DNA of 64,000 nt from Squalus acanthias (taxonomy: Eukaryota), in NCBI GenBank assembly GCA_030390025.1, contig CM059432.1, positions 45,386,001 through 45,450,000 of the forward strand, written 5' to 3'. Under the pieces are notes generated by a model that saw only the letters and a program-made list of their open reading frames with translations, was not told the DNA's origin and ran no database searches. How positions within the stretch are numbered: the first letter of the stretch is position 1; the number at the start of each line of letters is the position of its first letter. Below are positions 1 through 64,000 of this stretch, piece by piece. The position numbers and the translations under genes are program-made.

Positions 1-480
1 AGATCCCTTTGCTCCTCTACCCCATTTAGACTATTATCCAAGCAGTATGTGGCTTCTTTATTCTTCCTACCAAAATGCACCATCTCACACTTATCTATAT
101 CAAAAATCATTTGCCAATTACATGCCCATTCTGTAAGTTTATTAATCTCTTGTATTTTGTCACATTCTTCCTTTGTACTAACTACACCCCCAAATTGGTG
201 TCTTCCACAAATTTTGAAATTGTACTTCTGATTCCCAAGTCTAATTCGTTAATGTAAATTGTGAACAACAGTGGTCTAAGCACCGATCCCTATGGAACAC
301 CACTTCCCACCTTTTGCCAGTCTGAGTAGCTACCCTTAACCCCTACTCGCTGTTTTGTTTTGTAGCCAGCTTGCTGTCCATTTTGCTACCTGTCCCTTGA
401 CTCCCCTGACCTTAGTCATGGGTCTACTATGCGGTACCTTATCGAAGGCCTTTTGAAATTCCAAATATATTATATCTACT
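1..480 (-). mobile_element. CR1-type LINE ORF2 (RT region) fragment, decayed
   Basis: The minus strand resembles the RT segment of the other CR1 copies in the window (FQKAFDKVPH, GSVL.PLLFTIY.N, ISKF..DT.LGG), with deletions. Confidence 0.75.
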
Positions 481-584
481 GTTATGTTCAAGTTTATTCA
501 GTTGTATAGTACTGGTACTGTGCTATTTATGTTGCTTTCTGTCTTAAGCAATATGTTATGTTAGCGGAGAAAATAAAATTCTGT

Positions 585-758
585 GTGGGGGTGAAACTGG
601 TCTTCGTCAGTAGGGGCTGATACCAAATCGGCAGCCCATTTTACACTGCACTCGACCATTAACTTCAATGGAAAAGAAAATCATGTGCGGTGAACAACGG
701 AATGCCGATTCAGCATCGACAGTTTTGCACTACTGGTGAAATCTAATTTCACCCCCAC
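585..758. mobile_element. Short MITE with terminal inverted repeats
   Basis: gtgggggtgaaa (585-596) is the exact reverse complement of tttcacccccac (747-758). The interior (caatggaaaagaaaatc) resembles the element at about 44578-44777. Confidence 0.6.
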
Positions 759-3330
759 TGTTTCTCAAAAAGAGTGGAGGCCCGCATGGAGTGTGAATCT
801 CTAAGGGGGGGCTCAGAAAAAGAAAGTTTGGGAACCTCTGGTCTAGAGCATGTACCACCTCACCAAAAAAGTTCAGTGCATATCAGAAAAACACTGGCAA
901 AGAGGATATCTATGTTCTCAACCATAAAACGGCCTTTACAAGTTCTTTGCTCCATTTTCACTAAGATTTGCAGACTGCACAGCTGGATGTACAAATTATT
1001 CGTGATTAGTACCACTGAACTGACAGTTGAAGTGCTGGAGAAGTGTGAGAAGAGCATTATCACAGGTGTGTTCTGTTGCTCACTATTCTGATGACATATT
1101 TAGAGTTAATATAAACCAAATTACTCAGACTCACCAGGGATAGACACAGTTGCCAAAAGCATTCCTCAGGTTTGTAAGGTCCTTACGTGAGCAGCAAACA
1201 ACTTTATTTTTTGTTTGTTTTGTGATCTAATATAGAATTCATATCTTAATGATGACAGATATTAAATACAAAATAGGGGGCAATCCACTGTACATCACTT
1301 TATAGGGTAAATTTTGGTCAGGCTCCACGCCACAAAGTTTACCCTTACTTGATTTCTGGGACAAATTTTCTAATCCGTATTAAAGCATTACCTGTGGTGT
1401 GACCTGTCGACCTACTTACTGCCATTTAAAAATGTTACTATTACACATCGGGCAATACTATGCTACTCTGTCCTGTATGTGACCTAATCTGGAATAGAAA
1501 TTGCTATTTTTTTTGTGAACTTTGCATTCTTGAAAGTAAGATTCCAGAGCAAGAACTAGCACAGATAGTTTGTAGGGTAAAATTCACTTTAAACTTCTCT
1601 TACAGTCTACAAGAAAGTCCAATCTCAGAAGACTGTGCACTCACATCTCCTCTAATGGCTTCTTCTTTCTCCAATTATCTATATATACGACTCCTTGATG
1701 ACATCATCTGCAAGCATGATGTCAGTTTTCACATGTATGCCGAGTATACCCAACTCAACTTATCTGCCACCCCCAAAGCTGTTGACGTTCTATCTGATTG
1801 CCTGTTCCAGTAGGATGAACCACGTTCCCTCCACCTCATTGTTGGCTGCGATTAGAGTATACAAGTCCGGTAGGGGAGCTAGTACCAGTATAGGCATGAT
1901 GACCTACCTCTGTACCCAAATTTCTGAGATTCTTTTGTAGGCAAATTGTTGCAAAATATCATTCACTATTTTTAGGGAAATAGTCATTACAAATCAGAAG
2001 GAAATGAATTTTTTTTAATTGTATACAATTACAGATTATTTTTATCATGTAATGTTGTTAAATCTTGTGGATTTATAGTGAGGTTAATGTTTTCCTCAAA
2101 ATGTCTTACAGATTACTTTTACCTAAACTAGATAACACTGGTAAGAACTATCACCATTAAGAGATGGGGGGAAAAAAACACCAAAAAAACCCAGCTTGAA
2201 AAGCACTAAAGTCAGCATGGATTGAACGAATAATTTTAAAATCACATGATCAGTAAAAATGTGAAGAGTAGAATAAAAATAAATTGAAAAATAAACAGAA
2301 TTATATTTTAATAGATTAAATACAATCTCAACATCATTGCTCTATTTAGGTCTGTTAAAGTATTGAGCAATTAGTATATTTATGGATAATGGCAGTACTC
2401 TGTTCAATTTATAGTACAGTTTAAGCTTTTAACTACTGAAGGAAGATTTCAAGAACAAACATGGATTTAAAGGAACATCTAATGCTACTCAGCCTAGACT
2501 GTGTTATATGCAAATATTCACATTTGATAGTAGGGAAAAGTAGTTGTTTAGGTATCAGTCTGACAATTTTATATATACGTTCAATACGATGTGTGTAGAC
2601 CCAAGCTTGAAAGCATTACAAATCTTCCTAGGCCCTCTGCCCCCCCCCTCCCCTCCATTCCCCAAGCACCATACACCTGATAATCAACCTTTATCAAATA
2701 AAAATAAATGGAAAACTATTGCGATTCCCTGCTATGAATGCTCATCTTCAGTTGATAATATGCTGAAGCACTGCATATTGTAAGATACTGAAGAATAGAA
2801 CAAATGCAGCTAATTGGCAGAAATTAAATGACAGACTATGGAATCTGCAAAGGATATTCAGAATTGGTACTTAAAGGGTTATGTCTCCTGGTGTCTTTCC
2901 TATAGATTTGTTTGCATGTCTCAATTTCTCCTGCTGGACATGGTGTACCAGGTGTAAACGATGTAGTATGCTCAAATCAACATTCTGTGGTACAAATCTG
3001 GTCAACTGCGCTCACAAACAAAGCAAATCAGCATCCATGTGACTAAGTGACTTGGGATTTCTTAAGTTAGATACAGGGGTAGCAAACAGTCAAATAGAAT
3101 AAGTAGTATAAGCATATCGGGTCATTGAGACAGAAATGACTACAAAAGGAATTTAAATTCCAAACTATCATCAATTAACTTCTTTATCTGTGAGTTGTAG
3201 TCCTATAATATGAAAAACCCTCAATTTCCCAATGCAACATTTTGTTTTTAAAATTCTGACTTCATTTAAACTTTCTGAACAGGATAAATGTTTGATTCAT
3301 TTTAGGAAACTTTCATTTTTATTTTTTAAG

Positions 3331-3386
3331 CTCAAAATGTTCGATTCAAATAATGATGGAAAGCTGGGACTGGGTGAAATGGCAAG
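3331..3386 (+). CDS. CALB1: Calbindin 1 internal coding exon (LKMFDSNNDGKLGLGEMAR)
   Basis: 56-bp exon bounded by AG/GT, with an EF-hand loop DSNNDGKLG. Sequence and exon size match vertebrate CALB1, and it lies next to DECR1. Confidence 0.93.
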
Positions 3387-3485
3387 GTATTTCATTTTGA
3401 ATACAATTCATTTTTTAAAGCAACAAAATTATTTATGTAATATAAATACATAAACTACATATATGCAAAATTCATTTTTGAATAG

Positions 3486-3525
3486 GTTACTTCCTGACAA
3501 AGAAAATTTTCTCCTCAACTTTCAG
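3486..3525 (+). CDS. CALB1: Calbindin 1 internal coding exon (LLPDKENFLLNFQ)
   Basis: 40-bp exon bounded by AG/GT, phase-compatible with the previous exon. Homologous to LLPVQENFLLKFQ. Confidence 0.92.
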
Positions 3526-4313
3526 GTAGGTGTCATTTGACAGTTTAAAAATAAATTCCATCCAACCATGTATAGGGATAAAAGGGGTTCTGTATATTTT
3601 AGCAACTGGGACTATTATACATTTGATTTGTAGAATGGAGTGCACATGTACCCTCAGCCTCACAAAAGACACACAACGCTGCAGAAATTCTTGCATATGC
3701 ATGCACTTTCTGAAACTCTCATTTTCTATAACTGTTGTGCTTATTTCCATCACACTTTCCTGCCATGCCAGAATTTACTTATCATTTTGCTTTTGTTGGA
3801 GACCTGTAGCTTCTATCGCCAGGGTAGATGGCAGTGTGCTGCTATTTACAAGTCATCCTGACACACACTTCCACATTCGGTGCTACTGCGCTATCCCACC
3901 TGAAGCTTACTCAATATCAGTCTCTTGGGTGATCTCGGGCAGGTGTCAGAGTTCCACTTTGAGCGGTAACTGGCTATAAGTGCTTTTTATTCCTATGCTA
4001 CATTACATGTTACAGAAAGCCAATTTTTATTTTAACTGGACCCATGCCGAGCACTCGTTCCTCCTCCTTCTCACTTTTGCCACCTCATTATCCTGGTCTC
4101 CCTTAAATAGCACTTCAGCACTATCCACTTCACTGGTTTTTACGACATCTCGGATTTCTCCATAATCTCCGACTCACCATGAGCAATGTCATAGAAGGTC
4201 CACTCATATATATATTTGTAGATGCCTTAAATGCTCTAGTAATCAGTTGTAAGTTACAGAACAATCATTTATTACAACATTCAGTCAATGAGAATTTTTT
4301 TTCCATTTTACAG

Positions 4314-4367
4314 GGGGTGAATATGTCTGCAAAAGAATTTAATGATATCTTTGACTATTATGATCAG
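4314..4367 (+). CDS. CALB1: Calbindin 1 internal coding exon (GVNMSAKEFNDIFDYYDQ)
   Basis: 54-bp exon bounded by cag/gta. Homologous to GIKMCGKEFNKAFELYDQ. Confidence 0.92.
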
Positions 4368-5751
4368 GTACGTTTTCTAAAATCTAATTTATTAGCTTTT
4401 AATTACCTACATATATCACCAGGGGCATGTTGCTACAAGAGAATCAGTGTAAGGTCTTCACTTGGTTTCAGTATCTTAAAGGGGAAAGTTGTCATTTATG
4501 GATGAAAAGAACTCAGGAGAACTCAGTGTCATTTAATTATTATGCAAGGGACAATGAGATTTCACAATTAAATAGTTTCTAATGTGAAGAACATTATCAC
4601 GATGCAGAAAAAATGTTGTTCTGTAGCACATTTCAGAGGAGGAACTCTCCTTTGCAAAATCAGGTGGGATTGCAATGGAGAATGAAGGAAAATTCAGGTG
4701 GTGAGGCTCCTGCCGCTGATCAGGATTTCCCTTCCCTGCTCACTGCAGTGGCAACTGACTGCTCCTTCCGCACATGCTGCATTCAGGAAGAGGCATGGCT
4801 CAGATCCCTGGTGAATTTACCTCCTGTCTGCCCCACATACTGTCGCTTCCTGGTGCCACCATGTGGAAGGTGGCAGTAGGCCGCATAAAGCCCCGAGTTC
4901 TCATAATGGAGAGAGATGGCCTGTAGAAGCCTTCTCTCCCTTTAAGTTGGGCCCAGCACTTTACTGCTTAAGGCCTTAGTCTTGCCCGAGGCGAAGGCTT
5001 TCAGTGGAAGTCTAGCTGCCATCTTCAGGGTGCTTCGGCCCTGTTATGGTCTGGTTGGGCCGAATGGCCTGTTTCTGTGCCATGTATCCTATGTAATCCT
5101 ATGAAATGGTCACTTGCCACCTCTGCTGGTGCTGCAGTAGAATTCCTGCTGCATTCCGGATGTCCTGCCCTCACACTGGCGGGCTCCCTCTTGACAGAGG
5201 GTGTCCCATCGTGGAACCCACCATGCATACGGAATGAAACCCCAAACCAGGACAATAGTTCAGGGTTGGGGTGGTTATGGATGAGTAGGTGGAGGTCCCA
5301 CCCTGCCGGAACTTTGCTCTAAAAGGGAGGGTTCCTCTCCCGAGTATCTCAAAACTTGGCAAACAAATTATTGGAGAAAACAATCCCCATTAATTATTAA
5401 GATTATTAACATTAATAATTAATTCTGATTAAGTATGTACTCTGCAACATGACAGCAGGAACACTTACTTCACAATCCAGTGGTTACAGGTTTAAGTTCC
5501 AGTGCTAAACTGATACTCAGGCCTGCTAGCCTAATTATCATGAGTTTTATGACCCTGTCAGTCAGGATCCCTGAAGTGGAGAGCATTGAAAGGCATTATC
5601 CATCCCAACTAATTACAAATACAGTTCTTGGCATCTACTCAATAATGATCAAAAACACTGCAATTCAGATAGGAGGTAAGTAATTTTGAGGAAGAATTGT
5701 TCTGGTCACTATGTGTGGGAAAATCATGTTTGTTTGAATGTATTTATATTA

Positions 5752-6396
5752 GGCTGGAATTTGGTGTAAAAAAAATTGCATGAACAACGTGCAATATTAT
5801 TAATGTGTAAATCGGCCAGCAACTTGTAGCGAGGAAGATAACCCATAAATTGTGAATCTCCACAAGTTACTGAACGATTTGCACCGCTCCACCGTTAGCC
5901 TTGCAAAAACAGCATCTCATACTTAACCTCCCTGTGAGTTTCATGAAGATGCTTAATTTGCACACTGATTGCCCATTAAACTCACCACAGAAAGTTATGT
6001 CCAGTAATTAATAATGTAAGCAGGCTTTCAATGACATGATAACTGTTAATGACTGCCAATCAACCTCTCTGAAAGTGAACAATAGTGTGGAGTCTCATTC
6101 CTTCAGGTTGTGAATTGATCTAGATTTTTAAAATGTCAAATTTTAAATTAATTCACCTTCCTTCTCAGTCCTTCCTCTGTTCATTTCTCAAACCTTAAAT
6201 CTCATTGTTTAAGGAGATACACTGTTGGTCCTGTCGTTCACCAAGGTCCCAGATAGCCTGTTGCCCTCGCTGCTCCATTATCAACTCGCACATTCAGCAA
6301 CTTACAGGGCAAAAAGTCTTCGAGCTGCAGGGTTCAGGAAAAAGTCTAACTAACCAGGCACGGCACGAGATGCCATGCTCCAGCAAATTCTGTGCC
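5752..6396. mobile_element. Degraded Harbinger-like MITE related to the 35302 and 43440 family
   Basis: Shares blocks such as caacctctct, gtggagtctcattccttcag and gttaaggagat with those copies. Ends are degenerate. Confidence 0.55.
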
Positions 6397-6530
6397 AATG
6401 TCACTGCACATAATGACCAGAGCATAAGGAGGGAACCTCTTCTGTAGAACAGTACTTAGAAATATGAAATATATTCTTCAAAACACTCGGCTCTGAAATT
6501 ACCTGAGGAACTAACATATGAACATTTGAT

Positions 6531-9500
6531 GGACTGGATATTGCAGTAGAAATATGTGGAAGTCAGACAGCAACTTCCGCCGACCACACATGCGCTGTTA
6601 AATGCGGAAATCAGGAATTTGCTGTCAGAGATGCCCTGCTCCTCCAAAAGCTGCACGAAAATGGTATCTCGCCAAGAGACTCACCATTGAATTACATTGA
6701 ACGGCGTGAAGTTGCTGTACTTTCCGGATTATTTCGCAACTAAACTCGCCAAAAAAAGTTAGGGCTTGCCCATTCAGTTTAAGTACCTTTTATCGGCATG
6801 GTAAGTCTTAATTACTGCCAAACAACCTCTCTGGCACTGAAAATTAACTTTTCCAAATGTGGAGTCTTATTCCTTCAGATTTTAATTATTGTTGGAGATT
6901 TAAAAAAAATTAAATATTCTTTTTTTTATTTTCTCTGTCTCTTATTTCTCTTTCTTAATTGAATCTTTCTTTCCCTCTCTTTATTTCGCTTTCTGTATCT
7001 GATTTGACATTGAATTAAATATTCTAACTGACACTTACTTCCTGGTTCAAATTCTGCACTGCTCATTACGATTCTTCAATCTGATTGGTTAAGGAGATGC
7101 ACTGCTGCTTGCAGGTCCCAGATGCTCTGTACAGGGCGCTGCCTTTTTGGATATTTGGCTGACAGGAACTTCAAGAGTTAAAGCCTATAGAATGTTCAAA
7201 TGTTCTCGCGGCTGGAGAAGAACTTGGAGTGGGAGGGGGAGGATTCAGTTATCGTGGTCCATGTAGGAACCAACGACATAGGTAGAACTAAGAATGAGGT
7301 CCTGCTGAGGGAGTTTGAGGAGCTAGGGTCTAAATTAATCAGCAGAATCTCAAGGGTAATAATCTCTGGATTACTACCAGAGCCACGCGCAAATTGGCAT
7401 TGGGTCAAGCAGATCAGAGAGTTAAATGCGTGGCTCAAAGAGAGGTGTGGGAAGAGGGGTTTCAATTCATGGGGCACTGGCACCAGTACTGAGGAAAGAG
7501 GGAGCTGTTCCATCGGGACGAGCTCCACTTAAACCGGGCTGGGACCAGCGTCCTGGCGAATCGAATAACTGGGGCTGTAGATAGGGCTTTAAACTAAAAA
7601 AAGGGGGGGAAATTTAGAAATCTGAAGAGAAAGGTCAAGGCAATAGAGCAGTGTAGCGATTTGGGTAAAAATAAGCAGAGTGTGACAGGAAGGGACAGAG
7701 TTTAATGGTAGCAGTGCAGCAGAGAATAAGGTCAAAGCAGGGAATAATGGTAAAAAAAATTAAATTAAAGGCTCTTTACGAAGCATTTGTAACAAGATAG
7801 ACGAACTAGTGGCACAAATAGAGATAAATGGGTTTGATCTATTAGCCATTACAGAGATGTGGTTGCAAGGTGACCAAGGTTATGAACTAAATGTTCCAGG
7901 GTAATTGACGTTTCGAAAAGACAGGCAGAATGGAAAAGGAGGGGGAGTAGCCCTGATAATAAAGGATGACATAAGGACAGTAGAGAGAAAGGATCTCGAC
8001 TCGGAAGATCAGGAAGTAGAATCAATATGGGTGGAGATAAGGAATAACAAGGGGCAGAAAACACTGGTAGGCGTAGTATATAGGCCCCCTAACAGTAGCT
8101 ATACCGTTGGACAGAATATTAATCAAGAAATAGTAGGAGCTTGTAACAAAGGTAATGCAATAATCGTGGGGGACTTTAACCTTCATATAGACTGGACAAA
8201 TTAAATTGGCAAAGGTAGTCTGGAGGATGAGTTCATGGAATGCATTCGGGACAGTTTCCTAGAACAATACGTCATGGAACCAACCAGGGAACAAGCTATT
8301 TTAGATCTTGTATTGTGTAATGAGACAGGGTTAATTAGCAATCTCATAGGAAAGGATCCTCTGGGGCAGAGTGATCATAATATGATAGAATTTCACGTTA
8401 AGTTTGAGAGTGACTTGCCTAAGTCCAAAACTAGAGTCTTAAACTTAAATAAAACCAATTGCATAGGTATGAGGGGCGAGTTGGCTAAGGTAGGTTGGAA
8501 AAATAGATTAAAAGGTATGGCGGTAGATAGGCAGTGGCTAGCATTTAAAGAGATAATTCATAATTCTCAACAAAAATACATTCCATTAAGAAACAAAAAC
8601 TCCACAGGAAAAGTGATCCAACCGTGGCTAACTAAAGATGCTAAGGATAGCATTAGATTGAAAGAAGAAGCTTATAATGTTGTGAAGAATAGTCGTAAGC
8701 CTGAGGATTGGGAGAGTTTCAGAAACCAGCAAAGGTTGACCAAAAAATTGATAAAAAGGGAAAAAATAGAATATGAAAGAAAACTAGCAAGAAATATAAA
8801 AGCAGATTGTAAGAGCTTCTACAAGTATGTAAAAAGGAAGAGAGTAGCAAAAGTAAACGTTGCTCCCTTAGAGGCTGAGACAGGAGAAATTATTATGGGG
8901 AATAAGGAAATGGCAGAAACGTTAAACAAATATTTTGTATCTGTCTTCACAGTAGAAGACACAAAAAGCATAACAAAAATGGTGGGGAACCAAGGGTCTA
9001 ATGAGGGTGAGGAACTTAACGTAATTAATATAAGTAGAGAAAAAGTACTAGAGAAGCTAATTGGGCTAAAAGCCGACAAATCCCCTGGACCTGACGGCCT
9101 ACGTCCTAGGGTCCTAAAAGAGGTGACTGAAGAGATAGTGGATGCATTGGTTTTGATCTTCCAAAATTCCCTAGATTCTAAAACGGTCCCAGCGGATTGG
9201 AAGGTCGCTAATGTAACACCGCTATTCAAGAAAGGAGGGAGAGAGAAAACAGGGAACCAGAGGCCAGTTAGCCTGACATCAGTCATCGGGAAAATGCTGG
9301 AATCCATTGTTAAGGAAGTGGTATCAGGGCACTTAGAAAATCATAACATGATTAGGCAGAGTCATGGTTTTATGAAAGGGAAATCGTGTTTGACAAATTT
9401 ATTAGAGTTTTTTGAGGATGTAACTAGCAGGGTAGATAAAGGGGAACCAGTGGATGCAGTATATTTGGATTTCCAAAAGGCATTCGATAAGGTGCCACAT

Positions 9501-10719
9501 AAAAGGTTATTACACAAGATTAGGGCTCATGGGGTTGGGAGTAATATAGTAGCATGGATAGTAGAGGATTGGTTAACGGACAGAAAACAGAGAGTAGGGA
9601 TAAACGGATCTTTTTCAGGTTGGCAGGCTGTAACTAGTGGGGTGCTGCAAGGATCAGTGTTGGGGCCTCAGCTATTTACAATCTATATTAATGACCTAGA
9701 TGAAGGGACTGAGTGTAATGTATCCAAGTTTGCTGACGATACAAAGATAGGTGGGAAAGTAAGCTGTGAGGGGAACACAAAGAGTTTGCAAAGGGCTATA
9801 GATAGACTAAGTCAGTGGGCAGTAAGGTGGCAGATGGAGTATAATGTAGGGAAATGTGAGGTTATTCACTTTGATAGAAAGAATAGAACAGATTTTTTTT
9901 AAATGGGGAGAAACTTTCAAATGTTAGTGTTCAGAGAGATTTGGGTGTCCTCGTGCAAGAAACACAGAAAGCTAGCGCGCAGGTACAGCAAGCAATAAGG
10001 AAGGCAAATGGCATGTTGGCCTTTATTGCAAGGCGGTTGGAGTATAAGAGTAAGGAAGTTTTGCTACAATTGTACAGGGCCTTAGTGAGACCACACCTGG
10101 AGTACTGTGCACAGTTATGGTCTCCTTACCTAAGGAAGGATATACTTGCCTTGGAGGCGGTGCAACAAAGGTTCACTAGATTGATTCCTGGGATGAGAGG
10201 GCTGTCCTATGATGAGAAACTGTGTAGAATGGCCTATACTCTCTGGAGTTTAGAAGAATGAGAGGTGATCTCATTGAAACATGTAAGATTCTGAAGGGGA
10301 TTAACAGGGTAGATGCTGAGAGGTTTTTTCCCCTGGCTGGAGTGTCTGGAACTAGGGGGCATAGTCTCAAGATAAGGGGTAGGCCATTTAGACCGAGATG
10401 AGGAGGAATATCTTCACTCAGAGGGTTGTGAATCTTTGGAATTCTCTGCCCCAGAGGGCTGTGAATGCTGAGTCATTGAGTATATTCAAGGCTGAGATAG
10501 ATAGATTTTTGGACTCTAGGGGAATCAAGGGATATGGAGATTGGGCAGGAAAGTGGAGTTGAGGTCGATGATCAGCCATGATCTTATTGAATGGCGGAGC
10601 AGACTAGAGGGGCCGTATGGCCAACTCCTGCTGCTATTTCTTAAGTTCTTAGAAAGTCTCTGGGCAAGTGTAACGAACAGCTGGCACGTACGTTCGCTGC
10701 TGACCGCAAAATTCGGCCC
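6531..10719. mobile_element. Harbinger-like MITE split by a CR1 insertion (halves about 6531-7195 and 10650-10719)
   Basis: The two halves match opposite ends of the intact copies at 35302-36080 and 43440-44173. Confidence 0.7.
7196..10650 (+). mobile_element. CR1 LINE, 5'-truncated: ORF1 SGNH-esterase remnant, APE endonuclease, RT and 3' tail
   Basis: VVHVGTND (ORF1), YRPP and GDFN (APE), YLDFQKAFDKVPH and KFADDTK (RT). Disrupted by stops and frameshifts. Confidence 0.93.
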
Positions 10720-11315
10720 AAAGTATTTTCTTGCAATTCCTCTTTTTGCTATTTTAGTGGAGGCATTTAACGCAGGTCCTTTAACAGATTTACTAAAATA
10801 GCAGAGAATTTACTGGCCCAGAATTTCCTGGAGTCTTGCACCACTGGAATGGTGCATCTGTGGCATTCGGTTAATTTTACACCATGAAAGTCCCATAAAA
10901 GTATGGCGTAAGTGAGGGGCCAAATGTCCTGTTTTTGTACTGTAGCATTCTATGAGTCTGAGTACTGAAGACAGATACAGCAAGAACAAGGCAAAAAAAT
11001 GGTTTTAACTTCAGGAGCAGGGTCAGAAATATATATAATTGAACAAGTGATCTGGCTTTGAATATAGAGCACATAATATCAAAGTTTGCAGATAATACAA
11101 AAATAGTGAGCATGGTTAACAGTGAAGAATACTGAGTGACTTAAGGACAGACAGGTTAGTAGATTGTTAGTACTCTGCTCAACAATGTCAATGGCCTCAA
11201 CAGACTTGGTAGAGAAATTGCCAGATATAATATTGATATAGTTGCTCTCAATGAGACCCGGCTTAGTGACAACTCTCAGTTCGAGGCAGTCGGTGCTGGG
11301 TATACCTTTTTACTG

Positions 11316-12630
11316 CAACAACAACAACTTCTATTTCTATAGCACCTTTAACATAGTAAAACGTCACAAGGGGTTTCACAGGAGTATTATAGGACAAAGA
11401 TTTGACACCAGTAAGAAATTAGGGCAGATGACCAAAAGCTTGTTCAAAGAGGTAGGTTTTAAGGAGCATCTTAAAGGAGGAAAGAGAGGTAGAGAGGCAG
11501 AGAGGTTTAGGGAGGGAATTCCAGTGCTTAGGGCCTAGGCAACAGAAGGCACAGCCACCAATGGTTGAGTGATTATAATCAGGGATGCTCAAGAGGGCAG
11601 AGTTGGAGCAGCGCAGATATCTCAGGGGGTTGTGGGGTAGAGGGGGCGGCTGGGCTGGAGAAGATTACAGAGATAGGGAGGTGCGAGGCCATGGAGGGAT
11701 TTGAAAACAAGGATGAGAATTTTTAAATTGAGGCGTTGCTTAACCTGGAGCCAACGTAGGTCAGCGAGCACAGGGATGATGGGTGAACAGGACTTAGTGT
11801 GAGTTAGGACATGGGTAGCCGAGTTTTGAATGACCTCAAGTTTACGTAGGGTAGATCGTGGGAGGTCAACCAGGAGTGCGTTGGAATAGTCAAGTCTAGA
11901 GGTAACAAAGGCATGGATGAGGGTTTCAGCAGCAGATGAGCTGAGGCAGGGGCGGAGACTGGCAATGTTACAGAGGTGGAAATAGGCGGTCTTAGTTATG
12001 CCGCAGATATGTGGTCATAAGCTCATTTCAGGGTCAAATATGACACCAAGGTTGCAAACAGTGTGGTTCAGCCTCAGACAGATGTTAGGGAGAGGGATGG
12101 AATCTGGCTAAGGAATGGAGTTTGTGGCGGGGACAGAAAACAATGGCTTCGGTCTTCCCAATATTTAATTGGAGAAAATTTCTGCTCATCCAGTACGTCG
12201 GATAAGCAGTCTGACAATTTAAAGACTGCGGAGGGGTCGAGAGAAATGGTGGTGAGGTAGAGCTGGGTGTCGTTAGTGTACATGTGGAAACTGACACTGT
12301 GTTTTCGGATGATGTCGCCAAGGGGCAGCATGCAGATGAGAAATAGGGAGGGGGCGAAGGATAGATCCTTGGGGGACACCAGTGGTAATGATGCGGGAGC
12401 GGGAAGAGAAGCCATTGCAGGTGATTCTCTGGCTACAATTAGATAGATAAGAATGGAACCAGGCGACTGCATTCCCACCCAGCTGGACAACGGTGGAGAG
12501 GCATTGGAGGAGGACCGTGTCAAAGGCTGTAGACAGGTTGAGAAAGACGAGGAGGGATAGTTTACCTTTGTCAGTCACAAAGGATGTCATTTGTGACTTT
12601 GATGAGAGCCGTTTCGGTACTGTGGCAGGG
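11316..12630 (-). mobile_element. L2-clade LINE 3' portion
   Basis: GVPQGSIL and SFHMY..DTQLY on the minus strand, with a (ttg)n tail. Homologous to 40086-41265. Confidence 0.88.
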
Positions 12631-12769
12631 CAGCGGGAAGCCAGAAGTTCAACACTGCCTTTCTGGTGTAGGCTTCACTCTTCTCGGATTTAGCACACAA
12701 GCTACAAACCATACCAAAAGGCATCAACAAGAGGCTGATGATTATTCGGATCTCCCTCGGGCGACAGTG

Positions 12770-13093
12770 CTATTCCACCTACATTAGTGCCTACACACCA
12801 ACCAGGACCAACACCAGTGACGTCAAAAAGCAATTCTATGAAGATCTCATCATCATCATCATCAGATCAACACCAAGAAGTTAAAAACTAATAATGCTCA
12901 GAGGTTTCAACGCTCAGATCGGCTACGATCATACCTCATGGAAAAACGTAAATGAATGTCATTGATCTGGCAGCAAAAACTCCAATGGCCCTCTCCATGG
13001 AAAACCAGTTAGCCATCACCAATACCATGTTTCAACAAGTACAAGACCACCTGAATGCATTCTTGCTCTAGCCACTGGCACCTGATTGACTAT
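12770..13093 (+). mobile_element. RTE-like LINE endonuclease remnant
   Basis: Degenerate peptides SAYTPT, GFNAQIG.D, QLAITNTMFQ and HWHLIDY resemble RTE-clade APE domains. Confidence 0.55.
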
Positions 13094-13960
13094 GGCAGGG
13101 ATTTTGCGGTAAAAATAACGGTGAGGCTATTGGCGCTCACCATTACCCCTGTGCTTGCTGACCTCCATTGGCTCCTGGTTAAGCAACACCTCGATTTCAA
13201 AATTTTCATCCTTGTTTTCAAATCCTTTCATGGCCTCGCCCCTCCCTATCTCTGTAAGCTCCATCAGCCCCACAAACGCCCCCCCCTCCCCCCCTGACCC
13301 CGAGATATCTGCGCTCCTCAAATTCTGCCCGCTTGAGCATCCCTGATTATAATCGCTCAACCATCGGGTGCCATGCCTTCAGCTGCCGAGGCCCTAAGCT
13401 CTGGAACTCCCTCCCTAAACCTCTCTTTCCACCTTCAAGACGCTCCTTAAAACCTACCTCTTTGACCAAGCTTTTGGTCATCTGCCCTAATTTCTTATGT
13501 GGCTCGGTGTCAAATCTTTGTCTTATAATACTCCTGTGAAGCGCCTTGGGACGTTTTACTACATTAAAGGCACTATATGAATACAAGTTGTTGTTGTATT
13601 ATTATGGAGTAAATCGTACGGCAAATTCCGGCATCCACACATGCGCAGTTACATGCGGAAATCAGGAAGTTGTTGTCCGAGTAACCCCACCAGAAAAAGT
13701 TAGGGCTTGTCTATTCAAGTGGAAGTGGAATTTTTAACGGCGTGATAATTACTGCCAAACAACCTCTCTGGCACTGAAAATTAACTATTACAAGTCTCAT
13801 TCCTTCAGATTTTACTTATTGTTGGGAGATTTTTTTTTATTAAAAAAAACATTTGTTACTCTGTCTCTTATCTTTCTTTCGCTCTCTATATTTTGCTTTC
13901 TGTCCATTATTTGACATTGAATTTACTATTCTAACTTACAGTTCCTGGTTTAGACTCTGC
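13094..13960. mobile_element. Harbinger-like MITE with a nested L2 3' end (about 13145-13597, +)
   Basis: Begins ggcagggattttgcgg like the end of the 35302-36080 copy, and resumes after the L2 (ttg)n tail. Confidence 0.75.
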
Positions 13961-14354
13961 GGGGTGAATTTTTAACACCCAAAAACAGGTGGGTTGGAAT
14001 CGGGTCAGATGTTAAAATTTAAAAGGTTTAACTGAAGCGGGACAAGGGGTGGGCAGCCAATCTGCTCCCAGGAGGCGGGTTGGCAATTTAAATATTTTAA
14101 TGAGGCTGGCAACCTCTGATTTAACCTGCTTTGCAGGTTTAACAGTGGCCGGCTGAGTTTCCCAGGCTTTGGGAAACCGGCAGCTGAAGGGAGGCGCACA
14201 CAGCTTCAGGGAGAAGGTAAGTGCCTTTACAGCACTGCTTGTGGGCAAGGAGGTGCAGGAGTGCTTCTCCCTGCCCCCCCGCCCCCCATACAAAGCCCCC
14301 CGGCATCAGGGATCAGACCCTCCCCGGGATTGAACCACCCCCGAGGGTCGGGGA

Positions 14355-14840
14355 TTGGTTGACAAGGCAGTTAATAAAGCATATGGCTTTATAAATAGAG
14401 GCATAGAGTACAAAAGCCAGGAAGTTATGTTAAAATCTTTATAAAACACTAGTTTGGCCCCAGCTGGAGTATTGTGACCAATTCTGGGCCCCACACTTTA
14501 GGAAGGATGTGAAGGCTTTGGAGCGGGTACAGAAGAGATTTATTAGAATGGTTCCAGGGATGAGGGATTACAGTTATGTGGATAGAGTGGAGAAGCTGGG
14601 GTTGTTCTCTTTCGAGCAAAGAAGGCTAAGAGGAAATTTGATAGAGGTGTTTAAAATCATGAAGAGGCAGAGGCGACATGAGGAAAAGCATTTTTACACA
14701 AGTGGCTCGGATTTAGAATGCACTGCCTGATAGGGTGGTGCATACAGATTCAATCTTCAGTCGCCTTCAAAAGGGAATTGGATAAATAATTGAAGGAGAA
14801 AAAAATCACAGGGATATGAGGAAAGAGCGGGGAAGTGGGA
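14355..14840 (+). mobile_element. CR1 3' fragment
   Basis: ALERVQKRFIRMVPGMR...LGLFS.EQRRLRG.LIEVFKIM. Confidence 0.85.
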
Positions 14841-15139
14841 CATTTAAAAAAAAAAGAGGAATTAGAGAAAAACTTTTCATTCTGATGATTGTGGATATTA
14901 CTTTGCAGTAAGTTGAACAGCACTTTTCTGCATGTTTTATGTTCTCAAGGTGTGACTTGTCAGGCTTTTACCAATTGACAACTGTAAAGTACGGAGTGAC
15001 TTAGTATTTCAGAAACCTATCTTATATGCATTGTAGAGTATACAGTAACTAGAATAGATGGATTGGGATTGTTAATAAGATATGTATTCTACAAGGAACA
15101 TATAAGTGCCTCAAACTAGCATTTGTTTCTTCTGCTTAG

Positions 15140-15211
15140 GATGGCAATGGATACATAGATGAGAATGAATTAGACGCTCTACTAAAGGATCTCTGCGAAA
15201 AGAACAAAAAG
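15140..15211 (+). CDS. CALB1: Calbindin 1 penultimate exon ([24 protein letters not shown])
   Basis: 72-bp exon bounded by tag/gta. Completes an EF-hand loop ([12 protein letters not shown]) and is nearly identical to CALB1. Confidence 0.95.
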
Positions 15212-15329
15212 GTAGTAACAACACATTTCAAAACCACTAATTTTAATAAGATGCACAAAATGAAGGCTTTATTTTAAAAGGATGTTCATGGAATTTAGTT
15301 AACTATATGATTTTTTTTTTTAAATACAG

Positions 15330-15443
15330 GACCTAGACATTCAAAATCTTACAACGTACAAGAAAAGCATCATGGCTTTGTCCGATGGAGGGAAACTCTT
15401 TCGGAAAGACTTGGCATTAATCCTCTGTGCTGAAGAGTTTTAA
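15330..15443 (+). CDS. CALB1: Calbindin 1 last coding exon ([37 protein letters not shown])
   Basis: cag acceptor and TAA at 15441-15443. The C-terminus [10 protein letters not shown] matches CALB1 rather than CALB2. Confidence 0.95.
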
Positions 15444-15641
15444 ATATCTTGCATTCTCATGTGCTTGTGATTTGTGTGAAGATAGCTGTGTGCTAAAAGG
15501 GTGTAGGATATGCTTTCCTTCTACCTGTAAAGTTCACTGATTGCATATAGATTAATCAGTAGAATGTGCAACACATTCTTTCTGATCTGTTGTATCTATA
15601 CTCTTTGTAATTTACTGCTTTTGTATCTACAGAATTCATAC

Positions 15642-15765
15642 AATAAAGTATACAACTGAAACTGATTATATGAAATGTGGCATAAAAGCAATTGTTTTTG
15701 TCTAGCACTGAAGGAAGGGTTTATATTAAATGTTCACAAAACTGTTGCAAAGATTGTTTAATAAA
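15642..15765 (+). terminator. Candidate CALB1 polyadenylation signals
   Basis: AATAAA at 15642-15647 and 15760-15765, downstream of the stop. Usage is not demonstrable from sequence. Confidence 0.45.
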
Positions 15766-16974
15766 TGCACTGAAGGTAAAAGATACATTGTGTAATTTCC
15801 ACAGTTTACAATTAAAGATGTTAAAATCAGCCCCATGAAAGATTTTCATTAATTGTTACATATCTGTTTCTTTTGAGCAAGGTATACTTTAAAAAAAATT
15901 GTAATACTTTAAATTAGACAGGAAACAAAATGCAAGTCAAGTAAAATCACTATGTTGAAGATTTTCTAGAATGACATAATTTATTAATGAGTATTAAGTT
16001 AAAGCTAATTTAATTTCTCTTCCGTGCTATTTTATTTGGTTGTTTTTATTTATATGTTGTTCTGTTCATTCTTTGCATCTTTCTGGGATATATAAAAGTA
16101 GATGGGAAACATCATGGATATACAGAGGATGCAGAGACTGAGTAAAGAGTAGAAAATGCTTGAGCCATGGGGAAAATACAGATAGGAAAGCATAAGCTAA
16201 CTGACAAAAGGCATACACATCATCATATACGAAGGCATTCACCAGTACAATTACTCTGTACGTTTAATACCGATTCCAGATTGCATTATAATGGACTTTT
16301 TTGCTTACAACATGGTCAGTGTAGCATCACTGTGTAGGTCAGTGGCTTTAAATCCACTCATAATCTGATATTTTAAAATTAAAAGTCATTAAAGGATTCA
16401 TTACACCAAATCTAATATCAAGGCCCTATAATCCTGTTTTTAAACATTTACTTTACAAACTAATGTCACTAGATACATTTTTGACAGAAGCTGTACGCCA
16501 CACTTTTAATATAATTTCCGTGTATCCTTTTCTCTGCATAAAATGTCAATTTACAAATTTAAGGAATCATCCTCAATTCCTACCTCTGTTGGCATTGTGC
16601 AAGTATTAGTTATAGTGATAGGCATAATAGTGACTGCACTACATGCTACATGGGAAACATTTTCAGGATATTTCAGTCCCACTCTGCCTTGTGGCTGGGC
16701 TGAGCAGAGTAGCAGAACTGCTGTCCCTTGTTTAATTAAAAATAATATTCCAATTGTCAAACTGTGATTCTAAATTAAGCAATATAGTTCCTATCAAAAG
16801 ACATTTCAACTTACATTAGGTTTCAAAATAATTCTTAGAAAAACCTGATCAAAATAAATCAACAAAAACCAAGAGTTCTTCTACTTGAATAAAGTTACCA
16901 ATTTGGCTGGCAGAATATTCTTGACTTGTATTATTTTAAATTCTGTTCAATTGTTTACAAGATTTATGTCATAC

Positions 16975-17034
16975 TTAGGAGCCTTTGGTTTTCCTAATCA
17001 GAGACTCTAGCATATCCCATTGTTCATTTGTAAC
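16975..17034 (-). CDS. DECR1: 2,4-dienoyl-CoA reductase 1 exon 10 (VTNEQWDMLESLIRKTKGS*)
   Basis: ag acceptor, 60 bp, TAA stop. C-terminus matches DECR1 (LIRKTKGS). Confidence 0.95.
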   Translation of the reverse strand, partial: VTNEQWDMLESLIRKTKGS

Positions 17035-17119
17035 CTAGAATAAAAAAGGAATGTGTGTTACCATTATTTGGCTAATCTATGATTAGTAACAACATTCTAA
17101 CAGAGATAAATGCATTATA

Positions 17120-17381
17120 CAGTAAACTCTTTCGTATCCGGCACCTATGGGACCAGGATGGTGCCGGTTGATGAAAAATTCTGGATAACAGAGAGGTATA
17201 TCTACCAAGGCAATTTTTAACACAAACAAAAATAAAAACCACTGACTAACTCGGCCACCGTGGGAGACTCGGACTCGGCAAAACGAGTGCTGGATGGATT
17301 CGGCAAGATTACCGGTTATCTATTTTGCCGGTTATTAAAGTATTCCGGATGATTAAGTGCTATTTAAACAAGAGTTTACTG
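17120..17381. mobile_element. Tc1/mariner (pogo/Tigger-like) MITE
   Basis: TIRs cagtaaactctt...aagagtttactg flanked by TA. Homologous to 28398-28822 and 50358-50781. Confidence 0.85.
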
Positions 17382-17569
17382 TATATGGTTTTATATTTCT
17401 GAAAAATGATTACAGAAACCAAATAATTGTACTAGTGAATAGCAGCTCCTACTATTTAACCAACCAGTAATAAGAGAACGTGAACTTTGAACTCTATGTT
17501 CTGTGTACACGTACCAAGTTCTTGGGTATAAGATTTGATGGAGAGCCTCTCAGTGGTGATACACTTTAG

Positions 17570-17988
17570 GGGTATGGTAGCATAGTGGTTATGTTACTGG
17601 ACTAATAATCCAGAGATGTGAGTTCACATCCCACCTGGGGGAATTTAAATTCAGTTAATTAAATAAATTTGGAATTAAAAAGCTAGCATCAGTACTATCG
17701 GATTGTTGGAAAAACCCATCTGGTTCACTACTGTCCTTTTGGGAAGGAAATCTGCCGTCCTTACCTGGTCTGACCTATATGTGATTCCAGACCCACAGCA
17801 ATGTGGTTGACTCTTAACTGCCCTCTGAAGTGGCCTAGCAAGCCACTCAGTTGTATCAAACCGCTACGACAAAGTCAGCACTGTGGGAGTACCTTCACCA
17901 TAAGGACTGCAGCGGTTCAAGAAGATGGGCAATAAATGCCGGCCTTGCCAGCGGCGCCCACATCCCGTGAACGAATAAATTAAATAAA
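17570..17988 (+). mobile_element. tRNA-derived SINE with a LINE-derived tail
   Basis: A-box-like tagcatagtgg and B-box-like gagttcacatcc. The 3' tail is shared with the LINE at 18920-19630, and the end is A-rich. Confidence 0.8.
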
Positions 17989-18155
17989 CACTTTCTTGTG
18001 GTCGGAAAAATGTGGTTCCCTGCAAAGCACACCTTTTGGACTGATATAAAAGCCGACGACAGTTATTTTGCTCTGCCTCCTGTATATGTAAGGAAGTCAG
18101 AAGCTAGGGGAAAGGGGGCATAAGAGAATGGAACAGTAGCTGAAGCTGACATTAC

Positions 18156-18218
18156 CTTCTGTAGATTGTTAAATTCACCAGCTATTGAAACATATTCACC
18201 ACCGTCAAACCTTATTAC
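18156..18218 (-). CDS. DECR1: DECR1 exon 9 (VIRFDGGEYVSIAGEFNNLQK)
   Basis: 63-bp AG/GT exon with the SDR C-terminal DGG motif. Confidence 0.95.
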
Positions 18219-18919
18219 CTAAAAAGCACAAACATAAAGGTTAATGTTCAATTACATTTGGTTTAAAACTTAATTAAAAAAATCTTTCTTATACTGCAGA
18301 ATATAAACAGCATGCACAAGAGTGTGAAATGTTTATGAAGCTGTAATGCTGAATGCCAGAGAGCACAAGTTCATATAACAGCACACAACATTGCTTTTGC
18401 GAAAGACCTCTTGCATCACCACTTAAGCACACCAATTTGCAGGGGAACAGAGTAAACTCATGAAAAGTTAATATTCATAACATCTGCAAAAGCTCGTGTG
18501 TGGAAAAATATAAGATTCTTTACAATTCAATTCCTGACTAAAGTTAAAACCTAAAATTATCCTAATTCATTACTATTGTCAAATTGCTTGTACATAGCTG
18601 AGCTTGGTAGTTTACGTCATTTTGTATTTTATTTTAGTGGAACTGGAGCACTCAATTAATATCTTAAAATTTCAATCACTCAAACTTGAAAGTTCACTTT
18701 TTTTAAACCCAGGTTAACATTAAATACCTAAAGTATTAACTTACATACTTATAGTTTGAACATGAATTGATAATATATAATACAAACAGCGCACACTCTT
18801 CTCCAAAGTAAAGTGCATCAGCTAACTTGTCTCATACAATGTTTGATTTCCATTTTTTATCCTGTATGGTTCAGCAATATGTAAGGGCATCACTACTGAT
18901 ACTATAATTCAGGAATTTT

Positions 18920-19837
<918 letters not shown>

Positions 19838-20506
19838 CTAAAAATAGAAAATACAATTGAAATCTCTCTCATATCTGACCAGGCAAACTTAATTTGAAAG
19901 CCACGACATATTTCAGTAAAAAAAATGCTTAGCTCTCACTTGAAGTACAATTATTCCAGACTCAAATAAAGAAAATGCATAATAGTACTAACATTTTTAG
20001 CATACTGTAGCTTTTAAACAGAGTGTCATAAATGCCCAGCGTTTACCTGGCCCAAGGTCTATGCAGGGCTTACAAGAAGACAAATAACTCAAAAATGAAA
20101 GCATAAACATTTCTGATTAACATTTAAAATTCAACCATTTTGTATGTTTTTCTGCTTCAGTAGCTTACATATTTATGAAATTATAGCATTGTTATGATAC
20201 ATTAGTCCATTTGTAAACCTCACCTAAAGGAGAAATCTATTAAAATTACATTCATTCTTGCAAATGAACAATCGTGTTTGGGAAAATAGAATGTAACATT
20301 TGTTCTTGAGATGTGACTGACACTGGAAAGACAGCATTTATTGTCCATCGCTAGTTGCTCTGAGGGCATTAAGAGATAACCGCATAATGTGGGACTGGAG
20401 TCATGCATTCTTCCTAGTTTGGACTATAATAGTGAACCACTTGGATTTTTACAATAATCCAGCAATTTTCATATTATTTTTCCCGGTGACAGTCCATAAA
20501 TTACCA

Positions 20507-20726
20507 TGATGCGGATTTGCTGGCGTTGGACTGGGGTGGACAAAAATGAGAAGTCGCACAACACCAGGTTATAGTCCAACAGATTTATTTAAAATTACAA
20601 GCTTTCAGAGCTATCCTGCCCCTTCTTCAGGTAAAGTTACTGTGAGAGAATCTACAAGAATTCACAGAATATAAACACAGAGAAAATGCAGAGATTCAAT
20701 CTTTCCCTACATCAAAGACACACTAA
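20507..20726 (-). mobile_element. Penelope-like element 3' end carrying a hammerhead motif
   Basis: 12-bp TSD cataaattacca (20495-20506 and 20727-20738). Same terminus as the 27.8-kb and 48-kb copies. Confidence 0.75.
20595..20634 (-). ncRNA. Minimal type I hammerhead ribozyme motif
   Basis: TTAC-CTGAAGA-A-GGGGC(aggata)GCTCT-GAAA-GC-T-T-GTAA. Confidence 0.7.
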
Positions 20727-20835
20727 CATAAATTACCAGATTTTATTGAATGCAATTTCAACTTGCAATACTGGGATTTGAATTCACAGCACAAAGTCAA
20801 AATACTGCAAATGTTGGAAATCTGAAATAAAAGAA

Positions 20836-21324
20836 AAACGACTTGCATTTATATAGTGCCTTTCACAACCACCGGACGTCCCAAAGTGCTTTACAGCCAA
20901 TTAAGTACTTTTTGAAGTGTAGTCACTGTTGTAATGTAGAAAACACTGCATCCAATTTGTCACTGTTGTAGGAAATGCAGCAGCCAGTTTGCACATCACA
21001 AGCTCCCACAAACAGCAATGTAATAATGACCAGATAATCTGTTTTTTTAGTGATGTTGATTGAGGGATAAACATTGGCCAGTACACCGGGGATAACTCCC
21101 CTGCTCTTCTTTGAAATAGTGCCATGGGACTTTTTGCGTCCACCTGAGACAGCAGACTTGGTTTAACGTCTCATCCGAAGGACGGCACCTCCGACAGTGC
21201 AGCACTCCCTCAGTTCTGCACTGGAGTGTCAGCCTAGATTTCTATGCTCAAGTCTCTGGAGTGGGACTTGAATCCACAACCTTCTGACTCAGAGGCGAGG
21301 GTGCTACCAACTGAGCCACGGCTG
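20836..21324 (-). mobile_element. DeuSINE (SacSINE1/AmnSINE1-like), near full length
   Basis: tRNA-like head gtggctcagttggtagc...gattcaagtccc, central domain ggatgagacgttaaacc...ccatggcactatt, and an L2-like tail. It splits a short Penelope-type end (about 20790-20835 and 21325-21383). Confidence 0.82.
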
Positions 21325-21424
21325 AAATATAAACAGAAAATGCTGGAAGTACTCAGCAGGTCAGGCAGCACCTGTGGAGAGAATTTACAATGTCTTGGTT
21401 GCTAGTCCAATACCATAACCACTA

Positions 21425-21826
21425 GAATCAAAGAATGGTTACAGCACAGAAGGAGGCCATTCAGCCCGTCATGCCCATGCTGGCTCTCTACAAGAGCACT
21501 TCAGCTAGTCCTACTCCCCAACCCTTTCCCCGTAGCCCTGCAAATCTTTTTCCTTCAGGTACTTATCCAATTCCCTTTCGAAAGCCACAATTGAGTCTGC
21601 CTCCTCCACCCTTTCAGGCAGTGCATTCCAGATCCTAACCACTCGCTGCGTAAAAAAGTTTTTCCTCATGTCGCCTTTGGTTCTTCTGCCAATCACCTTA
21701 AATCTGTGTCCTCTGGTTCTCGACCCTTTTGCCAATGGGAACAGTTTCTCTCTATCTACTCTGTCTAGACCCCTCATGATTTTGAACACCTCTATCAAAT
21801 CTCCTCTCAACCTTCTCTGCTCTAAG
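21425..21826 (-). mobile_element. CR1 3' end
   Basis: RGDLIEVFKIMRGLDRVDREKLFP...TRGHRFK...FFTQRVVRIWNALP. Confidence 0.88.
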
Positions 21827-24800
21827 CTGACAACTCTCCCACTTTAAAATTTACAAATATGGATTTGGCAATACAACTGTTCCGAGATTATTAATACACT
21901 CTGTGGAAAATTTCAAATGTTACTTAAAAAAAAATGCGTATACATTCTGAAAGCTACCATAGAAGATTAATCGGCATAAAGATCAGACCACATTCTTAAT
22001 TGCTTGATCACCTCAAGAACAAAATAATTTTAAGGACCAACCGTAATAAATTTTTAAAGAAATCTTTTTGACAGATAATTATTTTCATCTCCCAAGTGGA
22101 TTAATGATTTATAAAGATTTCCAAACACTTGTGCCAGTCTCAGTTGAGACTCTAAACTCTGGGCATTTTCTTGCAGTATAAAACTGCTTGTTTGATGTTT
22201 AATGATACACATTCAAACTTCAGCTTTGACCAGTAGGAATCTGACTAAGTGTAATGTTATTGCAGATGACATTCAGTAATCTGTACAATCTAATCTAGCT
22301 ACTAAAATCCCAAGACATTCAGCTCCACTAAGAAAACTCGGTAGAACTGACTGTTCATTTTTGGTACACAGGAGAAAGCTTAAGACACTGAAACAAAAGG
22401 GTTACTTTCTGATGATATTACAAACATGTTGCAGAAATGCTCTATTAATCTAAACTCTGCTCAGTTAGACAACCTTTTTTGCCCTGAGCTTAAGTAACTT
22501 CAAGTGCTGGTTGCTAGTGTGTTTGGGTCATTATGCCAAAAGCATTAGTTTCATGAGCAGCAGGTTTTATGGCAACGCAGTGGATATAATCAATCTGAGC
22601 ACTAACACAGACCTTCGCTGCAACAATTATCCCTTATCCAGACCGCCACCTGAATTTCTGGCTATTACTACTACTACTAACACTACTACTATTGCTGCAC
22701 CTACACCTACAACCACATACATTTGTGTAGTACCTTTAACGTAGAAAAATGATTCAAAGTGCTTCACAAATGCATGAAGGAAAAAAGTAGACACTGAGCA
22801 AAAGCAGGTATTAGGAGGAGTGATCAAAAACTTGGCCAAAAAGTGAGTCTTAAAAGGAGGAGAGTATCTGTTTTCTGGAAAGGGACACTTATCCCATTAA
22901 TGTCCAGAATTCAGCTCCTGTGGTGCAACAGGGTTACAACTGAAACCTCCCTCTGTTCACCAGGTGAAAAGATCCATGCCAGGTTTCTCAGCACAAAACA
23001 TTGGTTCATAGCTTGCCAATAAACCTAGAAAAAGTGGCCTTGTAAGCTTACAAAATATTGTGTCCCACAGTGCTCATTTTTTGACTTCTTGTGAAGGGAT
23101 ATTCATACCAATGAATCTTACAAACTCCAGGTTGGATCCAATGAGTGACTAATAGATACCATGAAGATAAAAAATACAAAGAGGCACTTCCCAATTAGGT
23201 GACATAACAACAGTATGCAAAAACAGACAACTATAATAAGGGTAGAGGTCTCACAAACGCCCCTGGTGGAGGATAGAAAAACTTGAAGGAATTGTACTGA
23301 AGTACCAGTGGGAAAATTAAAGATTTCCCATAGCCTCATACACATTCCAGCAACCTTGGCTTAGCTAGTGATCACCAGCTTTATATTTGGACTTCTATAT
23401 TTAAAAAAAGAGTCCCAGGGAACACCTGTCTGGGAAAGTTCCACAGGCAGGAGAAGCTTTGTTGGCAGCATTCTGTATCGATTTTTTGGGTCAATACAGA
23501 ATATTGATTTATAGTTGTGTGTACCTGGCATAAGTAAAGCTCAAGTTCTACCAATGTAAAGTGCTGTTGCAGTCAAAGAACTGCCCACATCTCTCCAGTT
23601 TTGTAAACAACGGATTTCAGCATGGACTAAATCAGCCTCATCCAGTCTACAAGTTTGAAATGGTTTGGACCAGTTTGAGTCCAGGAGTTACCAAAAAGGT
23701 AAGCAAGGCTGCAGCGTTTTGATGATTCTTCCACATAGTTTTCCCAAAATCCTTGCCGTTTGTTAGTTTTGGTAGTTTAGATGGAATTCCCGAATCCCAA
23801 GCAAGAAGCTAAATCTCATGTCCACCAAGTATCTAATTTGGTTTGTAACACACTACAGTTCCACATATTGATTGCTTAGCTCTAAAGTCAGTTGCATGGC
23901 TTACCACAATTATGTTGCATGAATCAAATTCACTTTTACTCATGGTCATTGGTATGAGGCTTTTCTCATCTTGTAGAGGGGCTGACTCCTCCTCCCCCAC
24001 CCGTCAAGGCAAAACTCAGGAGCAGCTTGGTACTGAGAGCATATTTGAGGAACATGGCAAAGATTTTTCTTCTGTTGATGCTAAATGCTTGGAGGAATGG
24101 TAAATGGAGCTATCTTGGTGTCGGATAACAATTGTTTCTTGATCTAGAGAATACTGGGGTTGATTTTCCTCAGCTCTGTACCCTGGCTATGCCTATTTCC
24201 TGGGCACAAAGCAGAGGAAAATAGGTGGAGCTACTTTTAGTCCATGTGTTGTTATCATTTTGATCCCCTTTATTGTCTTCCTACTTTATGGCTAGCCAAA
24301 TGTCAAAGTCCTATGGAATTCTATAAACTCGTTTTCATCAATATTTTTTGAATCAAATTCTAGAAAAATAGTCAAGAAAGTTATATATCCTGATTCCCAA
24401 CAACTAATGAATATACTTGGGAATGCTCCTGCATCATTACTAACTGCCGATACTATGGCTGCAATTTTCCCTACCTCGGCGGGTCCGTGGCGGGAGACAT
24501 CGGTGGTGGGTCTCGGCCCTGCTGTTGGCTCCCTCCCGGCCTCCGACATGACTTTCCCTTGATTGGGCTTGTTAAGCCCGCCCAGCGAGTTTCCCGGCCA
24601 ATTCAAGGAAGTGGGTCTGATGACGTCATTTATGACGCGTCATCAGCCGGTTTCCTTATAGGGACCATGCGCAAATTTACTTTGACATTTGTGCTGTCAG
24701 TGTTCTACAGCATTGAGCTGCTGCAGACACTGACAAGCACTGCACAGAGATGCAGGGCTGCACCCAGGCTTTCCCATGACTCCCTCCATATGCTTATGGA

Positions 24801-27800
24801 GGGAGTCACAGCATGCAGGGAGATTCTCTTCCCTTCCAATGGGCGGAAGAGATCTCCCTAGGAGATCAACACAGCCTGGTTGCACATTGCACAGGAGGGC
24901 ACAAGCAGGGATGTCGTCAGGAGGACCAGGCTGCAGTGGCGCAAACCTTTTAGTGACCTCGAGGGTAACAATCTCTGGATTATTGCCCGAGCCACATGCA
25001 AATTGGCATAGAAGCAGACAGATCAGGAGAATTAACATGTGGCTAAAGGGCTGGTGTGGGAAAGAGGGGTTCCTTTTCATGGGACACTGACACCAGTTCT
25101 GGGACAGGAAGGAGCTGTACCGATGGGGCCCGTGTTCTAGCGGAAAGGGTAAATAGGGAGGTGGCAAAGGCTTTAAACTAGTAAGATGGGGGGAGGGATC
25201 TACAAGAAACGTAGCCAGCCTAATTATAAACAAAACAGGAAAAGAGAGCATAGGAAAGAATAAAGTAAGGGAGGACATTGATGGCAAGGGAATAAATAAA
25301 GTTATAGAACAGGAGTCTAAAAAGATGGTTAAACATAAAGTGAGAGGAAATCCTATTAAAAATGAGTTAAACTATCTCTACAGCAATGCACACAGTGTCC
25401 GTAATAGAACAGGGGAGCTGGAGGCAATCATGCGTTGCGAGGAACCAGACATAGTAGGGATTACTGAGACATGGCTACAGAAAAATCAGGACTGGGAATT
25501 AAACATTGCAGTGTATAACATATTCAGAAAAGAGGAGAGGGAAAAAGGGGAGGTGGAGTAGCTGTACTTATTAGGGATAACATAATGGCAGTAGAAAAAG
25601 TGACGTAGCTATCAGCAAGACAAAAAATAGAATCCATATGGATAGAGATAAAAGATAATAAAGGACCAATCACATTAATAGGTGTAGTCTACAGACCACC
25701 TAATAGTGGAGGAAGAAATATGCAAGCAAATGAGGGAAATGAGTAAAAAACATAGAATAATCATCATGGGGGATTTCAACTACCCGAATATTAATTGGAC
25801 AGAAGAGGTAGGTAAAGGGGATAAGAGAATGGAGTTCCTACAATGTGCACTGGACTCCTTTCTAACCCAAAATGTGAAAAGCCCAACAAGGGAGGATTCG
25901 CTATTGGATCTAGTAATGGGGAATGAACCAGAGGAGATAAGAGAAGTAAAGGTAGGGGAACATCGAGGCAATAGTGAACATAATATAATATGCTTTAAGA
26001 TGATAATTTAGAAGGACATAAGTATGACGAAAACCAGGGTAATAGATTGAAGAAAAGCTGATTTTGAGGGGCTGAGACTAAAACATGGGAAAATAAAATG
26101 GGCACCAATATTGGCAAACAACGATGTAGAATAGCAATGGGAAACATTTAAAACGGTGTTCAACAGAGTGCAGGAACAATATTTTCTGCTAAAAGGAAAG
26201 AACAAACTAAACACTAATGAGACTCCATGGATGAATAAAGCTATAAAGGAACAATTGAGGGTAAGGAAAGAGGCATACATTAAGCACATAGACAGCAGTG
26301 GAGTGCATGATATGGGAGAATACGAAAATATTAGGAGAAAAGTCAAAAAAACAATTAGGAAGGCAAAGAAACATAGAAATATAGAAGATAGGAGCAGGAG
26401 TAGGCCATTCGGCCCCTCGAACCTGTTCCGCCATTTCATGAGATCACAGCTGGTCATCCAAATTCAGTACCCTGTCCCTGCTTTCTCCCCATATCCCTTG
26501 ATCCCTTTAGCCTTAAGAAATATATCTAAATCCTTCTTGAATATATTTAATGAATTGGCCTCAACTGCCTTCTATGGTAGAGAATTCCACAGGTTCACCA
26601 CTCTCTGGGTGAAGAAATTCCTCCTCATCTCAGTCCTAAATGGCTTACCCCTTATCCTTAGACTGTGACCCCTGGTTCTGGACTCCCCCGCCATCGGGAA
26701 CATCCTTCCTGCATCTAGTCTGTCTAGTCCTGTTAGAATTTTATATGTTTCAATGAGATCCCCTCTCATTCTTCTAAACTCTAGCGAATATAAGCCTAAT
26801 CGACCCAATCTCTCTTCATATGTCATTCCTGCCATCCCAGGTATCAGTCTGGTGAATCTTCGCTGCACTCCCTCCATGGCAAGAACATCCTTCCTCAGAT
26901 AAGGCGACCAAAACTGCACACAATACTCAAGGTGTGGTCTCACCAAGGCCCTGTACAACTGCAGCAAGACATCCTTGCTCCTGTACTCGAATCCTCTCGC
27001 TATGAAGGCCAACATACCATTTGCCTTCTTAACCGCCTGCTGCACCTGCATGCTTGCCTTCAGCGACTGGTGCACAAGGACACCCAGGTCTCGTTGCACT
27101 TCCCCTTTTCCCAATCTATTGCCGTTCAGATAATAATCTGCCTTCCTGTTTTTGCCACCAAAGTGGATAACCTCGCATTTATCCACATTATACTGCATCT
27201 GCCATGCATCTGCCCAATCAGCCAACCTGTCCAAATCATACTGGAGTTTCTCTGCATCCTCCTCACAGCACACACGCCCATCCAGCTTTGTGTCGTCTGC
27301 AAACTTGGAGATATTACATCTAGTTCCCTCGTCTAGATCATTAATATATATTGTGAATAGCTGGGGTCCTAGCACCGATCCCTGCGGTACCCCACTAGTC
27401 ACTGCCTGCCACTCGGAAAAAGACCCGTTTATTCCAACTCTTTGCTTCCTGTCTGCCAACCAGTTCTCTATCCAAGACAGTACCTTACCCCCAATACCAT
27501 GTGCTTTAACTTTGTACGCTAATCTCTTATGCGGGACCTTATCGAAAGCCTTCTGAAAGTCCAAATACACCACATCCACTGGTTCTCCCTTATCTATTCT
27601 ACCAGTTACATCCTCAAAAAATTCCAGTAGATTAGTCAAGCATGATTTACCTTTTGTAAATCCATGTTGACTTTGTCCGATCCTGTCACTGTTTTCCAAG
27701 TGCTCTGCTATTATATCTTTTATAATGGACTCCAGCATTTTCCCCACTACCGATGTCAGGTCTATAATTCCCCGTATTCTCTCTACCACCTTTTTTAAAT

Positions 27801-27829
27801 AGTGGGGTTACATTCGCTATCCTCCAATC

Positions 27830-28010
27830 TTTTGATGTGGAGATGCCGGTGTTGGACTGGGGTGGTCAAATGTGAGGAGTCGCACAACACCAGGTTATAG
27901 TCCAACAGCTTTATTTGAAATCACAAGCTTTCGGAGCGCTGATCCTTCGTCACCTGACGAAGGAGCAGCGCTCCGAAAGCTTGTGATTTCAAATAAAGCT
28001 GTTGGACTAT
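27830..28010. mobile_element. Penelope-like terminal fragment forming a foldback hairpin
   Basis: Arms 27897-27952 and 27955-28010 are reverse complements with one mismatch. Confidence 0.85.
27950..27986 (+). ncRNA. Minimal type I hammerhead ribozyme motif
   Basis: TCAC-CTGACGA-A-GGAGC(agc)GCTCC-GAAA-GC-T-T-GTGA. Confidence 0.75.
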
Positions 28011-28397
28011 TACATCTTTTATAATGGACTCTAGCATTTTGCCCACTATGTCAGGCTTACCGGTCTATAACTCCCCATTTTCTCTCTACCACCTTTTTTT
28101 AAATAGTGGGGTTACATTAGCTACCCTCCAATCCATGGGAACTGTTCCAGAGTCGATAGAATTTTGGAAAATGACCAGCAATGCATCTACTATTTCTAGG
28201 GCCACTTCCTTAAGTACCCTAGGATGTAGATTAGCAGGCCCTGGGGATTTATCAGCCTTCAATCCCGTCAGTTTCCCTAACACCAGTTCCTTACAAATAC
28301 TGATTTCATTCAGTTCCTCCCTCTCATTAGACCCTATGTTCCCCGACATCTCTGGGAGGTTATTTGTGTCCTCCTTTGTGAAGACAGAACCAAAGTA

Positions 28398-28822
28398 CAG
28401 GAAACTTTTGTTTATCCGGCATCGACGGGACCGGCGTGGTGCCGGTTTATCGAAAGTACCGGATAACGGAGAGTTATATCTACCGAGGCTATTTTTAACA
28501 AAGAGACTCCAGGCAGCGCGGGAGAATCAACTCCTGCTACTGCCGTGTTTCGGACTTCCGACAGCGCCAGGAGGTCGAGTAGTGGCACTTTTGAAAAGTA
28601 CCCCTACTGACTAAATCGGCGTTCGCGGACTCGGACTCGGACTCTGGATCGGCAACATTGCCGGTTATTTGAGAGGAGTTTTCGGAGCACTCGGCGTTCG
28701 CGGAGACTCGACTGCGACTCGGCAACATTGCCGGTTATTTGAGAGGAGTTTTCGGAGGATGATTTTTGCCGGTTAAGCGAGAATTCCGGATATTTGGGTG
28801 CCGGATAAACGAAAGTTTCCTG
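28398..28822. mobile_element. pogo/Tigger-like MITE inserted in CR1
   Basis: TIRs caggaaacttt...aaagtttcctg with a TA TSD. Removing it restores the CR1 sequence. Confidence 0.9.
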
Positions 28823-29984
28823 TATGTATTTAATTGGTCTGCCGTTTCTTTGTTCCCCATTATAAATTCCCCTGATTCTGACTGCAAGGGACCTACGCTT
28901 GACTTCACCAATCTTTTTCTCTTCACATATCTATAGAAGCTTTTGCAGTCAGTTTTTATGTTCCCTGCAAGCTCACTCTCATATTCTATTTTCCCCTTCT
29001 TAATTAATCCCTTTGTCCTCCTTTGCTGAATCCTAAACTGCTCCCAATCCTCAGGTTTACTGCTTTTTCTGGCAAATTTATATGTCCTCTCCTTGGATCT
29101 TATGCTATCCCTAATTTCCCTTGTTAGCCACAGTTGAGTCACCTTTTTTGTTTTATTTTTATGCCAAACAGGGATGAACAAATTCTGTAGTTAATCCATG
29201 CGATCTTTAAATGTTTGCCATTGCCTATCCACCGTCAACCATTTAAGTAATGTTCCCCAATCCATCCTAGCCAACTCGCACCTCATACCATCATAGTTTC
29301 CTTTATTTAAATTCAGGACCCTAGTCTCTGAGTCAACTACTTCACTCTCCATCTTAATGAAGAATTCTATCATATTATGATCGCTCCTCCCCAAGGGGCC
29401 TCGCACAACAAGATTGCTAATTAATCCTTTCTCATTACATAATACCCAGTCTAAGATGGCCTGATCTCCAGTTGGTTCCTCTACATATTGTCCAGGAAAC
29501 CATCCCGTATACACTCTAGGAATTCCTCCTCCACAGTATTGTTACTAATTTTGTTAGCCGAATCTATATGTAGATTAAAGTCCCCCATGATAACTGCTGT
29601 GCCCTTATTGCACGCGTCTCTAATTTCCCATTTAATGCCATCCCCAACCTCAGTATTACTGTTTGGGGGTCTGTATTCAATTCCCACTAACGTTTTCTGC
29701 CCCTTGGTATTTCTCAGCTCTACCCATACAGATTCCACTTCATCAGAGCTAATATCCTTCCTTACTATTGTTTTAATCTCCTCTTTAACCTGCAATGCTA
29801 CCTACCTCCTTTTCCTTTTTGTCTGTCCTTCCTGAATATTGAATACCCCTGGATGTTGAATTCTCAGCCTTGGTCACCCTGGAGCCATGTCTCCGTAATC
29901 CCAATTATATCATATCCATTTACATCTATTTGTGCAGCTAATTCATCCACCTTATTACGAATGCTCCTTGCATTAAGACACAAA

Positions 29985-30877
29985 GGGGTAAAAATTCACT
30001 TGGTTGCGCCATCCGTTAGCGCCTTAAGAGGGCGCTAATGGGGCGCAAAGCCGCTAACGCCCGGGCGCAGCGATGTTTGCGCCGCTCGAGAACTTAACTT
30101 GAGATTGTGCGGCGGCGCTAAAGCTTACCGCTGCGACCACCTGCGCGCGCAGATTGTGACGTCATTCCATGGTGCAACGCCCTTGGGGCGCCCCGTAGCG
30201 GAAATTGAGTGGCGCCCCCTGCCTTACCGCCTGGCGCTTCCAACGACCAGAAGACTGGAACGCTATCAATTGCTGTGGGGCTGGGGGGGGCGCTATTTAA
30301 AGGGGGCCTCTTCCTGTCTTTTATTGTTGGTGGCATTTTTGAACTACGCATTCTGAGAGAGAGAGGGAGAGACTTCTGGAGAGATTCAACGTTGTGTGAA
30401 GGAGTTTTGGGTACTGAGCAGCACTTTGCAGGTTCATTTTGATTTGCCATTCCTTGTATCGATTTAGCAGAGACCGTGGGAGCTGCACTCTGAGCTCTTT
30501 GCCTGGTGCTCTCCATTGTTCTTTCCAGCACATTTGATGTGCAAGTCTCTCCAGGCCGAGATTCAAGGCAGCAATGAACAGGATGTGGATGGAAAGCAAG
30601 ATTAACCATCCCCTTTAAGAACTGGCCCGTGCCATTGTGTGTGTGTTCCATTGCTGACTGACATTACATGAGCTTCGCCAGCGCTCCGAGTTAGCGCCTC
30701 ACTGCTCGGCCTTTGCGCCTTAAGAGAGGTGTGCAGCGCCTGCTTTAGCGCTCCACTCACCTCCCGGGGCGGTAAAAGTGAAGTTTCCCGTCAGTGCCGA
30801 TAATTAGCGCCAGGCGCTAAAATTTGCGTCCGGACGATATTTGCGCCCCAAATGAGGCGCGACCTAATTTCTACCCC
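29985..30877. mobile_element. CpG-rich non-autonomous Harbinger-like element inserted in CR1
   Basis: TIRs ggggtaaaaatt...aatttctacccc with an AAA TSD. Removal restores CR1 ttaagacacaaagccttcag. Confidence 0.88.
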
Positions 30878-32168
30878 AAAGCCTTCAGGCTTGTTTTTTT
30901 AACACTCTTAGACCTTTTAGAATTATTGTTTAGTGTGGCCATGTTTGATTTACACCCTTGATTTCTCTGACTTCCACTTTTGCTTTTCTCCTTCCTGTCT
31001 TTTGCTTCTATCCTTGCTTCCCTTTCCTCTGTCTCCCTGCACAGGTTCCCAACCCCCTGCCATTTTAGTTTAAACCCTCCCCAACAGCACTAGCAAACAC
31101 TCCCCCAGGACATCGGTAGATATAGAGGAACTATAAAATTAAATTATCAAGGAACATAAAACAATTATAAAAAAAGGAAGGTTGGGAGGGGAATAGGGCC
31201 ATTAAGGGATAGACAGGATAATACCACAGGTAACAATAGAGAGATGGCAGAAATATTAAATAATTATTTTGCTTCAGTATTTACCAGAGAGATAGAACAG
31301 GTGGACATGACATTGGATGATGAGATTAGTAATGAGATAAGTATAAAGAGGGGATACATTCAATGAACTAATCAAACTCAAAGAGGATACAACCCCTGGT
31401 CCGGATGGATTGCATCTACGCATTTTAAAAGAATCTAGGGAAGAGATAGCAGAGGCATTACTACACATACCAACTAACAACACACAAGGGTATGCACGTG
31501 TATGATTTAGACTTTGGAATCAAAAACACAATTTCTAAATTTGCAGATGACACCAAATTGGGAGGGATAGTCAATACTGAGGACGACTGCAACAAATTAC
31601 AAGAGGACATTAATAAACTTGCAGAATGGGCATATAATTGGCAAATTAAGTTCAACACAAATAAATGTGAGGTATTACATTTTGGTGGGAAGAATAGGGA
31701 GGTCACTTATTACTTGGAGGGTGCGAGTCTAGGTGGGGTAGAGGAACAAAGGGATCTTGGAGTACAAATACACAAATCACTAAAAGTTGCGACACAGGTT
31801 AGCAAGGCCATAAAAAAGCAAGCCAAGCAATTGGGTTTATTTCTAGAGGTATAGCATTGAAAAGTAGGGAAGTTATGCTAAACCTTTATCGAACCTTGGT
31901 TAGACCACTTAGAGTACTGCGAACAATTCTGGTCGCCATATTATAAAAAGGATATAGAGGCACTGGAGAGGGTCCGCTGAGTGCCGGCAAAATTGCGGCC
32001 TATATTGTGAAACTCATTTTAACCTTCAGGTTGCTGAGAATGAATGCGAATACAGTGGACAACAGAATCAGGCTAATAAAATAAATTTACACAAAGGATT
32101 TTGCAATCTGGAGATACATAAGAAACCAATTATGAAAGAAAGAAAAGGCTTGAATAAGAAAAATGTTA

Positions 32169-32306
<138 letters not shown>

Positions 32307-33769
32307 TTAAACAAAAACAAAAAATGGATTTGTAACATTTCTGCATTGGCTGAGAAAAAAGCATTACCTTTGAATTAATAATTGCATCTTGGGAATGAAC
32401 AAAAAAAATATTTTATAGGAAATAAAAATCATATGAAATTTACTGCATGTTTATTATGTGTAGCAATCTTCAAAGACATCATTATTCCCAAAACACTAAA
32501 ATCCACTCCCTCTGCAACTAAAGTAAATTATGATGCTTTTCTGTTGGGTTGGCTTGAAATGTCACTGCACTCTAATAAATAAAATTATTTCTGTGAGAAA
32601 AGTTGATGATCAATACGCTTTATACTATTCTGAGAGTACAACATATATTCCTTTCATCATGAACAAAATACTGGCAAATCTCAAAGGTGACAGCTTTTTA
32701 ACTGTATTGAAGACAAGTTGAAAGCAAGTGTGGACCAGAGATTTATTTTTCTAACACATCATAGACATGGATACAGAAAACTTCTACAAAGTGCCAAACA
32801 TCAAACAACTAAATATGCCTTTGAGGTCAAAAAGATTCATCTGCTGCTCCATGTGTTTTAAGCTGTCTGTGAAAAACTATGAATACCATTAAGCCTACTC
32901 AGGACTACTGAAAAAATGTAGTTATTACTTGCACAATTAGTTTCAAAGTATTTCACAGAGTTCATTTTGCATACTGATCAATATTCAAGTAGCTAGAACA
33001 TATTCAGAAAATGTTACAATTAAATACAAGAATGTCTTAACTGTAAGCAGCATGGTGGTACTTTAAACCAAGTGGTAGGACATAGGTTCACATCAATTAA
33101 ATTCTTAAGTCACTTTGAAAGCTAATGAAATAAAAATGGGACTGCAACAGCTACTACCTGCATGACAGGATGAAGATGTAGTTTAAACTCAGCAAATGGT
33201 AAAGTATAAGTTTCAGAGCAGATTCATTGTAGAAAAAAGTAAATGTAAATAAACGAATACTAGCTTTAGAAAATGGAAAGCAACAGATTCATTTTATTTA
33301 AAAAGCTCAAACGGGGATTCCTGTACTATCTGATTTTGCTCTTAAGACTCAGACATCAAATTTATGTACTCTGAAATGCACTGTTAAAAGTGCAGAGATC
33401 CCATTATATTAATTGCAGCTATTTGTTTCCAGCAGCAAAATGTCACATATTAAATGTACATCAAACTCCATATGACAAATTAACTGTATTACTCATTGTC
33501 CATTGACCCAAAAACATGGGATACATTGCCTGTAATGAACAAGATTTCAAGAGCATGTACAGCATTGATGAAGCTGATCCAGGCAAATTTTGGCAGGGGG
33601 TTCAAACAGAGGGGACACAAGTTAAAATTTACAACACCATGCATTTCTAGTAAGATGTCTCAAAGTAATTTATAATAAGCAGGCTAGGAGTTCCACAGGG
33701 TAGGCGTGTAGAGGCTGAATGAATGAGCGGGAACAAGGAGGAGGAAGAAGAGGAGGAGGATCATGAGAA

Positions 33770-35230
33770 CAACAACAGCAACTTATGTTTATACAGTGCC
33801 TTTAACACAGAGAAATAGGCCAAAGCGCTTAACACAGACCTAATCAAAAAATGGATACAGAGCCAAACGGGCTATCAGGAGAGGTGACGAAAAGCTTGGT
33901 CAAAAAGGTGGATTTTAAGGAAGGTCTTAAAGGAGGAGTCCACAGGTGGAGAGGGAATTCCAGAGCGTGGGGCCTAGGCAGCTGAAGACAAGGCTGCCAA
34001 TGGTGGGGTGACGTTGGGGGCCATGCACAAGAGGCCAGCATCAGAAGAATGGAGTGTTGGGGGGGGGGGGGGGGGTGGGGAGGGCGGCAGTTTTACGGCT
34101 AGAGGAGGTCAGAGAGATAGGGAGGGCAAAGCCATGAAGGGATTTCAGCATGAGGATGAGAATTTTAAATTTTAGGGTTTGAGAGACCAGGAGCCAGTGT
34201 AGGTCAGCGAGGAGAGGGGTGATGCGCGAGAGGAACTTGGTGCTAGATAGGATATGGGCAGAGTTTTGAATGAGCCAAGTTTATGGAGAGTGGACGATGG
34301 GAGGCTGGCCAGAAGAGCACTGGAACAGTCGAGTCTCGAGGTGACAAAGGCATGAATGAGGGTTTCAGCAGCAGATAAGCTGAGGCAGGGACGGAGACGG
34401 GTGAAGTTAAGTAGGTGGAAGTAGGGGTTCTTTGCAATGGAGAAGAAATGGGGTGGAAGCACAGCTTGGGGTCGATTAGAATGCCGAGGTTGCATACAGA
34501 TGGTTCAGAAGCTCAGTAATAGGAGGAACAGAACCTGTGTGTTTGGCCGTAAGGCTGGAGGGGTCACTAAAAGGCCATGAAGAAGATTGGCGATAAGAGT
34601 GAAAAATTTGAAGTCAATGTATTGAGTCAGTGGAGGTCTGAGGGAACGATGGGACTGCAGACTATATGGAGGTGAGGACACAAGGCTCAGATTTTAAAAC
34701 TGACCTATTGTACATGGACAATTATAAAGACACAGCAATGGATTCAACATCAACCCTGCATTTATATAGTGCCTTTAATGTAATAAAACATCTCAAGGAA
34801 CGACACAGAACAATAATCAGACAAAAATTGACACTGAGCCAAAGGAGATATTCGGATGGGTAACTAAAAGCTTGGTCAAAGAGGTCTTAAGGAGGTTCTT
34901 AAAGGAGGAGCGGTGGGGTTGCGGAGAGGTTTAGGGAGGAAATTGCAAATCTTAGGGTCTAGACGGTTGATGGCACAGCCGGCAATGGTGGGACAAAGGG
35001 AATGAGGATGCACAAGAGGCCAGAATTGGAGGAATGTAGAGTTCTTGGAGGGTTGTAGGGCTGGAGAAGGTTACTGAGATAGGGAGACCATGGAGGGATT
35101 TGAACACAAAGATGAGAATTTTAAAATCGAGGCGTTGGTGGACTGGGAGCCAATTAGGTCAACAAGCACAGGGGTGATGGGTGAACGGGACTTGATGCGG
35201 GTATTAGAGTTTCGGATGAGCTCAAATTTA
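33770..35230 (-). mobile_element. Two L2 3' fragments (about 33770-34500 and 34745-35230)
   Basis: AAETLIHAFVTSRLD on the minus strand, plus L2 tails. Confidence 0.8.
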
Positions 35231-35301
35231 AGGTCGGCATAAATTTCACGGTAACTTTCTGGTTACGACGTTCCAGAAAATTCTAGGCCATTTAACACTA
35301 T

Positions 35302-36080
35302 GGCCCGGATTTTACTGTCAGCGGCAAATGAACAGTGCTCATCGTTCATTACGCTTACAGCTTCCCAGACTTTTCGTGGGTTTTTGAGCGGCAACTTACG
35401 GTCATCGGGCGTCTGAAACAACGCGGCGCCCTCTACAGTAGATCTGGGACCTGTGTAAACAGGACAAGCAACAGCGTGGCTCTTCAACCAACCAGACTGA
35501 AGAATCCTCACTGAGCCACGCAGAGTCTAAACCAAGAAGTAAGTTAGAATATTTAAATCAATGTAAAATAATGTACAGAAAGGTGAAATAAGAGAGGGAA
35601 AGAAAGATGGGATTAAGAGAGAGAGATAAAAGAGAACGAAAGAAACAGTAAAAAAAGTTTAATTTTAATTTTTTTTAAATCTCCAACAATAATTAAAATC
35701 TAAAGGAATGAGACTCCACACTTGTAAGAGTTGATTTTCAGTGCCTGAGAGGTTGTTTGGCAGTAATTAAGATTCATCATGCTGTTAAAAATTCACTTAC
35801 ACTTGAATGGACAAGCCCTAACTTTTTCTGGCGTGTTTAGTAGGTATCTAGTGGGCAAGTACCGCAAAATCACGCCCTTACATATATTTCAATGCCGAGT
35901 CTATTGGCGAAGTACGGGTGTAGTGAAGCTTGTGGAGTAGCAGGGCAAATTGGACAGCAACTTCCAGCTTTCCGCGTTTTACTACGCATGTGCTCACGCC
36001 AGAAGTTGCTGTCTGATTTACTCCACAATAACGGTGAGCGCTGACAGACTCACCGTTATTGTTACCGCAAAATCCATGCC
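35302..36080. mobile_element. Harbinger-like MITE
   Basis: TIRs ggcccggatttt...aaaatccatgcc with a TAT TSD. Homologous to 43440-44173. Confidence 0.85.
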
Positions 36081-36096
36081 TATGTGTTATTGCTCA

Positions 36097-36297
<201 letters not shown>

Positions 36298-36814
36298 TTA
36301 GTGAAGTTATGTGCTTAAAATTGTTAATTTCTTACAGAAACTACTACAGTATACAAAATCGTCATCCAATTACAGTATGAATGGTGCATTTATGATGAAC
36401 TGTAAACTCTGCATGAAAATTTTAGAAGTGAGCAGGTGCTACAAGACCAGATGAAAATGATCATGTTCTGTATTTTGCACACTCAAAATTATACTCTAAG
36501 GAAGTTTTACTTTGCTACTGGGTCTGTTATACCTGCATTCCAATCCCCAACACTGGCATCCTTTGCCTTAATAAGCATTACTGAAATTAAAACAAAATAT
36601 GCAAGCAGAAAATACCGTGGAATATTTTACATGCATCCAAACAAGCAGGCAGGACCTTAGTTTACAGACTGATCCAATAATGTAGGACTGAAGTGTTAGC
36701 CTAGACTATGGGCTCAAGTACTGAAGCGGGACTTGAATCCTCAACCTTCTGAATTCGAGGCAAGAGTGCTACCAGAGCCGAAATGACCATCATGTAATCT
36801 ATTGGTCAAAGTCA

Positions 36815-37036
<222 letters not shown>

Positions 37037-38996
37037 CTAGTGTGCAAGGAAAGAAAATTGCATTAAAAAACTGTAAAACTATTAGCCCATAATGTGGCCC
37101 GCAGCATCAAAATGCTGTAGGGATTTGAAGTCCGGGGCTTTTATAATCGGGTACTGAGGCTTACTCAGCATCCATTCAGCACAGTGCTCAAAAATACGGC
37201 AGGTGCTTTGAGGGCCAAGAGCATGCTGCACGTTAGGCTCATTAAGCCCTCAGTAGTTTCCACTTAAATTAAGCTGAAGCCGTACAATGTGACTTAGCAC
37301 TCATTTGCAACGGGTGCTTCAGGGGACATACAGCCAAAAAAAAATTCAATCTGAATTTTGTAAACACGCTCTGCTACGTGGATGTTCCATGTGGTTGTGT
37401 CACTGAGTTGACCTTATCGAATAATGTTAAGAACAACTTCTTTAAATAATCGGGTAGCACTCCTGGCACCTAGCACATGACATGCTGGAGGCGCTACAGG
37501 CATCTGGCACCAGCAGCTAGTAAACCTTTTGGACAGCTGGTGTGGGAAGAAAGGGCTGAAGTGCAACCTATGTTAGTAATCCCAACTGATTTATCATTGG
37601 TGATTTTTTGATGCAGATTGATTATAAGTAATATTTTCTCTTCCCTTTCTCAGGTCATCATTGACTTTTTTTAAATGATGTTTTAAACAGACCAATCACA
37701 CGGACAGCTTTAATGGAAATCAAACACACTGCAAGATCACCCTATCTACATAATTCAAATGCATCTATGTTTCTACAGAGGAGGTCTGAGGGTGCTGTTT
37801 ATTGAGTTGTCAGCCTGGATAAAGTAAATGACATAGACAGCCATAATTTGGCAGTGTACTTCTTCAGTGAATTCAATTTACGAAGATTTCAAACTTTAAA
37901 CATTTTTTTTGAGGTAATATGCATGTGGAACAGATGGCAATCCACTAATTGAATTATTAGTATAAAGAACCTTGATCATTACCAAAAGGCTCCAGAAGTA
38001 AAATATATTCAACTGTCCAAAATGTTTATCCTAAGGTACAACAGATGTTTTCTCGGGCTTTTCAAAATACTTTGTAAAATTGCTGATTGCTCAAAATTGA
38101 TTGTTTTTATAAATCATTTTAAAGTGATTGAGACTTTCATTTTACACACAGAAGATAATGAATCCCCTTAAAAGGGAACAAAGAACAGCTTGCAGATGTT
38201 AAAAGAAAAAATTATGAGAAACAGCACTGAATTCAAACAATAGGAAACTGGAATTTCAGCTACAGCTTATTTATACGAACGAACAATGACGGACAGGTAA
38301 AGATCCTATGCTCCATCGAGTCTGTCCCACACAATTGTGATACCTTGTGTATCACAACATATACACTCCATCCCACCTAAAACCATGTGATCTCCTGGGA
38401 GAGGCAAAAAACCAGATAAAAAACCCAGGCCAATTTGTGAAAAAAAAATCTGAGGAATTCCTCTCCGACCCATCTAGGCGATCGAAACTAGTCCAGGAGA
38501 TCACTCTGGCCCTGAATTCCCTGCAGTACCTACCTTCTATAAGAGGTGATCTCCGCCCCAGCCAGAAACAAATCCAGCTCTCGCTTGAAGGAATTCAGTG
38601 AATCAGCATCCACCACACGAGACGACAGCCTGTTCCAGATGTCCACTATTCTCTGGGAAAAGAACCACCTCCTGACATCTAACCTAGATTTAGCCTTATA
38701 CAACTTAAATTTGTGACCCCTGGTCCTCCCGAACCTATTTAATTGAAAATAAACTGTCAGCTGCAACACAATTACTATTTCAAGGGGAGACTGGATAGGC
38801 ACTTAAGGGAAATAAACTTGCAGGGCTACGGGGATAGATCGGGGGAATGGGACTGACTGGATTGCTCTACAGAGAGCTGGCACGGACTTGATGGGCCGAA
38901 TGGCCTCTTTCTGTGCTGTTATGACAATCTATTCCCTTAATTATCTTATAAACCTCAATCAGGTCCCTCCCTAAGTCTACGCTTCTCTAAGGTATA

Positions 38997-39798
38997 GGGC
39001 TGGATTTTGTCAATGGGGGCGCGACTGCTGGTTGTCGGGTTTCAGTCCCGCCCCAACGACGTCCGGCCAACTCACTCTATTTTCCTTTGATTGACCTTGT
39101 TAAGCCCGCCCTGCGGGCTTAGCCGGCCAATTAAGGGAAAGCCGGTGACAGAGGACGTCAGCATATGTTTGAATTGTCAGCGTTTGACAGCTTTGAGAAG
39201 CTGTCAAACACTGACAATTTCTGTTCTAAGGTGAGCCCTTGTACTGAAGGCTCACCAAACCTCTTTCCTCAGCAGAAATCAGATGGCTACTGCATCTGAG
39301 AATGCAGCAGCCATTCTGTCACCTCTGCTCGAGATGAGGCACCTCCGGATCCCCAAGGGTTGAAGCCTGCAGGAAGAAACAAAGGTAAGTAAACTTTTTC
39401 TAACACTTTACACTCACCTCTCATAATTACCTCTCCACACTTGCACCCATTACTCACCTCCACAGCGGACTTTTCGATCCCTCTCACCCCCGCAGACCCG
39501 CTGCTCGCCTCGCTGACCCTGGCGAGGTTCGCAGTCGTCGCGAAGCCCACATTTGCAGGGGTAAAATGGGGATAAACCTCTTAACTGCCTGTTAACTACC
39601 TGTTAACAGGCAGTTAATTGGCTGTAATCCCCTTCCCGCCTCAAGAGACGGGTCCCTGCGCGAGTCGGGGACCCGCCCCCCAGGAAGATGGCACGGAGGC
39701 GGATTGGGAGCGTGTTCGGTACCCGCTACCAGTTTCTGCCATTTTCCCAGCAGTCCCGCCTCCATACCCGCCTCCCCAGGGCTAGCAAAATTCCCCCC
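38997..39798. mobile_element. Non-autonomous Harbinger-like element
   Basis: TIRs gggctggattttg...caaaattcccccc with an ATA TSD. The left part (cttgttaagcccgccc) is related to the 24457 element. Confidence 0.82.
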
Positions 39799-40085
39799 AT
39801 AGAGTCCCAACTCTTTTAGCCTATCTTGATAACCAAGATGTTTTAGACTGGGAATTAGTCTAGTGGCCCTCCTCTGCCTCCTTTCCAAAGCCTCAATATC
39901 ACCCGCCATGTGAGGAGACCAAAACTGGACACAGTATTCTAAGTGCGGCCTGACTAAAGTCTTGCATAAGGACAAAACAGTATGCCTCGTCTTGTACGTA
40001 ATTGTCCTATGGATACACCCCAACACCCTATTTGCTCTAGCTATCGCTACACAGCATTGCTCATGTACCTTTAAGGATGAATGCA

Positions 40086-41265
40086 AAAGTCTCTTTCTAT
40101 CTCCACCCTGGAGACTGCACTCGCCTGGTTCCATTCTTATCTATCTAATTGTAACCAGAGAATCACCTGCAATGGCTTCTCTTCCCGCTCCCGCATTGTT
40201 ACCTCTGGTGTCCCCCAAGGATCTATCCTTGGCCCCCTCCTATTTCTCATCTACATGTTGCCCCTTGATGACATCATCCGAAAACACAGCGTCAGTTTCC
40301 ACATGTACGCTGACGACACCCAGCTCTACCTCACTACTTCTTCTCTCGACCCCACCACGGTGTCTAAATTGTCAGACTGCTTGTCCTACATACAATTCTG
40401 GATGAGCAAAAATTGACTCCAATTAAATATTGGAAAGACTGAAGCCATTGTTTTCGGTCCCCACCACAAACTTCGTTCCCTAGCCACTGACTCTATCCCT
40501 CTCCCTCACATCTGTCTGAGACTGAACCACACTGTTCACAACCTTGGTGTCATATTTGACCCTGAAATGAACTTCCAACCACATATCCGCAGCATAACTA
40601 AGACCGCCTACTTCCACCTCCGTAACTGTCTCCGCCCTTGCCTCAGCTCATCCGCTGCTGAAACCCTCATCCATGCCTTTGTTACCTCTAGACTTGACTA
40701 TTCTAACGCACTCCTGGCTGGCCTCCCACATTCTACCCTACGTAAACTTGAGGTCATCCAAAACTCGGCTGCCCGTGTCCCAACTCGCACCAAGTCCCGT
40801 TCCTCCATCACCCCTGTGCTGCTCGCTGACCTACATTGGCTCCCGGTTAAGCAGGGTCTCGATTTCAAAATTCTCATCCTTGTTTTCAAATCCCTCCATA
40901 GCCTCGCCCCTCCCTATCTCTGTAATCTCCTTCAGCCCCACAACCCCCAGAGATATCTGCGCTCCTCTAATTCTGGCCTCTTGAGCATCCCTGATTATAA
41001 TCGCTCAACCTTTGGTGGCTGTGCCTTCTGTTGCCTAGGCCCTAAGCTCTGGAATTCCCTGCCTAAACCTGTCCGCCTCGCTACTTCTCTTTCCTCCTTT
41101 AAGGCGCTCCTTAAAACCTTCCTCTTTGACCAAGCTTTTGATCACCTGCCCTAATTTATCCTTATGTGGATCGGTGTCAAATTTTTTGTCTTAAAATACT
41201 CCTGTGCAGCGCCTTGGGACGTTTTACTACGTTAAAGACGCTAAATACAAGTTGTTGTTGTTGTT
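40086..41265 (+). mobile_element. L2 LINE 3' portion
   Basis: GVPQGSILGPLLFLIY, HMYADDTQLY, ORF 40567..41154, and a (ttg)n tail. Confidence 0.92.
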
Positions 41266-43195
41266 GAAGGGTGTATGAATGTTGAGCATTTGCCCTGCCC
41301 ACATGCATAACACTGCACTTATCTAAGTTATACATCATTTTCCAGTCTTGAGCCCAATCTCCCAACACATTATCTGTAGTTGTGCACAAAGGATGTTACC
41401 AACAACAAATACATAAATAGAATGCCTAATAGTTGAACTGGTTTTATTTGCTGTTTCTTCAATTTGATGTTTTCCTGTAGCATTTAACATTTTACAGTTA
41501 GCATACCATATAATGCCTCTTCTCTGCTATGGGGAGTTGCATGTCCTATACTCAAGACCATCTTGGTATAAGCTGGCTGTTTTGTTGCACTGATAGTACA
41601 GGTATTCCTGTGATTCCAAATCTGAGTAAACTTCTTCTGATCGTGTCAGTGCCATTCCCTTGCATCAGAAAAGGCAGAATGAAGGACAGAATCTGATCCC
41701 AGGGGATGGTCCTAAGCAGCAATGCCAAGGTAAGTTCAGCTATATCTGAAGTGAAATCGATTAAAAGATTTAAGATTCCATCTGAGACCCTTCCACATGC
41801 ATGCACTTTCTGTGTACAACAAATTAAGTGGAAAACACCGCAAGAAATGAATTGGTTTCATCCATGCTCCTAAAAATAGAATTACCTATAACTTATCCAG
41901 CAGTAAGTACATACCATTCACAGTACACATCCTAAAGCCAAAGATCCTTTTCAATCAAAAGAAAAAATAGTGGCAAGTATCAACTAATGAGCAAATAAGT
42001 TACCAGTACCTTTTTGCTGCATCAGATGCATCTATTCCAGTGCTGCTGAGAACAGTATCAATGAAACTTCACCACAAGCTTTGGCAGCATGTTGGTGAAA
42101 TGCTGGCAGGGTAACCTAGACACCAAAATTAGTGCTGCTGTCGCTAAATGTCAAGTTCTACATGAGCAGAGATACGTGGAATTTCTAGGTCTGACTGCCT
42201 AGGTGCAATTGTAAAACTGGCTGATAGGAGCTATTAAGTAACAATCTTTGAATCCATCAGCCTTTGAACTAATATCTTTCACATCATTAAAGCTATTGAT
42301 TGAAAATGACATCCATAGGACATCAAGGTTTCAAACCAGCAGCAAGTGAAAATTCTATTCAACAGTAGACTGACTATTATGGTATGGGAAGCGACACAGG
42401 GAACTTGACCTTAAAATAACCACAGATGAAATCTCTTGATCTTGACCATGACATTTTATATTGTTATAAATGGAAATATCTGCACGTGAAAAATGTTTGC
42501 TTTAGGTGTTGTTTTAACTGGCTCTAATTTCTGGTGCATATTTTCTATATTCACATGTATAAAAGTGTTTCACAATAACATTAATGAGGTCAAATTTATT
42601 TAGCCGTTCTGACACACCCCTGGATACTCCAGGTCCAAACCTTATACAAAAATTTCCAATAGCCTTGCTTGGGCGTGGAGCGTCTACTCACCCCAAACAA
42701 GGCCACTGAGGCAGTGGGGGCAGGGATGAGGGTGGGGACTCCCTACACTGGGGGTTTCCATTTCCTCAGCCCTAATGGAACCTGGCGTATTTTCGTAGGT
42801 TGGTACAACGAATCAGGTGAGGAGCTCCGGCTTCCAGAAGGGCACAAGTGGGCCCACAAGGAGGATCCAGGACAGGGATGCAGCCTCCACCCTGAAGATG
42901 AAGAAAGCTTTTTAAAAAGCTTTTAGTAGTGGGCCCCTTTGTACGAAGGCCAAATGTTATTTCCAAGATGAAGAGGCACCTGGACACCCTCCTTCCCCCA
43001 AGATGGACATTCTTGCAGAATAGAGCTGATGGTGTCCGAGATGCACCAGTCAGCCAAATGGAAGTGAGTGCCCTCCTACTGACCTCTGCATATTCCGGCA
43101 AGGTGAGCACTGGAGGGTCGCAATCCCAGTGTAACTGCCAGGATCACAGTCTGAGGACTTTTGAGGCCCTTAAATACCTTAATGGCTGTACTCAC

Positions 43196-43282
43196 ATCAG
43201 GAAGTCCTGTCACTTTAGACATCTGCTCCACAGTAGACTTCACAGAATCTGGATCTCTCACATCACACTGAATTGCATGAAC
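43196..43282 (-). CDS. DECR1: DECR1 exon 4 (VHAIQCDVRDPDSVKSTVEQMSKVTGLPD)
   Basis: 87-bp AG/GT exon with the QCDVRD motif. Confidence 0.95.
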
Positions 43283-43439
43283 CTAGAAGAAAAGCATAAC
43301 AACTTCAAACTCTCACATAAAACTAAAAAAGATGGTGTTCCATCAATTTATCCTCTGGTCCATTTTATCCTAAAATTAGCAGGGACAGGAATTATACCGC
43401 CTAAATCTCGCCATTATGGTGGGGGAAGACAGAATTAAT

Positions 43440-44173
43440 GGCCCAGATTTTGAGGTGAGCAGTGAAGGAACGTTGCTGCCCACAGACTTTTTGCGGGCTT
43501 TTGAACGGCAACTATCACCGGGTGTCTGATGCAGCGCGGCACCCTTTACAGGGATCTGTGGCGTGTGTGAGCAGGAAAAAACAGGGTGTCTCTTCAACCA
43601 ATCAGATTGAAGAATCCTCACTGAGACACACAGTCTAAACCAGGAAGTATAAATTAGAATATTTAATTAATTGTAAAATCATGTACAGAAAGCAAAATAA
43701 AGGGAGGGAAAGAAGGATGGGATTAAGAGAGAGAAATAAAAGAGACAAAGAAAAAGTAAAAAAAAATATTTAATTTTTTTTTTAAACCTTCAACAATAAT
43801 TACATTCTGAAGGAATGAAACTTCACACTAGTAAATTTAAATTTTCAGTGCCAGAGAGGTTGTTTGGCAGTAATTAAGACTTATACCATTAAAAATTCAC
43901 TTACACCTGAATGCACCAGCAGTAACTTTTTCTGGTGTGTTTAGTGGGTAAGTACAGCAACTTCACGCCCTTACATTGATTTCAATGCTGAGTCTTTCGG
44001 CGAGGTATGGGTGTAGTGCAGCTAGTGGAGGAGCAGGGCAAATTGGACAGCAATTTCCGGATTTCTGTGTTTAACTGCGCATGTGCAGACTCTGGAAGTT
44101 GCTGTCCAATTTACTCTATAATAACAGAAAGCGCTGTTAGACTCACTATCATTATTACCACAAAATCTGGGCC
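43440..44173. mobile_element. Harbinger-like MITE
   Basis: Perfect 13-bp TIR ggcccagattttg...caaaatctgggcc with an AAT TSD. Confidence 0.9.
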
Positions 44174-44577
44174 AATTAGATTTCTAAATGTTTGTATGAA
44201 CAATCCGCACTAGAAATGTGTAAACTAGATGAAGACATGGTTGCAAAGCAATCAAAAGGGATAAACTCAATTCAGTGTTTCTTTAAATTCAAAAAAGTTA
44301 TATATTCCTTTTAAACAACATTTTCTGTAAGTTCCACACATAAATCATTTAGCATTAGAAAATGGGGCTGACAAAAAATAAAAACAGAGTTAGGGAAAAT
44401 GCATTACATGTGAAAAATCCAGTATAGGTGAGCGTTTTCAGGATTCCCTTGTGTTATCAAAGCACAGTTACCATGTTTGCAAATAACATGGTAATGGTCC
44501 ATTTTGATATGCATTAAAAAAGAAGTTTGGTCAGTGCATGCATGAAAACTAACCATTACAGTGTCAATTACAAACAT

Positions 44578-44777
44578 GGGGCAGAACTTTCAACTTTGCC
44601 GGGGGCGGAAAATTGGTAGTATTGGATTGGCCACCAGTTATACAGCCCACATGATTTTCCTTTCCATTCAAGTCAATGGAAAGGAAAATCAAGTGGGGTG
44701 TATAACAGGCAACCGACCCAATAACGCCAGTTTAATGCCAGATTTAATCCCCTCTCCCCCCCACCGCAAAAGCTCGT
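44578..44777. mobile_element. Short palindromic MITE
   Basis: Central palindrome gattttcctttccatt-caagtc-aatggaaaggaaaatc. Related to 585-758. Confidence 0.55.
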
Positions 44778-46126
44778 AACTGCATTTTAATTCTCATATA
44801 GCAATAGTTGAACTGTAAACGTGATTAGAATTATTTGCTTGGGTGGAAAGTAAATACTGACACAGACTAGTTGTGGCAAATGGCCCGTCTCCAAGTTTCA
44901 TATCAAGTATTGGGCTCTTTTCCTCTTCATACTAGAACTAAAACCTCATCTTGGTTAACTGGCAACACTTGGAACACTTTAAATTGAGGTGGTCCTGCAA
45001 CTCCAGTAAAATGACACTCTCAATAAAACAACTAGTCACTCCTGGAAATGGATGGGAGAGGTGGTGGATTGCCAAGTCACATGATATACTGAGAACTGAA
45101 GAACCTTTATTCTTGTATTATTTCTGAATATAGATAGAATCATTTTTTTGAAACTATGCACTTGTGGAATACATCAATACATTTGTCCTACTTATGAAGT
45201 AATTTAACCGTACCCAGAAGGGGAAGCAGCGAAAATAAGAGAAAAAATGTTTAAAATAGACTTCCTGGTAAATTTACTTTATGGTGGGTTGTAGAACACT
45301 ACACTAGGCAAAATTGAGATGCCACCACAGCTCAGCAATGAGAAAAATACCGCCATTCAAAGCTCTAGTTATGCGGACAGACTATAGTGAAGGTATTCTC
45401 TGTTAACTATTTGTAGGAAAATCATAAATGCATTCTTTATACATGTCATTTACGATTTTACTACATAGGAAATCATCCCCCTCCTAGATGTGAACCTGTT
45501 GCAGATGCTGAATGACCTGCTGAGTATTTCCAGCATTTTCTGTTTTTGCTTGAAATCTTCATTAGTTAGCAATTAAACAGATCATCAATTGGAAAAGATT
45601 GAACAGCATGGAGATGACAAATTGAAGCTAATTATAAAAGAGGGAATATGTGAAGTATCCAAATAGCAAGACTCTCATCTGATTTCAATGTCCAGTTTCA
45701 CCTGTTTTGTGAGTCTCTTCTCTGCTCTGACTGATGCTCATTTCACAGTTGTTACGTTCATGCAGAAGTTAGTACAAAGTAGATATCTAGCCAATGAGAA
45801 ACAAAGCATATGAAAGTTGGATTGGTTCCCATACCTGACTGTACCTTGTCTAATGCAAGAGTACTTTTTTGTAGTAACAGTGAGAATATCACTCAGAGTA
45901 CTGGTATATTACTGCTAATAGTTGTATATATTTTTTTAAATTGCAATAACTTCACTAGATTTTTGTTGTTGTAATCATTCAAAAAACTGTGCTGCATCTT
46001 TATATTAAAAATTATCTGTAGCTGTACACCAAGTAATATTTTACAGCATTTCTACTCTAATAACATGGTAAAATTTATAGCACATTAGTACTCAGATGAA
46101 AAGTAGCCATTGTAATATGCAGAACT

Positions 46127-46492
46127 AAAGTACCTTTGGCTAACAACTAAACTTAATGAACGTGTATCTGTGACTGTCCTCAAAAATTATGTTCAAAAAA
46201 ATTTTGAAAATATATAATTTGCGAGCTTTGCCCTGAGTATTCCTTTATGTCATGTTTTAAAAATGGAAGAAATTTATAATGATTTCAGAAGTATAAAGCT
46301 TGAAAAACATGACTAAATTTGCTCATATTTGATCATGTAACTTGGTCTACATTTAAATTAGTTTGATGTGTTACCCAAACTCCAGAGGCTAGAATTGTGA
46401 AAGTTGCTACAAACAAAACCAGCATATGCACATTTCTGAGGACAGTCACAGATGCATGCTCATTAAGTTTAATTGTTAATCTAAGGTACTTT
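46127..46492. repeat. Diverged inverted repeat pair of about 60 bp (old MITE?)
   Basis: aagtacctttggctaacaactaaacttaatgaacgtgtatctgtgactgtcctca matches the reverse complement of about 46435-46492. Confidence 0.7.
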
Positions 46493-46516
46493 TAAATTCA
46501 AGCTACAACCGATTAC

Positions 46517-46574
46517 CTTGTTTCCAGTTTGCAAGGAGATTTCTTCTGCTGTCTGTTTCAAAATATCCAGCTTT
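46517..46574 (-). CDS. DECR1: DECR1 exon 3 (KLDILKQTAEEISLQTGNK)
   Basis: 58-bp AG/GT exon, phase-compatible with its neighbours. Confidence 0.94.
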
Positions 46575-47504
46575 CTGGAAGGCAGATTTGTTTATATGAG
46601 CAATTATATTTGATTATTTTGAAGTTGTAGAACACTTCTATTTCATTGGAAGCTTCTTACAAAGGTCTATGCTTTTAACAACCTTAACTATCAACTGCTC
46701 ACTCATTGTTACACTTCCGCCTTTGATGCTGAGCAAGACATTCACCATCTCCCATTCCGGTTGTTTTCTGCTGTCACCCCATTTTCACTTCTTCAGGTTC
46801 AAGGGCAGCAATCTTAACTATATCTGGCATACAACTGGCCTCGCCATCTGTCATCAGATCTGGCTTGACAACATCAAGAGCTTTTGGGCCTTGCTGTCCT
46901 TTGCCAAAACTGCCCACTATTCTAGGATCATTCTGGAGGGCAAAGATAATGCCAGACTCCTTTCACGATCACCAACAGCCTCCTTAAATCCTTCTTCCCT
47001 GACCCTACACCCTCACATCTAACAAGTCAACGACCACCACCAAAATAGACTAACTAGTCATTTAACTCATTGCTATTTGTGAAACCTCGCTTATGTAAAT
47101 TGGTTGCTGTGTTTGCCTACAAGAGCGACTACACTGCCAAAGTCATTAATTCTCTGTTAAAACACTTGGGACGTCCTGAGGATATGAAAGATGAATATAA
47201 ATGAAAGTTATTTTTTCATCACCCCATCCATTAGGCTGTACCTTCCTCCAGCTCCATCCGACCCTCAACTTGAATCCTCATCCCTCTCTAGTTTCTCCCC
47301 CATCTTCCTTCCCCTCTCTAAGCTCATCTCTTCCATGAGACCTACCTTCTGCTCCCATTCTCACTAATCTCCTGATCGTCCAACTTTGCTTCCGGGCCCC
47401 AATTAAGCCGATAATGTAAATGGTTCCCTCTTTACAGATACTGTCCCTCAACCTTTCAAAACAACCATCATCACCCTCCTCAAAAAAAGCACCCTTGAAA
47501 TAAT

Positions 47505-48810
47505 TGGCTAAAGGACAGTTAGCAGGGAGTAGTGGTGAACAGTTGTTTTTCAGACTGGAGGGAAGAGTACAGTGGTGCCCACCAGGGGTCAGTGTTGGGA
47601 CCACTGCTCCTTTTGATGTATATTAATGACCTGGAATTAGGTATACAGGGCATAATTTCAAAGTTTGCAGATGACACAAAACTCAGAAATGTAATAAACA
47701 ATGAGGATAGTAACAGACTTCAGGAGGACATGGACAGACTGGTGAAATGGAAAGATACATGGCAGTTGAAATTTAACGCAGAGAAGTGTGAAGTGATTAT
47801 TTTTGGTTGGAAAAATGAGGAGAGGCAATATAAACCAAAGGTACAATTTTAAAGGGGGTGCAGGAACAGAGAGACCTGGGAGTGTACATACACAAGTCTT
47901 TGAAGGTGGCAGGACAAGTTGAGAAGGCTGTTAAAAAGGCATACAAATCCATGACGATATAAATAGAGGTCATGATGCGGAGATGCCGGTGTTGGACTGG
48001 GGTGGACAAAATTGAGAGGTCGCACAACACCAGGTTATAGTCCAACAGTTTTATTTTAAATCACAAGCTTTTGGAGTTACAACTCCTTTGTCGGGTGAAG
48101 TGAGGACACTTCACCCGACGAAGGAGTTGTAACTCCGAAAGCTTGTGATTTAAAATAAAACTGTTGGACTATAACCTGGTGTTGTGCGACCTCTCAATTT
48201 TGATATAAATAGAGGCATAGAGTACAAAAGCAAGGAAGTTTTGCTAAACTTTTATAAAACACTGATTAGGCCCGAGCTGGAGTATTGTGGCCAATTCTGG
48301 GCACCACACTTTAGGAGGGATGTCAAGGCCTTGGGGTGCAGAGGTGATTTACTAGAATGGTACCAGGGATGAAAGACTTCAGTTATGTGGTGAGACTAGA
48401 GAAACTGGGGTTGTTCTCCTTAGAGCAGAGGTTAAGGGGAGATTTGATAGAGGTATTCCCATGAAGGGTTTTGACAGAATAAATAATGAAAAATGGTTTC
48501 CAATGCCAGAAGGGTCGGTAACTAGAGGACACAGTTTTAAGGTTAATTGGCAAAAGAACCAGAGGCGACATGAGGAAACATCTTTTACGCAGCAAGTTCT
48601 GATGATCTGGAATGCACTGCCTGAAAGGGTGGTGGAAACAGATTCAGTAATAACTTTCAAAAGGGAATTGGATAAATACTTGAAGGGGAAAAATTTGCAG
48701 GGCTATGGGGAAAAAGCAGGGGAGTGAGACTAATTGGGTTGCTCTTTCAAAGAGTTGGCACAGGCATGATGGCCTCCTTCTGTGCTGTATCATTCTATTA
48801 TTCTATGACC
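47505..48810 (+). mobile_element. CR1 3' portion hosting a Penelope-like hairpin
   Basis: QGSVLGPLL..MYINDL, ISKFADDTKL, LEYCGQFWAP, TRGHSFK. Confidence 0.88.
47970..48201. mobile_element. Penelope-like terminal fragment forming a foldback hairpin with 96-bp arms
   Basis: 14-bp TSD gatataaatagagg (47956-47969 and 48202-48215). Arms 48007-48102 and 48107-48202 differ at two positions. Hammerhead-like motif at 48111-48148. Confidence 0.88.
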
Positions 48811-48889
48811 CCTCTGTTCTACCTAACTACCATTCCATCTCTAACCACATTTTCCTTTTCAGTCATTGAATGTGTTGTTATCTTCCTGA

Positions 48890-49742
48890 TCCATGTCTAC
48901 CCCTGCTTGACTGACATCCAGTACTGGACAAGTCGTAACTTTGTCCAGCTAAACATTGGTAAGACCAAAGCCATCGTCTTTAGCCCCTGCCACAAACTTC
49001 ACACCCTCACCACTGACTCCATCTCCCCACCCCCCACCAAAACCAACGTCTCAGATTGAACCAGACTGTTCGCAACCTCAATGTCATGTTCAGGCACGAG
49101 CTAAGCTTTCAAATCCATATCCTGGTCATCATAAAGACCACCTGCGTTCCCCTCCATAATATCAACCATGTCCGTCCATCTGCTGCTGAAACATTAATTC
49201 ATGCCTTTGTCACCTCCAGATCAGATTATTTCAATGCTTTTCCCACTTGGCCTCCCATTCTCCACCCTCCATAAATTATAGCTCATCCAAAATTCTGCAG
49301 CCAGCAATCCTATCCCACACCAAGTTCCATTTCTCCATCACACTCATTTTTGCTGACCTATATTGGCTCATGGTTCCCCAAGTCCCCAGCATCTCAAATT
49401 TAAAATTCTCATCATGTTGTTCAAATCTTTCCATGCCCTTAACCCTCCCTATCTCTGTGAACTCCTCCAGGTCTACAACCCTCCCCCTGAAATGTCCATT
49501 CCTCTGATTATGGCTTCTTTCACCCACCATTGGCAACCATGGATTCAGCTGCCTAGGTTCCACTCTCGAGAGCTCTCTCTGCTCCATTAAGACTATCCTT
49601 AAAACTCAACTCTTTTGACTAAGCTATTGGTCACCTCTTCTAATTTCTCCTTCTTTGACTTAGAAACCATTTTTGTTACACTTTTGTGAAGCACCTTGGG
49701 GCATTTTTCTACATTAAAGGAGCTATATAAATGCAAGTTGTC
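48890..49742 (+). mobile_element. Decayed L2 3' portion
   Basis: NFVQLNIGKT.AIVF, SAAETLIHAFVTSR, L2 tail. Confidence 0.8.
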
Positions 49743-50133
49743 ACTGCTGTATAACACCAGTGTTTGTAGTAAGACTGCGGGCTAAAAACTGCCAGAACAT
49801 TCTGTCACAGGGAGCAACAAAGGAGACCTTCCTACCCACATCTCTGAACAATACAAGCAAAACAGCATCAGCTCCTAGTCCAAAAATCTTCACGAGGTAC
49901 ATACTGACATCAGTACTTTTGTCCAGTTAAAGCAACACAAAATTATAATACTAAATGATCTTTCCATTGATTCAATTTAGTATAGTTACCTTTACTGCAA
50001 TAACCTACTCAAATCTTGAAGTGAATTACTGGAAAAAGGCAGCTGTGACTACAATGCACAATTATGCAAAATTAATGAAAATAATTAAGCAAAATTAAAG
50101 AAAAGCTTTGGCTGAGTACAACTCATCCACTTA

Positions 50134-50781
<648 letters not shown>

Positions 50782-51636
50782 TACTAACAATCAACAGCTA
50801 TCTTAAGATTACCAATAAAAATATAATTTATTAAGGCATTTCACCAGTATAATCACTGTTTCACTTAATGATTGATGTAACCAGTATAAATTTCAACAAT
50901 AAGTCTGGTTACTTCCACTACACATACAAAAACATTCCTAAATGTTTTGCTAAAGTTAAAAAACTTTACACCAAATAATCTTTCAGTAATACCTTGCAAA
51001 TCATTTCCAAGTTTAAAAATGCTCGCTTGACAGCACTCTTACATTGAAGCCCAAAGATTGTAGGTTCAAGCTCCACTCCAGGACATAAAACTACTATTTG
51101 AAGCACTGGAAGTTCACCTGGTATCTTGGCTACCGGTTCACCCTCAGCCTACACCATGAGAGATTAACTGGTCATTTGCCTCTTTGGTGTTTGTGGAACC
51201 TTGTGTGCAAAACGGTTACTACATTTGCTCACATAAGTCATTCCAATTTTCATTGTATTGGAGCGTTGAAATGTGAAAAGACATCTCAAAAGATATAATT
51301 GCAAGTCTGTTTTTCAATCAATTCACAAATTACTCGACAGATGCACCTTATCTGTTCAGAGTATTAGCTGAACATTCCCTGAACACATGGACAGTAACTT
51401 GAAATCAACAGTACCTTAAAATAAAATTAAAAAGGGTTATAATTTTCTTCATGGCTGCACTAAGAAATACAATTATTCATAGAATCTTAAACAAAAAACT
51501 AATCCCTGGAGTTCACCCCAGTTTTCATACCTGATGCAGTGTGGACTTTACCAGTTAGGAATACAGCAGCAGTGGGAATTAAAGTTTTCAAAGGTAGTTA
51601 CTCCAGGAACGAAAATCTTAACTCCATTACACATTA

Positions 51637-51797
51637 GCCAGTAATTTCCACAGGGATTCTCCTGATCTCCCATTGTAACTTCAGTGGAAGATCACAGAAA
51701 CCTCAGAGGAATGGCGTAAATTGTCATTCACACCGTTTCCCTGGAGTTTCCACTGAAGTTATGGCAGATCGGGATCTGCTGCAGAAATTATATCCCA
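51637..51797. repeat. Short palindromic MITE-like element
   Basis: Inverted arms taacttcagtggaa / ttccactgaagtta, plus flanking imperfect complementarity. Confidence 0.55.
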
Positions 51798-52302
51798 CTG
51801 CAAATGTCAACTTTTTGATTAGATGTTCTTTTTTAAAATTGTTTTTTCAAAAGTTTACATGCACACAAATTTTGTGAGACTATTATATACTTTGATTGCA
51901 CAACCCTTCCTCAGGGCGGGCAACATGGTGGTGCATATACCAAGAGCATGGTGAAGGAGAAAGGAGATCCTGGTCCTTGAGGTACACACATAGGCCATTA
52001 GACTGCTGTTGACTGATTTATCAGAGGTTGTTCTATTATGAAGAAGCAGTTTTGTCTCATGCTCGTCCAAGAGAAGGGCCCAGAGTCATGAGCTCCAGGG
52101 ATAGCAGGCTTGAGGGGCCGTATGGCCTACTCCTACTTCTTATGATAGGCACCTGCCTGTTCTTCAATCATTCAGATCAACCGTTATCCCATAGGCATTT
52201 CATCATAAGCTTTGGCAGCTGCGTGAAACAGCACTATGATTTCACCAGTGACAATTCCAAACCAGCCAAACATCAGTTATTTTTGATGTCAGTCATTCTT
52301 AT

Positions 52303-53087
52303 ACAACAACTTGTATTTACATAGCACCTTTAACGTAGTAAAGCGTCCCAAGGCGCTTCACAGAAGTATTTTAAGACAAAATATTTAACACCGAGCCAAA
52401 TAAGGAGAAATTAGGGCAGGTGACCAAAAGCTTGGTCAAAGAGGTAGGTTTTAAGGAGCGCCTTCAAGGAGGAAAGAGAGGTGGAGAGGTTTAGGCAGGG
52501 AATTCCAGAGCTTGGGGCCTAGGCAACTGAAGGCACGGCCACCAATGGTTGAGCGATTATAATCAGGGATGCTCAAGAGGGCAGAATTAGAGGAGCGCAG
52601 ATATCTCGGGGGGTTGTGGGGCTCAAGAAGATTAGAGATAGGGAGGGGCGAAGCCATGGAGGGATTGGAAAACAAAGATGAGAATTTTGAAATCGAGGCG
52701 TTGCTTAACCGGGAGCCAACGTAGGTCAGCAAGCACAGGGGTGATGGTTGAACGGGACTTGGTGCGAGTTAGGACACGGGCAGCCGAGTTTTGGATCACC
52801 TCAAGTTTACGTAGGGTAGAATGTGTTGGTATAGTCAAGTCTAGAGGTAACAAAGGCATGGATGAGGGTTTCGGCAGCGGATGAGCTGAGGCAAGGGCGG
52901 AGACGGGCGATGTTATTGAGGTGGAAATAGGTGGTCTTAGTTATGCCGCGGATGTGTCAGAAGCTCATTTCAGGGTCAAGTATGACACCAAGGTTGCGAA
53001 CAGTGTGGTTCAGCCTCAGTCAGATGTTAGGGAGAGGGATGGAGTCAGTGGCTAGGGAACGGAGTTTGTGGCGGGGACCGAAAACAT
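52303..53087 (-). mobile_element. L2 3' portion
   Basis: LRKLEVIQNSAARVLTRTKSRS...LPVKQRLDFKIL. Confidence 0.9.
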
Positions 53088-53286
53088 TATTATAAAACAT
53101 CATGTGCTTATAAATGGGCTTATACTGGGTGTTAATGTGCATGATTATATTATATTATTCCTAACATTTCCTTAAAGTTCACAGTTGTGCAACAATAAAA
53201 TGTCATCACCTGCAAAGCAAACCAGAACTCTGTCCTTATCCCTATCCACCCTAAATCCAGCTTTAGCCTTGGCAAAAGATAACATT

Positions 53287-54052
53287 GGGGCAGAAATTCG
53301 GCTGTTGTCGGGTGAGTACGCACTGTGTACTCACCCGTGGACGGAACAAAAGTGCTGGTTTCTTGCATGCACTGCGCATGCACGGGAAACCGGCACTTCC
53401 GTTCCCCTGAGGAAAGGGGTTCAGAGGTCGAACGTGCACGCCGGAGAGGCTGCGCGTTCGCCTCGCACTTCGGATTTTTTTACAGGTTCCTCCGTGAAGG
53501 TAAGCACGGAGAAGATACACTTTTAAAAAGGATGCGCAAGGCCTTCTTTTAACAAGGTAAGTGTTGATTTTATTAAAATTTTAACATTTTTTCACAGATT
53601 TATCTTTTTTAATTACTTTAAAGAAAGGTAAGTTTAGTTTTAGCCCCGTTAAAAAATGTAATTAATTTTTTCAAAAATTAAATTTTTTTGTTTAAAATAG
53701 TTAATTAATGTAATTTACAGTTATTTTAAAAATGTGATGTTTTTAAAAAAATTTATTTGTAGTTTTAGGGATGTTTTGGGGCTGATCTGTATTCATAGAT
53801 TTGACAGGTCTTCCTGTCAAATCTATGAATGAAAGATGGTCTGCTGCCATTGGCTCTCCATGGCCCACGTGATCCCAGGGGCTGCATCGCACTAACTACG
53901 CCCCTGGGATACACAAGCACTGCGCGCCGGCAGCTGCAGGAGACCCAAGAGCCAAAGTCCCCGTGGGCCCAGAGGTCAACGGCAGGCGCGGTAGGTAGGT
54001 GCGCGCGCGATCCTTGCACCCGTGGGAAGCCAGGGAGCCGAATTTCTGGCCC
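53287..54052. mobile_element. Non-autonomous Harbinger-like element
   Basis: TIRs ggggcagaaattcggct...agccgaatttctggccc with an ATT TSD. CpG-rich ends and an AT-rich core. Confidence 0.85.
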
Positions 54053-54175
54053 ATTATCAATATAAACAAAGAAAAATACTGCAGATGCTATGAATCTGAA
54101 GAAAAAAAAAGCTGGAAACACCCGGCAGATCAGGCATCTGTTGAAAAACAGAAGTCAGTTAGTCAATATTTTAAA

Positions 54176-54445
54176 AAAGACTTGCAATTATATAGCACCT
54201 TTCACGACCTCAGGCTATCCCAAAGCACTTTACAGCCAATGAAGTACTTTCGAAGTGTAGTCGCTGCTGTAATGTCAGAAATGTGACAGCCAATTTGCGC
54301 ACAGTAAGCTCCCACAAACAGCAATGTGATGACCAGATAATGTTCTTTTTTAGTGATGTTGATTGAGGGATAAATATTGCCCAGGACACCGTGGATAACT
54401 CCCCTGCTCTTCTTTGAAATAATGCCATGGGATCTTTCACGTCCA
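54176..54445 (-). mobile_element. DeuSINE 3' half
   Basis: Homologous to 20836-21150. Confidence 0.8.
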
Positions 54446-55025
54446 GCTTTTCAGAGGGAGCTAGATTAGAGTGAGGGAGGTAAGTGGAGAAACTGACATG
54501 GCCCAATGTCACACCAGCAGTTCTCAATAAAAGGATCAAGAGCATAGGAGGCCAGAGCAAGGGCTCCAGGTGGATTGGGGAGGCTAAAGACAGGGAAAAG
54601 GGTTAGATGCGAGGGGAAGCCTTCTTTTGACCTGAAACAAGACAACTCCAGTTTCTCCAATGCTGCCTGGCCTGCTGGATGTTTGCCAACGTTATCACTG
54701 TTGTAAGGAAACTTGACTGATATGCTACTGCAATACTGAGGGAGTGCTGTACTAAAAACAGAAAATGCTGGAAATACTCAGCAGGTCAGGCAGCATCTGT
54801 GGAGAGGAGTTAACATTTCAGGCCGATGATCTGGTCATTGTTATTTGTGGGCCCTAGCTGTGCACATTGGCTGCTGCATTTCCTACAACAGTGACTACAC
54901 TTCAAAATAATGAATTAACTGTAAAACGCTTCAGGACATCCTGAGGTTGTGAAAGGCACTTTATAAATGCAGGCTTTCCCTGCCTATGTACTTGCTTAAA
55001 ATGTTACATCTCTTTAACTTTTTCC

Positions 55026-55062
55026 AGTTCTGATGAAAGGTCATCGACCTGAAACATTAACT
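55026..55062 (+). ncRNA. Minimal hammerhead motif (family 2) in a short Penelope-type end (about 55020-55127)
   Basis: AGTT-CTGATGA-A-AGGTC(atc)GACCT-GAAA-CA-T-T-AACT. The stem III palindrome has decayed from ACGT to ACAT. Confidence 0.65.
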
Positions 55063-55282
55063 CTGTTTCTCTCTCTCCACAGATGCTGCCTGACCTGCTG
55101 AGTGTTTCCAGCATTTTCTGTTTTTATTATAAAGGCAACATGCAAGCCTTTCCCTTTCTCGGGCTGGGTGTGAATGAACCATTTCTTCAAAACTTGAGAC
55201 CGCCCCTTCCCGGAACAAAGTTCCCAATTGACGCGGTGAAGTACCACTGACTCATTAAGACACGTTCCTATTTGCATCTCAC

Positions 55283-55369
55283 CCGCTCGTTTATGCTAAA
55301 CGGCGGAGCCGGTGTCACAGTAAATCTGCGCCACAGTCTCGACAACTGTCGGCCTGCACTAACCGCCAT
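55283..55369 (-). CDS. DECR1: DECR1 exon 1 (MAVSAGRQLSRLWRRFTVTPAPPFSINER), putative mitochondrial targeting peptide
   Basis: gaaATGG Kozak context and a phase-0 GTGAG donor compatible with exon 2. The peptide is Arg/Ser-rich and acid-poor, and lies in the CpG island. Total CDS is 1026 nt (341 aa). Confidence 0.85.
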
Positions 55370-55541
55370 TTCTTCTCCAAACTCGATTCAAACCCCCCGA
55401 ACTTTATTGACAACCCCGCTGGACAGTCTCTCTCCACCAGCCTAGCCCCGCCCCTCAAGCGCGCGTTGCTCCTCCGCAGCGCCAGGGCGGTCACGTGGCG
55501 ATGAGGCGGGGACGTGGCCCGTGAGTCGGAGTGTGTTGGCG
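55370..55541. promoter_or_regulatory. CpG-island bidirectional promoter shared by DECR1 and NBN
   Basis: 172 bp between divergent ATGs. GC boxes ccccgcccc (55446-55454) and gggcgg (55485-55490), E-box CACGTG (55492-55497). CpG-rich from about 55200 to 55720. Confidence 0.85.
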
Positions 55542-55575
55542 ATGTGGGCGCTGAAGCCGTTAGCCCCGGGTGGAG
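55542..55575 (+). CDS. NBN: Nibrin exon 1 (MWALKPLAPGG)
   Basis: MW.L.P N-terminus as in NBS1 (MWKLLPAAGPAGG). Phase-1 GT donor compatible with exon 2. Syntenic position. Confidence 0.85.
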
Positions 55576-55748
55576 GTACCGCGCGGGCTGCTGATGGTGG
55601 CCTCTGATTATTTTCCGTGTTATTTTCACCAGTGTCAAGGTCCCGTCGGTTTCGGTGCACGAGCTGACGGAGAGTAACCGCGCCTGCGCGGGCGCGGTCT
55701 GCAGCATCAACTGGCCGGAGTGCTGGGGAAACTAGTGTGTCCCTGATA

Positions 55749-56292
55749 TAACAACAGAAAACGCTGGAAAAACTCAGCAGGCCAGGCAGCATCCGTGCAG
55801 AGAGAAACAGAGTTAACGTTTCAGATCGAAGACCCTTCGTCAGAACTGGAAAAAAAGCAGGAAATGAAATAGATTTTAAAGCAAGTTCGGGCTGGGAAAA
55901 GGGGAGGGGATGAAAGAACAAAAGGGAAGGTCAGTGATGGGATAGAAAGCAGGAGAGATTGAGAGATATTCAAGGCAAGAGGAGGTGGAAATGGGACAGG
56001 TTGAGGTACAAAGGACGGCTCTAAATGAAGTGTGAATTGTGCTGGCAGAATGAAAGACAGCTGCCATGTGGGAGGGAAGAAAAAAGGCCAAACAAAAGTG
56101 GATAAAAAAAATAAAATAAAAATATATATGTATATGTGATAGGGGCCGGGGTTATGATCTGAAATTGTTGAACTCTTGAGTCCAGAGGGCTGTAGAGTGC
56201 CTAATCGAAAGATGAGGTGCTGTTCCTCGAGCTTACGCTGAGCTTCCGTGGAACAATGCAAGAGGCCGAGGACGATGAGGTCTGAGTGGGAA
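55749..56292 (-). mobile_element. Penelope-like element 3' end (GIY-YIG C-terminus plus 3' region)
   Basis: EAQRKLEEQHLIFRLGTLQPSGL on the minus strand. The 3' region carries a hammerhead motif. Confidence 0.85.
55811..55847 (-). ncRNA. Minimal type I hammerhead ribozyme motif (family 2), intact
   Basis: AGTT-CTGACGA-A-GGGTC(ttc)GATCT-GAAA-CG-T-T-AACT. Confidence 0.75.
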
Positions 56293-56419
56293 TGGTCCTG
56301 ATCCGGGGCGCGGGTTGCTGACCCATGCGTGAAGTCAGCTGGATGTGTGGTCGGAAGGAAGGAGAATGGGGACCAGTTTTGACTGGCTGGACAGGAAGTA
56401 CAAACTACACCTAAAAGAA

Positions 56420-56862
56420 AGGAAGACTTGCATTTGTGTAGCGACTTTCACGACCACCGGAAGTCCATAGCGCTTTACAGCCAGCTAAGTACTTTTGAAG
56501 TGTACTCACTGTTGTAATGTAGGAAACTCAGCAGCCAATTTGCACACAGCAAGCTCCCACAAACAGCAACGTGAGAATGACCAGACATTCTGTTTTTAGT
56601 GATGCTGATTGAGGGATAAATATTGGCCAGGACACCGGGGAGAACTCCCCTGCTCTTTGAAATAGTGTCGTGGGATCTTTTACATCCACCTGAGAGAGCA
56701 GACAGGGCATCTGTTTAATGTCTCATCCGAAAGACGGCACCTCCGACCGCGCAGCACTGCACTGAGTGTTAGCCTAGATTTTTGTGCTCAAGTCTCTGGA
56801 GTGGGATTTGAACGCAGAACCTCCTGACTCAGCCGAGGGTGCTACCAACTGAGCCACTGGCA
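56420..56862 (-). mobile_element. DeuSINE, near full length
   Basis: Homologous to 20836-21324, including the tRNA-like head. Confidence 0.82.
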
Positions 56863-57439
56863 CTAATGAGCTGTAACCTATGGAGTGGGATGGAGAGACG
56901 TAACCTACAGGATATGGGATAAGAACATAGGAACAGGAGTAGGCCATCCAGCCTCCTCGAGCCTTTTCCGCCATTCAATGAGATCATGGCTGATCTGTAT
57001 CCTAACGCCATCCATCTGCCTTAGCTCCACATCCCATAATACCCATGGCTAACAAAAATCTATCTCAGATTTAAAATTATTAATTGAGCTTGCTGAAGAG
57101 TTGGGAATATGGACAGTGAAAGGCAAAAGTAGTCTAAAATAGTATACACCAGAGGTGGTGTGTCTTGAAGCAGATAGGAGCGATGTTATAGATAATGCAG
57201 GGTTGCTGTATTTATAAATGAATGCACAAAGCAATAGAAATAAAGTCAGGGAATTAGAGGCAGTAGTTGGAATGTAGGAATATGATTTTATATCCTTGAT
57301 CCTTGATGCAGGAAAGTGATTGGGGTAAGGATAACCAGATTGTGTCAGGAAAGGACAGAGCGTACAAACAAAGAAGTGCACTAACAAATAGGGTCCGGGT
57401 AAGAAAAAATGGTAAGACAAATAGGACCATAGTACAAAA

Positions 57440-60400
57440 AAATATTAAGATGTCTAAAAATGTTAAAGACAAATCTAAAGGCACTGTATCTGAATGCACA
57501 AAGCATTCGTAATAAGGTAGACAAATTAACAGCGCAAATAGATGTAAACGGATACGGATCAGCCAGGCGGAGGAGGAGGGTGGTGGTGGATGGGGACTGG
57601 TTGGGCCTCTGTTCAAGGAAGAAGCGGAGCGCCCTCAGGCCATCCTGGTGGGGGATGGAGGTGTAGAGGGATTGTACGTCCATAGTGAAAAGGAGGCGGT
57701 TGGGGCCGGGAAACTGGAAACTGTTAAAGTGGCGGAGGGCGTCAGAAGAGTCGCGGATGTAGGTGGGAAGAGACTGGACAAGGGGAGAAAAAGTAGAGTC
57801 GAGATAGGAAGAGATAAGTTCCGTGGGGCAAGAACAGGCTGAAACGGTGGGTCTACCAGGGCAGTCCTGTTTGTGGATCTTGGGAAGGAGGTAGAAGCGG
57901 GCTGTGCGGGGTTGGGGAACTATGAGGTTGGTGGCCGTGGGGGGGAAGATCTCCAGAGGAGATGAGGTCAGTGACAGTCTTGGAAATGGTGGCTTGATGT
58001 TCGGTAGTGGGGTCATGGTCCAGCTGGAGGTAGGAGGAGGTGTTGGAGAGTTGCCGTTCAGCTTCCGCTCAGCGTAAGCTCGAGGAACAGCACCTCATCT
58101 TTCGATTAGGCACTCTACAGCCCACTGGACTCAACATAGAGTTCAACAATTTCAGATCATAATTTCGGCCCCTATCACATACATATATATATATATATAT
58201 ATATCCACACTTTTTGTTTGGCCCTTTTTTTCTTCCCTCCCACATGGCAGCTGTCCTTCATTCTGCCAGCACAATTCACATTTCATCTAGAGCCATCCTT
58301 TGTTCCTTAACCTGTCACATTACCACCTCCTATTGCCTTGAATATCTCTTAATGTCTCTTAATCTCTCCTGCTTTCTATCCTATCACTGACCTTCCCTTT
58401 TGTTCTTGCATCCCCTCCCCCATTTCCCAGCCCCTAAACCTGCCTTAAAATCTACTCCATTTCCTACTTTTTTCCAGTTCTGACAAAAGGTCTGCGACCT
58501 GAAACGTTAACTCTGTTTCTCTCTCCACGGATGCTGCCTGGCCTGCTGAGTTTTTCCAGCATTTTCTGTTGTTATTTTGGATTTCCAGCATCCACGGTAT
58601 TTTGCTATTATATTAATTAATAATCTTGTTGTGCAGGGTCCTTTAGGGAAGAGTGACCAGAACATAATAGAATTCTTCATTAAGATGGAAAGTGAAGAAG
58701 TCCAATCTGAAACTAGGGTCCTAAATCTAAACAAAGGAAACTACGAAGGTATAAGGAGTGAGTTGGCTATGATAGATTGGGGAGCTTCATTAAAAGGCAT
58801 GACGGTGGATAGGCAATAGCTAACATTTAAGGAACGAATGCATGAATTGCAACAGTTATACATTCCTTTCTGGCGCAAAAACACAAAAGGAAAAGCGGCC
58901 CAACCATGGTTAACAAAAGAAATTAAGGATAGTATTAGATCCAAGGAGTCATATAAAGTTGCCAGAAAAAGTAGCAAACCTGAGGATTGGGAGCAGTTTA
59001 GAGTTCAGCAAAAAAGGACCAAGAGATTGATTAAGAGGGGAAAAATAGACTATGAGAGTAAACTTACAAGGAACATAAAAGCGGATTGTAAAAGCTTCTA
59101 CAAGTATGTAAAAAGAAAAAGATTAGTGAAGACAAATGTAGGTCCCTTACAGTCAGAAACGGGAGAATTTATAATGGGGAACAAGGAAATGGCAGAGCAA
59201 TTAAACAAATACTTTGGTTCTGTCTTCACGGAAGAGGACACAAATAACTTCCCAGAAATGCGAGAGAACCAAGGGTCTAGTGAGAAGGAGGAATTAAAGG
59301 AAATTAGTATTAGTAAAAAAATAGCGCTTGAGAAATTAATGGGACTGAAAGCCGATAAATCCCCAGGGCCTGATAATCTGCATCCCAGAGTAGTAAAAGA
59401 GGTAGCCATGGAAATAGTGGCTGCATTGGTTGTCATCTTCCAAAATTCTATAGATTACCGAACAGTTCCTGCAGATTGGAGGGTGGCAAATGTAACCCCA
59501 CTATTTAAAAAAGGAGGGAGAGAGAAAACGGAACTACAGACCGGTTAGCCTAACATCAGTAGTAGGGAAAATGCTAGAGTCTATTATAAAGGATGTGATA
59601 ACAGGACACTTAGAAAATATCAACAGGATTAGACAAAGTCAACATGGATTTATGAAAGGGGAATCGTGTTTGACAAACCTGGAGTTTTTTGAGGATGTAA
59701 CTGGTAGAATAGATAAGGGAGAACCAGTGGATGTGGTGTATTTGGATTTTCAGAAGGCCTTTGATAAAGTCCCACATAAGAGGTTAGTGTGCAAAATTAA
59801 AGCACATGGGATTGGGGGTAATATACTGGCATGGATTGAAAATTGGTTAACAGACAGAAAACAGAGAGTAGGAATAAATGGGTCTTTTTCGGGGTGGCAG
59901 GCGGTGATTAGTGGGGTACCGCAGGGATCAGTGCTTGGGCCCCAGCTATTCACAATATATATCAATGATTTGGATGAGGGAACCAAATGTAATATTTCCA
60001 AGTTTGCTGACGACACGAAACTAGGTGGGATTGTGAGTTGTGAGGAGGATGCAAAGAGGCTTCAAGGCGATTTAGACAAGTTAAGTGAGTGGGCAAATAC
60101 ATGGGAGATGCAGTATAACGTGGATAAATGTGAAGTTATCCACTTCGGTAGGAAAAACAGAAAGGCAGAGTATTATTTAAATGGTGATAGATTGGGAAAT
60201 GTTGATGTACAAAGGGACCTGGGTGTCCTTGTACACCAGTCACTGAAAGCAAACATGCAGGTGCAGCAAGCAGTTAGGAAGGCAAATGGTATGTTGGCCT
60301 TCATTGCAAGAGGATTTGAGTACAGGAGCAAGGATGTCTTACTAGTGTTATACAGGGCCTTGGTGAGACCACACCTGGAGTAGTGTGTGCAGTTTTGGTC

Positions 60401-60923
60401 TCCTTACCTAAGAAAGGATATACTTGCCATAGAGGGAGTGCAGCGAAGGTTCACCAGATGATTCCTGGGATGGCAGGATTGTCGTATGAGGAGAGATTGG
60501 GTCGACTAAGCCTGTATTCACTCGAGTTTAGAAGAATGAGAGGGGATCTCGTGGAAACGTATAAAATTCTGACAGGGCGAGACAGACTGGATGCAGGGAG
60601 GATGTTTCCCCTGGCTGGGGGGTCTAGAACGAGGGGTCACAGTCTCAGGATACGGGGTAGGACATTTAGGACTGAGATGAGGAGAAATTTCTTCACTCAG
60701 GGTGGTGAACCTGTGGAATTCTCTACCACAGACAGCTGTGGAGGCCAAGTCACTGAATATATTTCAGAAGGAGATAGATAGATTTCTAGACACAAAAGGC
60801 ATCAAGGGGTATGGGGAGAGAGCGGGAATATGGTATTGAGATAGAGGATCAGCCATGATCATATTGAATGGTGGAGCAGGACCGAATGGCCTACTCCTGC
60901 TCCTATTTTTCTATGTTTCTATG
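57440..60923 (+). mobile_element. CR1 LINE (about 57440-57557 and 58607-60923) interrupted by the Penelope element
   Basis: LKALYLNAQSIRNK start of APE, then ORFs 58838..59548 and 59571..60383 (RT), and a ttctatg tail. Confidence 0.92.
57558..58606. mobile_element. Rearranged Penelope-like element: RT segment on - (57558-58066), endonuclease C-terminus and 3' end on + (58067-58606)
   Basis: FYLLPKIHK..PGRP.VS and LFTMDVQSLYTSIP (Penelope RT), AQRKLEEQHLIFRLGTLQPTGLNIEFNNF*. Hammerhead-like motif at 58476-58512 with core CTGACAA. Confidence 0.9.
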
Positions 60924-61744
60924 ATGGAAACTTGGCGTCAGTATGGGCAGTACTGGAAACAAAATATTCTTGCTATAAAATTTTCAGGAGAAAGTGAAAA
61001 GGGAAAGGAATGGCCTTGTTAATTAAGAAGGTTCTTGGCTACTGGGCATAATTGAGGCAGAGACCATTGCAACTTTTACAGGAAAATTGGCTAAACATTG
61101 GAAACAAAGAAAGATGCAAAGCTTTGGAGTGAGAGTTGGGATTAAATTTGGATTGCTTAAGCAAAGACCAGCAGAGATACAATGGGGAGAATGGTTGACT
61201 TCTGTTGTAAAACTTATGGAAGTGCGTGATGCTGATAGTAGCTGCCTCAGAAAGATGTCCATTCTCCAGCACTGACATCCTTCACATTAATGAGAGCAAA
61301 AAAGAAATAAGTTTTAGGTCCCTGAATAATTGGAAAGAATTTGATCGTGAGATTTGTAGGTAATTTAGAGAGATTTGCGGTAGTAGTAGAGTTGTAATAA
61401 TAAATGAACGTCCGTCCAACAAGGTAGGATGGAATACGGGTAATGAAGCAGGACAAGTAAGCAACCTGAATGTGGGAGAAAAATTAAGAATTAATGACCA
61501 TAAACTAGGTTCACATTGAAAAAGATACAGAAAAAGATAAAGCTATTGGAGTAGAAGTTAGTGAATTACAGCGGACCCAGCCCAGGTTAAGTGGTTGGGG
61601 GGAAAATGGCAGCTCCAACGGCAGATCAGCAGTGAGAAATATTTAAATCTGAGTTGCTTAAGGTACAGCTTAAATACATTCCAACTAGGAGTAAGGGGGG
61701 CACATCAAAGACTGGGGTTCCATAGATGAATAAACTAGAGAAAT

Positions 61745-62100
61745 AAAGTTGCATTTATTTGGCACCTTGTATTTCTCAGGGCATTGCAAACGCATCCAAT
61801 TATTTACATTTTAAAGCTCAGTTATTGTTATGCAAGTAAATGTAGCAGCCAATTTGCACAAAGCTAGATCCCATAAACAGCAAATGAGATGAACGGCCAG
61901 CTGATCTGTTTTTAGTGATTTTGGTTGAAGGAGAAATGTTGGCCAGCAAACCAAGAGCTGCCTGCTCTTTGCAGAGTACCTTGGGATCTTACAGGCAGAC
62001 GGCACCTCAGTTTAATGTCTTATATAATGGATGGCATCGCTGACAATGCAGTACTCCCTCAGTAATATATTTAGTGTCAGCCTGTTTTTTGTCCTCAAGT
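61745..62100 (-). mobile_element. Degraded DeuSINE
   Basis: gcagccaatttgcac, tgtttttagtgat and ttgggatctt blocks as in the other copies. Confidence 0.65.
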
Positions 62101-63032
62101 CTGAAACCTATAATGCGCTCTATTTTTAAAACCACATGATAAATATAGTGGGGCTAATGCAGAAGAAAACTGAGAAATACAAACATTTTTATTAGGAAAG
62201 AGAATCAAAGAGAAAAAGACTGGTTATCATAAAGGGAAAATGTTGGGGCTTTTATAAGCACGTAAATGTAGAGTTAGCCATCGGACTGGGACCACTTGGC
62301 GACGAAGGAAAGGTGCACTTGCTTAATAAATATTTGTCTTCTGTGTCTACAGAGGAAGGTAAAAGTTGGACTGCAGGAGTACCTGAGGAGAATATGAAAG
62401 AGTCACTACTGGCGGTAGATGTTCAAAAGAAATTGGATTAAAATGGTTAATGGGACTGAAAGTAGAAAAGTCACCAATCCAATGAATTTATCTTCATGAT
62501 GTCTGTGCGAATCCAACTATATCTTAATAAATTCAATAAAATTATAATTAAATGTTCAGGGTAAAGAATTTTTATAATGCAATGTGTTTTTTTTGTTCAC
62601 AACCTTTTCTAAACGTGCGGGATTACATTTCTGACCATAAACTACCACTGTCAATCCAACAGCTTTTTAATTTGATCTTTGGCATGTAGGCAGAACTGAC
62701 AAAGCAATCTTTATTGCCCACTCCTAGGTGCCCTGAGGTCATTAAGAGTCAATCTGTAGTCGAGGACTGGAGTAGGCCAGATTATGGTGTTGCCAGAAAC
62801 TATTATTGTTGAAGGAAATTCCTTGTTTATTTCTGTTGAATACACTTCTTGCAAGAATTTAAAAGCAACCAATAATCTTGAAAAATTTTGAGTATTCACA
62901 GCTATAGTCAGTATTTGTTAGGATTATTGTTAAGGCTGTCCTTAAAGCACTTGAATAAATTGATGTCCTCTATAAACTTAGATTCCACTTCACCCTTTTT
63001 TTGTACCAATTAATATTTTCTTCATGTTGCAG

Positions 63033-63166
63033 AAGAGCCCTACCATTTTTTGGTTGGTGTAGATTACATTGTTGGACGAAAGAACTGTGCAATCCTTCTA
63101 CGTGATGATCAGTCCATTAGTCGTTCACATGCTGCACTTTCAGTTAGTCACACTGCTGCAAATCTG
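63033..63166 (+). CDS. NBN: Nibrin exon 2, FHA domain ([44 protein letters not shown])
   Basis: 134-bp cag/gtgag exon with the FHA signatures VGRKNC and DQSISR.H. The gene continues beyond the window. Confidence 0.96.
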
Positions 63167-64000
63167 GTGAGAAATCACTTTTATATTTTACTTTTGTAGA
63201 ATTCAGTGGTGCTACTTTCCTCTTGTTACAATCTTAAGTTGCTACTTGCAGGTTTTTCTATCATTACAGTTTGTTGTGTTTCATTATAGCCACCACTTTG
63301 GTCACTAATTGTCAATGTTGTTGAGTTTGAATTAAAAATTATCATTCACTTGACACTTGTATGTAAGGTACTGTCTTGGATAGAGAACTGGTTGCCAGAC
63401 AGGAAGCAAAGAGTTGGAATAAACGGGTAATATGTAATATAAAGACTACATTTGCTGCATTGTGTAGGAAGTAACTCCAAAAATGCTGATTTTGATTTCC
63501 GCGCTTAACAAAACTAGATAAATAAAAGCACTAGCTTTAACAAAAAAATACCTTTGTAGCTACTGAGAGCATCTTTATGAATCAGGAAATTTGACATTCC
63601 GCTATTGTAGTAGATTGATGAACTCCACTATGGATTCAGATTGGAATGTGAGACTTGAAAAGCAGTTTTAGAAAACTGGTGTGGGCAAAGGACATTTTCT
63701 CTTTGCCACTTGTGGAAAATCAGTAGAAATATCTGTTATCCCTGGAGACTATGCCTTCTGTTATTCACTGCAGGTAACCGGTGCAGCCTAAATCTGTGGC
63801 CTATACTGTCTGTCTGAAGGAGGGCTGAATGGAGGCACAAATGGAGCATGGCTGGGCAAAATTGAATTTTAAAAAGGACATTAACATTTTCAGCAAGTGC
63901 AAATTATGTCTCATTTCATCTGTCTACATTTATCTATTCTACTGGATTAAATTCATTCTTTTGATTGGAATTTGTGACTTTACAAAATTATTTCATTGTA

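Follow-up and report, generated by a model that had tools for sequence, protein, structure and literature searches.

Predicted hammerhead motifs in a Squalus acanthias locus belong to two abundant families of Penelope-like elements

Six short motifs resembling minimal type I hammerhead ribozymes lie within a stretch of 64,000 nucleotides from Squalus acanthias (hereafter the window), and they raise the question of what these motifs are and which elements carry them. The coordinates and strands proposed for the motifs in a sequence-only reading proved correct in all six cases. A strict search pattern, comprising a stem I of 4 bp, CTGANGA, one additional base, a stem II with at least 4 bp and GAAA-NN-T-H, matched the sites at 20595, 27950, 55026 and 55811, and had no match in 200 dinucleotide shuffles of the window. 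The claim that all copies fit one consensus did not hold, as the motif at 48111 reads CCGACGA, with C at U4, and that at 58476 reads CTGACAA, with A at G8; the full consensus proposed earlier was matched by only three of the six motifs. The core elements CUGANGA, GAAA, A15.1-U16.1 and the cleavage base H17 were accordingly present in four of the six window copies, and they were present in every motif of the intact elements L107, L156, L276 and L278. In addition, the additional nucleotide that separates A9 from stem II was an A in all six window copies, and the palindromic 15.2-16.2 segment without a stem III loop was found in five, the exception being 55026, where ACAT replaces the ACGT palindrome. 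Two further family-1 motifs, damaged and on the opposite strand, had been missed (27921-27957 and 48061-48098). An Rfam scan of the window at E≤1, which is uninformative for minimal forms, gave no hammerhead family match, and Pfam searches of 12 window ORFs identified only three LINE-type reverse transcriptases (RTs), the short pieces of Penelope-like elements (PLEs) being without a match. We conclude that the motifs are real and ordinary, namely the predicted signature of self-cutting RNA in two very abundant PLE families. The features of the window are as follows.

20507..20726, minus strand: single-arm, 5′-truncated 3′ end of a family-1 PLE (3′ UTR piece, hammerhead, tail to +95), 96–98% identical to sister copies in L285
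20595..20634, minus strand: minimal hammerhead motif of family 1 with an intact core, the U-A variant of stem I and G-U as first pair of stem II
27833..28013, unstranded: head-to-head family-1 insertion within LINE RT sequence, self-inverted over 120 nt at 95%
27833-27952, minus strand: tailed arm of this insertion, with a 5′-clipped motif (27921-27957)
27950-28013, plus strand: short arm of the same insertion
27950..27986, plus strand: family-1 minimal hammerhead motif with the full consensus, stem I 5′ arm at the inversion junction
47970..48201, unstranded: head-to-head family-1 insertion of the U4C subfamily, self-inverted over 196 nt at 96%
48061-48098, minus strand: second, decayed motif of this insertion
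48111..48148, plus strand: family-1 hammerhead motif in which position 4 is C and stem II closes with U-A; its subfamily has 1,605 exact matches
54753..55128, unstranded: older family-2 ends, a decayed inverted arm (54753-54832, minus strand) and a second arm (54975-55128, plus strand) with an unrelated repeat between them
55026..55062, plus strand: family-2 hammerhead motif, stem III palindrome lost (ACAT)
55745..56294, minus strand: family-2 PLE 3′ end with a frameshifted GIY-YIG C-terminus, 3′ UTR, hammerhead and a short end at +70
55811..55847, minus strand: hammerhead motif of family 2 with an intact core and G-U as first pair of stem II
57559..58069, minus strand: RT segment from a family-2 element in inverted orientation, a 5′ inversion fused to the next 3′ end, 95.9% identical to L107 over 511 nt and recognised by translation
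58067..58615, plus strand: family-2 PLE 3′ end with GIY-YIG C-terminus (stop 58160-58162), 3′ UTR, hammerhead and tail to +107
58476..58512, plus strand: family-2 hammerhead motif in which G8 is replaced by A

The 20507..20726 insertion is flanked by a 12-bp target duplication (20495-20506 and 20727-20738) and the 47970..48201 insertion by one of 14 bp (47956-47969 and 48202-48215). Around 27833-28013 there is also a 125-bp duplication, which we do not regard as a target duplication, its copies being only 84% alike. The G-U first stem II pair of the 20595 motif and the ACAT of 55026 each probably arose by CpG decay, and G8A in 58476 is most likely due to CpG decay after insertion (930 matches with A8 versus 16,500 with G8). 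The window copies are likely to be inactive insertion products, consisting of 5′-truncated or head-to-head PLE ends.

That minimal type I hammerhead motifs sit on Penelope-type ends was borne out by intact copies of each family, in which a single frame encoding an RT with a GIY-YIG endonuclease at the C-terminus lies between two direct repeats (pLTRs), each with a motif. The family-2 copy L107 has a 1004-residue frame, motifs 3,200 bp apart and a 1,213-bp repeat that is 99.9% identical, while the family-1 copies L156 and L276 have 921-residue frames and motif spacings of 3,120 and 3,114 bp; L278 is a triple tandem. In these young, source-like copies the pLTR repeats are 99–100% identical. The proteins of the two families are homologous (32% over 882 residues), and both have internal cysteines in the GIY-YIG domain and a CX4CxxC linker between RT and endonuclease. 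Furthermore, partial tandems, inverted 5′-truncated partners, an optional tail and short target duplications were observed, all of them Neptune-type traits. Passages of Craig et al. (2021, PMC8557442) describe Neptune-clade EN+ PLEs with the same C-terminal GIY-YIG, CX2-5CxxC linker and DKG motif, and with partial tandems, inverted 5′-truncated partners and a 30-40-bp one-sided tail. By these motifs, both families were assigned to the Neptune-type EN+ PLEs, with the proviso that the linker finger is common to Neptune and Nematis. The intact family-2 frame has its first ATG within the hammerhead core and continues through the motif; in family 1, the first ATG is found at the end of the tail, ~90 nt beyond the predicted cut. 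As for a candidate splice acceptor at the family-2 stem I arm (pyrimidine tract plus CAG), there was no GT..AG joint at this site among the 15 joints listed of 24, all of them from contigs.

The existence of two separate and very abundant families, which the sequence-only reading had proposed, was supported by these intact copies and by genome counts: core-intact matches numbered 80,579 for family 1 and 61,156 for family 2. Their shared extra A and palindromic stem III had been presented as a surprising coincidence. Both features, however, belong to the class consensus published for PLE hammerheads in 2014 (NNN CUGANGAH G..C GAAA N-palindrome-NU H NNN; PMC4209133), and the proteins of the families are related. 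The published class likewise has the extra base before stem II, a stem I of 3-4 bp, a motif in both pLTRs ~3 kb apart, and many single copies along with opposite-strand pairs 100-700 bp apart. In the parts of that study concerned, a lamprey example has a stem I identical to that of family 1, a coelacanth example in the alignment has A-U as its first stem II pair, as does family 2, and the passages of Table S1 and Fig. S3 contain no shark. The total here (>140,000) compares with about 4,000 in coelacanth and 9,000 in Xenopus, counts obtained under different search rules.

Covarying stems had been claimed for both families; two-sided changes were seen at two pairs of family 1 only and at none of family 2. 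The true two-sided changes in family 1, both of them C-G/U-A, concern one pair of stem I and the last pair of stem II, and they recur as subfamilies in 5 and 4 of the 16 haplotypes seen at least twice. The pairs with two-sided change were nonetheless no better than in shuffles (294/500), and the covariation consists of two transitions, each perhaps a single event. GGGGC/GCTCT, previously read as stem II covariation, resolves into two one-sided changes, one of them probably CpG decay, and sister copies read GCTCC. In family 2, no pair had changed on both sides (15 haplotypes from 74 copies), and AGGTC/GGGTC is a one-sided change from A-U to G-U. Variation among the 16 recurrent haplotypes of family 1 affected N7, loop II with its 3-9 nt, and H17 (C or U); stem I pair 4 was disrupted in four of them, and the first stem II pair G10.1-C11.1 was present in all. 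The regular expression used to collect family-1 haplotypes demanded an intact-looking core, so that core conservation among them is partly built in; in alignment A1, the L285 row lacks the 3′ letters of stem I. Family 2 starts stem II with A-U or G-U rather than the usual G-C, and in silico folding of three family-2 monomers from the window yielded a different hairpin. None of eight folds differed significantly from shuffles (z from -1.66 to +0.15).

The elements had been described as ribozyme-tipped, yet their ends lie ~50-110 nt beyond the predicted cut, with a preference for two points at ~50-70 and ~90-110 nt. For family 1, 53 of 91 3′ ends fell at +50-64 and 32 at +90-99 past the cut; for family 2, 34 of 57 fell at +60-74 and 19 at +95-109. 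No 5′ start at the predicted cut was found among the 100 tail-anchored family-1 copies listed. Since copies end past the cut and none of those listed begins at it, uncut RNA is the likely template. Insertions often carry an inverted 5′-truncated partner, with target duplications of 8-14 bp. The GIY-YIG end was still present within 450 nt upstream in 36/92 family-1 and 21/56 family-2 copies, the others breaking at varied points, and 37 of the 56 family-1 copies without a nearby GIY-YIG end had an inverted partner. The 5′ ends ranged from 0 to >300 nt upstream of the core and piled up at 0-10 nt, the stem I edge, in both families.

Together these findings are best explained by motifs residing in the pLTRs of two homologous, recently active Neptune-type PLE families, the window copies being truncated or back-to-back and likely inactive. 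With the mechanistic steps that follow, we give this explanation a probability of roughly 90%. The element protein would nick DNA and begin reverse transcription inside the RNA, downstream of the uncut hammerhead, and for this reason every copy would retain the motif and an optional tail. Short copies would result when reverse transcription stops early or switches template, mostly at the 5′ edge of stem I. In source elements, selection may maintain the motif as a slow ribozyme, assisted by dimer formation or by protein, which would cut tandem or read-through transcripts down to 3.1-3.2-kb units without having to act before insertion, and inserted copies would thereafter decay neutrally. The layout and internal priming resemble those of Poseidon PAc from Anolis carolinensis, for which sections of Frangieh et al. 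(2024, PMC11167929) report that two 3′ ends lie downstream of the hammerhead, that the cut site forms no boundary, and that ribozyme mutants still inserted in vitro. As in family 2, the PAc hammerhead overlaps the ORF start according to these sections; PAc differs in belonging to a clade without the linker finger, and family 1 in having its first ATG well past the cut.

Conceivably, the motif has ceased to work as a ribozyme and has been retained as a structural signal, such as a binding site for the element protein or a start of transcription or translation. The family-2 start codon within the core and the absence of insertion boundaries at the predicted cut in both families would fit this idea, as would the cleavage of only one of nine Xenopus dimers in the relevant part of Li et al. 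(2026, 10.64898/2026.07.22.740005). The U4C variant seen at 48111 points in the same direction, with 1,605 matches versus 230 with U4. U4C marks a young family-1 subfamily that spread widely with a change of core letter likely to weaken cutting, and because it spread well, selection on fast cleavage would be weak at best. None of 17 genomic stretches contained a full-length copy with both repeats that carried U4C, and the core variant in PMC4209133 is U3-A8 rather than U4C. However, U4C is also a known viroid variant that is still infectious (PMC3088659), and the Anolis motif cleaves once protein is added, as stated in part of PMC11167929. Moreover, the two families share the core, extra base, palindrome and NUH site despite unrelated stems and proteins only 32% identical. 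Loss of ribozyme function is unlikely in our view, and we favor the reading of predicted ribozymes in PLE pLTRs.

The sequence-only reading had regarded the short copies as retrozyme- or SINE-like; instead, they derive from autonomous elements as truncated or inverted ends, and no separate SINE or retrozyme was found. A self-standing non-coding family, whose short members would be the templates of a Penelope protein acting in trans and possibly via a small RNA circle, seems quite improbable to us. Starts within 10 nt upstream of C3 in 23/92 family-1 and 12/56 family-2 copies speak for such a family, as do the common palindromic units of ~150-230 bp with target duplications and the origin of animal retrozymes from pLTRs, as given in a section of Li et al. 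On the other hand, the junctions differed among the 19 short pairs examined, apart from two alike, and identical motif haplotypes occur on ORF-bearing copies; neither the fixed 5′ end nor the lineage without coding relatives expected of a SINE was seen. A junction of L107:3601 to 6461 in contigs of three of four runs, equal to a 340-nt loop back to ~3261 across the motif, also speaks for such a family, but it occurs only in contigs from runs of other organisms, where a circle and a genomic tandem look the same. The animal non-LTR retrozymes that portions of Li et al. describe, reported also in one cartilaginous fish, are similarly non-coding and pLTR-related with a type I hammerhead. They are, however, tandem monomers, each with a hammerhead, whereas the window contains no tandem monomers and its copies are dispersed single or head-to-head ends; tandems outside the window are whole coding units or a 1.68-kb repeat containing one captured PLE end. 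Finally, although Rfam gave no match and the folding energies were unremarkable, chance matches or products of neutral decay unrelated to ribozymes are practically out of the question, as the shuffled windows had no matches, the motif position is fixed in both pLTRs, and genome counts of 67,532, 13,047 and 61,156 versus 36, 16 and 98 for the reversed patterns refute a chance origin.

Hammerheads of this kind have been known in PLEs since 2014, and the find itself changes little. Our search of the literature on Penelope in sharks found no paper describing these shark families, in a coverage that excluded most subscription papers and Repbase, and we claim no novelty. Tentatively, the U4C subfamily may have fixed its core change, after which it diversified into three loop variants and became seven times as numerous as its U4 sibling. 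It might then represent a natural in vivo test in which fast self-cleavage proved dispensable for Penelope retrotransposition. Given the pile-up of 5′ ends at the stem I edge in both families, the motif would then serve mainly as a landmark for RNA start or protein binding, and priming at the 5′ repeat would directly give rise to a large class of short non-coding copies. The value of the two families lies in the material that they offer within one genome: >140,000 matches to the motif, intact copies that are young and source-like, and natural variants in the form of U4C, a loop II of 3-9 nt and C or U at the cut. With this material one can test whether the mobility of Penelope elements depends on cleavage by their hammerheads.

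All six motif positions proposed in the sequence-only reading were borne out in the window sequence. Its claim that all copies fit one consensus held for three motifs, whereas 48111, 58476 and 55026 (motifs are named by first coordinate) depart from it.

Motifs, target duplications and other repeats in the window
20595-20634 (-), family-1 motif
27950-27986 (+), family-1 motif
48111-48148 (+), family-1 motif, C at U4
55026-55062 (+), family-2 motif, palindrome lost
55811-55847 (-), family-2 motif
58476-58512 (+), family-2 motif, A at G8
20507-20726, insertion, 12-bp target duplication
47970-48201, insertion, 14-bp target duplication
8205-10602, 26477-29425 and 58612-60879, long LINE-type RT copies (RVT_1)
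20798-20840, 21324-21382, 45504-45547 and 54450-54704, short decayed family-2 fragments, core not recognisable

A strict descriptor recovered 4/6 motifs and gave no match in 200 dinucleotide shuffles; an Rfam search of the window returned no hammerhead. Inside head-to-head insertions, the opposite strand carries two extra family-1 motifs, both damaged. When the six monomers were folded in silico, stem II formed in every one and stem I in those of family 1, while the family-2 monomers preferred a different hairpin; none of the six energies was significant against shuffles.

The proposed covariation of the stems was found at two pairs of family 1. Here, 104 of 138 copies passed the true-5′-flank filters and gave 34 haplotypes, 16 of them seen at least twice. 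Among these 16, stem I pair 3 was C-G in 11 and U-A in 5, stem II pair 5 was C-G in 12 and U-A in 4, the remaining pair changes were G-U, and stem I pair 4 was broken in 4. Family 2 showed no two-sided change among 15 haplotypes from 74 of 99 copies. In an alignment of 12 hand-picked rows, 99% of cells were paired (slid controls, 22-47%), and the two-sided pair count did not exceed shuffles (294/500). Since that count equals the shuffles and family 2 lacks two-sided change, covariation gives modest structural support, for family 1 only. That two families share one core with unrelated stems is the stronger structural argument.

Penelope-type ends were confirmed as the carriers: 55811 and 58476 each have the end of a GIY-YIG frame on their upstream side, and an inverted RT segment at 57559-58069 shares 95.9% identity with an intact element. 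In protein searches, each family yielded long open frames. In 5 of 10 family-2 stretches, chosen for long frames, a 1002-1004-residue frame lies between two direct motifs spaced ~3,200 bp, and the repeats share 99.4-100% identity; L278, also of family 2, is a triple tandem. Among ten family-1 stretches, L156 has a 921-residue frame with flanking motifs 3,120 bp apart, and L276 is a second copy of this kind. Both proteins matched RVT_1, and that of L107 (family 2) also GIY-YIG, some matches falling under Pfam's cut-off. Judged by sequence, the two are distinct families of a single kind, their proteins aligning at 32% identity over 882 residues. The named relatives nearest to the family-1 protein come from sharks, with 80-94% identity. 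Core-intact patterns matched the 3.71-Gb genome 67,532 + 13,047 times for family 1, where reversed controls gave 36 and 16, and 61,156 times for family 2, where the control gave 98; each head-to-head insertion contributes two matches.

L107 belongs to the youngest family-2 subfamily; there the 1004-residue frame has its first ATG, a putative start, inside the hammerhead core (3331-3340). Sister intact frames, as in L110, have ACG at this place. Ahead of the family-2 core, a pyrimidine tract and CAG resemble a splice acceptor overlapping stem I (L107:3300-3330; window 58460-58479); among the 15 contig joints listed, no spliced joint was seen there. At L032-L037 (G000:C1:6.99-7.13 Mb), a 1,678-bp tandem unit containing a family-2 3′ end gives direct hammerhead pairs spaced 1.68 kb.

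Both families are another instance of the PLE hammerhead kind described in 2014. The extra A and the palindrome are indeed present in both but not new, since PMC4209133 describes the extra base, palindrome and short stem I, as well as single copies and opposite-strand pairs like those in the window. The retrozyme-like reading was abandoned: retrozymes, by definition, are tandem monomers, and the window copies are not. In contigs of 3/4 runs (2 studies, 2 organisms), L107:3601 was joined to 6461 (~3261 in the 5′ repeat), possibly reflecting a tandem unit or circle of 340 nt that derives from family 2 and contains a hammerhead. Small deletions at 3510 and 3587 were also seen in two of the runs, and list-level inspection did not find the joint among the best 40 genome matches.

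Past the predicted cut, 3′ ends fell into two groups, at +50-64 (53/91) and +90-99 (32/91) in family 1 and at +60-74 (34/57) and +95-109 (19/57) in family 2. These correspond to the optional tail published for PLEs (PMC8557442, PMC3846280) and match two internal RT start sites in PMC11167929. Of the 100 family-1 copies listed that were anchored past the cut, none started at it. Among intact-core copies, the ORF end was retained in 36/92 (family 1) and 21/56 (family 2), and 23/92 and 12/56 had 5′ ends ≤10 nt upstream of C3, a bin that unsampled UTR variants might inflate; the next 20 nt held 10 and 3. These samples comprised the first listed matches of one contig and random stretches, with both arms of a pair counted. 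The 5′ ends piled up at the 5′ edge of stem I, away from the cut. Target duplications of 8-14 bp surrounded most of 19 fetched short head-to-head pairs. One family-1 pair, L295 (G000:C1:6536134-6536179), is centred exactly on the 4-nt stem III palindrome.

At the 27833-28013 insertion, the LINE flanks (27708-27829 and 28007-28133) overlap by ~125 bp. Since they are 84% alike and the insertion's own arms 95%, two different LINE copies were likely joined there by deletion or rearrangement, clipping the forward arm at +31. Several Penelope ends sit in or beside LINE-type RT repeats, whose three long window copies are 72-87% alike. A tRNA-like head at 17577-17635 (Rfam, 31.6 bits) probably belongs, by its sequence, to a tRNA-derived SINE; related bodies lie at ~20830-21234, 54173-54448 and 56412-56758.

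From PMC11167929 and the end distribution, we infer that the element protein would prime reverse transcription downstream of the uncut motif, so that copies would keep it; layout, ends, copy numbers and variants were observed directly. Two motifs spaced 3.1-3.2 kb in tandem source copies could base-pair via the palindrome and cut slowly. PMC4209133 proposes such dimer cutting, and its dimers cleaved weakly. The window copies are probably inactive as predicted ribozymes, because none has a direct partner within its insertion, three have motif defects, and RNA transcribed across a head-to-head pair would likely fold into a long hairpin that covers the motif.

G8A had 930 genome matches, against 16,500 with G8 in the corresponding pattern, almost all in single arms, the pattern expected from post-insertion CpG decay. 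For U4C there were 1,605 exact matches, spread over three loop variants; its U4 sibling had 230, with one loop type in 96/100 of the matches listed. The sole paper found on U4C and hammerheads, PMC3088659, reports this change as a viroid variant with much lower in vitro activity that was still infectious. In U4C head-to-head pairs, which are linked to ORF sequence, the two arms share 97-100% identity. The count, the near-identical arms and this linkage together show that U4C is fixed in a source lineage that went on spreading, in cis or in trans.
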